In this document: one piece after another, positions 1-64,000 of the stretch | Position numbering within the stretch: position 1 is the stretch's first letter | Layout: every line of letters begins with the position of its first letter | Translations under genes and position numbers: made by a program | Source of the DNA: Mustelus asterias | Lineage: Eukaryota | NCBI RefSeq assembly: GCF_964213995.1 | Contig: NC_135817.1 | Span: forward strand, 72,912,001 to 72,976,000 | DNA: 64,000 nucleotides | Direction of reading: 5' to 3' | The notes under the pieces: generated by a model | What the model saw: the letters and a program-made list of their open reading frames with translations, nothing else | Databases searched by the model: none | What the model was told of the DNA's origin: nothing

Positions 1-61
1 TGAGAAACATACAGCCTTTGAACGGTCTGGCATAGTCTATATGTACTTGCTACCCATCCTA

Positions 62-460
62 CATAGAAACAAAAAAGATAGAAGCAGGAGGAGGCCATTC
101 GGCCCTTCGAGTCTGCTCTGCCATTCATCACGATCATGGCTGATCACCCAACTCAGTAGCCTAATCCTGCTTTTTCCCCAAAACCTTTGATCCCATTCGC
201 CCCAAGTGCTATATCCAGCCGCCCCTTGAATACATTCAATGTTTTGGCATCAACTACTTCCTGTGGTAATGAATTCCACAGCCTCACCACTCTTTGGGTA
301 AAGAAATGTCTCCTCACCTCCGTCCTAAATGGTCTACCCTGAATCCTCAGACTGTGACCCCTGGTTCTGGACTCCCCCACATCGGGAATATCCTCCCTGC
401 ATCTACCCTGTCTAGTCCTGTTAGAATTTTATAAGCCTCTATGAGATCCTCCCCTCATTT
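62..460 (-). mobile_element. CR1/HER1-like LINE 3' fragment
   Basis: ORF 153-380 gives TRGHSLRI..FFTQRVVRLWNSLP (CR1 ORF2 C-terminus), followed by the CR1 3'UTR stem GGCTCGAAGGGCCGAATGGCC-like sequence. Confidence 0.9.
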
Positions 461-2142
461 GTCCTTTTCAGACCATTCCCATGGGTGAAATGGAGCTAAT
501 AGCAGCAGATTTTACACTTTTGCACAAGATATTCCCACCTTCACCTCGATTTCGGCACTGAGCGCCAGCTGCCAAACCGCCCCCCCCCCCCCGCCCATCT
601 CCTTCATCCTTACCGTGCCGCAATGGCCTCTGTGTTTAATACACATTTCCTTAATAATGGTAGAATGATGACTCTCGTTCCCAACCTGTCTGTACGGATA
701 GTTTGAGTTTTCGGGAGGAATATGGCCTTAACTCAGGATTTGCTCCCGAGGTATTGCCACTGAGTGCCATGTCCATGAGTTCTGACAGTACAGATCATTT
801 CTAATATTGCTTCTTGTCCTGCAGTTACAGGAATGTTATCTACTTGCTGGAAGTAGAAAATATTTCTGCACTAACTGTTTATTGACGAATCATTGGGTAA
901 GGGTAGTTGGGAGAGCCCATCAGTGTTGTCATGGAGATTTGATTAATGGTACTTTATTGTGTATGTCTGTGCCAACAAGAACAATACCCATCTCTGCATC
1001 CGACTCGCTGCCACTGATGGAATCCCGGTATGAGGCCCAAATGTCATTGTAGGAGGATGACGGTCTGTCAATAAAGTAAATTACCTCACAAATGGTTTTA
1101 TTCTGAAAATGATTCCTGAGTCTTCCCTCTCTATCTATTGATTTCTGACTTATTCAAAGCTATTGGCTTCTCTTCACCTGTGAGTATCATGTGGGAAACC
1201 ACCGCCCCACTCCTTGTGGTGATGCGTCACTTGCCAGTTGTGAAGGTAAATTCAGATCAAAGTGTGCCCGGTCTTTTGACTTGAGTGGTGCCTCCTTAGC
1301 TTGTACGAAGCCTGCTGTGCACTGATCCACCCACTTCGTTTTTCTGATTTGCCACAATAAGTTGTGTAAAAATTTAAGAACAATAGCTAGGTTAGGGACA
1401 AACCTCTCAAAATAATTTAGTAAACCCAAAAAAGATTGAAGTTGATTGACGTTTTGAAGTCAGATACCTCTGTAATGGCTTTGATTTTCGAAAGTGACTT
1501 GTGCAGTCCCTTTGCTTCTCTGACATGACCTGGGATATTCGATCGAAGGTTGGAAAAATTCACATTTATCTTTCTGGACTCTTAATCCATAATTTTCTGG
1601 CCTCTGGAGTGTGGCATCTAGGTTGTGGAGATGTTCTTCGTCATGCTTCCCAGTAACTAAGATATTGTCTAAGTAACACTGCAATCCTTCTAATCCATTA
1701 GAATTTGACCCATGGCATGTTGAAACAATGCAGGTACGGACTTGATGCCGAGTCAAAATCTTTTATATCTGAATAGCCCTTTGTGTGTCACGATTGTCAA
1801 ATATTGTTGTGAATCTGGATCCACATTCATCTGGAGATAAGCTTGGCTAAGGGCAACTTTACTGAAGTGTTGGCCTTCAGCCAATCCAGCGAATAAATCA
1901 TCAATCAAAGAAAGTCACTATCAATCCTGCACAGAGTACTGGATTGATAATCATTTTAAAAATTGTCACAAATGCATACCATTCCATCTCTCTTCATCAC
2001 GGGTACTATCAGTGTGGCCCAATCACTCACATTAACAGGTTGGAGGACTCCCACTTTGACCAGCCACTTTAATTCTGCCTATACCTTAGGGTCTGATTGC
2101 GTACGGCACTGACTTTGCCTTTAAGCATCTTGCTTGACTTTT

Positions 2143-2372
2143 GGATTGGGCTACATTCACGACCTTTTGTAGTTCCTTGCGGTCTTGGGCAGAGCAGGAA
2201 CCATACCAAGCTGTAATGCAACCAGAAAGAATGCTTTCTATTGTGCACCGGTCTAAGTTGATGAGAGCCGTAGTAGACATGCTGAATTTCCTTAGCTTCC
2301 TGAGAAGATAGAGGCATTGGTGGGCTTTCTTAACTATAGCGTCAGTGTGGAGGGACCAGGACAGGTTGTACA
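2143..2372 (-). mobile_element. Rex1/Babar LINE ORF2 fragment embedded in Gypsy pol
   Basis: NLSWSLHTDAIVKKAHQCLYLLRKLRKF..IESILSGCITAWYG; near-identical to 61250-61480. Confidence 0.85.
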
Positions 2373-3368
2373 TTTAACGACAATTCATCTTCAGATTGTG
2401 ACTCGAGTCCTTTTTTGCCCCTTTTTGTGCCGCATGGATACATTTTCCTTTATTTGACGTTCCATTTGATGCATTCAGTTTTGCTTTATATAACTCTGTC
2501 CTGAAACTTGTTTCTTTTTCCAATAGGTGCATTCAATGTGGCCCTTTATTGACACAATTCCTGCACATGATATAATTGCATCGACATTCTGCTGCTATAT
2601 GCTCGGTTTTTGCACACCAATGGCAATTGTGAGTCTATGTCTATGTTTGGTTTTCAGCTGACGCCTTATGAAATCTTGTGCTCAAACTTAACTGTTGAGC
2701 TTCTTTGGCTGCTATTTCCATAGATACAGCAACTTCCAAAATTTTCTTTAAGGTTAGGTGGCTTTCTGTTAACAACAATTTTTGAATAGCCTTGCTCCTT
2801 AAGCCACAAACATATCTATCTCTAATGGTGTCATTCAAGACATCCCCAAATTCAGAGGGTTGGGCCAGTCTTTTCAAGGTAGCTACAAACTGTGTGATGG
2901 ATTCACCTGCTTGTTGATTGCAGTTATGGAACCTAAATCTTTCTGCGATGACTAAAGTTTTTAGTAAATAGTGCCCTGCAATATTTCCACTATTTCATTG
3001 TAGGTTTTCGTGCCTGGTTTTTCTGGCTGACTTCTCAGGAGGTTAAATACTTTTCCTCCCATTATGCGCAGTAAGTTGGGACAACTATATTTGCTGCAAT
3101 CTTGCTTGCTTGAACAAAATAGTCAAATCTCTCTGTATATGGGCTCCATCATTTTGTATTCTCATCGAACGGTTCCACGGCATCAAATAGCCCTGCCATT
3201 TTTACTATGGAAAGGACCTGCGTGAGCACAATGTGCCATGTAATTTTTAACACTGCGTCGCTTCCTTATTCCCCAAAACAAAATAAGCCTGAGCTCTGCC
3301 TGTGTCCCTTTGTGTTTTGCAACACACTCCAGCTCTCAACTCATTGTTGCAGGGTACCTTCCTTCAAA

Positions 3369-3517
3369 AAGTTTATTTATTAGTCACAAGTAAGGCTTAC
3401 ATTAACGCTGCAATGAAGTTACTGTGAAATTCCCCTAGTCACCACACTCCGGCGCCTGTTCGGGTCAATGTACCTAACCAGCACGTCTTTCAGACCGTGG
3501 GAAGAAACCGGAGGAAA
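3369..3517 (-). mobile_element. HE1-like SINE, 3' part with tail type B
   Basis: Reverse complement of ...CACAGTAACTTCATTGCAGCGTTAATGTAAGCCTTACTTGTGACTAATAAATAAACTTT. Confidence 0.85.
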
Positions 3518-4760
3518 GCCTTGCTGCCCTCGGTGCTGTTCTAGACCTCTCCGGGCAGAGCACGTGGTGAGCTTTATTCCGAAGTTGTTTTCTCCAGAAT
3601 CTCCGATTATTTTTTGGTTCCTCTGGTTGCTGAGAGTGTTGTTTGGCACCCCGTCACCAGCTTTCGTGTAGCAATGATTCCAATTATTTATTCTGCTGGC
3701 CAGTATCTACAACGCTGACGGACTTTTCCCACTTTTTTTTCTTTTGGAGTGGCTGCAAGTTTGGTCCGATCGCCTCGGGGCCGGATTTCTATGTGGCGGT
3801 TTTAATAGGTAGGACTCGAAGGCTCAAACAAATGAAGAGCTTTATTGAAAAGATGTTAACTCTACAGGCTGCTAAAATAGACTGTCTGTTTTCCCTGCAA
3901 AGAACTGATGGCTCTTAAAGTGCCCTGTTCCACTGCAAAGCTGTTAGTGAGGAAACTCGAGAAATAACACGAATACACGACAATAAGTATTTTCTTTCAT
4001 TGACACTCGTGCTATTCCTGGTTTGTGACGCAATGTACTAAGACGTGTTTTCATGGTAAAATGAACGTGCTAATTGTTTGGTGACTGATCATGAAGCCCT
4101 GGATCTGATCAGAGTTTATAACCTGCACCAAGAAGGGAATAAAATATTCCCATTGGTGAATGGGCAATCATCCCCTTTCTGTTTTTAGACAAATGTAGTT
4201 TTAATCTGTGTGGTTTTGTAAATGTAAAGCTTGGGGAAGAGGTGAAGCACTGAAACCTCAGGATAAATGTTCTTTCTGTGCTAGTAATTGCCACAGATGC
4301 CTTGGGGAGAAGAAGAAACCAGCAGGTCTAAATCATGCTGCAATAAAGCAGAAGAAATGAAAAATATATCTAATTAAAAAATAATGCTTTATGTGTTTAG
4401 AGCCACATTCACATTGTTTGAACCATCTATAGAGTAATTGGAGGAATTGAAAGAGATTACTGCTACATTTCAAATGTATTTTTGCTGTGACTCCTTGTTT
4501 CAAGTCAGATGACCAAATTCACATTACCCAAGGTAGCCTGAGAGCCCCACCTCCTGGGTTATTTCATCGGGGAACCATGGGGTGCTGTGCTCTACCACTC
4601 AATGCTGCAGAACATCAAGACATCAGCATTCAGATTGCAGTATCCACTGGGAATACTGCACCTGAATTAACTCAGCAATGTTGATTGATTTGCTCCCCAT
4701 ACAGTTTCAACCTGTACATCGTCAGTACGTTAGAAAAACGTTCGCAATGATGCTGTCGAA

Positions 4761-5138
4761 TGGCACAGTGGCACATTGGTTAGCACTGCTGCCTCACAGC
4801 GCCAGGGACCTGGGTTCAATTCCCGGCTTCCTGGGTCACTGTCTGCACATTCTCCCTAGTGGCAACTAGGGAATTTCACAGTAACTTCATTGCAGTGTTA
4901 ATGTAAGCCTTACTTGTGACTTGTGTCTGTGTGGGTTTCCTCCGGGTGCTTTGGTTTCATCCCCCAGTCAGAAAGATGTGCGGGTTAGGTGCATTGGCCA
5001 TGCTAAATTCTCCCTCAGTGTACCCGAACAGGTGCCAGAGTGGGCGACTAGGGGATTTTCACAGTAACTTCATTGCAGTATTAATGTAAGCCTACTTGTG
5101 ACACTAATAAATAAACTTCAAAATAAACTTTAATAAAC
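4761..5138 (+). mobile_element. HE1-like SINE (tail B) with an extra internal tail copy
   Basis: tRNA-like head TGGTTAGCACTGCTGCCTCACAGCGCCAGGGACCTGGGTTCAATTCC; tail B appears at 4857-4920 and again at 5040-5120. Confidence 0.85.
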
Positions 5139-5741
5139 TGGATCCATATGCACAATTCTTCATTTATAACAAATATTTAAGTAATGGTTCCTCTAAAACT
5201 CAACAATAGCAGATAATGGTAAATGACTTACCCTGAGTTTAAAGTAGAGACCGGTGATTATAATCCCATACACAAAGAGTATTCCATCCAGAATATAACA
5301 CCACTTAGGGTCATTCAAGCTCATAGCTTCAGCATCTGTCAAAATTACAAACAGAAAACCCGCTCAGCCATTTTTCCAAGTGTTTATTTTTGCTCTTAAT
5401 TGATATCTGGATCTTTCTTTACTAAATATCCCCAGTATCCAGGTTAAGCTTGCAACAGATATGTTCATTGAATATTGAAAACTACCTTGATGAATGTGAC
5501 GATTGTTTTCTCAGTTGCTATCTGTTGATCATCGTGATCGAGTTAATGATCTCTGAAGACAATGTACACAGCCAGGTATAAAGTAGATTGCCTTAGGAAT
5601 TTCTAAAATTAACGTGAAGAACAAGGATTGTTTGTGGAGATATCTTCCCCCTATTGGGGAAGGCCCACTGTACAGGGGGTAGGCTTGATGGGCTTTTCCT
5701 GCCCATGTCTGTAATATCATCTGTTTCTGTCCCTTTTCCTA

Positions 5742-6030
5742 TTCAGTGGTGGGACATGGGCGTCGCTGGCAGGCCAGCATTTATTATCCATCCCTAGTTG
5801 CCCGAAAGCAGTTGAGAATCAGCCACGTTGCTGTGGGTTTGGAGTCACATGTAGGCCAGATCAGATTTCCTTTCTTAAAGGACATACGTGAACCAGATGG
5901 GTTTTTCCAATAATCAACAATGGTTTCATGGTCATCAGTAGAGGCTTAATTCCAGATATCTGCCGTGGCGGGATTCGAACCTGGGTCCCCAGAACATTAT
6001 CTGAGATTCTGAATTAATAGCCTAGTGAGT
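5742..6030 (-). mobile_element. tRNA-derived SINE family 2
   Basis: B-box GGTTCGAATCCC on the minus strand; 3' tail CAACTAGGGATGG..AATAAATGCTGG..GCGACGCCCATGTCCC shared with the LINE at 46405. Confidence 0.8.
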
Positions 6031-6569
6031 CCATTCCCTTCCCTTGCATTATCCTGTCTTCTGCTGAGACTCTCATTCACCCTCATCATTCCAAACAACT
6101 CTCCACATATTCTATAAATTTACACTTGTCCTAAACTTATCCTAAATTTACACCTGTCCTAAATTCTGCCTGTATCCTAACCTGCAGCAATCTCAGTCAC
6201 CTCTCAATCCTATTCTCTCTGAGCTATATTAGCCCTCAGTTCGCCAACTCCACAAATTGAAAATTCTCATCCTCCTGTTTCTATCTATTCATGGGCTTGC
6301 TCACGCCTATCTCTGTGACTCCTTCTGGACTCTCCATTTCTCTGACTCTTGTATAACCTTCCCTACTTCACCCCATCTTTGGCAGTTCAGCCACCTAAAC
6401 CCTGTGCCCTGTCATTCACTCTAAACCTAACCAACTCTTCTTCTATTCTTTCAGCCCACTTCTTACAACCTTCACTGATCACGGATGTGATCATCTCTCC
6501 CAATATTTCCCTTTTTGGCTTGGTGTCTATTTTTCTAATTGCATCACTGCTTTATTCGCATCATTGGCA

Positions 6570-6840
6570 CCACCAGCATTTGCCACCCATTCCTAATCGA
6601 CCTCGAGAAGATGGCGGTGAGCTGCTTTCTGGAACCACTGCAACCCATCTGGGATAGATATGCCTGCAGTGCTGTTAGGAAGGGACTTCAGGAATTTGAC
6701 TGGGAAGGAACGGTGGTACGGTTCCAAGTCAGAATGGTGTGAGGCTTGGAGGGGAATTTTCAGGTGGTGGTGTTCCCATGTGTCTGTTGCCCTTGTCCTT
6801 CTAGGTGGTAGAGGTCACGAGTTTGGAAGGTGCTGTTGAA
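6570..6840 (-). mobile_element. Old CR1/L2-group LINE 3' end (family of 46405-49530)
   Basis: Similar to 46460-46720 (GAGAAG.TGG.GGTGAGCTGC..CTTGTCCTTCTAG). Confidence 0.7.
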
Positions 6841-7429
6841 ATATGGTCCTTATATTTGTGCAATTTATTGGCAGTTATTTGGGTGACATTTAGTGGAGGT
6901 GATGAGCGTCTTGCCCATTGACTGAACAGCTGGTAAGAGCTTCAGTTGCCTCTAATGGAGCAAGCACGCTGTATTAGTGTCACTCGGGCGCTTAACTGGA
7001 CAGGAGTGGGCCTTCTCAAGGACCTCAGAATGGAGGTCCGCCTGCTGAGGGCTGCCAGCACATTAGAAGTTGGCAGCTTTATTCAATGGCTGTGCCATCA
7101 AGGAGGTGATGGCTGCTATTGGCCTGACATTCACCTGAGGCCTAGTATCCCCGCTGGATCCCAGGTCACAGTTGAATGATGGCGGGAGAGGAGTTGCAGG
7201 GGTAATGCAGGGAGGGCATTAGAGAGGGGTCAGCAGCAAGGACAGGTGTGTGGTTCTCAGTGGATAGCCCCTTTCCTTTGCCAGGCTCCTCAATCAGGGT
7301 AGCTTTGTACCTCGTACTAAGTACTTTTGAATGAGGGGCCTCCCCCAGGAGTCTGCAAGCAGCTTGTCATGCCCCTCCATGTCAAGCCCCCCGCCAGCTG
7401 TTCAGTTAATACCAGCTGGAGCAGCCCTA

Positions 7430-8000
7430 TAAATACTGTGGCTACAAGAGAAGCTCATAGACGGGTAATTCTGCTGCAAGTAACTCAACTTCTGACTTCC
7501 CAGAGCCACCTCACCATTCACAAGGCACAAGCCAAGAGTGTGATGGAATACTCTTCACCTGCCTGGGTGAACATGGCTCCGACAACAAGAAGCGCAACAC
7601 CATCCAGGACAAAGCACCCCATCCACCACTTTAAACATTGACTCTCTCCACCACTGACACATAGTGATAGTGGTGTGTACCATCTACAAGATTCACGAAG
7701 GCTGCTTTCACAGCATTCTTCCAAATCTGCAACCTTTACGACCCAGAAGCAGCAGGACAGAAGACACATGGGATCACCACTAATTGCAAGTTTCTTCCAC
7801 GTCAGAACCACCCTGACTTTAACGATATCATCGCTCCTTCACTGCCACTGAGTTAATAATCTGGAACTTCCTTCGTAACAGCATTGTGGTTGTACCTACA
7901 CCACATGGACTGTAACGGTTCAAGATGGCAGCTGGCTACCACTTCTGAAAGGGACTAGAGGTGGTCCGGCATGGCTGAGAATGCTCACTTCCCAAGAACA
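7430..8000 (+). mobile_element. Old CR1/L2-group LINE 3' end (same family)
   Basis: Translates LTIHKAQAKSVMEYSSPAW, homologous to LSTIYKAQVRSVMKYFPLAW at 46687-47136. Confidence 0.75.
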
Positions 8001-8205
8001 ATTTGAGTTAAAATAGCTGTGGCCTCATGCTGCACAGTCCATGGGGAACCCCCATCTGTCCCACCAACACTTACCCTCCCTAAACATACCTGGAAATCAG
8101 GACTATCAGTTCCAACCACTGCACTGGACTTTCTGAATTAAAAAGCAGTGTTGACCATCTCCTTTTCTTCCTTTTTTTCTCTTTTCTGTTGGCTGGTGGC
8201 TCCAG

Positions 8206-8345
8206 GAGAGGGGGAGGAAGGAAATGGGTTGCCCCCTGAAGAAGCACAGGGAACCGAAAGAGCAAATTTGAGTCATCAAAGGAGTTCACCGCGAATGGGA
8301 ATCGATGGTTTTGAACCACTGGAGAAGAGAGAGTGGGTCATCTAA
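8206..8345 (+). CDS. Putative terminal coding exon of an unidentified host gene
   Basis: Long polypyrimidine tract 8158-8190, CAG acceptor ending 8205, open purine-rich frame (G)EGEEGNGLPPEEAQGTERANLSHQRSSPRMGIDGFEPLEKREWVI*, then about 1.9 kb with no recognisable repeat. Confidence 0.45.
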
Positions 8346-10060
8346 ACCTCGATGGGGGAGGAAATATGTGGTGGAGCCTAAATTGAAGTGATAACGAAGT
8401 GTGTGTGGGTGTATGCTGAGAAAAGGGGCGCTGTGTGGACTGAACCAAATGCAAAGAACCTCTATATATCAGTATTATTCAAATTACATTTATTTTGGCC
8501 TATTGATTCTGTTTTTTCCAGCCTGCGGTCTCGTTCTGCCTCTACGTCCTTTTCAACCCACCAGGTTGAGAACTAAGAGACCGCAAGCATTGCAAGCATT
8601 GTACTAACTTGAAATTTCTTCCTCCAGATTATCTTTCTTTTCCTCCTTTAATGGAAGACCGAGAACCATCATTTAACCTCACAAAATGCCCATTACTCCA
8701 GTGCAAACCTTGGTGGGGAGTGCCGGCAGACTATACAACTGCTGAGACATCATATCCAAGACCAAGCCTACCCATACATAAGAATCCCAGTTGGAAGCAC
8801 TGGGTATTGCCCTCCTTTTCCTAAACCAGGAGTTTGTCGGCTGATTGTAGCATCCTTCCCTTCGCTCCATCTTAGATTCGTTACCTCAGGAAGGTTTAGC
8901 TCTGCAGTTAACTAGGTAAGCACATTAAACCAGAAACATTTCTATTATCAAAATCAGGAGTGCACTGCCTACAAAGAGTAATATTTAGAGATGTAGGTGA
9001 ATGATGCCATCATTTGGGTTGGTTCTTGATTCCAGATGGCCGCTGAGCTTATTGTCCCACAGTCACAAATACTACAAGAACTACAGTTCTGAATTTCCAC
9101 TTGGTTCTCTCTTGATCTCCCACTTTAACTTTGGCGAAAATCCCGCAGAAACCACATCAACAGCCAAGTTTAATCATCTGCTATTTCTCTAGGAGAGGAG
9201 GTCCGCTGATGTCCTGCTGGAGATTCCCTAAGGAAATCCCAAGCCGGTAAAAGCTTAGGGCTCAGAAATCACAGATCATCGTTTTGGTCAAAAGATATGA
9301 AAGAGGCAAATTGAATGTAACCTGGGAGATTTTCGTAAGACTATCTGAGTCAGAGGCTAAACTGGAAGGGTTAATTCTCTGGGACATACTCTAAGACAGG
9401 AAGCTGTTCGGAGAGATTTTAATCTTTCTATATAAATCATATTTGAGAATGTCATGTGCACAGCTGGAGTTGTATTGTTGTTTTCCGTACGGCTGCACCC
9501 CATTAATGTTTCAGAGAAACAGGATTAATTAACCTTAAATGTTTAAAGGCGTATCAGAATTTGCTGAATGCTGTTCGTGTAATGTTGCAGGATGCCCCTG
9601 TGCTGCTAGCTCCTGGCTTCTTGTCTGTCAGAATGTTAGTGTTTCAGTAGAGCCAGTCTGACATTCAGCCATCTTCAAAAAGCAAAGCATAAAGGTTCCA
9701 AAACTGTAATGTGTTGAAATCAGGTTGGGCTTCTTTCCTACAGCTTATACCACGAAAATCCCTCAATTAAATAAGCTCTGAATCACTGTTGGCTATTCAT
9801 CATTGTATGTAGAACCTTAAAAAACATTCATTGTGAATATATACAGTATAAATATATAGTAATTGACATTGCACAGATAAAGCACATATCTCGTTGTTAT
9901 ATGATTGGAGAAACATATACTTTCAAAGCTACTCAGGAAACCTGAACAATGGGTTTTTTATGCTCAAGCAACCACATCCTTTTACAAAATAATGGTGTTA
10001 TGTCCCTGGCTCCTCGCTGCTAGTCTTTTTAACTTGTGTCCTTGATTAAACCTGTCCATC
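8346..10060 (+). other. Putative 3'UTR
   Basis: No recognisable TE; AT-rich distal part; ATTAAA hexamers near 9766 and 10045. Confidence 0.3.
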
Positions 10061-10229
10061 AAAGTGGCCGGAAATACAGAGACGGTATGTTTAGCTGACT
10101 GTTGCTTTCTTCAGCAGACAGATTATGCTATAGAGAGCATCCAACTACACGTATTAGAGTCACACAGCCTAGAATGAGGTCACTTGGTCCAATGCATTTC
10201 TGTTTGAAAGAGATCTTCAGTTATCCCAC

Positions 10230-11400
10230 CAAGCTGCCCTTTCCGCATGTCTCTTCAATTGACTCTCCTTCAAGTGTTTGTCCAGCTTCTGTTTGAAAAT
10301 TCTATTGAAGCTGCTTCCACCATCCTTTGAGGTAGCGAATTTCAGGTCACAGCAACTTTTAAAAAAAAAATTCATCAGATCACCTCTTTGCCTCTTTTGG
10401 CAATTGCCTTCAATCTGTGTCCTTTTGTTAGCCAACTCTCCTGCCAGCGCAAACAATTTCTCCCAGTGTACTCTAATCAAAATCCCTCCATGTTTTAAAC
10501 ACCCGCATTAAACCTCCTGCCAGCCTTCTCTGCTGGATGGAAGACAATCCCAACTTCTCTCATTTCTCCACATAACTCCTATTCCTCATCCCTGGGTCAA
10601 TTCTAATACATTTCCTCTGCATGCTCATCTTTCCTAAAGGCCCAGAGTTGGATTTAATACTCCAACTTCAGTGATCTATAAGGGTTTATAGCGTAACTTT
10701 CTTGCTTTTGTACTCCATGTCTCTTTATTGGTAAACCCAAGGGTTTCATAAGCTTTTTAAAAGACTTCTCAGCTTGTCCTGCCGGTTTCAGAGACTTGTG
10801 TGGATAACTCCCGGATTTCTGTTTTTAAATTCTACATTTGTTTATATTGCCTGATTTCAATCTTTGTACCAGAATACATTATGTCACACTTCTCTGTATT
10901 AAGTTTCGTCTGCCATATGTCTATCTATTTCTCCAGTCCAGCACGGACAATTTATCTTTAAAAATCCACGCTGGCTGACACTTACCAATTTCCAATGTTC
11001 TCCCACTCTACCATCCTTGAACATTTCCCCACCGCTGACGTAGGGCGGACTGGCCTATAGTCACTACGTTTAGCCGTATCCCCTAGCTTTTATAGGATGT
11101 AATATTTGCAACCTTTCAATCCATTGGTACCACTTCCATATTCAAGGAGGCATTGTGGTTACGGCCTCCACTAATTCTACCCTTACTTCCCTTAGCGATC
11201 TAAGATGCATCCCATCTAGACCAGTGACTTTTCTACTTTGAGTGCAGCCAACCTTTTAAGCACCTCCACTACCTATTTCCCCAGCACTAGCACACTGCAC
11301 CCTCACCAGCCCACTTTTCTATGATATTTGTAGCATCCTCTTATTTTATGAATACAAATTGCCAAATATTCATTTAGTACTCCGGCCATGCCTTCATGCC
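10230..11400 (-). mobile_element. Old, diverged CR1 LINE
   Basis: Degenerate WEKLFALAGE..FFKSCCDL C-terminus (10217-10480) and RT-like remnants upstream. Confidence 0.65.
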
Positions 11401-11444
11401 AAGATGATATCATTTTTGGTTTCCAAACATTTTTTCCTTAACTG

Positions 11445-11613
11445 CCTTTATATTTTGAAAAGCATTTAGATAGTTACATGGGTAAGGTGGGTATAGAGGG
11501 ATACGGGCCAAACACAGGCAATTGGGACTAGCTTAGTGGTTTAAAAAAAGGGCGGCAAGGATAAGTTGGGCCGAAGGGCCTGTCTCCATGCTGTAAACCT
11601 CTATGACTCTATG
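11445..11613 (+). mobile_element. CR1 3' end with (CTATGACT)n tail
   Basis: Near-identical to 44300-44468. Confidence 0.85.
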
Positions 11614-12124
11614 GCTCTATTTGTATGTTTATAAAATACTTCAATGTTGCAGTTCAGGCAGTAGAACAGTTGATAGCACTCCCGCCTCTGAGTCATAGGT
11701 CTGGATTTTTGAAGCAGGCTGGGGAAGCTGATACACAAATGAATTCCAGGTCCCCATTCCGTGCATGAACTGTGTGGCTCTTCTGAAACTATTTTTAACT
11801 GTAAATGGGATGATTGGACAGGAGGTGAGCTTGGCACCCAATTAGAGGCATCTATTGACTCAAGGAGGTGGGAGCTGCCAGTCTACCAAAAGGCTGGTGG
11901 CAGCCATTTTGGAGGCTGTCATTGGCTTTCTAAGGAGAGCAACCAGCTCATGAGGTGACCAGAAGGGGAAATAGGGCACAAATAGATGTCAAATTGAGGT
12001 ACAGCACATGATCTCACTCCAGCTTACTCTTAAATTTCATAAAAAGGAAATGACTTATTTTTATTTAACAGCAACCTGAACAGCAGAAGATGCTATTTTG
12101 ATGAAGAGTAAGGGTGTTATCCCA

Positions 12125-12325
12125 CTGCCTTATCCCTCAATAATTATCCCGCAATATCACAAAAACAGCTATTTTGCTCATTATCACATGGCCGCTTGTG
12201 GGATCTTGCTGTGCAGAAAGAGCCGGCTACATTTCCAACACGACAACAGTAACCATGCTTAAATACGTCATTGGCTGTAAAACACTTCGGGACATTCTGT
12301 GGTCATGAGAGGTGTAATGTAAAGT
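12125..12325 (+). mobile_element. Deu-domain SINE (SacSINE1-like) remnant
   Basis: Deu core TTGTGGGATCTTGCTGTGCA..ACAACAGT..ATTGGCTGTAAA.CACTT.GGGAC. Confidence 0.7.
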
Positions 12326-12499
12326 TTCTGTCTATTCCTTTTATGCTACCCACAAACCTATACTTTCAGTAAACCTCTTGATTCTCTATTTTGTTATGCC
12401 CCTGACATTTATCAGAATCCTCATTTTCTGTTTCATTTTTAATTTCTATATCCTTAACCATCAATGGAGTCCTAGCTTTGGATGGCTTTCCCTTCCCCT

Positions 12500-12810
12500 T
12501 CAAAGAAAAGTACAGCACAGGAACAGGCCCTTCAGCCCTCCAAGCCTGCGCCGATCATGGTGCCTGCCTAAACTAAAACCGTATGCACTTATGGAGTCCG
12601 TATCCTCCCATTCCCATCCTATTCATGTATTCGTCTAGTTGCCCCTTAAATGTCGCTATCGTACCTGCTCCCACCATCTCCCCGGGCAGCGCGTTCCAGA
12701 CATTCACCACCCTCTGTGTAAAAACACTTGCCTCACACATCTCCTCTAAACATTTCCCCATGCACCTTAAACCAATGTCCCCGAGTACTTGACTTTTCTA
12801 CCCTAGGAAG
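12500..12810 (-). mobile_element. CR1/HER1 3' fragment
   Basis: FTQRVVNVWNALPGEMV..FKGQLDEYM (12573-12761). Confidence 0.9.
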
Positions 12811-13479
12811 AAAAGTCTTCATCTTCATAAGAATGTGCCTACTCTGTACACGATGAGCCATTGCCTCTTCGAAGGCCTCCCATTTTTCATTGACCGCTTT
12901 ATCCACAAGTCTCTGTTTCCAGGTCCACCTGGGTCAGGTCCTTTTACAGTTCATTAAAATCAGGCCTCCTCCAGTTCAGTATCTTCTCAAAATGGCAGAC
13001 ATGTTTTACTGTTCAAATGCCCACAGTTTTCATTGGCTACGCATATTGTTAATAATAATCCTGATGTTTTCAAACCTTTCTTTCTCACTGACAATTGTGT
13101 ACTCTGACTGGGTCAGGGCTGGAAACATGTGAATACCTGTGGCACTATGCTCGAAATCTATGGATTTGCTTCACATTTTGCAGAGGTGACATTGGAAACG
13201 GCAGCAAAGTGATGCTGTGGGCCCTTCAGCCACTTCTCGGAGCCATCACTTCCCCAACCTCACCACCACCAGGACCGACAGGTACGAACCTAACCCTATT
13301 TCTCTTCTGCTCACCCCTGTTACTAAGATGCATCCCATCTGGATCAGTGACTTTTCTACTTCGAGTGCAGCCAAACTATTAAACACATCCACTTGGATGT
13401 GGAAACGTGTGGAAGATGGTGACAGATCTCAGTATCCACGGTAATGGCCCCAGTTTATACAAGTGGAGAGAAATGGCTC

Positions 13480-13689
13480 AGTGGTGGGGGCCTGTAATGC
13501 GCTGCTGGGCAAGGTGGTGGAGGCGGACACACTGGGAACATTTAAGACTTATCTAGATAGCCACATGAACGGAGTGGGAATGGAGGGATACAAAAGAATG
13601 GTCTAGTTTGGACCAGGGAGCGGCGCGGGCTTGGAGGGCCGAAGGGCCTGTTCCTGTGCTGTATTGTTCTTTGTTCTTTTGTTCTTTTG
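13480..13689 (+). mobile_element. CR1 3' end with (TTCTTTG)n tail
   Basis: Near-identical to 54470-54670. Confidence 0.9.
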
Positions 13690-13890
13690 ATTTGATTTGA
13701 TTTATTATTGTCACCTGTATTAACATACAGTGAAAAGTATTGTTTCTTGCGCACTATACAGACAAAACATACCATTCATAGATAAGGAAACAAGAGAGTG
13801 CAGAATGTAGTGTTACAGTCATAGCTAGGGTGTAAAGAAAGATCAGCTTCATACAAGGTAGGTCTATTCAAACGTCTGACAGCAGCAGGA
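13690..13890 (-). mobile_element. Rex1/Babar 3' end with (TCAAA)n tail
   Basis: Matches 60903-61075, which is contiguous with the Rex1 ORF2 fragment at 61276-61548. Confidence 0.75.
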
Positions 13891-13899
13891 ATATTTCTG

Positions 13900-14640
13900 T
13901 CACATCTCTCAATCTTTTTTCCTCAAGTAAAACAGTCCCAACTTTGCGAATCTATTTTCCTAACTGAAGTTCCTCATCCCTGGGGACCATTCCCGTCAAT
14001 CTTTTCTGCATTCTCTCCAATGATTTCACATCCTTACTAAAATGCAGCGCCCAGAACTGGATGCAATACTCTGGCTGAGACTGAACTAGTATGCTATGCA
14101 AATTAATGCAGGTTAATACTTTGCAAGGGGGCGCCATGGTGGCACAGTGGTTAGCACTGCTGCCTCACAGTGCCAGGGACCTGGATTCGATTCCCGGCTT
14201 GGCTCACTGTCAGTGTGGAGTTTGCACATTCTCCCCGTGTCTGCGTGGGTTTCCTTCGGATGCTCCAGTTTCCTCCCACAGTCCAACGATGTACACAGCA
14301 GGTGGATTGGCTATGTTACATTCTGCCTCAGTGTACCCAAACGGGTGCTAGAGTGTGTTGATTAGGGGATTTTCACAGTAACTTCATTGCAGTGTTAATG
14401 TAAGCCTGCTTGTGACTAATAAATAAACTTTAACTTTAAATTCAGCATAATCTCTTTGATCTTGTACTCTATGCCCCTATTAATAAAGCTCAGGATGCTG
14501 TACACTTTATCAACTGTACTCTCAACCTGTCCTTCCACCTTCAATTATTATGCACATAAACAGCCAGATACCTTTGTTCCTGCACCCCCTTTAGAATTGT
14601 CACCATTATTTTACATTGTCTCTCCATGTTCTTCCTACCA
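13900..14640 (-). mobile_element. Old CR1 fragment interrupted by an HE1 SINE
   Basis: EYCIQFWALHFSKDVKSLERMQKRLT (13952-14090); resumes after 14440. Confidence 0.75.
14128..14440 (+). mobile_element. HE1-like SINE, tail B
   Basis: Full head GGTGGCACAGTGGTTAGCACTGCTGCC, V-type body, tail B ending AATAAATAAACTTTAACTTT. Confidence 0.9.
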
Positions 14641-15146
14641 ACATTCTAACTCTGAACGTGAAATTATAATGGGAAAGGAGATTTCTCCAAAGTTGTTGCT
14701 TTGTCGACTGGGTACTTTATATGGAGTGCTTTACCCTGTCTATGCATCCAATTATATATCCTGCAAGATGCTTGGCTCTTCAGATTTGATGGAAGTGAAT
14801 AAGAGTTTCTGAAAGAAAAATGCTTGAAAGGCAAACTGCCTTGATTTATTTAAATGGAGAGGGGTTTTCCCGAGAATCACGCACACATCCCATACTTGAA
14901 AGTCCCGGTAGTTTGAATTTCCATGGAAGCTGTCAGGTTATTTCAGCACTTTCCCGTTGCCCAGCATCGAAGCACACAAATAGTGAGCGATAGAACGATT
15001 AGGGCATTAGGGCCAAATACCTGAACCATACGGACTTCAAGCACAACCCAACACTGGGGCCATTGGCTCACTGCACAGAAACAAAAGCTGGATTGAAAAG
15101 AACACAGTAAGAAGTTTAACAACATCAAACTTCTTACTGTGTTTAC

Positions 15147-15511
15147 TGTGGTGAACCATTGTTGGTTCCCACCAGGTAGTGCTGAGCCAGGGTCTGGCCA
15201 GTACTATGAGTCTGTATATATGTTACTGTTGGGGTTAGGGTTGGGCTGTACTACATGTTACTGTTGGGGTTAGGGTTGGGCTGTTCTACATGTTACTGTT
15301 GGGGTTAGGGTTGGGCTGTTCTACCAGTAATATAGTTCTTATGGTACATCCCAGTCGGGCTCCGCCTCCTGGGAGAGGTATAAAGGTCACTGCTCTGTCT
15401 GGGACCCTTTAGTCTGGGATCGTGTATTATATATGGTAGCTCTATTGTTGTAGTCAATAAAAGCCTTTATTTCCCCGAGACTCTTAGCCTCGTGAGTTAT
15501 ATCGCGCATCA
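15147..15511 (+). mobile_element. Solo LTR (Gypsy-like), 365 bp
   Basis: TG...CA ends, 5-bp TSD TTTAC (15142-15146 and 15512-15516), TATA (GGTATAAAG about 15378), AATAAA about 15456. Confidence 0.9.
15220..15324 (+). repeat. 3 x 34-bp G-rich tandem repeat inside the LTR
   Basis: ATGTTACTGTTGGGGTTAGGGTTGGGCTGT(A/T)CTAC repeated three times. Confidence 0.9.
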
Positions 15512-16086
15512 TTTACCCCAACGCCGGCATCTCCACATCTTGAAAAGAACAGACATCAACTCGTATCTACTTTAAGAAATGTAAAATGCAAAAAAGGATT
15601 TTTTTTCTGACTTTGTCAGTCAGATATTTTGGTGCTAAATTATTTAAATTATTTATAATTATATATATATATATATGTGCATTGGAACTTAAATATATTT
15701 TCCTTATCTCCTTCAAAAGCAGCTAAATTGGCAGCATAAATTATTCAAAAGCTGAAGGAATCATCTTTTTAAAGATTCTCAAGAGGACTCAATCCCAGAG
15801 AAAACCCTCCAGAGAAATGTTCTGTGATTTTGTATTTAAGATTCAATTAGGTCAGCGAAGCCTCTTCTCCCTCTCTGTACTTTAAATTAGATCATTCGAA
15901 TCCTATTCACTTGAATGCGATCACGAGTCTTGAATCTCCCCCTTTACAGGAATGTAACATTTATCTTTGATACTTTAGGGATCACGTCAAATGTATCGGT
16001 CATCATCCAGATGGACTCATAAGGCTCAAGCCTAGAATCCTGCAACCCAGGAGTTAACACTGGTCCCCAGTCACATTTCATACAAT

Positions 16087-16405
16087 CCATAGAATCCCTA
16101 TAGTGCAGAAGGACGTCATTCGGCCCATCGAGTCTGCACCGACCACAATCCCACCCAAGCCCCCATAACCCCATGTATTTACCCTCGCTAGTCCCCCTGA
16201 CACTAAGGGGCAATTTAGCATGACCAATCCACCTTACCCACACATCTTTGGAGTGTGGGGGGAAACCGGAGCACCCGGAGGAAACCCACGCAGACACAGG
16301 GAGAACGTGTAAACTCCACATAGACAGTGACCCAAGCTGGGAATCGAACCCGGGTCCCTGGCGCTGTGAGGCAGCAGTGCTAACCACTGTGCCACCGTGC
16401 CGCCC
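16087..16405 (-). mobile_element. HE1-like SINE, tail A (HER1/CR1-type)
   Basis: Full head and body, ending GACTCGATGGGCCGAATG..GGGATTCTATG. Confidence 0.92.
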
Positions 16406-17134
16406 TAATTTCAAGAAGTCAAAGTGAACCAGATACATCTACAAACTCCAAGAGAGTTAAGGAAAATGGGAAATTTCCCAAAATCTCAACCCACGGGAAT
16501 AAACTCTGAAGAAATGTGATTCTCCAAGTACTGACCCCATTCCAATCGCAAAAATCACATTCAGCAATAAAGTGTTGCTTTGCACCAATCGATCGATTGT
16601 GTTGCTCCCAAGCAAGGACTGATCCACCTCGATACTCTTCATTCTCCACACACACAGAACTAAGTACAGCTCCCATATGCAATCTTTTAATAGGTGATCC
16701 AGATAGAACAGTCTGTAGCATTGTGAAGGAGAATGCTCGCACTGTTTCTTATCTGAGACCTACCCCGCCTAGCAGCCACTACATTACATTTTGACCTGGT
16801 AAAACTGTCTTCTTTCGCCTAACATAAAGATCCTAAATCCTCGCTGACATTCTCCCCCTCCTCTCTGCAGCCTCACTCTATAGGATTCAAGGCTCTTTAT
16901 ACACTTTTTCACTCTGGCTCATTCACCCCAGGCACCTCAGAACTGTGAAGTTTGCATCTTCCTCAGCCCTCCTTCCTCCCAAAATGTAATTTTTCTGCAA
17001 CCAACAAACTTTGAACTGCAGTCACTATTACAAAATAGAAAAGCATAGCAAGCTCCCACAGTCAGCAGTGTAATAAATAACCAGGTAACCTGCCTTTTAG
17101 CTTTTGGCTGAAGTATAAATGATTTTTAAAAAAT

Positions 17135-17475
17135 TTATTCGTGGGACATGGGCGTCGCTGGCTGGGCCAACATTTATTGCCCATCCCTAGTTGCCCCAAG
17201 GCAGTTGAGAGTCAACCACATTGCTGTGGCTCTGGAGTCACATATAGGTCAGACCAGGTAAGGATGGCAGATTTCCTTCCCTCAAGGACATTTGTGAACC
17301 AGATGGATTTTTCCGACAATCAACAATGGTTTCATGGTCATCAGTAGATTCTTAATTCCAGATATTTTTAATTGAATTCCAATTCCACCACCTGTCGTGG
17401 CGGGATTCGAACCCAGGTCCCCAGAACATTAGCTGAGTTTCTGGATTAATAGTCTGGCGATAATACCACTAGGCC
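17135..17475 (-). mobile_element. tRNA-derived SINE family 2, full length
   Basis: A-box CCTAGTGG, B-box GGTTCGAATCCC, LINE-shared tail. Confidence 0.85.
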
Positions 17476-17562
17476 CCTTAGCTGAGGTGCCAGTTGGATT
17501 CCCCTCCTTCAGCTAGTATGGGATCTTTCATACTCACCTGAGAGGAAAGGCCTGGCCTGAGT

Positions 17563-17805
17563 TTAAAGTTTATTTATTAGTCACAAGTAAGGCTTACTTG
17601 TACAATGAGGTTACTGTAAAATTCCCCTAGTCGCCACATTCCGATGCCTGTTCGGGTCAATGCACCTAACCAGCTTGTCTTTCAGACTGTGGAAGGAAAC
17701 CGGAGCACCCGGAGGAAACCCACGCAGACAGTGACCCAAGCCGGGAATCGAACTCGGGTCCCTGGCGCTGTGAGGCAGCAGTGCTAACCACCGTGCCACC
17801 GTGCC
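17563..17805 (-). mobile_element. HE1-like SINE, tail B
   Basis: Head at 17805-17750, tail B at 17563-17640. Confidence 0.88.
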
Positions 17806-18244
17806 ATCCTAAGTTTAACATTTGATATGGAAGATACATCTCCCAAAATGTGACATTCTCTCAGTATTGCACTGAAAAGTTAACCTTAATTCTCAGAATT
17901 GTTTTGTGCCATGATCTCCTAGAATTTGTTCAGAACCAGTTCCTGGACTGATATGTTTTGGAGCCATCGAGGGATAAGGCTATTTTCAGTAGGTTGAGTA
18001 ACAAACCAGAGTCGGTTCACAAACTGGCTGGAAGATATCTTGCACTTTAATCATAATCTGGTTGAATTGTATGTTGTGTTTGAATTGGAGAAGCAAGCGT
18101 TGCAGCTTTTAGATTTAAATAAGGGAACCGCAAAGAGTGAAAAACAATTTAATCGCAGTAAACTGGTACATCTAAACATTGGGAGGCACTCAGAAAAACT
18201 CTTGATTCAATGAAAAGAAAAACAAATAAACAGTCCACGCTAAT

Positions 18245-18780
18245 CACCTCCATTCCAGAGGACATTTGAGAGTCAACCACAGCGCTGCGGGCCTGGAGTT
18301 ACACGTAGGCCAGACCAGGTAAGGACGGCAGATTTCCTTCCCTAAAGGGCATTGGTGAACCAGAGGGGTATTTACAATAATTAGTCCCTGTCTGTGAGGA
18401 ATTTCATCCACATTCTCCTCATATCTGTCGTGGGTTTCCTTTGGGTTGTCTGGTTTCCTTCCACAGTCCAAAGGTGTGCAGGATAGGTTGATTGGCCATC
18501 CTAAATTGACTCTAGTATCAGGGGGACTAGCAGGGTAAATATTGGCATTATGGGAATAGGGCCTGTGTGGGATTGTGGTCAGTGCAGACTCAATGGGCCG
18601 AATGGCCTCCTTCTGCACTGTCGGCGTACTATACTATGATTAGACTTTTAATTCCAGATTTTTATTGAGTTCAAATTTCACCATCTGCCATGGTGGGATT
18701 CGAACCCAGGTCCCCAGATCTTGCCCTGGGTCTCTGGATTACTAGCCCAGTGACAATACCACTATGCCACCACCTCCCCT
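18245..18780 (-). mobile_element. SINE family 2, interrupted by an HE1 copy (+ strand, 18385-18640)
   Basis: Family-2 body at 18245-18380, head at 18641-18780; HE1 tail A in between. Confidence 0.75.
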
Positions 18781-18789
18781 AAAAATTTA

Positions 18790-19430
18790 TAAACAAAAGC
18801 CAGGACACATTTGTTAAAGTCAAATCATGTCTGATGGAGTTCTCTGTTGAAGTAACAGAGAGTGTTGATGGTGTACAATTAGGGGGGATTTTTCAGCCCT
18901 TCCCACCAACATCTTCCAGTCCAGCTGAAGTCAGCCTCTCCATGCAAATTGCCTCTGACTCTGGGAGGGTTGGAAGATCCCACTTTTGGCCAATGGTGAG
19001 CCACCTCCGTCATGAGAAAACCTGCCTGTGAGGGTGGCTGGAAAATTCCAGCCTTAAATTTTCAAAAGGCGCTTGATAAACTACCACAGAAAAAGCTTAC
19101 TGGCAAAATCAAACCCAATTTGCCTAGACCTTGGTTTACAGGGCACAGTGTGAAAACTTGTGGATGATGTGGAACTTGGAAGCATTGTGAACTGTGAGGA
19201 GGATAGTGCAGAACATCGGAAAGACATAGACAGGTTGGTAAAATAGGTAGACAGCTGGCAGATGGCATTTAGAAGTGTGAAGTGATTCATTTGAAAAGGA
19301 AGATTGTGCAGGGCTAGGTGGTGAAGGTGGGGGAGTGGCACTAGGTAACTTGCTCCCGAGGAGAGGCTATGCAGACATGATGGGCCAAATGGTTTCCTTC
19401 TGCACTGTCACAATTCTCTAATTCTGAGAT
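18790..19430 (+). mobile_element. Old CR1 remnant
   Basis: KSCLMEF..VDGV..FQKALDK-like RT motif and a CR1 3'UTR near 19370-19425. Confidence 0.65.
18882..19053. mobile_element. Short TIR element (PIF/Harbinger-like MITE)
   Basis: Imperfect TIRs GGGGGGATTTTTCAGCC / GGCTGGAAAATTCCAGCC, flanked by a TTA duplication; interrupts a CR1 RT motif. Confidence 0.6.
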
Positions 19431-20088
19431 TCTTTGGCCAGGATTTTACGCTCCCCGACAGCTGGGTTTTTAGAGGGAGGGGGAAATTGAAGGAATGGGA
19501 TCCCCTCCAGGTCCCCGTCCACTATGACCAAGCAGCACTTTCATGTTGGGGTGGGCAAAGTCATTATTGACCACGTCAGGGCCGTTCCCTGTCCATTTCC
19601 ATTATGAGGTGGCAGGAAGATTGACCTTACATGGAGGAGGGCCAAAAATCAATGGACTTAGATTTCAGGTGGGACGGGGGTTGGGATGCTTCCATTAGAA
19701 GCCCCCTTCTAGTGTCAGGTGCCCCCATTTAAGGTCCAGTTGCCTCTGGACCTCACCCCACCCCTGGACCGCTATACTGAGGCCACAATTGCCCCACTTC
19801 GTGTCCCCCTAGGCCTTCCCTGCACTCCTCATCCTGGGACCTCTTGAACTTACTTTGGCCTCCAGAGGCTGGACTTAGTCTCAGATGTCCTTATGCAAGT
19901 CCTCCAGTCCACTGCAGCTCTGATCACTGCAGGCACTTGAGAGCTACCGTCCAATCAGATTGGACGACGCTCTCAAGTGAGGGGTATAAGTTCTGCCTGC
20001 AGCCGCCTAATGCTCATCCAGGGTGAAGTGTGTGTGGGGTACTCAGAGTGAGTGGGCCCACCATATGAAAAACTCAGGCCTATGAGTG

Positions 20089-20268
20089 CCGGCTTGGGTC
20101 GCTGTCTGTGTGGAGTTTGCACGTTTCCCCCGTGTCTGCATGGGTTTCATCCGAGTGCTCCGGTTTCCTCCCACAGTTCAAAGATGTTCAGGTTAGGTGG
20201 ATTGGCCATGGTAAATTGCCCCTTAGTGTCAGGGAGAGTAGCTCGGGTAAATGCATGGGGTTATGGTT
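20089..20268 (+). mobile_element. HE1-like SINE, internal fragment
   Basis: CCGGCTTGGGTCGCTGTCTGTGTGGAGTTTGCACG.. V-type body. Confidence 0.8.
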
Positions 20269-20289
20269 ATTGGAGGTTAATTGTATGTC

Positions 20290-20840
20290 TCAGTCCCAAG
20301 ACTGCAGGAGTTCCTCAGGACATTCCTGGCCCAACCATCTTCAACTGCTTCATCAATGACCTTCCTTCCACCATAAGGTCAGAAGTGGGGAAGTAACAGG
20401 TGCCAACATGCAGCACATCTTGGATAATATTCAGGTTTGGGCTTTTAGATGGCAAGTAACATTTGTGCCAAGCAAGTGCCAGGCAATGACCATCTCCAAC
20501 AAGAGGGAATCTAACCATCTCCACTTGACCTTCAAAGACATTACCATTGCTGTATCTTCCACTATCAACATCCCGGGGGAATACCATTGACTAGAAACTA
20601 AACTGGATCAGTCATATAAACACTGTGGTTACAAGAACGGATCAAAAGCAAAGAATTCAGAGGTGATTAATTCACCTTCTGGCTCCCCAAAGCCTCTCCA
20701 CCATCTAACAGGACACAAGTCAGGAGTGTGATGGAATACTCTCCATTTGTCTGTCTGAGAGTAGCTCCAACAACACTCAAGAAGTTTGACACCAATCGGG
20801 ACAAAACTTGTTCGGCACCCCAAACACCACTGATGCACAG
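20290..20840 (+). mobile_element. CR1/L2-group LINE RT fragment
   Basis: AGVPQD..GPTIFNCFINDLPSTIRSEVG; WQVTFVPSKCQAMTI. Confidence 0.8.
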
Positions 20841-21699
20841 TCAAATGAATATTTCATTTCTGTCTTCACAATAGAAGTCACAGATTACGTGTCAGAAGTA
20901 GTGGGTGACCAAGGTGTAGTAATTAATTTCAGTAGACAGAAATGTGTGTAGAAACATATGGGATTAAAAGCCAACAAATTGTCAGGATCAAATGGCCCAA
21001 ATCCTACACTTCTATAAGATTTAACTGCAGGGATAGTGAACGCAAGTCCCCGAGAATCTAGATTGGTTTCACTGGCTTGAAAGTTATCAAATGTAACAGT
21101 AAAAAAGGAGCGGAAGAGAAAACTGGGAACTGCAGGCCAGTTAGCCCGATGTCAGTTGTTGGGAAAATGCTGGAATCTATAATTAAGGACATCTTAATAA
21201 TGCATTGTGAAAGTCATAGAATGATCAGACAGAGTCAACATGATTTCATGAAGGAAAATGCGTTTAGCAAATTTATTAGAGTTTTTGCAGGTTGTTACGA
21301 GTGGTTTAATAAAGGGGAGACAGTCGATGTAATACACTTGGACTTTCAAAGAGACATTTGAGAAAGTGACACGTGAAGGGCAATACGCCAGTCAAGGGCT
21401 CATGGAATTGTGGCAATATATTAACTTGGATAGAGGATTAGTTGATGGGCAGCAAGCAAAGGGTTTCGATAAATGAAGCATTTTCAAGTTGTCAGGCTGT
21501 AACTTGTAGAGTGCTGCATGGATCAGTGCTGGGACCTCAGCTATTTATAATATTAATGACTTAGACAAAGAGAGCAAGGGTAAAGTATTCAAGTTCGCTG
21601 ATGATACAAAGCGAGGTGAGAATGTAAGTTGCGAGGCCACAAAGAGACAGACAGGTGAAGTGAGTGGGCAGTGATGTGGCAAATGGAGGATAATGTAGT

Positions 21700-21897
21700 T
21701 CATAGAATCCCTACAGTGCAGATGGAGGCCATTCGGCCCATCGAATCTGCGCCTGCAAACATCCTACCCTGGCCCTAACCCCAAAACCCCACATATTTAC
21801 CTCACTAATCCCTCTAATCCATGCATCCCGGGAATCCCAAGCCAGGAATCGAACCCAGGACCCTAGAGCTGTGAGGCAGCAGTGCTAACCACTGTGC
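21700..21897 (-). mobile_element. HE1-like SINE, tail A, internally deleted
   Basis: Head and tail present, middle missing. Confidence 0.8.
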
Positions 21898-22417
21898 AAG
21901 TGTGAGTTCATTCACTTTGGTATTAGTGCTGATTACAAAGCAGAATACTTTTTAAAAGGCATGAAGCTTCGAAATGTTGATGTTCAAAGAGACTTGAGTG
22001 TACCTGTACAGGAAATGCAGAAAGTCAGCATGCAGATACAGCAAGCAATGAGAAAGGCCAAAGGAATATTGGCCTTCATTACGAGTATTGGAATACAAGC
22101 ATAAAGAAGTCTTGCTACATTTGTATGAAACTTTAGTGCGACAATACAGCAAAAGTTCAGTCAACTGACCCCTGGGAAGAGAGAGTTGTTCTATGAGAAA
22201 AAACTGAATAAATTTGGCCTATATTTGGCCTGGAGAATGAGAGGTGATCTCATTGAAACATACAAGATGCTGAAGGGGCTTGACAGGGTAGAGGTTCTTT
22301 CCCCTGGCTGGGGAATATAGTCATGATGTGGAGAAGCCGGCGTTGGACTGGGGTAAACACAGTAAGAAGTCTAACAACACCAGGTTAAAGTCCGACAGGT
22401 TTATTTGGTAGCAAACG

Positions 22418-22456
22418 CCACTAGCTTTCGGAGTGTGCTGCTCCTTCGTCAGGTGG
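22418..22456 (-). ncRNA. Minimal type-I hammerhead ribozyme motif
   Basis: Reverse complement: CCAC CTGACGA A GGAG-CAGCACA-CTCC GAAA G CTA GTGG. Confidence 0.75.
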
Positions 22457-22737
22457 AGTGGGAGATATGCTCACGAATAGGACATACAGAGACACAAACT
22501 CAATTTACAGAATAATGAATGGAATGCTAATCAAGCTAATCAATGCTAATATAGCTAATCAAGTCTTAAAGGTACAGACAATGTGAGTGGAGAGAGCATT
22601 AAGCGCAGGTTAAAGAGATGTGTATTGTCTCCAGCCAGGACAGCCAGTGAGATTTTGCAAGTCCAGGGAAGTTGTGGGGGTTACAAATAGTGTGACATGA
22701 ACCCAAGATTCCGGTTGAGGCCGTCTTCATGTGTGCA

Positions 22738-23517
22738 AATTGGATTATTATCTAAATGGAAAGAAATTACAACATGCTGCTGTGCAGAGGGACCTGGGGG
22801 TCCTTATGCATGAGACGCAAAAAACCCAGTCTGTAGGTGCAACAGGTGATCAAGAAGGCAAATGGGATGTTGGCCTATATCGCAAGGGGATAGAATATAA
22901 AAGCAGAGATGTCTTGCTGCATCTGTACAGGGCATTGGTGAGGCCGCAGCTGGAATATTGTGTGCAGTATTGGTCCCCTTATTTGCGGAAGAATATATTG
23001 GCATTGGAGGGAGTGCAGAGAAGGTTCACCAGGTTGATACCAGAGATGAGGGGTGTTGATTATGAGGAGAGACTGAGCAGATTGGGTTTGTACTCGTTGG
23101 AATTTAGAAGGTTGAGGGGGGATCTTATAGAGACCTATAAGATAATGAAGGGGCTGGATGGGGTAGAGGTGGAGAGATCCTTTCCACTTAGAAAGGAAAC
23201 TAGAACTAGAGGGCACAGCCTCAAAATAAAGGGGGGTCAGTTTAGGACAGAGTTGAGGAGGAACTTCTTCTCTCAGAGGGTGGTGAATCTCTGGAATTCT
23301 CTGCCCACTGAAGTAGTGGAGGCTACCTCGTTGAATATGTTTAAATTACGGATAGATGGATTCCTGATCGGTAAGGGAATTAGGGGTTATAGGGATCAGG
23401 CGGGTAAGTGGAACTGATCCACTTCAGATCAACCATGATCTTATTGAATGGCGGGGCAGGCTCGAGGGGCTAGATGGCCTACTCCTGCTCCTATTTCTTA
23501 TGTTCTTATGTTCTTAT
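22738..23517 (+). mobile_element. Young CR1 3' fragment inserted in the PLE left arm
   Basis: ORF 22731-23417 with LYRALVRPQLEYCVQYWSP..FFSQRVVNLWNSLP; (TTCTTATG)n tail; short TGTGCA duplication. Confidence 0.92.
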
Positions 23518-23812
23518 GTGCAGAACTTGTCTTCAGTTTCTGCTCAGCGAAACCATGCAGATGCTACGACAACGGATGAATGAATACCGCTCGACAATCA
23601 CCAGGCAAGACTGTTCTCTTCCTGTTGGGGAGCACTTCAGCGGTCACAGGCATTCGGCCTCTGATCTTCAGGTAAGCGTCCTCCAAGGCGGCCTTCACGA
23701 CACACGACAGTGCAGAGTCGCTGAGCAGAAACTGATAGCCAAGTTCCGCACACATGAGGACGGCCTCAACCGGGACCTTGGGTTCATGTCACATTATCTG
23801 TAACCCCCACAA

Positions 23813-24553
23813 CAAAGAACAAAGAACAAAGAACAGTACAGCACAGGAAACAGGCCCTTCAGCCCTCCAAGCCTGTGCCGCTCCTTGGTCCAACTAGACC
23901 AATCGTTTGTATCCCTCCATTCCCAGGCTGCTCATGTGACTATCCAGGTAAGTCTTAAACGATGTCAGCGTGCCTGCCTCCACCACCCTACTTGGCAGCG
24001 CATTCCAGGCCCCCACCACCCTCTGTGTAAAAAACGTCCCTCTGATGTCTGAGTTATACTTCGCCCCTCTCAGCTTGAGCCCGTGACCCCTCGTGATCGT
24101 CACCTCCGACCTGGGAAAAAGCTTCCCACTGTTCACCCTATCTATACCCTTCATAATCTTGTATACCTCTATTAGATCTCCCCTCATTCTCCGTCTTTCC
24201 AAGGAGAACAACCCCAGTCTACCCAATCTCTCCTCATAGCTAAGACCCTCCATACCAGGCAACATCCTGGTAAACCTTCTCTGCACTCTCTCCAATGCCT
24301 CCACGTCCTTCTGGTAGTGCGGCGACCAGAACTGGACGCAGTACTCCAAATGCGGCCTAACCAGCGTTCTATAAAGCTGCATCATCAGACTCCAGCTTTT
24401 ATACTCTATACCCCGTCCTATAAAGGCAAGCATACCATATGCCTTCTTCACCACCTTCTCCACCTGTGTTGCCACCTTCAAGGATTTGTGGACTTGCACA
24501 CCTAGGTCCCTCTGTGTTTCTATACTCCTGATGACTCTGCCATTTATTGTATA
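23813..24553 (-). mobile_element. Young CR1 3' fragment inserted in the PLE right arm
   Basis: Open ORF2 C-terminus (LVRPHLEYCVQFWSPHYQKD); (TTCTTTG)n tail; ACAAC duplication. Confidence 0.92.
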
Positions 24554-24773
24554 ACAACTTGCCTGGACTTGCAAAATCTCACTGGCTGTCCTGTCTGGAG
24601 ACAATATACATCTCTTTAACCTGTGCTTAATGCTCTCTCCACTCACATTGTCTGTACCTTTAAGATTTGATTAGCTGTATTAGCATTGATTAGCTTGATT
24701 AGCATTCCATTCATTATTCTGTAAATTGAGTTTGTGTCTCTGTATTCCCTGTTTGTGAGCATATCTCCCACTC

Positions 24774-24812
24774 CCACCTGATGAAGGAGCAGCAAGCTCC
24801 GAAAGCTAGTGG
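24774..24812 (+). ncRNA. Minimal type-I hammerhead ribozyme motif
   Basis: CCAC CTGATGA A GGAGC-AGCAA-GCTCC GAAA G CTA GTGG. Confidence 0.8.
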
Positions 24813-25559
24813 ATTTTGCTACCAAATAAACCTGTTGGACTTTAACCTGGTGTTGTTAGACTTCTTATTGGGGAATATAGAACATGGGGAAATCTCGGGA
24901 TAAAGTGGTCAATTATTTAGGACTGAGGTAAGGAGAACTTCCTTCAGTCGGAGGTTGTGAATCATTGGAATTCTCTATCTTGGCGTGGATGCGTGATTAT
25001 ATTCAAGGTTTTCATAGATAAACTTATGATCTCTGAGGAAATCAAGGAATATGAGGAGCAGACTGAAAGGGGAGTTGAGACAGAAGATCAGCATGGTCAT
25101 CAAGATGCCATTAAGTCTACTGCAGTGCCTAATTCTTATGTTCGACCTAGCTCTTACTTTAAGGTACACCAGTGTTGCTGCATTGGGTCAGTTCCTGGAT
25201 GGAGTTCTCCACAGTAACCAAGCCCTCTAAGATCATTAGCATTTTCTATCAGTTTAGTACACTGGAGGTATTTGGTGTTTTGGGGTAAGAGATTTGCAGC
25301 GGCAACTTTCTTTCTGCACTGCAATTTTTTAGACAACAAATTATATCGATGTAATGGGTTTCTGGGATCATACAGCTGTGTTTGGGTTTAGTCATGTATG
25401 ATCAACTCATGATCCTGTCAGGATCTCATTGAAACTGGCTACTGGGAGAACTAAAGGTAGAATTTTGAACCGTTGAGTTTGTCATTTCCTCAGTCTGTTA
25501 GTCTTCCCATGTCAACATAATGCATTTGACTATCAATCATCTTTTGACTTATCAATATT

Positions 25560-25877
25560 TATAGAATCATAGGATCCCTACAGTGTAGAAGGAGGCCGTT
25601 CGGCCCATCGAATCTGTACCAACCACAACCCATCCCAGGGCTTATTCTTGTATTCCTACACAATTACCCTGCTCATCCCCCTGGCACTACAGCAATTTAA
25701 CATGGCCAGTCCACCTAACCAGCACATCTTTGGACTGTGGGAGGAAACCAGAGCACCTGGAAGAAACTCACAGAGAGAACGTGCAAACTCCACACAGACA
25801 GTGACCCAAGGCTGGAATTGAACCCGGGTGCCTGGCGCTGTGAGGCAGCAGTGATAACCACTGCGCCACTGTGCTGC
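25560..25877 (-). mobile_element. HE1-like SINE, tail A
   Basis: Full length, diverged. Confidence 0.88.
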
Positions 25878-27129
25878 TCATTTGAATGATGATTTTATTA
25901 CAAATAAAGAAAATCCACCCAAGGGCATACGTCCCTCACTTTCCTGGATGGATTGGGCAGCAAGTTACGAATATCGATCAGGTTTAAAATTGGAGTAGTA
26001 AGATCCAAACGCTAGAGTCCCATTCCTTCAGCAACAGTGTGGCACAATGAAACTCCTGTGTGTCCTCTCATTTTCATTGGGTAACAAACAATTAAAAATC
26101 ATGTATTGCAAAGACTAACACTGGATGTGTTAGTGAGTTACAACAGTGTTAGTAACAACAGTGAGTTACTAACCTGCTGCTTATGAGGAACATAAATAGT
26201 ATGTTGACCTGAATTAGACAGCAGTATAATATAGTAAGTAAAAATCACATGGAACACATCCATTTTACCATTGACATCAAAGACATTTCATTTAAATGAA
26301 GATCACTCATGGTTTAGCTCAGATGCCACTTTGGTCATTAGGGTCAGATACATGTTAATGAATATTCTTGAAGTTAATTCTTCTTCAGAGCAAGTCTGAG
26401 CTTTGCAGAGTTTCTTAGGTAAATGGGTGCCCTTTTGGAGAGGTAAGTACCTTTTTGGATATGGTCTGGGAACCTTTGAGGGAAGTCAGGCACCCTTTGG
26501 GAAAAGTAGTCTGTCCTTTGGAGTTGTTAAAAGCAGACATGAATATGTGTAAAAAGTACATAAACTCGTTGGATCTGTCAAGCTCTTGCAACTGTCAAAA
26601 TAAACTGTTAAATTGTCAAAATATTTAAAATCCCTACCCTTTAAAAATAATAAAAACTGTCTGCCGAGTTTTGACATTAGCCTGAGAGCTTTTATTACTT
26701 GATCAGTGCTGCATTGCTGATTTCACAACCTTCCATTATCACAGCAGGGTGGCCATCAGTTCACAGTTTGCTTGACAGCTCCAAGTGGTTATAGAGGGTG
26801 TGATTCTCTCACCCCGCCATGCTATTTTTTTTTTCCCGAGCATGCACGGGATTCACGCATGCTTTCCTGCTGCGTGGCACCTCCCAGTGCTGGATTTCCG
26901 GTGCTATCTGATTCATGTTGGAAAACGGCAGGAACACCAGGTAATCACATCTTATTTTAATGTTATTATAATATGATTAGCGGGCCCGGGACTGAATTCT
27001 CCATTATTAGCCTACTTGTGACACTAATAAATAAACTTTAAAACTTTAATTAAAGATATCAATTGTTGTTAAAGCAAATGGCGCAGAATCAATCCCGTTC
27101 CCAATTCTCAGATATGAAAACTGATTCTG

Positions 27130-27326
27130 CCTTGAGACAGTGTTAACTTCAATCAATTGGAGGAGTGTATCCTAACAGCCCACTCACCGCCCTGTACTGA
27201 CGGCACAGTAAAATAACCTACAGTAAGATGATCTCTGCATATTCCAATTGGTTTCCCAGTCTCATTTCAGTAAAACTCCCTGACGGTGGGACATAAACGG
27301 GAAGCTTGTCTGTCTCATCTCCCCAC
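27130..27326 (-). repeat. Unclassified element of about 190 bp (copy 1)
   Basis: Reverse-complement homolog of 30581-30772; shares GTGTATCCTAACAGCCCAC, CTGTACTGACGGCAC and TGCATATTCCAATTGGTTTCCCA. Strand is given relative to copy 2. Confidence 0.75.
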
Positions 27327-28594
27327 AATTTCATCTGCCCCTCTCCCACCTCTGCCTCCTGTCGACTGGTAAAGTTCTGCCCAATCTTACTGGAGCTATC
27401 ATTCCCAATCTTACTGGAGCCATCAAAGAACAAAGGAAATTACAGCACAGGAACAGGCCCTTCGGCCCTCCAAGCCTGCACCGACCATGCTGCCCGACTG
27501 AACTAAAACCCCCTACCCTTCCGGGGACCGTATCCCTCTATTACCACCTATTCATGTATTTGTCAAGACGTCCCTTAAAAGTCACTATTGTATCTGCTTC
27601 TCGTACCTCCCCCAGCAGCAAGTTCCAGGCACCCACCCCACTCTGTGTAAAAAACTTACCTTGAACACCTCCTTTAAACCTTGCCCCTCACACCTTAAAC
27701 CTATGCCCCCTAGTAATTGACTCTTCCACCCTGGGAAAAAGCTTCTGACTATCCACTCTGTCCATGCCCCTCATAATCTTGTAGACTTCTATCAGGCCTC
27801 CCCTCAACCTCCGTTGCTCCAAAGAGAACAAATCAAGTTTCTCCAACCTTTCCTCATAGCTAATGCCCTCCATACCAGGCAACATCCTGGTAAATCTTTT
27901 CTGTACCCTCTCCAAAGCCTCCACATCCTTCTGGTAGTGTGGTGTCCAAAATTGAACACTATATTCCAAGTGTGGCCTAACTAAGGTTCTATAAAGTTGC
28001 AACATGACTTGCCAATTTTTAAACGCAATGCCCCAGCCAATGAAGGCAAGCATGCTGTATGCCTTCTTGACTACCTTCTCCACCTTGGGAGAAGGTAGTC
28101 ACTTTCAGTGACCTGTGTACCTGTACACCCAGATCCCTCCGCCTATTAATACTCTTAAGGATTCTGCCATTTTTCTGTATATCTCCTATCTGTATTAGAC
28201 CTTCCAAAATGCATTACCTCACATTTGTCCGGGTTAAACTCCATCTGCCATCTTTCCACCCAAGTCTACAACCAATCTATACCCTGCTGTATCCTCTGAT
28301 GGTCCTCATCGCTATCCGCAAATCAACCAACCTTTGTGCCGTCCGCAAACTTACTAATCAAACCAGTTACATTTTCCTCCAAATCATTTATATATATATA
28401 TTACAAACAGCAAAGGTCCCAGCACTGATCCTTGAGGAACGCCACTTGTCACAGCCCTCCATTCAGAAACACACCCTTCCTCTGTCTTCCATGACCAAGA
28501 TGTGGAGATGCCGGCGTTGGACTGGGGTAAACACAGTAAGAAGTTTAACAACACCAGGTTAAAGTCCAACAGGTTTATTGGGTAGCAAAAGCCA

Positions 28595-28631
28595 CACAAG
28601 CTTTCGGAGCTGCAAGCCCCTTCTTCAGGTG
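28595..28631 (-). ncRNA. Minimal hammerhead ribozyme motif
   Basis: Reverse complement: CAC CTGAAGA A GGGGC-TTGCA-GCTCC GAAA G CTT GTG. Confidence 0.75.
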
Positions 28632-28934
28632 AGTGGGAATTCTGTTCACAAACAGGGCATGTAAAGACACAAGCTCAATTTACATGAATAATAGTTGGAA
28701 TGCGAATACTTACAACTAATCAAGTCTTTAAGAAACAAAACAACGTGAGTGGAGAGAGCATCAAGACAGGCTAAAGAGATGTGTATTGTCTGGAGCCTGT
28801 CTTGATGCTCTCTCCACTCACGTTGTTTTGTTTCTTAAAGACTTGATTAGTTGTAAGTATTCGCATTCCAACCATTATTCATGTAAATTGAGTCTGTGTC
28901 TTTACATGCCCTGTTTGTGAACAGAATTCCCACT

Positions 28935-28971
28935 CACCTGAAGAAGGGGCTTGGAGCTCCGAAAGCTTGTG
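28935..28971 (+). ncRNA. Minimal hammerhead ribozyme motif
   Basis: CAC CTGAAGA A GGGGC-TTGGA-GCTCC GAAA G CTT GTG. Confidence 0.75.
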
Positions 28972-29156
28972 TGGCTTTTGCTACTAAATAAACCTGTTGG
29001 ACTTTAACCTGGTGTTGTTAAACTTCTTTCCATGACCAAGCCAGTTCTGTATCCACCTCGCCAGCTCACCTCTGATCCCATGCGGCTTCACCTTCTGTAC
29101 CAGTCTGCCATGAGGGACCTTGTCAAAGGCCTTACTGAAGTCCATGTAGACAACAT

Positions 29157-29780
29157 ATTCCCAATCTTACTGGAGCTATCATTCCCAATCTTTCTGGAGC
29201 TATCATTCCCAATCTCTCTGGAGCTATCATTCCCAATCTCTCTGGAGCTATCATTCCCAATCTCTCTGGAGCTATCATTCCCAATCTTTCTGTAGCTACC
29301 ATTCCCAATCTTTCTGGAGCCACCATTCCCAATCTAGCTGGAGCTATCATCCCCAATCTCTCTGGAGCTATCATCCCCAATCTCTCTGGAGCTATCATTC
29401 CCAATCTCACTGGAGCTATCATTCCCAATCTCTCTGGAGCTATCATTCCCAATCTCTCTGGAGCTATCATTCCCAATCTCTCTGGAGCTATCATTCCCAA
29501 TCTTTCTGGAGCTACCATTCCCAATCTTTCTGGAGCTACCATTCCCAATCTAGCTGGAGCTATCATTCCCAATCTCACTGGAGCTATCATTCCCAATCTC
29601 TCTGGAGCTATCATTCCCAATCTCTCTGGAGCTATCATTCCCAATCTCTCTGGAGCTACCATTCCCAATCTCTCTGGAGCTATCATTCCCAATCTCTCTG
29701 GAGCTATCATTCCCAATCTCACTGGAGCTATCATTCCCAATCTCTCTGGAGCTATCATTCCCAATCTAGCTGGAGCTATC
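29157..29780. repeat. Minisatellite, 26 x 24 bp
   Basis: Unit ATTCCCAATCT(NN)CTGGAGCTA(T/C)C; 624 bp equals exactly 26 units; about 1.9 more units at 27380-27424. Confidence 0.95.
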
Positions 29781-29869
29781 ATCAAGCTCCGTAATTTCTT
29801 TATCTCACTTTTCAAGCTCTTGTTCTTGACCTGGTTATTTCTCTGGAATGGTTACAATTTTGCTCCTTC

Positions 29870-30268
29870 AGGTTTAAGAGATTTGATAGAGATGTTCAAG
29901 ACCGTGAAGGGACTGGATATAGTTGATGGGAAGGAGAAACTGTTCCCATTCATAAAAGGATCAAGAATGAGAGAGCACAGATTTAAAGTGATTTAAAGTG
30001 CAAAAGAAGCAAACGCTATGTTAGAAAAATCTCTTTCACACAGTGAGTGGTTGGACTGTGGAGTGCACTGCCTGGAAGTGTGCTGGAGGCAGGTTTAATC
30101 ACGGCATTCAAGAGAGCATTAGATGATTATCTGAGTAGAAACAATATGCAGGAGTATGGGGAAAAGGCAGGGGAACGGCACTAAGTCATAATGCTCATTT
30201 GGAGAGCCGGTGTAGACACGATGGGCCAAATGGCCTCCTGCACGGTAACAATTTTGTGATTCTGTGAT
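29870..30268 (+). mobile_element. CR1 3' fragment with (TTCTGTGA) tail
   Basis: LRDLIEMFK..FTQ.VVGLWSALP-like remnant and 3'UTR. Confidence 0.8.
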
Positions 30269-30269
30269 C

Positions 30270-31370
30270 TTTGAAGGGAGTACATTCCAGATCATAATGA
30301 CGAGCTGTGTAAAGACTTTTGGTCTCATCTCACCTCTGTCTGTTTGACCAATTACCTTAAATCTATGTCCATGATTACAGATCGGCCTCGCACTGAGAGC
30401 AGAGTCTTCTTGTTTACTCTATCAAGACCCCACAAGATTTTGAACAGCTCCATTAAATCTCTCCTTAACATTCTTGGCTCTAAGGAGAACAATCCCAGCT
30501 TTTCCAGTTTCTGCAAATAACTGAACTTCTGCATCTTTGCTTCAGTTTAGTAAGTCTCCCCTGCACCCCATCTAAGACCTCATGGGGAGCTGTGTTGGAT
30601 GGGCTCCCTGACTATGTCCCACTGCTGTTGGGGTATTTTACTGAACTAAGAATGGGAAACCAATTGGAATATGCAAAGACCCTAGTAAGGGCCATTTTAC
30701 CGTGCCGTCAGTACAGGGTGGGCTGTTAGGATACACTTCTCTGATTGATTGGAGTTTGTTTGCTCTGTCTTCAAGACCTAAGTGTGGTGCCCAGAATTAA
30801 ACCAGAGATATACCAGTTGAGGCCTAAACTGTGATTTATGAAGCTTCTGTATAAGTTCTTTGCTTTTGAACTCTATTCCATTGTTCATTACATCAAGAAT
30901 CCAATATGCCTCTTGAACAGAATTCTCAACTTGCTCTGCTGCCTTCAATGATTCTTGTACTTGCCCCAGATTTCCCTGTTTCTACACAACATTAAACTTG
31001 GACCATTTGGTTTATATTGCCTCTTACTCTTCTTTCCAAAATCCTACATTTAACACTTTTCTGCTTGAAGTTGGAACTGCCATGTTTCTGCCCCTTTCAC
31101 CTGTCCATGTCTCTCTGAAGTCTCTTACTACCCTTTTCGCTGTTTATTACATTTCTGAGCTTTGTGCCATGTGCAAGCTTTGAAATAATAGTCTGATATT
31201 CAAGTCCGGGTCACTAACATATATTATAAACAGTACTGATCCAAGGATGTGGGTGGCTGGGGGAGGGGAGGTCGCCACTGATTACTGCCTTCTAGTCCAA
31301 AAAGCAATTATTTACCACTATGTTCTACCTTCTGTTCCTGCGTCAGTTCCATATCCATTCTGCCGCTGCT
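30270..31370 (-). mobile_element. Old CR1 fragment
   Basis: LEKLGLFSLEPRMLRRDLMELFKIL (30352-30534). Confidence 0.75.
30581..30772 (+). mobile_element. Unclassified element of about 190 bp (copy 2)
   Basis: Interrupts a CR1; flanked by AAGACCT at 30574-30580 and 30773-30779. Confidence 0.7.
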
Positions 31371-31764
31371 CCTTGTTAGAATGTAATCGGTGACAACTTT
31401 GTATTGGATGCAATGTGACCAACGGTAACAAGCTGTAAGGGTCAGCTGACCCAGTAAACCATGGAACCAATTATAGAACGACATAATAGTCAGCTGACTC
31501 ACTATAAATAAGGACCTGTTTGGTATTGTGTTCCGCTTGGAGTGGCCCTGGGCGAGGCCCCACGTTTGGAGTAATGATGTTTCTTTACTAAACCCTTTCT
31601 TTGATTTATAAGTTGGAGTAAGTTTTGTTCTATTTTTATTGTCTGCATTTGAAGAGTTACTTCTGATGAAACACTCATTAGTCCCATGGCCTTTAATTCT
31701 TCTATAAACATATTATGTAGGATTATTACATGCTTGAACTTTTGCTTAGTTGGTATATTAAGTC

Positions 31765-31988
31765 TGTGGAGCGAGAAGTCCCTTCACCAAAATCCCTTTA
31801 TTTACGAACTCTAACAGCAGTACACCGAGTGCTAGCAGTTAGCGGTCTACCTCCGGGGGTGTCAGAGAAACTGACACGCCCAGTTATGTACAAGGCAAAG
31901 ACTCCCTGATTGGCCCATCAATTGGATCCTTAATCAGGGAGTTCATACTCCAATTGCCAACCTCAATGGCCCGATTGAAGTCATTACA
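31765..31988 (-). mobile_element. Possible LTR remnant
   Basis: TGT...ACA ends and TTTATT (reverse AATAAA) near 31797; no TSD found. Confidence 0.35.
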
Positions 31989-32172
31989 GTTGGTAATACA
32001 TTCGCCAGTCTCTGAGTTGGAAGGTTCTGAGTTCAAACCCCAATCCAGGACTTGAGCACAAAAATGAAGGGAGTATTACACTGTCTGAGATGCCATCTTT
32101 TGGATGAGATCTCAAGTGATGGATGTAAAAGATCCAATCATAATATTTTAAAGGTGAGTTATCCCTGGTGTC

Positions 32173-33348
32173 ATAGAACATAGAACAGTACAGCACAGAA
32201 CAGGCCCTTCGGCCCACGATGTTGTGCCGAGCTTTATCTGAAACCAAGATCAAGCTATCCCACTCCCTATCATCCTGGTGTGCTCCATGTGCCTATCCAA
32301 TAACCGCTTAAATGTTCCTAAAGTGTCTGACTCCACTATCACTGCAGGCAGTCCATTCCACACTCCAACCACTCTCTGCGTAAAGAACCTACCTCTGATA
32401 TCCTTCCTATATCTCCCACCACGAACCCTATAGTTATGCCCCCTTGTAATAGCTCCATCCACCCGAGGAAATAGTCTTTGAACGTTCACTCTATCTATCC
32501 CCTTCATCATTTTATAAACTTCTATTAAGTCTCCCCTCAGCCTCCTCCGCTCCAGAGAGAACAGCCCTAGCTCCCTCAACCTTTCCTCATAAGACCTACC
32601 CTCCAAACCAGGCAGCATCCTGATAAATCTCCTCTGCACTCTTTCCAGCACTTCCACATCCTTCTTATAGTGAGGTGACCAGAACTGCACACAATATTCC
32701 AAATGTGGTCTAACCAAGGTCCTGTACAGTTGCAGCATAACCCCATGGCTCTTAAACTCCAACCCCCTGTTAATAAAAGCTAACACACTATAGGCCTTCT
32801 TCACAGCTCTATCCACTTGAGTGGCAACCTTTAGAGATCTGTGGATATGGACCCCAAGATCTCTCTGTTCCTCCAGTCTTCAGAACCCTACCTTTGACCC
32901 TGTAATCCACATTTAAATTAGTCCTACCAAAATGAATCACCTCACATTTATCAGGGTTAAACTCCATTTGCCATTTTTCAGCCCAGCTTTGCATCCTATC
33001 TATGTCTCTTTGCAGCCTACAACAGCCCTCCACCTCATCCACTACTCCACCAATCTTGGTGTCATCAGCAAATTTACTGATCCACCCTTCAGCCCCCTCC
33101 TCTAAGTCATTAATAAAAATCACAAAGAGCAGAGGACCAAGCACTGATCCCTGTGGCAATCCGCTAGCAACCTGCCTCCAATCCGAAAATTTTCCATCCA
33201 CCACCACCCTCTGTCTTCGATCAGATAGCCAGTTACCTATCCAATCGGCCAACTTTCCCTCTATCCCACACCTCCTTACTTTCATCATAAGCCGACCATG
33301 GGGTCCTTATCAAATGCCTTACTAAACTCCATGTATATGACATCAACT
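32173..33348 (-). mobile_element. Young CR1 LINE, RT to 3' end, one frameshift
   Basis: ORFs 32809-33288 (PQGSVLGPLLF, KFADDTK) and 32250-32816; (TTCTATG)n tail. Confidence 0.93.
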
Positions 33349-33454
33349 GGCCAGTCCCCAGGACGTGGAGATGCCGGCGTTGGACTGGGGTAAGCACAGT
33401 AAGAAGTCTCACAACACCAGGTTAAAGTCCAACAGGTTTATTTGGTAGCAAATA

Positions 33455-33491
33455 CCATAAGCTTTCGGAGCGATGCCCCTTCGTCAGATGG
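33455..33491 (-). ncRNA. Minimal hammerhead ribozyme motif
   Basis: Reverse complement: CCAT CTGACGA A GGGGC-ATC-GCTCC GAAA G CTT ATGG. Confidence 0.75.
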
Positions 33492-33676
33492 AGTGGTCTC
33501 TGTTCTCCAACAGTGCACAGACACAGAAATCAAGTTACAGAATACTAATTTAATGTTCCCTCCACCCACATTATCTGTACCTTTTAAGACCTGGCTGGCT
33601 GTAGAGATTTGCATTCTAATTAGTATTCTGTTACTTGATTTCTGTGTCTGTGCACTGTTGGAGAACAGAGACCACT

Positions 33677-33713
33677 CCATCTGACGAAGGGGCAGCGCTC
33701 CGAAAGCTTATGG
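33677..33713 (+). ncRNA. Minimal hammerhead ribozyme motif
   Basis: CCAT CTGACGA A GGGGC-AGC-GCTCC GAAA G CTT ATGG. Confidence 0.78.
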
Positions 33714-33907
33714 TATTTGCTACCAAATAAACCTGTTGGACTTTAACCTGGTGTTGTGAGACTTCTTACAGTCCCCAGGACACCAGGGATCAACATTACA
33801 AAAACAGATTAGCTGCACATTGCTGTTTGTGGGAGCTTGCATTGCAAACATTTTTAAAATTATAACTCTTCAAAAAAGTACTTAATTGGTGGTAAAGCAC
33901 TTTGCGA

Positions 33908-34207
33908 TCATAGAATCCCACAGTACAGAAGGAGGCCATTTGGCCCATTGAGTCTGTGCCGACCACAGTCCCACCCAGGCCCAATCCCGTAACCCAGCAC
34001 ATTTACCCTGCTAATCCCCCTGATACTGGGGTCAATTTACTACGGCCAATCAACCCAATCTAACCCACACATCTTTCAGACTGTGGGAAGAAAGCGGAGC
34101 ACCCGGAGGAAATCCACGCAGACACGGGGAGAACGTGCAAACTCCACACAGACAGGTTCCTGGCGCTGTGAGGCAGCAGTGCTAACCACTGTGCTACCGT
34201 GCCGTCC
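33908..34207 (-). mobile_element. HE1-like SINE, tail A
   Basis: Head, body and tail present; small B-box deletion. Confidence 0.88.
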
Positions 34208-34699
34208 CGATCAATTTTGCAGTTATTGAAGCTATCGGCTCGATTGAGGAAATGTGCGTCTACTTAAGGAGAAACAGCTGTGCAAATTTTGTCGTTTTAT
34301 TTTTCAAAATATTAAAAGTGAACATTATTAGCCTCAATTGTCAGACATCCTAAATGCTTCAGAAAGGAGTTATCTCCAAAAACCTTCTGCTGCATCCTCC
34401 TCTATTCCAAGACTGGTTTAGAGGGCACAGCAACCGGAAGGGTAAATTCCTCCTCAAACCCCAAGCACTTCACGTTTAACTCCAATACCAAATCTAAACT
34501 GCCGCAGGATGTCTTCATTTCCAAAAATTAGATAATCTGTGCAGCTGATTTGCTCATTTCGATGAAGAACGTAGGAAACTGAAGCAAGTGTAGACCTTAA
34601 GGCCCATCAACCAGCCCTCTCCCTCTTCCCAATCCAGCTCATTTCTCCCATCCAACTTCCCCTCTTCCCCCTAAACTTATCTTTTCCACCAGACCCACT

Positions 34700-35037
34700 T
34701 CATAGAATCCCTACAGTGCAGAAGGAGGCCATTCTGCCCATCGAGTCTGTATCGACCACAATCCCACCCAGGGCCTATCCCCGTAACCTCACAAATTTAC
34801 TCGCTAGTCCCTCTAACATACGCAACCCGGGACACTAAGCGGCAATTTAGCAAGGACACTGCACCTAACCCGCACATCTTTGGACTGTGGGAGGAAACCA
34901 GAGCACCTGGAGGAAACCCACGAAGGCACAGGGAGAACGTGCAAACACCACACAGACAGTGACCCAAGCCGGGAATCAAACCCAGGTCCCTGGTGCTGTG
35001 AGACAGCAGTGCTAACCACTGTGCCACCGAGCCGCCC
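34700..35037 (-). mobile_element. HE1-like SINE, tail A
   Basis: Full length. Confidence 0.9.
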
Positions 35038-35054
35038 TTAATAAGCCCTTGTGA

Positions 35055-35465
35055 TGATCTTATAGAGATCTTATAGAAACATATAAGATTATGAAGGGAA
35101 TAGATAAGATAGAAGCAGGGGAGTTGTTTCCACTGGCGGGTGAAACTAGAACTTGGGGGCATAGCCTCAAAATAAGAGGAAGCAGATTTAGGACTGAGTT
35201 GAGGAGGAACTTCTTCACACAAAGGGTTGTGAATCTGTGGAATTCCCTGCCCAGTGAAGCAGTTGAGTCTACCTCATTGAATGTTTTTAAGGCAAGGATA
35301 GATACATTTTTGAACAGTAAAGGAATTAAGGGTTATGGTGAGCGGGCGGGTAAGTGGAGCTGAGTCCACAAAAAGATCAGCCATGATCTTATTGAATGGT
35401 GGAGCAGGCTCGAGGGGCCAGATGGCCTACTCCTGCTCCTAGTTCTTATGTTCTCATGTTCTTAT
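35055..35465 (+). mobile_element. CR1 3' fragment
   Basis: ORF 35091-35363 FFTQRVVNLWNSLP; (TTCTTATG)n tail. Confidence 0.9.
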
Positions 35466-36498
35466 TCTGTTCCCAATTCGGACTTCTATGCTGGTGGCAT
35501 TGTTAATGGCTCCTTTTGCTCAGCCACTATTCTTGATCGCTTGAAAATTGCTGCCGTCAATCACTTTCTCAATGTCTTGTCAACCATCATACCATTATCA
35601 ACACCCATTTCGTGTCTAGCTGATTTCCAGCCTATATTCCTTAATTCAGTGATCTGAGTTTAACCGATTTTATTTTAGCACAATCAGTTCTTCACGTGCT
35701 TTGACACAAGATTACCTTTCTTCAATCTGCATGTGGTTTAACTGAGTCAATGCGTCAGCTCTCCATCTTATCAACATTTAGCTCAAGTGTCTACAAACAC
35801 CCATTCCTTCTGAATTTCGCTCAAATTTATCGTGAAGATGCTTTGAAACCGTGCGAGTCTCTGTCTTCCTTGTGGCATAACGCATTTCTCGCTGTTTGCA
35901 GTGTGTTTTCAGTGTGGTTGAAGAGCACTTTCAGAAGCATTTTAATTGCGGTAGATTTATATGAGTGGAACTACCTCTAAGCTTGTGGATTTCCTGTGTA
36001 GTAATGGTGCTCTGCACCTTATCAGAGTTTCATCTACCACCCAAGTGCAGAGCTGGTTGACAGAGTGAGGCACACACCTACTTTGCAACCCTTCCATACA
36101 TCTGTTTTCTCAGCAGCGCGCACAGCTAAGACCCTCAGCGGTGGCGTGGAGGTGACCGAGCTTAAACAAGGACACAATACACATTGGGTTAGAAATTTGA
36201 TTCCCAGTTAGTCTTGTGGTTTATAATTGAATCCCGGGACAAGCAATATGTCAGAAAAAAAAAGCTACTACCTAACTATGCCCATTAACAAGAATTAGCT
36301 GGAATCCCTTCAAATGGAGTTGAGAATAAATTGGAACCAAATTAAGTGTGCTTATATAAGACAGCTGCTGACATCAGACTAGTATATAAAGTTTGTCCTT
36401 TAGTTTTTGACTCTATTGTTAAGGGTTGCCGCAGGTATTTTCTACAGAGGAAGCAACCCAGTTTGCTTACAAGCTGCAACCTGCATTGAGGCGAAAGA

Positions 36499-36584
36499 GG
36501 CCATAATTCTACCACCTCGCCCGCCCTGGTTCCCTTCTGGGTCCCTACAATTCCCATGGTGGGTGGGATGGGAGAATTCCGGCT
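36499..36584. mobile_element. Short TIR element (MITE-like)
   Basis: Imperfect TIRs GGCCATAATTCT / AGAATTCCGGCT. Confidence 0.4.
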
Positions 36585-36829
36585 TAAGATGGAAAGGAAA
36601 AATTTGCATTCTTATCGAAAAGCAACACAACCAACATTTACCCAAAAGGAAACACTCCTGTTAAAATAGCCAGAAACTAAGGAGAATCCATATTGTTCTT
36701 CCCTAGTTAGAATACAAACTTGTCGTTTGCCAAAGCAAACTTGAATCTAGGCGTGCAATATTTGAGAAAAAAATAATTTGACCGACTAATTTTTAATTTT
36801 GGGACTGCGTTGCAGTGTTAATCATTGGA

Positions 36830-37110
36830 CGGTACATTGGCACAGTGATTAGCACTGCTGCCTCACAGCGCCAGGGACCCGGGTTCGCTTCCCGGCTTGG
36901 GTCACTGTCTGTGTGGAGTTTGCACGTTCTCCCCGTGTCTGCGTGGGTTTCCTTCGGGTGCTCCGGTTTCCTCCCACAGTCTGAAAGACGTGCTGGTTAG
37001 GGTGCATTGACCCGAACAGGTGCCGGAGTGTGGCGACTAGGGGAGTTTCACAATAACTTCATTGCAGTGTTAATGTAAGCCTAATTTGTGACTAATAAAT
37101 GAACTTTAAA
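36830..37110 (+). mobile_element. HE1-like SINE, tail B
   Basis: Full length. Confidence 0.9.
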
Positions 37111-37807
37111 AGTCCTGTCTGCAGTGGCAGGAAAATCAAAATGAATTTAATTTCACCAATTGAACCCCAGTCTTCGAGCTGGGACGCTGCCCCTCCGTTT
37201 CTCACGTTAGCCTGTTAACAGAAATAATTTCTAGAATCCGGAGCCCCGACATCTTACACTGCCTGAAGTATGCTCGGATAGAAATTCTGCCTGCCAGTAT
37301 GCTTCCACAGTGATTGTGGCTCCAAATCTCAAGAACTGGATCATGGAATCTGCACCGCTATGGTGCTGTTGGAGGAATGCAAAGCTTTCCTTGATGCTCC
37401 AGAGGAATCAGAGGCCCAGATCACACAGAAGCAAAATGTTTGGGAACCCGCCCTCTGGAATGATAGGGCCATTTGGCAATGCAGTGATCGATTATCATTG
37501 GAGTTTGCATTCTTCACCAGCCCAGAACCTCCTCTCGGCTTGCCCCCTGCCCCCCCAACCCCACCACCACTCACCCCCCTAACAATAGTTTAGGTGGAGT
37601 GAAAACTCAGTGGAACCAAATTGCAACCCCCCTCCAGAACTCCACCAGAATTCTGCGCGTACCCAACCACAGGCAGAGTTCTGAGGTTTGTAAATTTATC
37701 TGTGGTAGGTTTACATGGTCTGCTTTCCACCATTACCTGAGTCTGCTCACATTTTTAAAGACGAAATTGGTGTGGAAATGATGAATTCCTCAACAGATTA
37801 AATGTAA

Positions 37808-38080
37808 ATTCATTAGTCACAAGCAAGGCTTACATTAACACAGCAATGAAGTTACTGTGAAATTTTCCTAGTCGCCACACTCCGGCGCCTGTTTGGGTCA
37901 ATGTACCTAACCAGCACGTCTTTCGGACTGTGGGAGGAAACCAGAGCACCCGGAGGAAACCCACGCAGACACGGGGAGAACGTGCAAACTCCACACAGAC
38001 AGTGAACCAAGCTGGGAATCGAACCCGGGTCCCTGGCGCTGTGAGGCAGCAGTGCTAACCACTGTGCCACCGTGCCGTCC
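37808..38080 (-). mobile_element. HE1-like SINE, tail B
   Basis: Full length; inverted relative to the 36830 copy. Confidence 0.9.
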
Positions 38081-38187
38081 CATGTAATCTGTGGTTTGAA
38101 CAAATAGATTGCAGATCCAATTCTAAACGCTGAATTCACCTGCCAATGCTGGGGCAAATTCCACCATCTTTTTCTTGATGTAGAAAG

Positions 38188-38570
38188 AAAGACTTGCATT
38201 TATATAGCACCTGTCACAACCAAGGATATCCTATGCATGTAGTCACTGTTGTAACGCAGGAAACAGCAATCAATCTGCACACATCAATAGCAATATGATA
38301 ATCACCAGGGCATTTGTTTGTGATGTTGATTATGAGATAAAAATTGGCTGGGGTACCAGTAATAACTCTTCTTCAGATGAGTGCCATGGAATTTAGCAGA
38401 GGGGCAGATGGGGCCTTTACTGAATGCCTCAACTGAAAGATGTCACCTTCCACTGTGCACACGCCCTCGGTATTGCAATGGAGTGTCAGCCTTGACTTTT
38501 GTGTTCAGATTTAGATTTCAATGCGTTACCTTCTGACTCCAAAGCAAACTGCGACCAACTGAGAATAGTT
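38188..38570 (-). mobile_element. Old Deu-SINE
   Basis: GACTTGCATTTATATAGCACC tail, CAATCTGCACAC core, CCTTCTGACTC head remnant. Confidence 0.65.
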
Positions 38571-38915
38571 TAGTGACTTTTGGAAGTCTAATTCACTGCG
38601 GTTAAAAAGCCTGACACTATCCCCCCTTCTACACTTAGAATGAATGGAACATCTTTGCAAACACAGGCTGGGCATTTGGCTAGAACCTGTTTCTACTGGG
38701 TTGAAATCAGCACGGATTGTTTCCCTTTCCATCCCCTCAGTGATAACCCCTCAGTGGTCAATGAAATTTCATTTACAACTTAAACTCATCAACTAAAGAC
38801 ACTTGAACAAATCCAGAGCTGGTCTTTAAACTCAAGCCTTATGTTTTAGTGCCCACAAACCCAGAACTGTTGTTAAGTGAGCTACTTCTGACTTCTGTCA
38901 GTTTTTTTGGATTAT

Positions 38916-39248
38916 GGGCGGCACGGTGGCACAGTGGTTAGCACTGCTGCCTCACAGTACCGGGGACCCAGGTTCGGTTCCTGGCTTGGGTCAGTGTCTG
39001 TGCAGAGTCTGCACATTCTCCCTATGACTGCGTGGGTTTCCTCTGGGTGCTCTGGGTTCCTCCCACAGTCCAAAGGTGTGTGGGTTAGGTGGATTGGCCA
39101 TGCTCAATTGCCCCTTAGTGTCAGGGGGACTAGCTAAGGTAAATGCATGGGGTTATGGGGATAGAGGCCTGGGTGGGATTGTGGTGAGTGCAGACTCGAT
39201 GGGCTGAATGGCCTCCTTCTGCACTGTATGATTCTATGATGATTCTAT
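38916..39248 (+). mobile_element. HE1-like SINE, tail A
   Basis: Full length with (ATTCTATG)n. Confidence 0.92.
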
Positions 39249-39410
39249 ATCCAAGATTGGATACTGCATCCCATCTGAGTTCTTTTCTAAAGATAAAACA
39301 TTTCTGATAATTACTTCAGTAGGTAAATGACCAGACAAAGCACATTCAACAAGCTCAACAATCCAATATCATTGGGCTAAATATTCGGTAATAAAAAAAA
39401 TCTCACTTAC

Positions 39411-39686
39411 CTGAAATGAACTATATCTTCGAAAGGATCCTTTTACGCACCAGCTTTTAAATCAGCTTTAATTTGACTACACTATCCTTCAATTGTGAAC
39501 TCAGATATAACCCCAACTAATTACAATCCAGTGTTCAAAGTAATTGTGATGGAATATATCAACTTGCAGATTATTCGTGAGTATTGCTGAAATCAGTTGA
39601 CGGCAAATGAGTATTTTTGTTGAGTTGAGTTGAGTGGAAACTCAAAAACCTAAGCCATTCTCTGTCAACGCCCACTGTATTGTTTC
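39411..39686 (-). other. Putative non-coding exon
   Basis: Perfect donor CAG|GTAAGT at 39411/39410; candidate acceptor TTTACAG ending 39687; stops in the frames checked. Confidence 0.3.
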
Positions 39687-39957
39687 CTGTAAACTGAGTA
39701 TCATAAATTTCTGCTAAAGTGCATTATTTTGACTACAACACACACTTTAACTTGTCTACGCACAAAATGACACACTACATATTTTTAAAATATACCGGTC
39801 GGCTTTTGGAGATAGGTTTCCAAAGAAAACCTTACAACTGTGCACCGTTTCTTTTGAATTCAAAGCCATTTTACAGCAGCCAGATAGGTGCCATTTTACA
39901 AGCAGTTTGAATCGCATTTGACAGAATACTCTATATTTTTTGTCCCGTGAAACTTAC

Positions 39958-40390
39958 CTGCTAACACTCCAGCACAAATTCTTCTTAAAGGATTACTTGG
40001 AAGGGTAAAACCATTTACGAAAACCAAAGCTAGCACACCATCTGTGTTAATGGCATCAGGATATGTCGGGGTGCAGGTGCATGTTGAGGCGTCATGACGA
40101 CCCGGAAGTTCTGTTCACCCTTATTGTCTATGTGAAGCCATCCATTTGCGTACATTTTCGGTGAAAATTTTAAAGCAATGAATCGGCTTTCCGTTGTACA
40201 GGGCCGAATATTCTTTACCATTTGTGCAGTATTTAATTTGAAATAAAAATGGAAATATTCTATTGAGTGTATCAAGTAAACTTAAAGAGGCCAATCTTCC
40301 CATCAAGATCCCTTTTTAAAAATCCGATCCGGTGAAATATGATTGACATTAAACCTTTTTCTGTTCTCTTCAATTATGTTCGTAGTTTAA
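39958..40390 (-). promoter_or_regulatory. Putative promoter / first non-coding exon
   Basis: ETS/GABP motif CCGGAAGT (40102-40109), palindrome CGTCATGACG (40090-40099), about a dozen CpGs in AT-rich unique DNA, donor CAG|GTAAGT at 39958/39957. Confidence 0.45.
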
Positions 40391-40458
40391 AAGTATTTTT
40401 TTTTGCAGACAGTGAATGTTGGTGACATCCTCTGCAGTCTGTACTGTGGAGCGGCTGA

Positions 40459-40806
40459 GAATCATAGAATCATAGAAATCCTATAGTGCAGAAAGAGGCC
40501 ATCTGACCCATCGAGTCTGCACCGACCACAATCCCACCCAGGCCCTACCCCCTTATCCCAACACATTTACCCGCTAATCCCTCTAACCTACGCATCTCAG
40601 GACACTAAGGGGCAATTTTACCATGGCCAATCAACCTAACCTGCACATCTTTGGACTGTGGGAGGAAACCGGAGCACCCGGAGGAAACCCACGCAGACAC
40701 GAGGAGAATGTGCAAACTCCACACATACAGTGACCCAAGCCAGAAATCGAACCCAGGTCCCTGGAGCTGTGAAGCAACAGTGCTAACCACTGTGCTACCG
40801 TGCCAT
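40459..40806 (-). mobile_element. HE1-like SINE, tail A
   Basis: Full length. Confidence 0.92.
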
Positions 40807-41234
40807 GCAGAATCATTTAATTTTGAACACCGTCTGACAGGTAGAAGTTTGGGAGGCATTGAATTCGCCCCAGACTGTCCTTTAGAGCAAGACATCAACA
40901 CCAAAAAAATCGATTATCATTAACATTCAGGAACAGAGCAAGAGAAGCAACAGGACACCGAGCTTCACAAATTGCAATACACTTGGGCATCGATTAGCAG
41001 AGTTTTCCAGCAACAGATGAACAAATCGCTTAAGAGAGTTGAAGATGAGGGAAGTAAATTATTACAGATATAGTCATGAATGCTGGAGTAATTGACATGA
41101 CAAAACAATGTGATATTAATGATAATCATAACTCTTTGGAGCTGCATGTTAAAAAGGGATACTGGCAGTGATTCACTCTTTAAAAACCACTTGCTTCTAA
41201 ATTTACCAGTCGACAATTAATAATTAAGGAGCTT

Positions 41235-41525
41235 CACGGTGGCGCAGTGGTTTAGCACTGCTGCCTCACAGCACCAGGGACCCGGGTTCGATGCTGACCT
41301 CGGGTGACTATCTGCGTGGAGTTTGCACATTCTCCCCGCGTCTGCTCTGGTTTCCTCCCAGATGTGCAAGTTAGGTTGATTGGCCATGCTAAATTGCCTC
41401 TTAGTGTCGGGGCATTTGAAGGGTAAATATGTGGGGTTATGGGAATAGGGCCTGGGTGGGATTGTTGTCGTTGCAGACTCAATGGGCCAAATGGCCTCCT
41501 TCTGCACTGTAGGGATTTTATGAAT
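41235..41525 (+). mobile_element. HE1-like SINE, tail A
   Basis: Full length with a small deletion. Confidence 0.88.
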
Positions 41526-42037
41526 AAACTTCAATTATCCTATTATAGACAGGAGGCAACAAAGGGCAAAGTGGATGAAGAGTTCTGAGGAGAACTTCCT
41601 TTAGATTGACAGAGTAAAGAATAAATTAAAATGGTCTACAAAAGAGCCAGTGACTGTGGAGGAAAGATTGCAAAAAGAACTGAATGTCCAGGTGTAACAA
41701 AAACAATATATAAGATTCACTTGCTCAAAAAACAGCTGGGAAAGTCATCAACACTTGGCTGAAATTGTGAAAAATTTATTTAGAAGTTTATTTATTTGTG
41801 TCACAAGTGTCACAAATTTGTGTCACAAATTTGATTGAGTTTTTTCAAGGGGTAACCAAGAAGGTAGATGACGGCAGTGCAGTTGATGTTGTCTACATAG
41901 ACTTTAGCAAGGTCTTTGACAAGGTACTGCATGGTCGGTTGTTGCATAAGGTTAAATCTCACGGGATACAGGATGAGGTAGCTAAATAGATACAAAATTG
42001 GCTTGATGACAGAATGTGGAGATGCCAGCGTTGGACT

Positions 42038-43090
42038 CATGGTGAACAATCACTGAAACAACTCTATGATGACATCAACAAGTTCCATCCCACCGTCAGA
42101 CTCACCATAGACTACTCTCCGGAATCGGTTGCATTCTTGGACACACGCATCTCCATTAAGGACGGTCACCTCAGCACCTCACTGTACCACAAGCCCACGG
42201 ATAACCTCACGATGCTCCACTTCTCCAGCTTCCACCCTAAACACGTTAAAGAAGCCATCCCCTACGGACAAGCCCTCCGAATACACAGGATCTGCTCGGA
42301 TGAGGAGGATCGCAACAGACACCTCCAGATGCTGAAAGATGCCCTCATAAGAACAGGATATGGCGCTAGACTCATTGATCAACAGTTCCAACGCGCCACA
42401 GCGAAAAACCGCACCGACCTCCTCAGAAGACAAACACGGGACACAGTGGACAGAGTACCCTTCGTTGTCCAGTACTTCCCCAGAGCGGAGAAGCTACGGC
42501 ACCTCCTCCGGAGCCTTCAACATGTCATTGATGAAGACGAACATCTCGCCAAGGCCATCCCCACACCCCCACTTCTTGCCTTCAATCAACCGCACAACCT
42601 CAAACAGACCATTGTCCGCAGCAAACTACCCAGCCTTCAGGAGAACAGTGACCACGACACCACACAACCCTGCCACAGCAACCTCTGCAAGACGTGCTGG
42701 ATCATCGACACAGATGCCATCATCTCACGTGAGAACACCATCCACCAGGTACACGGTACATACTCTTGCAACTCGGCCAACGTTGTCTACCTGATACGCT
42801 GCAGGAAAGGATGTCCCGAGGCATGGTACATTGGGGAAACTATGCAGACACTGCGACAACGGATGAATGAACACCGCTCGACAATCACCAGGCAAGACTG
42901 TTCTCTTCCTGTTGGGGAGCACTTCAGCGGTCACGGGCATTCGGCCTCTGATATTTGGGTAAACATTCTCCAAGGTGGCCTTCGTGACACACGACGGCGC
43001 AGAGCCGCTGAGCAGAAACTGAGAGCCAAGTTCCGCACACACGAGGACGGCCTCAACCGGGATCTTGGGTTCATGTCACACTATCTGTAA
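42038..43090 (+). CDS. PLE ORF C-terminal part: RT end/thumb, Cys-rich linker, GIY-YIG endonuclease (partial)
   Basis: Open for about 350 codons: FLDT..LYHKPTD..LHFSSFHP; PCHSNLCKTC; NVVYLIRC..WYIGET..RQRMNEH..EQKL..GLN. Confidence 0.9.
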   Translation, partial: HGEQSLKQLYDDINKFHPTVRLTIDYSPESVAFLDTRISIKDGHLSTSLYHKPTDNLTMLHFSSFHPKHVKEAIPYGQALRIHRICSDEEDRNRHLQMLKDALIRTGYGARLIDQQFQRATAKNRTDLLRRQTRDTVDRVPFVVQYFPRAEKLRHLLRSLQHVIDEDEHLAKAIPTPPLLAFNQPHNLKQTIVRSKLPSLQENSDHDTTQPCHSNLCKTCWIIDTDAIISRENTIHQVHGTYSCNSANVVYLIRCRKGCPEAWYIGETMQTLRQRMNEHRSTITRQDCSLPVGEHFSGHGHSASDIWVNILQGGLRDTRRRRAAEQKLRAKFRTHEDGLNRDLGFMSHYL

Positions 43091-43299
43091 CCCCCACAGT
43101 TTACCTGGACCTGCAGAGTTTCACTGGCGGTCTTGTCTGGAGACAATACACATCTTTTTAGCCTGTCTTGATGCTCTCTCCACTCACGCTGTTTGTTTCT
43201 TAAAGACTTGATTAGCTGTAAGTATTCGCATTCCAACCATTATTCATGTAAATTGAGTCTGTGTCTTTATATGCCCTGTTTGTGAACAGAATTCCCACT

Positions 43300-43336
43300 C
43301 ACCTGAAGAAGGGGCTTGGAGCTCCGAAAGCTTGTG
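43300..43336 (+). ncRNA. Minimal hammerhead ribozyme motif in the PLE 3' pLTR
   Basis: CAC CTGAAGA A GGGGC-TTGGA-GCTCC GAAA G CTT GTG, about 210 nt after the stop codon. Confidence 0.8.
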
Positions 43337-44468
43337 TGGCTTTTGCTACTAAATAAACCTGTTGGACTTTAACCTGGTGTTGTTAAACTTCTTACTGTTG
43401 ATGACAGAAGCCAGAGGGTGGTTGTAGAAAGTTGTTTTTCAAACTGAAGGCCTGTGACCAGCAGTGTGCCTCAAGGATCAGTGCTGGGTCCACTGTTATT
43501 TGTCATTTATATTAATGATTTGGATGAGAATATAGGAGGCATCGTTAGTAAGTTTGCAGATGACACTAAGATTGGTGGCATAGTGGACAGTGAAGAAGGT
43601 TATCTCAGATTGCAACGGGATCTTGATCAATTGGGCCAGTGGGCTGATGAACGGCAGATGGAGTTTAATTTAGATAAGTGCAAGGCACTTTGGTAGACTG
43701 AACCAGGGCAGGGCTTACTCAGTTAATGGTAGGGCGTTGGGGAGAGTTACAGAACAAAGAAATCTCGGGGTACAGGTTCATAGCTCCTTGAAACTGGAGT
43801 CACAGGTGGACAGAGTGGTGAAGAAGGCATTCAGCCAATGGTCCCATTGGTCAGAACATTGAATACAGGAGTTGGGATGTCTTGTTGAAGTTGTACAAGA
43901 CATTGGTAAGGCCAGACTTGGAATACTGTGTACAGTTCTGGTCATCCTATTATAGAAAAGATATTATTAAACTAGGAAGAGTGCAGTAAAGATTTACTAG
44001 GATGCTACTGGGACTTGATGGTTTGAGTTATAAAGAGAGGTTGGATAGACTGGGACTTTTTTCTCTGTAGCGTAGAAGGCTGAGGGATGATCTTATAGAG
44101 GTCTATAAATAATGAGGGGCATAGATTAGCTAGATAGTCAATATCTTTTCCCAAAGATAGGGGAGTCTAAAACTAGAGGGCATAGGTTTAAGTGAGAGGG
44201 GAGAGATATTAAAGTGTCCAGAGGGGCAACTTGTTCACACAGAGCATGGTGAGTGTCTGGAACAAGATGCCAGAGGTAGTAGTAGAGGCGGGTACAATTT
44301 TGTCTTTTAAAAAGCATTTAGATAGTTACGTGGGTACGATGGGTATAGAGGGATATGGGCCAAATGCGGGCAATTGGGACTAGCTTCGGGGTTCAGAAAA
44401 AAGGGCAGCATGAACAAGTTGGGCCGAAGGGCCTGTTTCCATACTGTAAACCTCTATGACTCTATGAC

Positions 44469-44731
44469 TAAGTGGACTTAAATTCACACTGTAATGAAGT
44501 TACTGTGAAAATCCCCTAGTCGCCACACTCCAGCGCCTGTTCGGGTGCACTGAGGAAGGAATTTAGCATGGCCAATGCACCTAACCAGTGCACCTAATCT
44601 TTTGGACTGTGGAAGAAACTGGAGCACCCGGAGGAAACCCACTCAGACACAGGGAGAACGTGCAGACTCCACACAGACAGTGACCCAAGCCGGGAATCGA
44701 ACCTGGACCCCTGGTGAGGCAGCAGTGCTAA
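44469..44731 (-). mobile_element. HE1-like SINE, tail B (tail tip displaced to 41784-41808 by the CR1 insertion)
   Basis: AAGTTTATTTATTTGTGTCACAAGT at 41784 joins AAGTGGACTTAAATTCACACTGTAATGAAGTTACTGTG at 44469. Confidence 0.8.
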
Positions 44732-45324
44732 TTGTTGAAATATAAACATCCATATGTGTCACGGTGAACCGTACAATGAAAAAAGAGAAAAAGCGCTATG
44801 GAAGTGAACACAGTGTTTAGCACCTTGGAAAGAATGGGATAAAACTACAACTCTGCATCACCACAACTGCCAAATCAACTGAGCGGTTCACTATCGAGGA
44901 ACGGAAAGCGAGGGTAAGAAGATACCCAGATGCCAGAACAACCTCCAAATCAAGAGAGTTTATCTGCAACCACACAGCCTACCACTCCTCCGACAGTTGT
45001 ACAAACAAGATGCAGCAGGGTTAGAAGGCCACCAGATCACCTGAACCTATGAATCCAGAGGCTATGGACCAAGTGTGGGAAAATGGGATTAGAATTGTTG
45101 GGTGATTTGTCTTTGACTGGTGCAGACTTGATGGGCCGAAGGGCCTTTTTGTGTGCGATAGACGTCTATAATTCCATGATTTTAAGGAGGGAGATAAGTG
45201 ATGTAAGTACAAGTGGTAAACCAGAATAACTTGAAATGCATTATATAAAAACTTGAGGGGACGTGTAGTATAAGGGTATAGGGTTAACATGGAACTGAGT
45301 ACGGTTCCACCCACACAGTGATGT

Positions 45325-45436
45325 AAGAGAATTGTCCCGCCTGCCACGGGTATCATAGTGGGCAGGACACTGACCATGCAAATGTCCGTAGACCTCGGGT
45401 GGGATTTCCCAGCTTTGGGCCGGAAAATCCCGCCAA
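45325..45436. mobile_element. Short MITE-like element
   Basis: Ends GGAAAATCCCGCC; homologous to 62852-62965 (GTCCGT.GACCTCGGG.GGGATTT). Confidence 0.55.
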
Positions 45437-45754
45437 TGATCTGCACCTGGGGATCACTGTGGTGTTGGATAGAGCTGGGTGTACAAGCAAGCACAGAGAT
45501 AGCTCCAAACTGGACCCTTTACTGTCTATATATACATAGTTCTCACAGTTCATTAACACATAGAGATAATGTGCTTAAGACTATGAAGACTTCATTAAGT
45601 GAACAATAACCAACACGCTACAACAGTGAGAGGACTGGAGGATTGAAAACATTGCACCTCCAATCAAAACATGTATTAGAAGAGGATTAATTTGCAGGGT
45701 TATGAAGAAAATGTGATTGGGACTAAGTTGGACAACTCCTTAAAAGTATGGTTT

Positions 45755-45880
45755 GGTGCATTGAACCGAACAGGCGCCGGAGTGTGGCGACTAGGGGAAT
45801 TTCACAGTAACTTCATTGCAGTGTTAACGTAAGCCTTACTTGTGACTAATAAATAAACTTTAACTTTAACTTTTAACTTT
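45755..45880 (+). mobile_element. 5'-truncated HE1 tail B
   Basis: Tail B with (AACTTT)n expansion. Confidence 0.85.
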
Positions 45881-46404
45881 AGCATAGACAGAGCTGGCTG
45901 AATCGCCGCTTTTTATGTTACAATATTCTATTCTACCGTTCAACATTTGATGTTAGATTGAATGGTTTTGACTTTGCAATTGCAGTCAATATGACAACAA
46001 TTCAGTACTACACTGTGCACAGTGCACCAGAGAAAAAGGTTTTCCATGCTATTTTAGTACAATATATGCCAAGTGATGCACAACATATTATCAGGAACAC
46101 TGACTAGATGACTAAAGACATTGAACTAAATGTTGCTTTTTATTTTAAAATGTTCTGTTTTCACCAAGTTAAGGAAGATTCATAGGAACCGGAGTAGGCC
46201 ATTCAGCCCATCGAGCCTGTTCCACCATTTAATGAGATCATGGCTTATCTGTGGCCCAACTCCATATACCTGCCTTTGGCTCATATCCCTTAATACCTTT
46301 GCTTAAAAAAAGTTTAGCTATTCCAGATTTTAAGATAGCAACTGATCTAGCATCAGCTGTCATTTGTGGAAGAGATTTCCAAACCTCTACCACTCTTTGG
46401 AGAA

Positions 46405-49400
46405 GTTTTTTTTATTCATTTGTGGGACATGGGCGTCGCTGGCTGGGCCAGTATTTATTACCCATCCCTAGTTGCCCTTGAGAAGGTGGTGGTGAGCTGC
46501 CTTCTTGAATCGCTGCAGTACATTTCTGTGGGTTGACCCACAATGCCGTTAGGGAGGGAATTCCAGGATTTTGACTCAGCGACTGTGAAGGAACGGCGAT
46601 ATGTTTCCAAGTCAGGATGGTGAGTGGCTTGGAGAGTGGTGGTTTTCCCCTGTATCTGCTGCCCTTGTCCTTCTAGATGGAAGTGATCATGGGTTTGGAA
46701 GGAGCTGTCTGAGGATCTTTGGTGAATTGCTGCAGTGCATCTTGTAGATAGCACACACTGCTGCTACTGAACGTCGGTGGTGGAGGGATTGAATGTTTAT
46801 AGATGTGGTGCCAATCAAGCGGGCTGCTTTGTCCTGGATGGTGTCAAGCTTCTTCAGTGTTGCACCCATCCAGGCAAGTGGGAAGTATTTCATCACACTC
46901 CTGACTTGTGCCTTGTAGATGGTGGATAGGCTTTGGGGAGTCAGGAGGTGAGTTACTCGCCACAGTATCCCCAGCCTCTGACCTGCTCTTGTAGCCACTG
47001 TGTTTATGTGGCGAGTCCAGTTGAGTTTCTGGTCAATGGTAACCACAAGGATGTTGACAGTGGGGGATTCGGTGATGGTTACACCATTGAATGTTAAGGG
47101 GTGGTGATTAGAGTGTCTCTTATTGGTGATGGTCATTGCCTGGCATTTGTGTGGTGCGAATGTTACTTGTCACTTGTCAGCCCAAACCTGGATATTGTCC
47201 AGATCTTGTTGCATTTGAACATGGACTGCGTCAGTATCTGAGGAGTCGCGAATGGTGCTGAACATCCCCACTTCTGACCTTATGACGGAAGGAAGGTCAT
47301 TGATGAAGCAGCTGAAGATTGTTGGACCTAGGACACTACCCTGAGGGACTCCTGCAGAGATATCCTGGAGCTGGGATGACTGACCCTCCACAACCACAAC
47401 CATCCTCTTATGAACCAGGTATGACTCCAACCAGCAGAGTGTTTGCCCTGATACCCATTGAATCCAGTTTTGCTAGGGCACCTTGATGCCACACTCGGTC
47501 GAATGCAGCCTTGCTGAGGGCTGTCATTCTCACCTCACCTCTGGAATTCAGCTCTTTTGTCCATGTTTGAACCAAGGCTGTAATGAGGTCAGGAGCTGAG
47601 TGACCCTGGCGAAACCCAAACTGGGCGTCACTGAGCAGGTTATTGCTGAGCAGGTGCTGCTTGATAACACTGTTGATGATCCCTTCCATCACTTTACTGA
47701 TGATCGACAGTAGACTGATTGGGCGATAATTGGCTGGGTTGGATTTGTCCTGCTTTTTGTGTATAGGACATACCTGGGCAATTTTCCACATTGTTGGGTA
47801 GATGCCAGTGTTGTAGCCGGACTGGAAGAGCTTGGCTAAGGGAGCGGCAAGTTCTGGAGCACCAGTCTTCAGTACTATTGCCGGAATGTTATCAGAGCCC
47901 ATTTTGCAGCATTCAGTGCCTCCAACCGTTTCTTGATATCACGTGGAGTGAATCGAATTGGCTGGACTCTGGCATCTGAGATGCTGGGGACCACTGGAGG
48001 AGGCCGAGATGGATCATCCACTCGGCACTTCTGGCTGAAGATTGCTGCAAATACTTCAGCCTTATCTTTTACACTGATGTGCTGGGCTCCTCCATCATTG
48101 AGGATGGGGATATTTGTGGAGCCTCTTCCTCCAGTGAGTTGTTTAATTGTCCACCACCAGTCACGACTGGATGTGGAAGGACTGCAGAGTTTAGATCTGA
48201 TCCATTGGTTCTGAGATCGCTTAGCTCTGTCTATCACTTACTGTTTTTGCCATTTGGCAGCAAATAGTCCCGTTTGGTAGCTGCGCCAGGTTGACACCTC
48301 ATTTTTAGATATACCTGGAGATCCTCCTGGCATGTTCTCCTGCATTTTCCATTGAACCAGAGTGTGGTGGACCTCAGTTGTGCCTTTGTCCTATATGGAC
48401 CACCATTGTGTGTGTTGTCATACCTGGACATATCCCCTTCTTGTTTAGTTCCTCCCCTCGGCACCTAGTATAAAGGTGGCTGTCTCCTCCCCCTTGTTCA
48501 GTCCAGGTCGGTTATTTGTTGGGATGTGCTCCTGATTCAGTTGTGAATAAAAGCCTACACTTGTATTGGCACACCGGTAGTCTTTTGCCTTATTGATAGC
48601 GCATCACAGAGTTGATCCCCTGGCTTGATGGCAATGGTTGGGTGGGGAATATGCTGGGCCACGAGGTTGCAGATTATGCTAGAGTACAATTCCACTGTTG
48701 TTGATGGCCCACAGCGCCTCATGTATGCCCAGTCTTGAGTTGCTAGATCGGTTCAAAGTCTGTTCCATTTAACACGGTGATAGTGCCACACAACACGATG
48801 GAGGTTATTCTCAATGTGAAGGCGGGACTTCATCTCCACAAGGACTGTGCGGTGGTCACTCTTATCGGCGCTGTCATGGACAGATGCATCTGCAGCCGGC
48901 AGATTGGTGAGGATGGGGTCAAGTATGTTATTTACTCTCGTTGGTTCCTTCACCACTTGTTGCAGACCCAGTCTAGCAGTTATGTCCTTTAGGACCTGAC
49001 CAGCTTGATCAGTAGTGCTGCTGCCCAGCCACTCTTGGTGATGGACATTGAAATCCCCCACCCAGAATACATTTTGCGCCCTTGCCACCCTCTGTGCTTC
49101 CTCCAAGTGTTGCTCAACATGGAGGAATACTGATTCATCAGCCGGAGGAGGACGGTACGTGGTTACCAGTAAGAGGTTTCCTTGTCCATGTTTAACCTGA
49201 AGCCATGAGACTTCATGGGGTCCAGAGTCGATGTTAAGGATTCCCAGGACAACTCCCTCCCGACTGTATACCACTGTGCCGCCACCTCTGCTGGGTCTGT
49301 CCTGCTGGTGGGACAGGTCATATCCAGGATGGTAATGGTGTCTGGGGTGATCTCTGTAAGGTATGATTCCGTGAGAATGCCTATCAGTCTGTTGCTTGAT

Positions 49401-49530
49401 TAGTCTATGAGACAGCTCTCTCAATTTTGGCACTCGCTCCCAGATGTTAGTAAGGAGGACTTTGCAGAGTCAACAGAGCTGTTTGTTTTGCCATTGTCTT
49501 TTCCGGTGCCTAGGTCGATGCCAGGTGGTC
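46405..49530 (-). mobile_element. CR1/L2-group LINE, near-complete but frameshifted ORF2 (APE + RT)
   Basis: APE: GGGTVVYSR, YRPP, WVGDFNVHH, SDHRTV (48753-49433); RT: NYRPISLLS, QFGFR, AFDRVWH, GVPQGSVLGP; A-rich 3' end at 46405. Confidence 0.92.
48363..48606 (+). mobile_element. Solo LTR (Gypsy-like), 244 bp
   Basis: TGTGGTG...GCGCATCA ends; 5-bp TSD CAGAG (48358-48362 and 48607-48611); TATAAA about 48468, AATAAA about 48546. Confidence 0.9.
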
Positions 49531-50340
49531 ATTTTAAAGATCTATGCACCTGAACCCCCATGTCTCCTTGGACATCCACTGTACTTAACCTCATACCGTC
49601 TGCCTGGTCTATCATTTTTCAGTCCAAAATGAATAACCTCACACCTGCTGAGATTGAAATTCATAGAAGAAAGAATCCCTACAGTGCAGAAAGAGGCCAT
49701 CCGGCCCATCGAGTCTGCACCGACCACGATCCCACCCAGGCCCTACCCCCACATATTTACCTGCTAATCCCTCTAATCTACGCATCTCAGGACACTAAGG
49801 GCAATTTTAGCATGGCCAATCAACCTAACCCGCACATCTTTGGACTGTGGGAGGAAACCGGAGCACCCGGAGGAAACCCATGCAGACACGAGGAGAACGT
49901 GCAAACTCCACACAGACACTGACCCGAGCCGGGAATCGAACCCAGGTCCCTGGAGCTGTGAAGCAGCAGTGCTAACCACTGTGCTACCGTGCCGCCCATC
50001 TGCCAAAGTTTTGCCAATTTACCTATTGTATCCTTTTGTAATTTTGTGCTATTAAATACACTGTCCACAATGCCGCCTAACTTTATGTCATCAACACATT
50101 TAGAGAACTGACTTTTATGCCATTATCTTAGGGGAAATTCCGAGGGGAATTTCACCGTAACTTCATTGCAGTGTTAATGTAAGTCTTACTTGTGACTAAT
50201 AAATAAATAAACTTATCCAAATCATTAATAAATAATGCGAACAATTGAGGCCCCAACACTGATCTTTGTGGGAGAACACTAGTCACATCCCGCCACGTAC
50301 CTACCCATTATCCCTACTCTCTGTCACCTGCCAATGCAGA
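49530..50340 (-). mobile_element. Old CR1 RT fragment interrupted by HE1 copies
   Basis: FNLSRCEVIHFG (49542-49660); continues past 50000; its 3' end probably lies at 46180-46400. Confidence 0.6.
49662..49997 (-). mobile_element. HE1-like SINE, tail A
   Basis: Full length, low divergence. Confidence 0.92.
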
Positions 50341-50414
50341 GAAGCAAATGAAAATGTTCCCATTTCAGATGTTCAAGTGTTCAATGTCACAAATCAGATT
50401 TAGCACAGGTTTCT

Positions 50415-50755
50415 TTATTCATTCGTGGAACATGGCTGGGCCAGCACTTGTTGCCCATCCCTAGTTGTCCTTAGAGGGCAGTTGAGAGTCAACCACATTG
50501 CTGTGGCTCTGGAGTCACATGTAGGCCAGACCATGTAAGGACGGCAGATTTCCTTCCCTAAAGGACATTAGTGAACCAGATGGGTTTTTCTGACAATGGG
50601 TTTCACGGTCCTCAGTAGATTCTTAATTCCAGATATTTTTGAATTCAAATTCCACCATCTGCTGTGGCGGGATTTGAATCCAGGTCCCCCAGCACATTAG
50701 CTGAGTCTGTAGATTAATAGTCTAGTGACAATACCATTAGGCCATCGCCTCTCCA
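50415..50755 (-). mobile_element. tRNA-derived SINE family 2
   Basis: Homologous to 17135-17475. Confidence 0.85.
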
Positions 50756-51547
50756 CAGGTAGGTACAGAATAAATTTCCTCTGCTCTCTCGTGGCAACTG
50801 GTCACAGCGCCCATCTCAAAAGGCCAACAGATATCACAAGACATCATTCCCCACATCAGCCACCCTGTGGCTTCTTTGATTGCTAATTGGTGCCAAATTT
50901 TATATTGTAGGCGTATGTATATTAGGGACTGGTGTACATCTGAAATAGTACATTTATACACTGTTCTGTTTGATAGCTAAATTGATATCTGATCAAATAT
51001 ATTCAATTCAGACAATCATATTTAAGTAATATTAAAATCTGGGGTTGGAATTCATATTAGTCTTCATCTTTGAAAACCAAGTACCCAACAGCAGATGAGA
51101 ACAGCGTAGCCCAAATAATTATGAAATACAAAATAATATTAACAGGAAGTAATGCATCAAATGAGTGCAATTCCTCTGTGTCCTTTAGAACATAATCCTA
51201 CTCTAATATTTGGGCACATCGTCTAAGCTGCCGCTTTGGTATGGTGTTGATGACATGTTGCACTGCTGTAGGTGCCATCTTTCAGATGAGATGTTAAACC
51301 AAGACCCTGGCCGGGATTCGGGGGGGGGGGGGGGGGAGGGGGGTCTTAAGGGGACCTGATCTGGGCATGTCTCTTTTGTGGGGTGGAGGGGGTCACCCTC
51401 ATGCCTGTGTGGTGTGTGTGTGTGTGTGTGTGGGGGGGGGGGGGCGTGGGGGGGAGATGTCCTCTGTGCTGAGGGGTGAGGGGTTGGGGAAGCTCCTCTT
51501 GTCAGCGGGGGTCACTATGTCTATTGGGGGCCTGTCTGTCAGCATGG

Positions 51548-51659
51548 CAGCTCCGAAAGCTTGTGTGGCTTTTGCTACCAAATAAACCTGTTGGACTTTA
51601 ACCTGGTGTTGTTAACCTTCTTACTGTGTTTACCCCAGTCCAACGCCGGCATCTCCACA
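51548..51659 (+). mobile_element. Single-arm PLE 3' terminus including the tail
   Basis: 9-bp TSD TCAGCATGG (51539-51547 and 51660-51668); begins inside the hammerhead stem II loop. Confidence 0.88.
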
Positions 51660-51859
51660 TCAGCATGGGGAACAGAGTGCCCTTTTTAAAGGGTACCCCA
51701 ATCTCTGTCAAAACAGGCTGGCTGGCATGATTGCCGTAAATTTAAGTGATTAGGGTGGGTGAATCCCGAATGACAGATGCTGCTAACGTCAGCGGGGAAC
51801 ACTCCTGTTTTCCCTCTGGCAGGAGCACTTAGAGTGCGCCCCCTATCCACCTGTTCAGC

Positions 51860-52112
51860 CGGATGTAATAGATCCCTTGGTATTATTGAAGGAAGAGAAA
51901 GGAATTCTCCAAGCGTTCTCGCCAGCACTTATCCCACAGCCAATACCATCAGAACGGGACGATCTGACCTTTTATCTCATTCCTGTTTGTGGGAACTTGT
52001 TGTTTTGGCTGCGGCATTTGCTTGTGTGGAAACTGGGACTTTAAAAACCATTCCGTTATCGGTCCTGCAGCAATCCTGAGAGTGTGAAAGGCATCACATA
52101 ATGCAGGCTCCG
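51860..52112 (+). mobile_element. Old Deu-SINE remnant
   Basis: CTGTTTGTGGGAACTTGTTG..TTGGCTGC core; 5' part at 51250-51305. Confidence 0.55.
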
Positions 52113-52604
52113 TTTTATATGACATTCCTGTCCATTATTTTAACAAAGCCACGAGTGCTTATTTTACAGGGATTAATACAGCTGTCTCAAATCCTCCTAT
52201 TACTATTTTAACATTTTCTTTCTTTTTTTCCTTCCTATCTTTGTATTGTTATCAAATTTGGCTGCAATACAGTGGGTCTGTTCATCCAAGTCATTCACAT
52301 AGACCGTGTTATGATCTTCGAAGAAATCAATCTCTTCTAAAAGGAGCTTTGAACTACCACTTATTAACTGAAAGAATGACACATCAGGTTTTCACATTTT
52401 AAATTTTTAGCTTATTAAGTGATAATAAACAAATACTACTGAATAAATATTATTTTCTTTTCTAAACCACTTGCACTTTAACTGGGGGAATTTCACAGTA
52501 ACTTCATTGCACTGTTAATGTAAGCCTTACTTGTGACCAATAAATAAACTTTAAAAAAATAAACAATTCTTTATTACTTATCCGCCATTGCACACTCCAC
52601 GGTA

Positions 52605-52950
52605 GGGCGGCACAGTGGGGGGGGGGGCGGCATGGTGGCGCAGTGGTTAGCACTGCTGCTTCACAGCGCCAGGGACCCGGGTTCAATTCCCGGCTTGGGT
52701 CACTGTCTGTGTGGAGTTTGCACGTTCTCCCTGTGTCTGTGTGGGTTTCCTCCGGGTGCTCCGGTTTCCTCCCACAGTCTAAAGGCGTGCGGGTTAGGTT
52801 GATTGGGCCATGCTAGATTGCCCCTTAGTGTCAGGGGGACTAGCTAGGTTAAATACGTGGGGCCACGGGGATAGGAGCTGGGAGGGATTGTGGTCGGTGC
52901 AGACTCGGTGGGCCAACTGGCCTCCTTCTGCACTGTAGGGATTCTATGAA
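52605..52950 (+). mobile_element. HE1-like SINE, tail A
   Basis: Full length with a partly duplicated 5' end. Confidence 0.9.
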
Positions 52951-53744
52951 TCACATAGCTACAGATCTTATAGAAAACAGTTCACAGTTGCTCCTAGAAT
53001 CCCATGGGCTGCTTTGTTTCAACTTGCCCTGTCGGGTGACTCTAACCTCAGCAGTCTCTCTCACCGTGAGGGTTACACCGTTGATATCTTCCTCTAGCTC
53101 CAATCTAGACAAATCTTCCAGCCTCTTTTACTGCCTCAAACTTGATCTTCAGTCTGACTGCGAGCTCCCACCCACATTCTGTGCAGCAGAAAGATACAGT
53201 CAGCATTTTCTCTGCTTCAGGAGCAGGCCTGGCTGATTCTATCCCTTGTTCTCCAACTCTCAGTTAGCTGCAGACCCAAGAGAAAACTGCAACAACTGTC
53301 TGTGATATTTCTGGGTTTATAGGAAAGCCTGTAACCTAATCTGAAAATACTTCCTCTACCCTCTACTGTATTTAAACGGTGCACTACAAGAAATCTCAAC
53401 TCCCAAATGTTTTTGAAATGTACAACAGAAATAAATGCTTACTTTGTCAATCTATTTAGCACCTAACAAAAAACAGAAATGTATAGAATTTTGGTGTGAC
53501 AGCAAATACGTGTATTGAGAAAATTATAAAGGGCATTTAGTGCTCAAAGGAGCAATACTTTCCATGCTTACGCATTTTTACATGTGATGTCTGCATAAAC
53601 TCTGCTGCAGCAATGACTAAGTATTTTTAAACTTTTGATCGAATCATTCATTTTCTGGTTGTGTCAGCACATCTCGTAAATTTGGCAGAAGACCATTGGA
53701 AACATTGTTAATGTTCTTGTCGGTTTTGTGTAGCTTTACTGTAG

Positions 53745-54677
53745 GTGATCAGTAAGTTTGCGGACGACACGAAAATGGCTGGACTTGCAGATAGTGAGGA
53801 ACATTGTCAGAAGCTACAGAAGGATATAGATAGGCTGGAAATTTGGGCAAAGAAATGGCAGACGGAGTTCAATCCAGATAAATGCGAAGTGATGCATTTT
53901 GGTAGAACTAACGTAGGGGGGAGCTATACGATAAATGGCAGAACCATAAAGGGTGTAGATACGCAGAGGGACCTGGGTGTGCAAGTCCACAGATCCTTGA
54001 AGGTGACGTCACAGGTGGAGAAGGTGGTGAAGAAGGCATATGGCATGCTTGCCTTTATAGGATGGGGCATAGAGTATAAAAGTTGGGGTCTGATGTTGCA
54101 GTTGTATAGAACGTTGGTTCGGCCGCATTTGGAATACTGCGCCCAGTTCTGGTCGCCACACTACCGGAAGGACGTGGAGGCTTTAGAGAGAGTGCAGAGG
54201 AGGTTTACCAGGATGCTGCCTGGTATGGAAGGGCTTAGTTATGAGGAGAGATTGGGTAAACTGGGGTTGTTCTCACTGGAAAGACGGAGGATGAAGGGTG
54301 ACCTAATAGAGGTGTATAAAATTATGAAAGGCATAGATAGGGTGAACGGTGGGAAGCTTTTACCCAGGTCGGTGGTGACGTTCACGAGGGGTCATAGGTT
54401 CAAGGTGAGGGGGGGGGGGGGGGGGGTGGAGGTTTAACACGGATATCAGAAGGACGTATTTTACACAGAGGGTGGTGGGGGCCTGGAATGCGCTGCCGGG
54501 CAAGGTGGTGGAGGCGGACACACTGGGAACGTTTAAGACTTATCTCGATAGCCACATGAACGGAGTGGGAATGGAGGGATACAAAAGAATGGTCTAGTTT
54601 GGACCAGGGAGCGGCACGGGCTTGGAGGGCCGAAGGGTCTGTTCCTGTGCTGCTTTGTTCTTTGTTCTTTTTTGTTC
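53745..54677 (+). mobile_element. Young CR1 3' fragment
   Basis: ORF from ISKFADDTK stays open until a poly-G expansion at 54409-54426; (TTCTTTG)n tail. Confidence 0.93.
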
Positions 54678-55144
54678 TAAAACACCAACATACTGATGAC
54701 CCTCCAAAATTGATAGCTGCGGAAACAAAAACCCTAAACACAAGTATGAACCTGCGGGCAAATAGCACTCAGTTCAGAAGTTGGCCCTTCATGATGTCGG
54801 TGTCTTGCCACTCCATCTCTGTACGTCAACACTTCGGCATCCCCCAGGTGGTGGTGGAAGCAGGCAGAACTAACATACCATCATTGGCAATGATAGTCTT
54901 GTGTGGCAAGGTAGTTACGTGTGCCTTAGCAGCAGATGTCACAGCTATACATCTGTCTCTTTGCTAAGAAGGAGTCTGTTGACTCCAGGTAAGGCAATGT
55001 GACACTGGCTGTATCCATTAAGATGCAAATTATAAACAATCAGGCTTTTCTGCATTGATCACTGCAGTACGCCTTCTTTCAAGCAGAACCACTGAAAGCA
55101 TAACCTACAATGAGCACGAAACTTTTAAAGAATGTTGTACCATT

Positions 55145-55265
55145 TAAATTCTCCCTCAGTGTACTCAAACAGGTGCCGGAGTGTAGCGACTAGGCGATTT
55201 TCACAGTAACTTCACTGCAGTGTTAATGTAAGCCTACTTGTGACACTGATAAATAAACTTTAAAT
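55145..55265 (+). mobile_element. 5'-truncated HE1 tail B
   Basis: Tail B sequence. Confidence 0.8.
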
Positions 55266-57039
55266 TAAAGCATTTATAATTCCAGAACTGGTTCAGTTAC
55301 AATGAAGGGGCAGTGATATGTCCAAGACAGGATGGTGGGGAACGCGGATGTGGCAATGTCCCCATAGTTTTGTTGCTTTTGGAGATCCTGGTGGCTCGGG
55401 TTGCATGCTGAGTTGCTGCAGTGTCTCCGGTAGGTGGTAAATGCTGGAGTCCCGTACAATGCGTCGGTGCTGGAATCAGGTGGATAATGTTGGTATCTGG
55501 GTACCAGAAACTGGACACAAAACACTTCTTGTGCATGAAGGGCCGTGTTTAAATTGAATGGAAATCCTATGAAAATTTCCCGCTGCTCCTATCTCACCCA
55601 GACTTGAATAAAGATTTACCAAGTCTGTGCATATATTGGTTAAAATTGGATTTAACTTCATGGCGTAGGTACAATCTGACTAAAATGGGCACATCGGTAT
55701 AGGTTTATAGTGGGTGCCATGTTACGTAACTGAGGAGGAAAGTTGTAGGTGATCATCAATAAAACTGGACTTGTTATGTTAAGTTGCTGTCGATCTGTTT
55801 GTTCCAATAACAATAGCCTTAATCTTTTCTCCCTCTGCTTTAAGTTTGTGTAGTGTGTCTTCTGTGGAGGTTGAAACAAAACAGTAAGTGGAAACAATCT
55901 GATGTAAGCGGGTGACAGCTCATCGCTCGAGAGTCGACACAAAAATATTATCAACATGTACTGAGTGGAAATTCAGTCTCATTAGAAAAACCGCTCTGGC
56001 TTTCTGGTTAATGAAGTGATCTTGAGAAGACCATGTATTGATGAGGGCTGGCCTGGGGAACCCCTGGAGAATTCTAGAAGTTAAATAGATGTTTCCTTTC
56101 ATGTCAAAATCAATCAACACATTTGTTCTCAACTCTCACAGATGGCAGGAAACCTGCTTTTACTCCTGCGAGTGTCAGCGAATGTCACTGCCCCCCCCCC
56201 CCCCCCAGATCAATGCCCTTCATGTGCAGACGTTGCCAAATGATTTGTGCGTGTCATGCAATGCTTAATGTTCAGCAGAAGTAAATTATTCAAAAGCCAG
56301 TTTATGGTCTGGTGTACTTCGCTGTTTCCACACTGCTTTTCTGCAGCTAACGGTTCCGCAGAGGTGGACAAACCAGCACCGTAAACAGGCCCCTTGTCGC
56401 TGCTCTCACTGCAGGTGCTCACCATCAGAAGATAGAGATCCCAGCGTCACATCTGACACAAACAGTAACGCAAAGCAGACGGCATTTGGAGCAACCGTAG
56501 CTTTCGCCACAACAGTGAAGATAGTGAAACTGTTTGATAACTGCTTGCCTGTCAGGACATTCTCCACTCACTGGCGCCAGCAGCTGACTGAGAAAGTTTG
56601 ACGATGAGCGAGATTAAGCTTTAATGACATTTTAATATATTGTCCCACAATATCCACACTTGGACACCAAAATTCCTCAGGCTGCCAGGACTGTGCTCCC
56701 TAATAGCCTCCAGTGCTGATGCTGCCAAGCACAGTGTGAATCTACTGAAAAGCCACTTCATTGACATGTACTCTGTGGGTGCATGCGCCACTATGAGAAG
56801 AGCCTATATTTGGATACAGTGCTTTTCAGCACCTTTAGTCTTGTGGCTAATCAGCAAAGAAACGATTATCCCTCCCTTTGGCATCCACGATTTTCTCTAA
56901 CATGGATCTCACTTGTGGGACCCACTTTTGTCCATCTGGAGGGTGCTGTGTCTCAATATCAGGGTGAAAAAACAGGCGGTCACGGATACACCAGGCCCTG
57001 ACTGAGCCAATGCAATGAGTCCTCACTCAAGCAACACCA

Positions 57040-57685
57040 ACAAAAACAGATTCAGAAAAGCAGGGCTGACAGCATCTGAAGAGAGAGAAAGAGTTTACGG
57101 GTAGAAGTTTCTGAGTGGCACAGTGGAACCCCTCACCATGGGCACACCCCTGGGGGGGCAGTGCCAGGTGCCTGCCAGGGGGCAGCACCAGGTTACTGCC
57201 CGGGCATGACCCTCTGCCCTCTGAGACTGCACTCATCTGCCGGTCCTGCTTGCCAGGTGCATGTTGTGGAGGGGGGGGGCACCTGTTGTGGTTCACATCG
57301 GCGCGCCCTCACGCCAACATGAATCCAATGGCGGTGCAGGGCAGGGTCTATCAGGAATAAAGGCCAGTTAATGATATTTAACTCAATGCAAATGGGGATC
57401 CCAAATTTCAAAGTCGGAATTCCCATTACGTCACTGGCGGGGACAATTGATGAGGGAAATGCTGCCAGCGTAAAAGCCATTTTGGAATTCCCCAGGGGAT
57501 GTTTTGACCTTGTCACCATTCCCATGCCCTGAAAAAAGGAGCAGAAAGTCCTCTCCTGCGTTCCAGGTCGGAAGGTATTGACCTGAAACATCTGCTTCTC
57601 CCTCCACAGATGCTGCCAGACCTCCTGAGCACTTGCAGCATTTTCCGATTTCGTGTCAGGTTTCCAGCATCTGCAGCATTTTGCT
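57040..57685. mobile_element. Older palindromic PLE-derived element (second family), interrupted by a GC-rich MITE-like insert
   Basis: Left arm CAGCATCTG.AGAGAGAGAAA (57070-57092); right arm GAAGGTATTGACCTGAAACATC..CAGATGCTGCCAGACCT (57571-57685). Confidence 0.55.
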
Positions 57686-57706
57686 GTAGGGCAACAATAA
57701 CTGATC

Positions 57707-57928
57707 CCAAAAGAGAAAATGCTGGAAAATCTCAGCAGGTCTGGCAGCATCTGTGGGGAGAGAAAAGAGCTGACGTTCCGAGTCCAGATGACCAGCTTTG
57801 ACAAAGAGTCATCTGGACTCGAAACGTCAACTCTTTTCTCTCCTTGCAGATGCTGCCAGACCTGCTGAGGTTTTCCAGCATTTTTTCTTTTGGTTTCAGA
57901 TTCCAGCATCCGCAGTAATTTGCCCTTG
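57707..57928. mobile_element. Palindromic PLE-like element, second family
   Basis: Inverted arms of about 85 bp, one-sided tail of about 35 nt, TSD AACAATAACTG (57693-57703 and 57929-57939). Confidence 0.8.
57794..57832 (+). ncRNA. Minimal hammerhead ribozyme motif, U3-A8 core variant
   Basis: AGCT TTGACAA A GAGTC-ATCTG-GACTC GAAA C GTC AACT. Confidence 0.6.
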
Positions 57929-58689
57929 AACAATAACTGCTCGCCGAGTCATTACAAGACCGATATGCATTTGCCTACATAACGGCCACTGCAATTCTTC
58001 CCATATGAAATGAGTTGAGATGCTACTGAGAGGTATGAGAACATTTGTACATCTTGTTTTCTGTTCTGCAAGTTAAAATCTTGATCCAGCCTGTCAGGTT
58101 ACTTCAGGGTTATGAGTTTGCGATAGAAGCATGCTTTTTATATTCATTAATGGGGATGTGGGAGTCATTGACATTTATCATTTGAGCCTCGATATCTACT
58201 ACTTGTAAACTTCATATATTTTCCCCTCGTTGTTGAACCAATGGCCCTGATAGTAACTCTGAGGTGCATTCGGAGCAGGGGAGTAGGATGATGTAGGGTG
58301 TGAAGCCTGGAAGAAATCCCAATGTGTTGGTTTATGATATTTTAAAACCCTCAGCAGGTGTGGTGGATACACGGATCTTGTGTTCTTAACTGGAACATTG
58401 AAATGGCCAATCCAAAATGGTCATTGAAATGGCCAATCCAAGGATGGAGTTTAAGACAGTTAGGAGCTGAAGTAAAGTGAAGGAGATGGTTATGGGCCAC
58501 ACCGATATTTAATGATGTTTATCTTGATGCGCGGCTGGGTGGAGTAAGGCGTAGGACAGAGATACTCCCTCAGCGATAGGAACAATGAAGAGGGTGTGGC
58601 CTGCACTTAGCTGAGGAGATCAGCAGCAGCAGTATTGTGTCATGCTCCTGGACTCAGCACTTTAACGGTCTAAGCGGATCAGACAAGGC

Positions 58690-58895
58690 CCAAAGATGTG
58701 CAGGTTAGGAGGACTGGCCATACTAAATTGCCCCTTAGTGTCTGAAGATGAGTAGATTAGAGGGATTAACGGGGTAAGTGCGTGGGGTTGTGGGGATGAG
58801 GTGGTTGGAAGGCCTGAGTAAGATGTTGCGTCAGTGCACACTCGATGGCCCGAATGGCCTCCTTCTGCACAGTAGGGATTCTATGATTCTATGAA
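58690..58895 (+). mobile_element. HE1-like SINE, 3' half, tail A
   Basis: CCAAAGATGTGCAGGTTAGG..GGGATTCTATGATTCTATG. Confidence 0.85.
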
Positions 58896-59574
58896 GGTAA
58901 GAACAGCCGCACATGTAGGTGACATCCTGACTATTGCCATGCAGATTCTGGATCTGTCTGGCACCTTAAATATGATGAAGGGCATCTTAGCCTTGGCTTT
59001 ATTGTGCCGTACACATCTGCATCAAGCTGTTCTCCAGCAGAGTGAGAGGTGTGTAGTTTGGTAGGTCCATGTGAGGGATGATGGTGAAGTGAGATCCGTG
59101 AATAGGGCATCATTCAAAGTGCTTTCTCTGTTCACCTATTGCCCTCTCCTCAGCCTTTGCCTCATATGTTGCCTTGTCAGTCACGTGTGCCCTGCAGTGG
59201 TGCAAATGGAACAGTCTTTGTCGGGGACCTCAGGAACTCCACAATCTACTCTGTTAAAAGCATTTCAGAGACAGAGCAGGGATATGAACAGTCTTCCCTT
59301 ACCTCTGCGGAAGCCACTGGGGTTACATCATGTTGGTGTGATAGGAAAAGGAAGATTGGAACATAATAGTGCAAAAAGATATGGACAAAAGTATTTGACA
59401 ACAATGCTTCCTTGTTTAGTAGAATCAAATGAAAATTTTTACTTTGCACTGTGTCCCGGTGTGGCCTATTCTTGGTTGTTGGGTGACAACTCGGCTGTTC
59501 AGTTATTTGTTGGTACATGGAAAGACATGGATAAACAGGGACAATGGGAGGGATGTGCAATGGATGGTTAAAGT

Positions 59575-59680
59575 TTTAAAGTTTATTTATTAGTCACAAG
59601 TAAGGCTTACATTCACACTGCAGTGAAGTTGCTGTGAAATCCCCCTAGTCGCCACAGTCCGGCGCCTGTTCGGGTCAATG
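59575..59680 (-). mobile_element. 5'-truncated HE1 tail B
   Basis: Reverse complement of tail B. Confidence 0.8.
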
Positions 59681-60544
59681 GACTGCTTTGTGTCAGTGGG
59701 ATTGGGGAGTGGGTTGGGTAGAGACTGGCTGTTGGATGCAATTGCTACAGTGGTATTGCCGAGCTGAACCATACAGCTAGGGCTGCATCAGTGACAGCCC
59801 AAGGAGGGACACAAACAGCTGCTGCTGCACTTGAGCCTCCTCCTCAGTCAATTCCCAGAAAGTGTACGCTCTTCACCTTATTCCTCCGACAGCTCCAATC
59901 CTCCCTGCTCCATCGTGCAGCAAACCGTAGTCATTCCGGAGATCCTCCGGCACGAGTGCTGAAGGATTGTAACAGGCAAGATCTGTCCCAGCACCTGAAG
60001 CACAGTTCGTGCATGCGGAACGATTGCTGGTTGTCAGATTTGTTGTTCCGCTCATGGGCTTTGGTGACGGAGCCCGTCAAAAATATCACCAGCTTCGAAT
60101 GAAGGGGAAATCCTGTGTCTCCTCCCCTCAACCTGAACTCAGAGAGCTTGGATGTCTGTGGGGTGACAACATCATGTGATCTCCTTAGGGAAGTGGCACA
60201 GATCCCTATAAACCTTCTCTTTGGTTGCCATAAGTTCAATGTTGATCTACTGGAATGCCATTTCGGAGTATTCCTCGTTGACCTGGGTATAGGTGGATTG
60301 CCACTTTTGTGCAGTTGACTCCCTATCCTTGTGGGAAGCTGGCCAGAGACAAACCTGGGCACCCACTCTGCCACCCAATCCCACAGGCAAAGCAGACATA
60401 ATTGCTGGCTATATACATACGAGAAACAACCCATTAGTAACCTGCCGAATGCATTTAAGAACAGCCAACTGAGAAATCCTGAATATGTCTCTGGCAGCAT
60501 TCTGGAAGGATGCAGAGATGAAAAGGTTGAGGACAGTGGTGTCT

Positions 60545-61520
60545 TGATTTGATTTGATTTCATAGAAATCATAGAAACCCTACAGTGCAGAAGGAGGCCA
60601 TTCGGCCCATCGAGTCTGCACCGACCACAATCCCACCCAGGCCCTACCTCCACATATTTTACCCGCTAATCCCTCTAACCTACACATCCCAGGACTCTAA
60701 GGGGCAATTTTTTAACCTGGCCAATCAACCTAACCCGCACATCTTTGGACTGTGGGTGGAAACCGGAGCACCCGGAGGAAGCCCACGCAGACACGAGGAG
60801 AATGTGCAAACTCCACACAGACAGTGACCCGAGCCGGGAATCGAACCCGGGACCCTGGAGCTGTGAAGCAGCAGTGCTAACCACTGTGCTACCGTGCCGC
60901 TACTGTATACAGTGAAAAGTATTGTTTCTTGCGCGCTATGCAGACAAAGTATTCTGTTCATACAGAAGGAAAGGCGAGGGTGCGGAATATAGTCTTACAG
61001 TCATGGCTAAAGTGTAGAGAAAGATCAATTTAATGCGGGATAGGTCCATTCAAAAGTCTAATGGCAGCAGAGAAGAAGCTGTTCTTGACTCGGTTCGTAC
61101 GTGATCTCAGACTTTTGTATCTTTTTCCCGACGGAAGAAGGTGAAAGAGAGAATGTCCGGGGTGTGTGGGGTCTTTTATTGTGTTGGCTGCTTTTCCAAG
61201 GCAGCGGGAAGTGAAGAGAGAGTCAATGGATGGGAGGCTGGTTTGCGTGATGGATTGGGCTACATTTACAACATTTTATAGTTTCTTGCGGTTTTGGGCA
61301 GAGCGGGAGCCATACCAAGCTGTGATACAACCAGAAAGAATGCTTTCTATGGTGCACCTGTAAAAATTGGCGAGAGTCGTAGCTGACATGCCAAATTTCC
61401 TTAGTCTCTTGAGAAAGTAGAGGCATTGGTGGGCTTTCTTAACTATAGCGTTGGTGTGGAGGGAGCAGGACAGGTTGTTGGTGATCTGGACACCTAAAAA
61501 CTTGGAGCTCTCGACCCAAA
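60545..61520 (-). mobile_element. Rex1/Babar LINE 3' fragment interrupted by HE1
   Basis: VESSKFLGVQITNNLS..KKAHQCLYFLKRLRKF (61276-61548); (TCAAA)n tail at 60545-60560. Confidence 0.85.
60561..60900 (-). mobile_element. HE1-like SINE, tail A
   Basis: Full length, low divergence. Confidence 0.92.
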
Positions 61521-62531
61521 GCTCTTTCTCATCCACTTGATAATGCACCAGGTCCAGCAGGAAGTGGGTCTTCCTTCTGGAGGTTGCTGATGTCTGCCAC
61601 CACCTGGCACAACTACCTCAGTCTCTGCAGGTACTGCTCTTCAGAGAGACCAAAGAAGCTGACCTTCTGTTTCTACACACAGTTACACAGGATGTGCCTC
61701 TTTTGAATCTGATTCCTCTGGTATTCCCCTCTCTACTGATCACTCGCAGCTCACCCTACCATAGGCTGCTACTGCCGATCATCACCTTGCTTCTTGTCCA
61801 ATCCAGGGCAGCTTTGTGCCACCCATTGCAAACACCCCAATACCTTCAAAGGGAATAAATTAACCCCTCAGCACAACTGGCCTCACAACTCACCCTTTCA
61901 CAGTGGGAAGCGAGAAAGCAGCTGTGAGCACTGAGTATTTATTGATGTCCATTTGTCAGACTTTGATGAGGTTGCTGCATTCCATCTGACCGCCTTTGTT
62001 CCAATAGAAACTTTCAGAGAATCTGTACATACCCATGTACATCCTGGTGAAAATCTTGCTCAAGTTGCAATAACCTGGACAGGGTTAAGCACATGCTCAC
62101 TTTGGCATGAGGCGTGAGCAAGACTTTTTGAACTCACCTTTTAAGAGGTCCCCTCATGCAGACAATCCTTCATGACTCCTTTAAGGGACCTTGAACAACT
62201 CCTTGAAAACCTGAATCAACTCATTGAAAATTGTAGGACGTGCCCAATGGAAGCAGCCCACACCCTAACGGCACTCCTGAACATCAGACAGCCTGGCCAT
62301 GGGGTTGGAAATCCCAGAATCAAGACCCACCCACCATTTTGAATCTCTTGGACTTGTTGAAAATTCACCCCATATGCTGATTCTATTAAAACTCCCCCCA
62401 TTTATGCGGTAGTGCAGAGTGCCCAATATTCTGTTTCAGCTCATTTGAATAACTATTCATCAGGGCTATTGGTTTAGTGCCCCTGACCAGGGAGCAGACC
62501 CAAGACCTGATGTGGAAACTCTAGTCATAAA

Positions 62532-62725
62532 TCATAGAATCCCTACAGTGCAGAAGGAGGCCATTCAGCCCATCGCCTGTACTGACAACAATCCCACCCA
62601 GGCCCTATCCCCATAACCCTACCTATTTATCTTGCTAACCACCCCCCCCCCCCCCCCCCCCCCCCCCCCGACACTAAGGGGCAATTTAGCATGGCCAATC
62701 AACCTAACCCGCACACCTTTGGATG
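62532..62725 (-). mobile_element. HE1-like SINE, 3' half, with poly-C expansion
   Basis: Tail A; C-run at 62642-62669. Confidence 0.85.
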
Positions 62726-62851
62726 TATGTACTTAAAGGTGTCTGTGTATTTGGACAAATGTACATTTTAACTTTGATCATGAGTTCCTCTGTTGTAATC
62801 ACAAGCTTTTTGTCATCGTTCACAGGCTTATATTCAAGCTCTGAATTCGTT

Positions 62852-62965
62852 GGCCGGAGTTTCAACACGGGAATCGGAGCGGATGAGGGGCGGACAATGG
62901 AAAAGTCCGTTGACCTCGGGCGGGATTTTATGGTTTCGGGATGAGCGAGACGGTAAAATCCCGCC
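62852..62965. mobile_element. Short MITE-like element
   Basis: GGCCGGAGTTT / AAAATCCCGCC termini; homolog of 45325-45436. Confidence 0.55.
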
Positions 62966-63949
62966 GATTGTTTGTCATAGTTTGTAAAAAGTTGCATTCA
63001 CCATTTCCATGATAATGGAAATCTGTGATTATGGGGACAGGTTTAACGTTAAGTGATAGTATAAAACAGAAAATCTCGGATCAGCAGGCCGACTCTCTCC
63101 CGATTTTCATCTTCATTGTCAGTATATTGTCCCAATTCAAAATTACCCTCATTGATTTTTCATATTGCCCTTATTAAGGCTAATTAGGGATGGGCAATAA
63201 ATGCTGGCCTTGACAATGGCACCAACCTCCCATGAACGAATAAAACAATACAGCCCATAAATTAATATAGCACCTGACTCAGTGCTGCTCACCCTGGCTG
63301 CGCTGTACACATTTACACTATAGCTCCATCTGTTTGAAGCTCTGCCCACAATTAGCAATTAGAGCTAATTGTAGTTTGTAAGTTGAGGCTTTTGCCTTTG
63401 CAATTCTAACATTTATAAGAATCTTTGTAAGAGTACAATAATGGAGAGGAAAGATGGTTTTCGTTTCATCAAGTGGATGAAATTCTAATTTTGATGATCC
63501 GGGAACTCACTTTGGAGCTAGCCTGTTAATAATCATGCAATGAATCCAGCATTCGAAAAGTTAATTTCCAAAGTGTTCTGTTCTACTACATTTCTCCACA
63601 CTTTCAAAAGACTTCTTATATCAACCTCTTCAACCATGTTTTGGCTCTATCCCTAACATCTAATTGTGTCTGTTTGTTTTTTTTAATAAAACCATTAATG
63701 ATTTGTCTTGCTATCTTATGCAGTGACAAATGTACAAATCGTTGTTGGTGTTGAATAGATCCCAGAGAAGAGAGAGTGTGCGCAGCTTAATAACATTCCA
63801 TCAAATTCTCATCATTTTATTTGAAAAATGTTCAAACAAGTGTTTGAACCAATTTCCAATAGCATATTCATTAAGTGTAAAGTCTATGTTAAAATTACCT
63901 CTATGTAATTGTGCTATGTACTTAGTTAAGAGTAAACTTATAAACATAT

Positions 63950-64000
63950 TAATTTTGTCTTTTAAAAAGCACTTCGACAGTTACATGGGTAAGATGGCTA
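63950..64000 (+). mobile_element. CR1 3' fragment running off the window
   Basis: AATTTTGTCTTTTAAAAAGCA..AGTTACATGGGTAAG matches 44297-44340. Confidence 0.75.

Follow-up and report, generated by a model that had tools for sequence, protein, structure and literature searches.

Minimal hammerhead motifs in four truncated Neptune-type Penelope-like insertions of Mustelus asterias: likely inert as inserted and likely at work only in the parent RNA

The window, by which we mean the whole 64-kb stretch of Mustelus asterias DNA analysed here, contains seven motifs with the layout of minimal hammerhead ribozymes (min-HHRs), all of them at the places and on the strands reported in an earlier note on this DNA (7/7). 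Target-site duplications (TSDs) of 12-13 bp delimit four insertions, of three subfamilies, behind these seven motifs. The features, the last two of which lie outside the range of the earlier note, are as follows.

22309..24880, no single strand: insertion 1; 12-bp TSD (22309-22320 / 24869-24880), inverted pLTR arm and direct arm
22418..22456, minus: min-HHR, subfamily A; C3 at 22452, N7 = C, H17 = A at 22422; long-tail arm of insertion 1
23480..23803, plus: remnant of the endonuclease end of the PLE ORF in insertion 1; 72% to aa 784-892
24774..24812, plus: min-HHR, subfamily A; C3 at 24778, N7 = U, H17 = A at 24808; short-end arm of insertion 1
28487..29040, no single strand: insertion 2; 13-bp TSD, head-to-head inverted pLTR pair without ORF
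28595..28631, minus: min-HHR, subfamily B; C3 at 28628, N7 = A, H17 = U at 28598; long-tail arm of insertion 2
28935..28971, plus: min-HHR, subfamily B; C3 at 28938, N7 = A, H17 = U at 28968; short-end arm of insertion 2
33352..33781, no single strand: insertion 3; 13-bp TSD, head-to-head inverted pLTR pair without ORF
33455..33491, minus: min-HHR, subfamily C; C3 at 33487, N7 = C, H17 = U at 33459; long-tail arm of insertion 3
33677..33713, plus: min-HHR, subfamily C; C3 at 33681, N7 = C, H17 = U at 33709; short-end arm of insertion 3
42003..43409, plus: insertion 4; 12-bp TSD (42003-42014 / 43398-43409), inverted tail of ~25 bp, 5′-truncated ORF, pLTR
42035..43090, plus: C-terminal part of the PLE ORF in insertion 4; RT thumb, CX4CxxC linker, GIY-YIG endonuclease
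43300..43336, plus: min-HHR, subfamily B; C3 at 43303, N7 = A, H17 = U at 43333; 3′ pLTR of insertion 4
51549..51661, plus: same-family copy whose truncation point lies within stem II; CUGANGA absent
57794..57832, plus: min-HHR of a second PLE-like family; U3-A8 core, stem II GAGUC/GACUC, ACGU palindrome, H17 = C

The seven motifs are not a product of chance: a structural descriptor matches seven times in the window and 0 times in total over 200 first-order Markov simulations. Each of them has the core CUGANGA ... GAAA with NUH, an extra A between positions 9 and 10.1 (also present in 183 of 184 parsed copies) and, where helix III would be, the palindrome AGCU at 15.2-16.2 (178 of 184), just as the earlier note had described. 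Its reading of N7 as variable among A, C and U is confirmed (C, U, A, A, C, C, A in window order), and the 3′ product predicted for the last motif does start at 43334. The rule that H17 is U or A and never G holds in the window (A, A, U, U, U, U, U), but not outside it, where the counts over 148 copies are U 68, A 47, C 32 and G 1. Helices I and II, including the G10.1-C11.1 pair, are paired in 95.5% of cells, as compared with 32-49% in slid controls. Stem I reads CCAC/GUGG in subfamily A, CAC/GUG in B and CCAU/AUGG in C; the three subfamily B copies, which contain GUGUGG, have a stem I of 3 bp rather than 4, and a stem II of 6 bp with a 3-nt loop. A search with Rfam hammerhead models, which had been proposed as a check, did not recover the motifs: at E<=1 the scan of the window returned no hammerhead family and only 5 miRNA-type hairpin matches, as would be expected for a motif without helix III.

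Three of the four insertions are inverted pairs, so that the two motifs of each pair are encoded on different strands and dimerisation within one transcript is impossible. An inverted 5′-truncated pLTR, a one-sided tail of 30-40 bp and a TSD make up the anatomy of units of EN+ PLEs (PMC3846280, PMC8557442), and the same anatomy is found in 4/4 window insertions, with TSDs of 12-13 bp as against 8-10 bp in rotifer examples from those papers. The ORF piece of insertion 4 matches aa 533-892 of a natural full-length copy at 92.6% identity, and its GIY-YIG match has an E of 4.9e-4, below the Pfam cut-off. Insertion 1 is interrupted by two other LINE fragments (~22737-23517, plus, and ~23815-24553, minus), which we take to be CR1-like and for which Pfam gave no match. 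TRF found no head-to-tail array of HHR-bearing units in the window, and no host gene was recognized among the 19 window ORFs scanned with Pfam, a scan that would miss short exons. The seven window copies are ordinary transposon debris.

Genome-wide, exact matches to the core number 104,728 (control, 0), or ~1 per 35 kb. The 26-mer adjacent to the motif has 180,883 matches; this flanking segment is equally conserved, and conservation by itself is no proof of catalysis. A natural full-length copy encodes an ORF of 893 aa with RVT_1 (E 4.9e-10), a CX4CxxC linker at aa 754 and a VVY..WYIG GIY-YIG motif. Such a linker between RT and EN, of the form CX2-5CxxC, marks Neptune/Nematis and is missing in Penelope/Poseidon (PMC8557442), and by this sequence criterion the family is an EN+ Penelope-like element of Neptune/Nematis type. 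Among 18 stretches picked for long ORFs, 7 show two same-strand, motif-bearing pLTRs 3,021-3,097 nt apart in a pLTR-ORF-pLTR arrangement; full-length copies exceed one unit and carry 2-3 pLTRs, and the predicted cut falls 99 nt upstream of their ATG. The two same-strand motifs ~3.1 kb apart in these copies are the natural dimer setting. An acceptor-like tract, a candidate splice signal, is seen ahead of the ATG, and a donor-like GUAAGU lies upstream of the motif in subfamily B, a feature not common to A or C. The 3′ ends of copies are bimodal (79 short, 61 long and 9 other, n = 149). They match the two RT starts plus tail of PMC11167929, just as the inverted pLTR, tail and TSD match PMC3846280.

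The motifs are the min-HHRs of PLEs, a kind known since 2014 (PMC4209133), and the identification made in the earlier note is borne out by the core, the extra base, the palindrome and the presence of the motif in both pLTRs of those 7 stretches. Type I topology without helix III and loop 3, a short helix I, several families per genome and occurrence mostly as solo motifs or opposite-strand pairs are all common to the motifs studied here and to those of PMC4209133, which already contains the extra base at 9/10.1, the G10.1-C11.1 pair, the palindromic 15.2-16.2, covariation within families and weak cleavage by dimers. In that paper helices II and I of Schistosoma have 7-8 and 4-5 bp, against 5-6 and 3-4 bp here, and ~4,000 and ~9,000 motifs are given for coelacanth and Xenopus respectively, against the 104,728 exact cores counted here; no shark is named in the parts of its text considered here.

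That the motifs are selected had been argued from covariation within the window. There, both partners change in only one of the 11 pairs (2.1-1.1, C-G versus U-A, in 2 of 6 distinct rows), the covariation score is matched by 38 of 500 shuffles, and the alternation of A-U and G-U pairs in stem II, which the earlier note had also pointed out, is a one-sided change. In a tree of the upstream pLTR sequence the 46 C-G rows group into one supported clade out of 67 rows for which the upstream DNA is homologous. A long branch holds 15 of 82 rows, which are probably truncated copies carrying DNA of the inverted arm; the tool's figure of 3-5 changes is inflated by them. The stem I exchange is real, but it is a single inherited event in a stem that is down to 3 bp in the GUGUGG copies, and we reject window covariation as proof of selection. 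The better evidence lies between subfamilies and in the second family. At 2.1-1.1, 2.2-1.2, 2.3-1.3 and 10.1-10.4 the pair type seen most often is a standard one in every case, and in the youngest branch the G-U wobble has shifted from 10.3 to 10.2 with 6 bp retained. The second family has A-U at 10.2, U-A at 10.4 and ACGU in place of AGCU, and four of its distinct copies carry U3 and A8 jointly; the window member lies inside an inverted pair and has a decayed stem I. A core constant across subfamilies, stem changes that preserve pairing and the swapped palindrome support the view that selection has maintained the motif in the lineage that replicates, and to this extent the original claim stands.

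Selection of this kind finds no support in the inserted copies. The earlier note had proposed that these could cut host transcripts, and a case for active, selected cutters could be built on the ~1e5 intact cores, on the 95 of 148 unbiased copies that keep all 16 invariant positions, and on same-strand neighbours in the window. These neighbours are 4-10 kb apart with a partly mismatched stem I, which fails at its first pair when 5′ strands of A or B are combined with 3′ strands of C. Read-through transcripts of the inverted pairs are predicted to form long hairpins (−447 and −319 kcal/mol), in which pairing between the arms would mask the motif, and no host gene appears among the ORFs scanned. 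After insertion, changed sites make up 28/1924 (1.46%) of the core and 54/3848 (1.40%) of flanking element DNA (P = 0.91): the core decays neutrally once inserted, which argues against host-RNA cutting as a function. We regard this reading as very improbable, and find no support for the view that the copies in the window are set up for it.

The earlier inference that the motif needs a partner copy is upheld by its design, palindromic at 15.2-16.2 and without helix III. A monomeric stem III formed with a downstream GCU was considered for subfamily B and rejected, since the hairpin forms but leaves no matching stem I, giving an off-fold rather than an active monomer. Nearest-neighbour energies disfavour the dimer in 9/9 motifs tested (in subfamily B, −18.1 kcal/mol versus −28.2 for two monomers), and subfamily B is predicted to fold an alternative hairpin that masks GAAAGCU.

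A possible record of cleavage is found in the 5′ ends of genomic copies. In the youngest branch, that of young subfamily B copies, 1,594 copies start exactly at the predicted cut versus 425 at −1, 422 at −2 and 161 at −4, these being the cut site and the 5′-side positions covered by the genome-wide counts; for comparison, 42,469 copies are intact through GAAAGCUU. At 30 cut-site loci, most of the arms whose end is not at the cut fail to reach it (17 at +2..+11 versus 4 at −2..−24). In the unbiased sample the excess at the cut is not significant (5/232 arms within 1 nt, P = 0.15), and in random stretches 0/77 arms end within 1 nt of it. A larger pile-up of 5′ ends is seen at the 5′ edge of stem I, where 54 of the 180 arms reaching C3 end 1-8 nt before it, with a density of 3.75% per nt versus 0.74% farther upstream; the 24 unique flanks at these ends are mutually unrelated. 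When a cap signature was sought, 7 of 10 arms starting at −6 were found to be preceded by G, an observation for which the inverted arm partly accounts. When the second family was tested for the same excess at the cut, the replication was weak and confounded, with 74 starts versus 47 and 30 examined junctions that are largely microhomology joins or deletions, and we do not retain it.

The excess of starts at the cut is possibly a record of in-vivo cleavage by the parent RNA. Against this, the motif might have been retained as an element with a structural or promoter role at the RNA 5′ end (a start site or protein-binding fold) that seldom or never cuts, the ends at the cut resulting from RT pausing or from end-joining at the AGCU palindrome and the GAAAGCU/GGCUUUU hairpin. 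The pile-up at the stem I edge, the unfavourable dimer energies and the failed replication are consistent with such an element, as are hammerhead mutants that leave insertion in vitro unaffected (PMC11167929) and the low in vitro activity, with weak dimer cleavage, in PMC4209133. It accounts less well for a peak at the exact scissile bond that falls off on the 5′ side, as palindrome joins would put the ends 5-6 nt farther 5′. At H17, G is avoided (1/148) although U, A and C all occur, and C3-G8 is replaced in a covarying manner by U3-A8, a variant also present in PMC4209133. We consider a purely structural role unlikely. Avoidance of G at H17 and the exchange of C3-G8 for U3-A8 are constraints of the hammerhead catalytic core.

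The explanation that we think likely is that the motifs are minimal hammerheads in the pLTR ends of four truncated Neptune-type PLE insertions, likely inert there, and that they likely work only in the parent RNA. In that RNA, pairing of two same-strand copies through AGCU would lead to cleavage of a minority of molecules, probably assisted by the protein of the element itself. Protein-assisted cleavage has been shown for the Anolis PLE ribozyme (PMC11167929). Each of the two target strands would be primed, and copying would begin at two sites downstream of the motif, giving the short end and the long tail, so that most insertions would carry the motif on both strands. Stems I and III would form between two RNA copies. 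A cut RNA may sometimes be the template, in which case the cDNA would run off at the cut; most templates would be uncut, and so intact motifs would spread. Following the model of PMC4209133, one could instead suppose that both motifs of a unit cut efficiently and that the unit is ligated into a circle and serves as template, the intact motif being restored at the junction. Such a circle would explain the intact motif upstream of the RT starts in most copies and full-length copies longer than one unit with 2-3 pLTRs; read-through of tandem sources accounts for the same observations, and we hold the circle to be quite improbable.

A close known counterpart is PAc, a Poseidon element of Anolis (Frangieh et al. 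2024, PMC11167929), which shares the pLTR-ORF-pLTR organization, RT and GIY-YIG domains, priming of both strands, a hammerhead upstream of the RT starts, and two RT starts that give a short end and a tail. PAc belongs to Penelope/Poseidon and is cut 26 nt inside its ORF, whereas here the cut precedes the ATG, the RT start sites lie no farther downstream than the ATG, and a CX4CxxC linker is present in the protein; for PAc no RNA reads ending at the cut were found, whereas here genomic 5′ ends are enriched at it. The animal non-LTR retrozymes (10.64898/2026.07.22.740005) are likewise PLE-derived type I hammerheads in animal genomes, but form head-to-tail tandem arrays, while the copies found in the window are solo or paired head to head.

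PMC4209133, PMC8557442 and PMC11167929 all raise the question whether the minimal hammerheads of PLEs cleave in vivo and to what end. As a tentative extension, one that we would not yet favour, the genome may be a map of the RNA: ~4-6% of young copies would start at the scissile bond, from templates cut in germ cells, and a larger class at the 5′ edge of the motif, where the RNA itself would begin. The hammerhead would thereby form the first ~40 bases of the element mRNA and act as a self-decapping switch, triggered only by the meeting of two RNAs on the element protein, a dimer, while stem I would specify which subfamilies can pair. If true, this would be in-vivo evidence of cleavage by a PLE minimal hammerhead, which RNA-seq did not yield in Anolis. 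The family offers natural variants of stem I, of stem III and of the C3-G8/U3-A8 pair for compensatory-mutation assays and, being young, with intact ORFs and ~1e5 motifs, makes in-vivo cutting testable from genome sequence alone by means of a truncation map.

All seven minimal hammerhead ribozyme motifs (min-HHRs) of Penelope-like elements (PLEs) claimed in the earlier note were recovered at the positions listed below. A structural descriptor that required the core, stems I and II of 3 and 4 bp, and a palindrome at 15.2-16.2 matched 7 times in the window vs 0 times across 200 simulated windows. The Rfam hammerhead search suggested as a check returned no match at E<=1 in the window. The motifs are located ~200 nt after a GIY-YIG ORF ends, or in an ORF-less version of the same repeat, and each is followed on its 3' side by AATAAA and then by a conserved end. 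From the TSDs and the inverted-arm anatomy it can be seen that the seven motifs represent four events in three subfamilies (A, stem I CCAC/GUGG; B, GUGUGG branch; C, CCAU/AUGG), with paired motifs on opposite strands.

Features of the window (H17 is the base 5' of the predicted cut)
22309-24880: insertion 1, subfamily A, TSD-bounded (12-13 bp); motifs at 22418 (-) and 24774 (+), H17 at 22422 and 24808
28487-29040: insertion 2, subfamily B, TSD-bounded (12-13 bp); motifs at 28595 (-) and 28935 (+), H17 at 28598 and 28968
33352-33781: insertion 3, subfamily C, TSD-bounded (12-13 bp); motifs at 33455 (-) and 33677 (+), H17 at 33459 and 33709
42003-43409: insertion 4, subfamily B, TSD-bounded (12-13 bp); motif at 43300 (+), H17 at 43333
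27380-27425: short arrays of the 24-bp minisatellite unit
29157-29782: minisatellite, 24-bp unit, 26 copies, 94% match, three frames open
57700-57940: two inverted arms from another PLE-like family (family 2); Rfam, miRNA-like hairpin, below cut-off; a decayed relative at ~57530-57690 (+)
57794-57832 (+): U3-A8 min-HHR of family 2, in the inverted pair 57700-57940

Several insertions are nested within other LINE fragments, and a GCCAG-like motif follows all four target sites on one strand (TSD flanks, 22309-43409). A dispersed 300-350 bp repeat with >10 copies (16077-62723) is probably a SINE.

In each of the four insertions one arm stops at a short site, and its inverted counterpart has a tail ~37 nt longer; among 149 unbiased arms the 3' ends form two modes, 79 short and 61 long, with 9 other. 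The same anatomy, inverted pseudo-LTR end (pLTR), tail and TSD, is described for EN+ PLEs in PMC3846280 and PMC8557442, and the short and long ends fit the two RT start sites and the two-strand priming shown for an Anolis element (PMC11167929). For read-through RNA of insertions 2 and 3, folding predicts that 85-90% of the bases pair (-447 and -319 kcal/mol).

The core pattern has at least 104,728 exact matches in the 3.68-Gb genome (control, 0), a lower bound because the pattern misses the stem II of the youngest branch (GGGGCU-CAG/UAG-AGCCUC, for example in the young copies L169 and L172); the 26-mer adjoining the core has 180,883 matches. A protein search yielded 38,036 candidates, of which the 150 scored are all 97-100% identical and without stops. 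Complete pLTR-ORF-pLTR units, with two same-strand motifs 3,021-3,097 nt apart, occur in 7 of 18 stretches picked for long frames. One natural ORF of 893 aa contains RVT_1, a CX4CxxC linker and a GIY-YIG motif, which by its sequence places the family in the Neptune/Nematis type according to the linker criterion in PMC8557442. The cut site is 99 nt upstream of the ATG and 5' of both RT start sites.

The proposal that covariation inside the window betrays selection is not supported: 38 of 500 shuffles reach its covariation score, only 1 of 11 pairs (2.1-1.1) is changed on both sides and one (10.3-11.3) on one side, and, across the 67 rows that share homologous DNA upstream, the C-G/U-A switch at 2.1-1.1 falls into a single supported clade, in a tree in which 15 of 82 rows form a long branch, probably of truncated copies. 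The signal between lineages is better. The youngest branch has 11.2 and 11.3 altered with six pairs kept; a GAAGC/GCUUC variant, in which 10.2-11.2 becomes A-U, was counted by eye ~11 times among 100 matches listed, with a pattern that forced non-G/non-C at 10.2-11.2. Family 2 has a different stem II and ACGU replacing AGCU (2,295 matches vs 736 in the control), an endonuclease with 27-36% identity in two overlapping loci, and U3 together with A8 in four distinct copies, including that at 57798; this variant is reported in Schistosoma in PMC4209133. Among 148 copies H17 is U in 68, A in 47, C in 32 and G in 1. After insertion, 28/1924 non-CpG core sites were changed, and 54/3848 sites of the flanking 26-mer (P=0.91); the C11.1-G12 CpG was altered at 32/296 sites. 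The sample allowed up to 2+2 mismatches in the core and 3 in the anchor. Selection was on the replicating elements, whose stem changes keep pairs, and not on inserted copies, whose core decays like the flank.

Genome-wide starts of GUGUGG-branch copies at the cut and on its 5' side, counted only if neither of the two bases before the start matched the element, were 1,594 at N1.1 (the first base after the cut, position 0) vs 425 at -1, 422 at -2 and 161 at -4. With 42,469 copies of the branch intact through GAAAGCUU, cut-site starts amount to 3.6% raw, or ~6% once the 9/16 filter is allowed for. Chance filler behind a true cut-site end would account for roughly the -1 count; among the -2 starts are many with U-rich filler and some that may be single-U insertions, and the -4 count matches the background of the unbiased sample (~0.5% per nt). 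Thirty cut-site loci (29 insertions) have 31 arms beginning at 0; their other near-cut arms are 17 at +2 to +11 (short) vs 4 at -2 to -24 (past the cut). The excess is not significant in the unbiased sample (5/232 arms within 1 nt, P=0.15) or in 800 kb of random stretches (0/77 arms within 1 nt), and the family 2 starts (74 vs 47) have junctions mostly explained by microhomology or deletion. Overall, a genomic cut footprint is partly supported. In all nine motifs the predicted secondary-structure energy is better for two monomers than for the swapped dimer, and the preferred hairpin of subfamily B is predicted to hide GAAAGCU; this agrees with the weak in vitro activity of the motifs in PMC4209133 and the protein dependence of the element in PMC11167929.

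A second hot spot is found at the 5' edge of the motif, where 54 of 180 unbiased arms reaching C3 (the core start) end 1-8 nt before it, a density of 3.75% per nt vs 0.74% at -9 to -40. Edge ends account for 34/45 arms in the older H17=C subfamily, for which there are few references, 8/57 in B/young, 6/22 in A and 5/55 in C, which has no edge excess; 30 join an inverted arm and the other 24 have mutually unrelated flanks. Exonuclease stalling or end-joining bias are alternative sources of such a pile-up; the simplest reading is that RNA may start at this edge, where an initiator-like CCACUC is present, and PMC2377424 describes an internal pLTR promoter in D. virilis Penelope. In the G000 sample, copies of the older H17=C subfamily mostly span ~100-135 nt from the hammerhead 5' edge onward, resembling a SINE-sized derivative.

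We think it rather probable that the motif acts in the parent RNA as a weak ribozyme that depends on a partner. The two copies would be both pLTRs in one read-through transcript, or a pair of RNAs on a dimeric protein, with AGCU pairing with AGCU and stem I strands swapping between copies. A minority of molecules would be cut after H17. On each strand of the target, RT would begin 62 or 99 nt downstream of the cut; uncut templates would give intact motifs and cut templates stubs beginning at N1.1. Of this scheme, the sequence shows the insertion anatomy, the counts and the decay, whereas the dimer, the help from protein, cleavage and the RNA start are inferred. The motif, its features and the dimer logic are already published, and what is added here is the scale and the partly supported footprint. 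Neither a shark example nor a genomic footprint of the cut turned up in the literature searched, although supplements may list related motifs; sharks enter the consulted passages of PMC6155905 only with regard to the shape of the motif, and a 2026 retrozyme preprint (10.64898/2026.07.22.740005) includes one chondrichthyan.

Open 913-aa frames in many young copies suggest that the family may still be active. AATAAA with a GU-rich tract ~20 nt later (43352-43400, and homologues) resembles a poly(A) signal and sits 3' of the cut site but 5' of the RT start sites; RNAs polyadenylated at this candidate signal would be without RT starts. On the minus strand at 28930-28945 and 43295-43310, the antisense of stem I and core in subfamily B matches the splice-donor consensus perfectly (CAG/GUGAGU), a match not common to subfamily C; copies number in the tens of thousands, on both strands, and may give rise to cryptic splicing.

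Follow-up and report, generated by a model that had tools for sequence, protein, structure and literature searches.

The palindromic insertion at positions 57707-57928 of the window, i.e. of the complete stretch of 64,000 nucleotides that was analysed, raises the question of why the hammerhead motif at its centre carries U3-A8 in place of C3-G8 and which kind of element has left it there. The first-pass annotation had regarded it as a member of a non-autonomous, ribozyme-bearing retroelement family with a compensatory core. It proves to be the dead remnant of a protein-coding retroelement that is very abundant. Probably it represents a short head-to-head insertion of the ribozyme end of a Penelope-like subfamily encoding RT and GIY-YIG domains, in which U3-A8 is the normal state of the core, and it likely arose when both cut target strands primed reverse transcription on uncut RNA.

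Anatomy of the palindromic insertion

Rereading of the sequence reproduced the annotated motif and architecture, with inverted arms, a one-sided tail, an 11-bp target-site duplication and a hammerhead core with U3 and A8. The two copies of the duplication occupy positions 57693-57703 and 57929-57939 (both given on the forward strand), and three additional bases (57704-57706) separate the left copy from the left arm. The inverted arms, 57701-57792 and 57808-57899, comprise 92 nt and are 90% complementary. With respect to the element, the segment 57707-57793 is a reverse-strand copy of the 3' end that terminates at the 'short' end site, with the final 9 nt of the core missing. On the forward strand, it is followed by the 5' strand of stem I (AGCU, 57794-57797), the minimal hammerhead (57798-57832), the direct arm as far as the short end site (57833-57893) and a one-sided tail of about 35 nt (57894-57928), which lies between two recurrent 3' end sites recognized by 3' end clustering. 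The AGCU coincides with a family-wide hot spot of 5' junctions and is likely the transcription start (+1), as judged from the starts of the arms and a TATAAA at -30. The window copy is 9 nt short at the centre of what is a perfect palindrome in the family, and the whole core is therefore present on the forward strand only.

The minimal hammerhead was delimited by sequence, a motif scan and family counts. It begins with the core UUGACAA at 57798-57804 (U3-U4-G5-A6-C7-A8-A9, with U3 at 57798 and A8 at 57803) and an extra A at 57805, followed by a 5-bp stem II (GAGUC, 57806-57810, and GACUC, 57816-57820) with the loop AUCUG, by GAAA (57821-57824) and by a C. The loopless palindromic ACGU and the cut triplet GUC (57826-57828) come next, and AACU (57829-57832) forms the 3' strand of stem I with the single mismatch to AGCU that had been annotated. 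The perfect stem II, likewise annotated, is confirmed for the window copy but does not describe the family, as its A is a minority state found in 3 of 70 sampled copies and the family base G forms a G-U wobble. By its sequence features the motif is a minimal hammerhead of Penelope-like elements, for which self-cutting is predicted. Folding of the whole window copy yielded one long hairpin (-159.6 kcal/mol) with a stem II probability of zero. In a monomer fold prediction of the right arm alone, stem II reached a probability of 0.82, but UUGAC was paired with GUCAA over the core. The ribozyme of the window copy is predicted to be inert, buried in the long hairpin.

Within the window, blastn detected similarity of the palindrome only to its neighbour, at 57059-57099 and 57596-57703, and none to the other fold-backs, in agreement with the annotation of an unrelated sequence. 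The neighbour (57040-57685, listed with no strand) is a separate insertion with arms at about 57040-57100 and 57560-57685 and other DNA between them. It is an older, decayed relative as annotated, with a core that is too decayed to be read and with best relatives of the C3-G8 type. Besides the U3-A8 motif, the motif scan of the window returned six minimal hammerheads of canonical type, which belong to an unrelated fold-back family. This Penelope family (28521-29045 and 33396-33772, with motifs at 22452, 24778 and 43303) is characterized by canonical CUGANGA cores, an AGCU stem III palindrome and longer arms. An Rfam scan of the window gave no hammerhead among 10 matches at E <= 5, the canonical minimal motifs being likewise unmatched; the matches were hairpin-like miRNA models only, below their gathering scores.

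The 9-nt-short centre recurs at unrelated sites (L005 and L004 at G000:C1:5097767 and 5110570, as well as C1:5204646 and C1:65624761), suggesting that one microhomology join is preferred. A left flank is common to L004 and L005, in inverted orientation and 12 kb apart. The last three bases of the duplicated target, CTG (57701-57703), match the CAG present after each of the element's two 3' end sites, and a short pairing of target and template during priming is possible. Two strong tracts resembling 3' splice sites (pyrimidines followed by CAG) are located past the cut site at 57833-57850 and 57880-57899, the latter adjoining the short end site, and an intron within the leader of the element is possible.

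U3-A8 is the normal core of an abundant subfamily

The state of the core in the 3.68-Gb genome was determined by exact matching of a 32-letter pattern with positions 3, 7 and 8 left free. The pattern yielded 2736 exact matches and its reversed control none, so that the motif does not occur by chance. A tandem array (G000:C1:198.54-198.69 Mb onward; repeat unit about 2786 bp) contains a decayed copy of the palindrome in every unit and inflates pattern counts. A base other than U at position 3 was present in 127 matches (50 CA, 30 CG, 17 GA, 2 AA and 1 GG among the first 100 listed, typed by eye), and U3 was combined with a base other than A8 in 71 matches (46 G, 13 C and 12 T). By subtraction, 2538 of the 2736 matches (92.8%) carry U3-A8.

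A core-blind sample was drawn from the first part of one contig by means of an exact-match anchor downstream of the ribozyme, a procedure that is biased to young copies. It comprised 97 arms, 70 of them in register and 27 dropped as truncated or shifted. The 70 copies contain 62 UA, 3 CA, 3 UU, 1 UG, 1 UC and no CG core. C7 is intact in 67 of these copies, and 31 retain all features of the minimal hammerhead (a 3-8 Watson-Crick pair, the base after A9, G10.1-C11.1, GAAA, a palindromic 15.2-16.2 and NUH). U3-A8 is thus the consensus of the family and, as had been annotated, a compensatory change rather than a product of CpG decay; a CUGACGA consensus with independent single changes, named in the first-pass annotation as grounds for refutation, was not observed. 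A 39-nt anchor has 7752 exact matches in the genome, and descriptors fixed on CUGANGA miss one of its large hammerhead sets. The expectation that canonical searches would overlook such copies was well founded, since a CUGANGA-only descriptor is blind to U3-A8, and it has a precedent in PMC4209133.

A sister subfamily with the C3-G8 core

The C3-G8 copies that were caught by the pattern of the U3-A8 subfamily (subfamily A) belong mostly to a sister subfamily (subfamily B) with different diagnostic bases. Subfamily B gave 1362 pattern matches, and among the first 100 listed, typed by eye, 68 were CG, 22 CA, 5 UG, 1 UA and 4 other; T7 occurs in 17 of 46 subfamily B copies. The view that UUGACAA derives from a CUGACGA consensus by CpG decay can point to the CpG formed by C7-G8 and to the fast decay of CpGs in the family (in run X19, 20-38% by depth at two such sites). 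Subfamily B, however, displays the actual products of this decay, with 22% CA, frequent T7 and 1% UA, whereas subfamily A has 93% UA and a conserved C7. The U3-A8 of subfamily A is therefore not decay, and this view is refuted, with practically no probability left to it.

Six of the 40 motif positions distinguish subfamily A from subfamily B, namely positions 3 and 8, two loop II bases, the cut-site base (GUC/GUU) and one stem I base (U-A/U-G). All six differences fit the fold and all invariant core bases are unchanged, which suggests selection, though in a single event. G12 is intact in 61 of 70 copies of subfamily A versus 26 of 46 of subfamily B, and the core in its entirety in 31 of 70 versus 1 of 46; because both are better kept in A, it is regarded as the younger subfamily. 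The 29 best relatives of the decayed neighbour include 12 cores readable by eye, comprising 10 C3-G8, 1 C3-A8, 1 A3-G8 and no U3-A8. Since the older relatives are mostly C3-G8, this pair is likely ancestral, with one swap in the master of subfamily A. The swap would probably have begun with a CpG-type change of G8 to A, followed by C3 to U, and would have been kept since the 3-8 pair was restored. The ribozyme of this master was probably still under selection and would cleave weakly as a dimer. Against a functional swap, it has to be considered that the compensatory change counts as one event in one master and not as thousands, and that one of the two steps is CpG-hypermutable. The probability of finding two given positions among 6 differences in 40 is about 0.02, a post hoc figure. 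In locus L081, a subfamily A copy directly precedes a promoter and ribozyme stretch of subfamily B and is inserted in or next to the pLTR of the sister.

The parent element encodes RT and GIY-YIG domains

Many U3-A8 copies are not palindromic; upstream, they continue through a common stretch rich in pyrimidines and reach the end of a GIY-YIG frame. Among 30 loci that were picked by the GIY-YIG coding end, one being the query locus, 27 contain the ribozyme about 400 nt past the stop and the remaining three are interrupted ahead of it. All 27 ribozymes have the A-type core, 24 of them with the exact UUGACAA and three with one more change at or next to U4. A GIY-YIG/RT element ending in this sequence, for which the first-pass annotation had advised a search, was thereby found, and the annotated non-autonomous family was not supported: the ribozyme and tail, identical to those of the palindrome, make up the 3' terminus (pLTR) of an element with RT and GIY-YIG.

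Five longer loci have up to 2.8 kb in common at about 88% identity and contain a frameshifted RT (DKG, YIDD), a CX4CxxC linker and GIY-YIG. Pfam matches, at E 0.0045 to RVT_1 and at E 0.0096 to GIY-YIG, were obtained for two of the five fragments and did not reach the curated cut-offs. The five loci are frameshifted, lack an intact ORF and an upstream direct pLTR, and include no complete pLTR-ORF-pLTR copy. By its motifs (RT, DKG, CX2-5CxxC, GIY-YIG) and insertion anatomy, the parent falls under the definitions given in the available text of PMC8557442 for Penelope-like elements with a C-terminal EN (EN+), and among these it is of the Neptune/Nematis type.

Locus L128 (G000:C16:40587000-40596000) contains a head-to-head insertion of about 3.5 kb, both arms of which reach into the RT region. 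Given this long pair of the same kind, the window copy can be placed at the lower extreme of a continuum of lengths rather than in a separate non-autonomous family. Beyond the long tail, toward the ORF start, no sequence common to 43 tails was found. The family and its 5' hot spot were also present in the runs X19, X20, X23, X1, X8 and X12, which are labelled as several organisms and in which the core state at positions 3 and 8 lies outside the readout; accordingly, the family predates at least some speciation events.

End map of the insertions

The 3' ends fall at two sites about 35 nt apart. A recount by eye, with nine double-counted inserts merged, yielded 45 distinct inverted inserts, including 39 with one long and one short end, two short/short, no long/long and four with unclear ends; the long/short combination thus accounts for 39 of the 41 classifiable inserts. 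At the 5' side, 31 of 97 subfamily A arms start at the A of AGCU in stem I (+1) and 47 at +1 to +3 (two mis-scored), while 20 arms extend at least 14 nt upstream, into the 3' UTR of the parent. The 5' peak of subfamily B is broader, with 36 of 91 arms within 3 nt of +1. Read-through copies contain TATAAA at -30 in 8 of 8 cases in subfamily A and 7 of 9 in subfamily B, despite differing spacers. The hot spot was likewise observed in copies without an inverted arm and in other sequencing runs (four of four contig runs in one set, three of four in another). An additional, cap-derived G at -1 was not enriched (C 9, A 7, T 5, G 5).

Starts at the cut site are alike in the two subfamilies (2 of 97 arms in A, 1 of 91 in B) and hence uninformative on activity. 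Palindromes with a centre of 61-90 nt gave 2181 strand matches, many of them perfect +1/+1 joins, and none of 71 strand matches was a symmetric palindrome centred on the cut-site AGCT. A cut-site arm joined to a +1 arm was seen at 5 loci among the first 100 listed of 1583 matches, a total that is inflated by the tandem array and was not used for copy numbers. These joins were rejected as a footprint of in vivo cleavage, as AGCT microhomology also explains the five loci.

Proposed origin of the stub

The 5' junctions differ from copy to copy, so that each short palindrome was apparently made anew at insertion and not from a palindromic master. The pile-up of 5' ends 30 nt behind TATAAA and the few cut-site starts point to run-off copies of uncut RNA from the transcription start and suggest an RNA start at stem I and uncut integrated templates. 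From this end map we infer the following steps. A TATA promoter in the pLTR would start the RNA at the A of AGCU, and the element protein would cut both target strands about 11 nt apart. Priming would take place internally at two positions, some 100 and 135 nt away from the RNA 5' end, and both cDNAs would run off this end and then be joined, mostly via the self-complementary AGCT or nearby microhomologies. The product would be a palindrome that carries its tail on one side and is accompanied by a target-site duplication, the window copy being an imperfect join with a left side 9 nt short. In its most specific form, the proposal states that the hammerhead, given an RNA start at AGCU, represents the first 39 nt of a TATA-driven transcript, that the palindromes, in their thousands, are a fossil map across the genome of paired strong-stop cDNAs from uncut RNA and that the younger, more abundant subfamily fixed U3-A8. 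This form is put forward tentatively, as one that could about equally well fail as hold. If true, the subfamilies would constitute a natural matched pair (U3-A8/GUC versus C3-G8/GUU), and the ribozyme would be under selection though integrated templates are uncut.

The view of the first-pass annotation, a non-autonomous family, here taken as an independent palindromic retroelement of MITE- or retrozyme-like type that is copied as a unit with Penelope enzymes, would explain the many copies whose ends are almost identical and whose centre is perfect, and the uniform outer boundaries of the 29 closest copies. The centres vary among copies, however, many arms start at +1 beside unrelated DNA, and others continue into the 3' UTR of the parent, whose 3' end the sequence is. 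Uniform ends also follow from two fixed priming sites, the ribozyme is predicted to be buried in a palindromic RNA, and tandem monomers as in retrozymes were not seen. This view is largely refuted and regarded as highly improbable. Somewhat unlikely is an assignment of the 5' hot spot to a 3' splice site, or to stalling and fold-back of RT at the self-complementary AGCT, instead of a transcription start. A pyrimidine tract precedes the AG at +1, both being kept in the two subfamilies, and this AG can also be read as a 3' splice site; the intron of the D. virilis Penelope element ends at helix I (PMC4209133), the promoter of that element is TATA-less and internal (PMC2377424), and PMC3846280, in its available text, explains such junction palindromes by self-priming on an antisense template. 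A splice site predicts a start at the C after AG and a constant upstream exon, but the A is included and the upstream letters are variable. The other AGCT, located at the cut site and self-complementary to the same degree, gave none of 71 symmetric junctions. Moreover, the hot spot does not depend on an inverted arm, and the TATAAA spacing is kept across diverged spacers.

U3-A8 could also have been a neutral double hit in a master that no longer needed its ribozyme, with a motif that does not cleave. Ribozyme mutants leave the insertion by PAc in vitro unimpaired (PMC11167929), the hammerhead-less Naiads proliferate (PMC8557442), and cut-site starts are few in subfamily A. They are no more frequent, however, in the sister with the canonical core, the six differences between the subfamilies respect the fold with its invariant bases, and U3-A8 variants are said to be active in vitro (PMC3088659). 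A neutral origin is therefore considered distinctly unlikely. As to the wider meaning of the preferred reading, an insertion of the ribozyme end primed on uncut RNA, the role of the hammerhead for Penelope elements is called open in the available text of PMC8557442 and PMC11167929. The sister pair of natural cores and the sharp junction map provide ready constructs for work on the mechanism, and the prediction is precise: the RNA would begin at stem I and integrated templates would be uncut.

Comparison with known systems

The U3-A8 core, a rare swap, and the insertion anatomy are already published, and the new aspect is the vertebrate example; the novelty implied by the first-pass annotation was overstated. 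U3-A8 was described as a natural hammerhead covariation, with earlier in vitro activity cited, by Perreault et al. 2011 (PMC3088659), and Cervera and De la Pena 2014 (PMC4209133) reported U3-A8 cores in Cercyon Penelope elements of Schistosoma mansoni, with about 1,300 hits that were missed by the canonical descriptor and found only once it was changed. A literature search for shark Penelope hammerheads or a TATA/start-site account, with Repbase/Dfam, supplements and most subscription papers outside its scope, retrieved nothing relevant.

The present copies resemble Cercyon in having U3-A8 in a minimal hammerhead of the pLTR, an additional base between 9 and 10.1, G10.1-C11.1 and a palindromic 15.2-16.2, and in consisting mostly of dispersed truncated copies that the canonical descriptor overlooks (PMC4209133). 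In contrast to the heterogeneous schistosome hits, they make up a single dominant and homogeneous subfamily that has a direct sister with C3-G8; further differences are the Neptune/Nematis-type parent and the vertebrate host, probably a shark. The covariation is the same as in the natural hammerheads of PMC3088659, which the available text of that paper does not describe as Penelope-borne, and the present motif is without a stable stem III.

Head-to-head arms, a junction palindrome, a tail at one end (30-40 bp in published cases) and a target-site duplication of about 10 bp are common to the insertions of EN+ Penelope-like elements (PMC3846280, PMC8557442), and the CX2-5CxxC linker and C-terminal GIY-YIG to Neptune/Nematis (PMC8557442). 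In contrast to the published EN+ insertions, as far as these sources describe them, the shortest form dominates here and the junctions concentrate on one base 30 nt behind TATAAA. PAc, a Poseidon element of Anolis, cuts and extends both strands in vitro, uses two internal start sites and prefers uncut RNA (PMC11167929). It thus parallels the two internal RT start sites that would define the tail, the extension of both strands and the uncut template proposed here. PAc belongs to the Poseidon clade, has the canonical C3-G8 and begins its ORF in stem II, and no such ORF start was located in the present element. Animal non-LTR retrozymes are likewise non-coding, hammerhead-bearing and Penelope-related (bioRxiv 10.64898/2026.07.22.740005), but they are tandem direct monomers, whereas the window copy is an inverted stub of a coding element.
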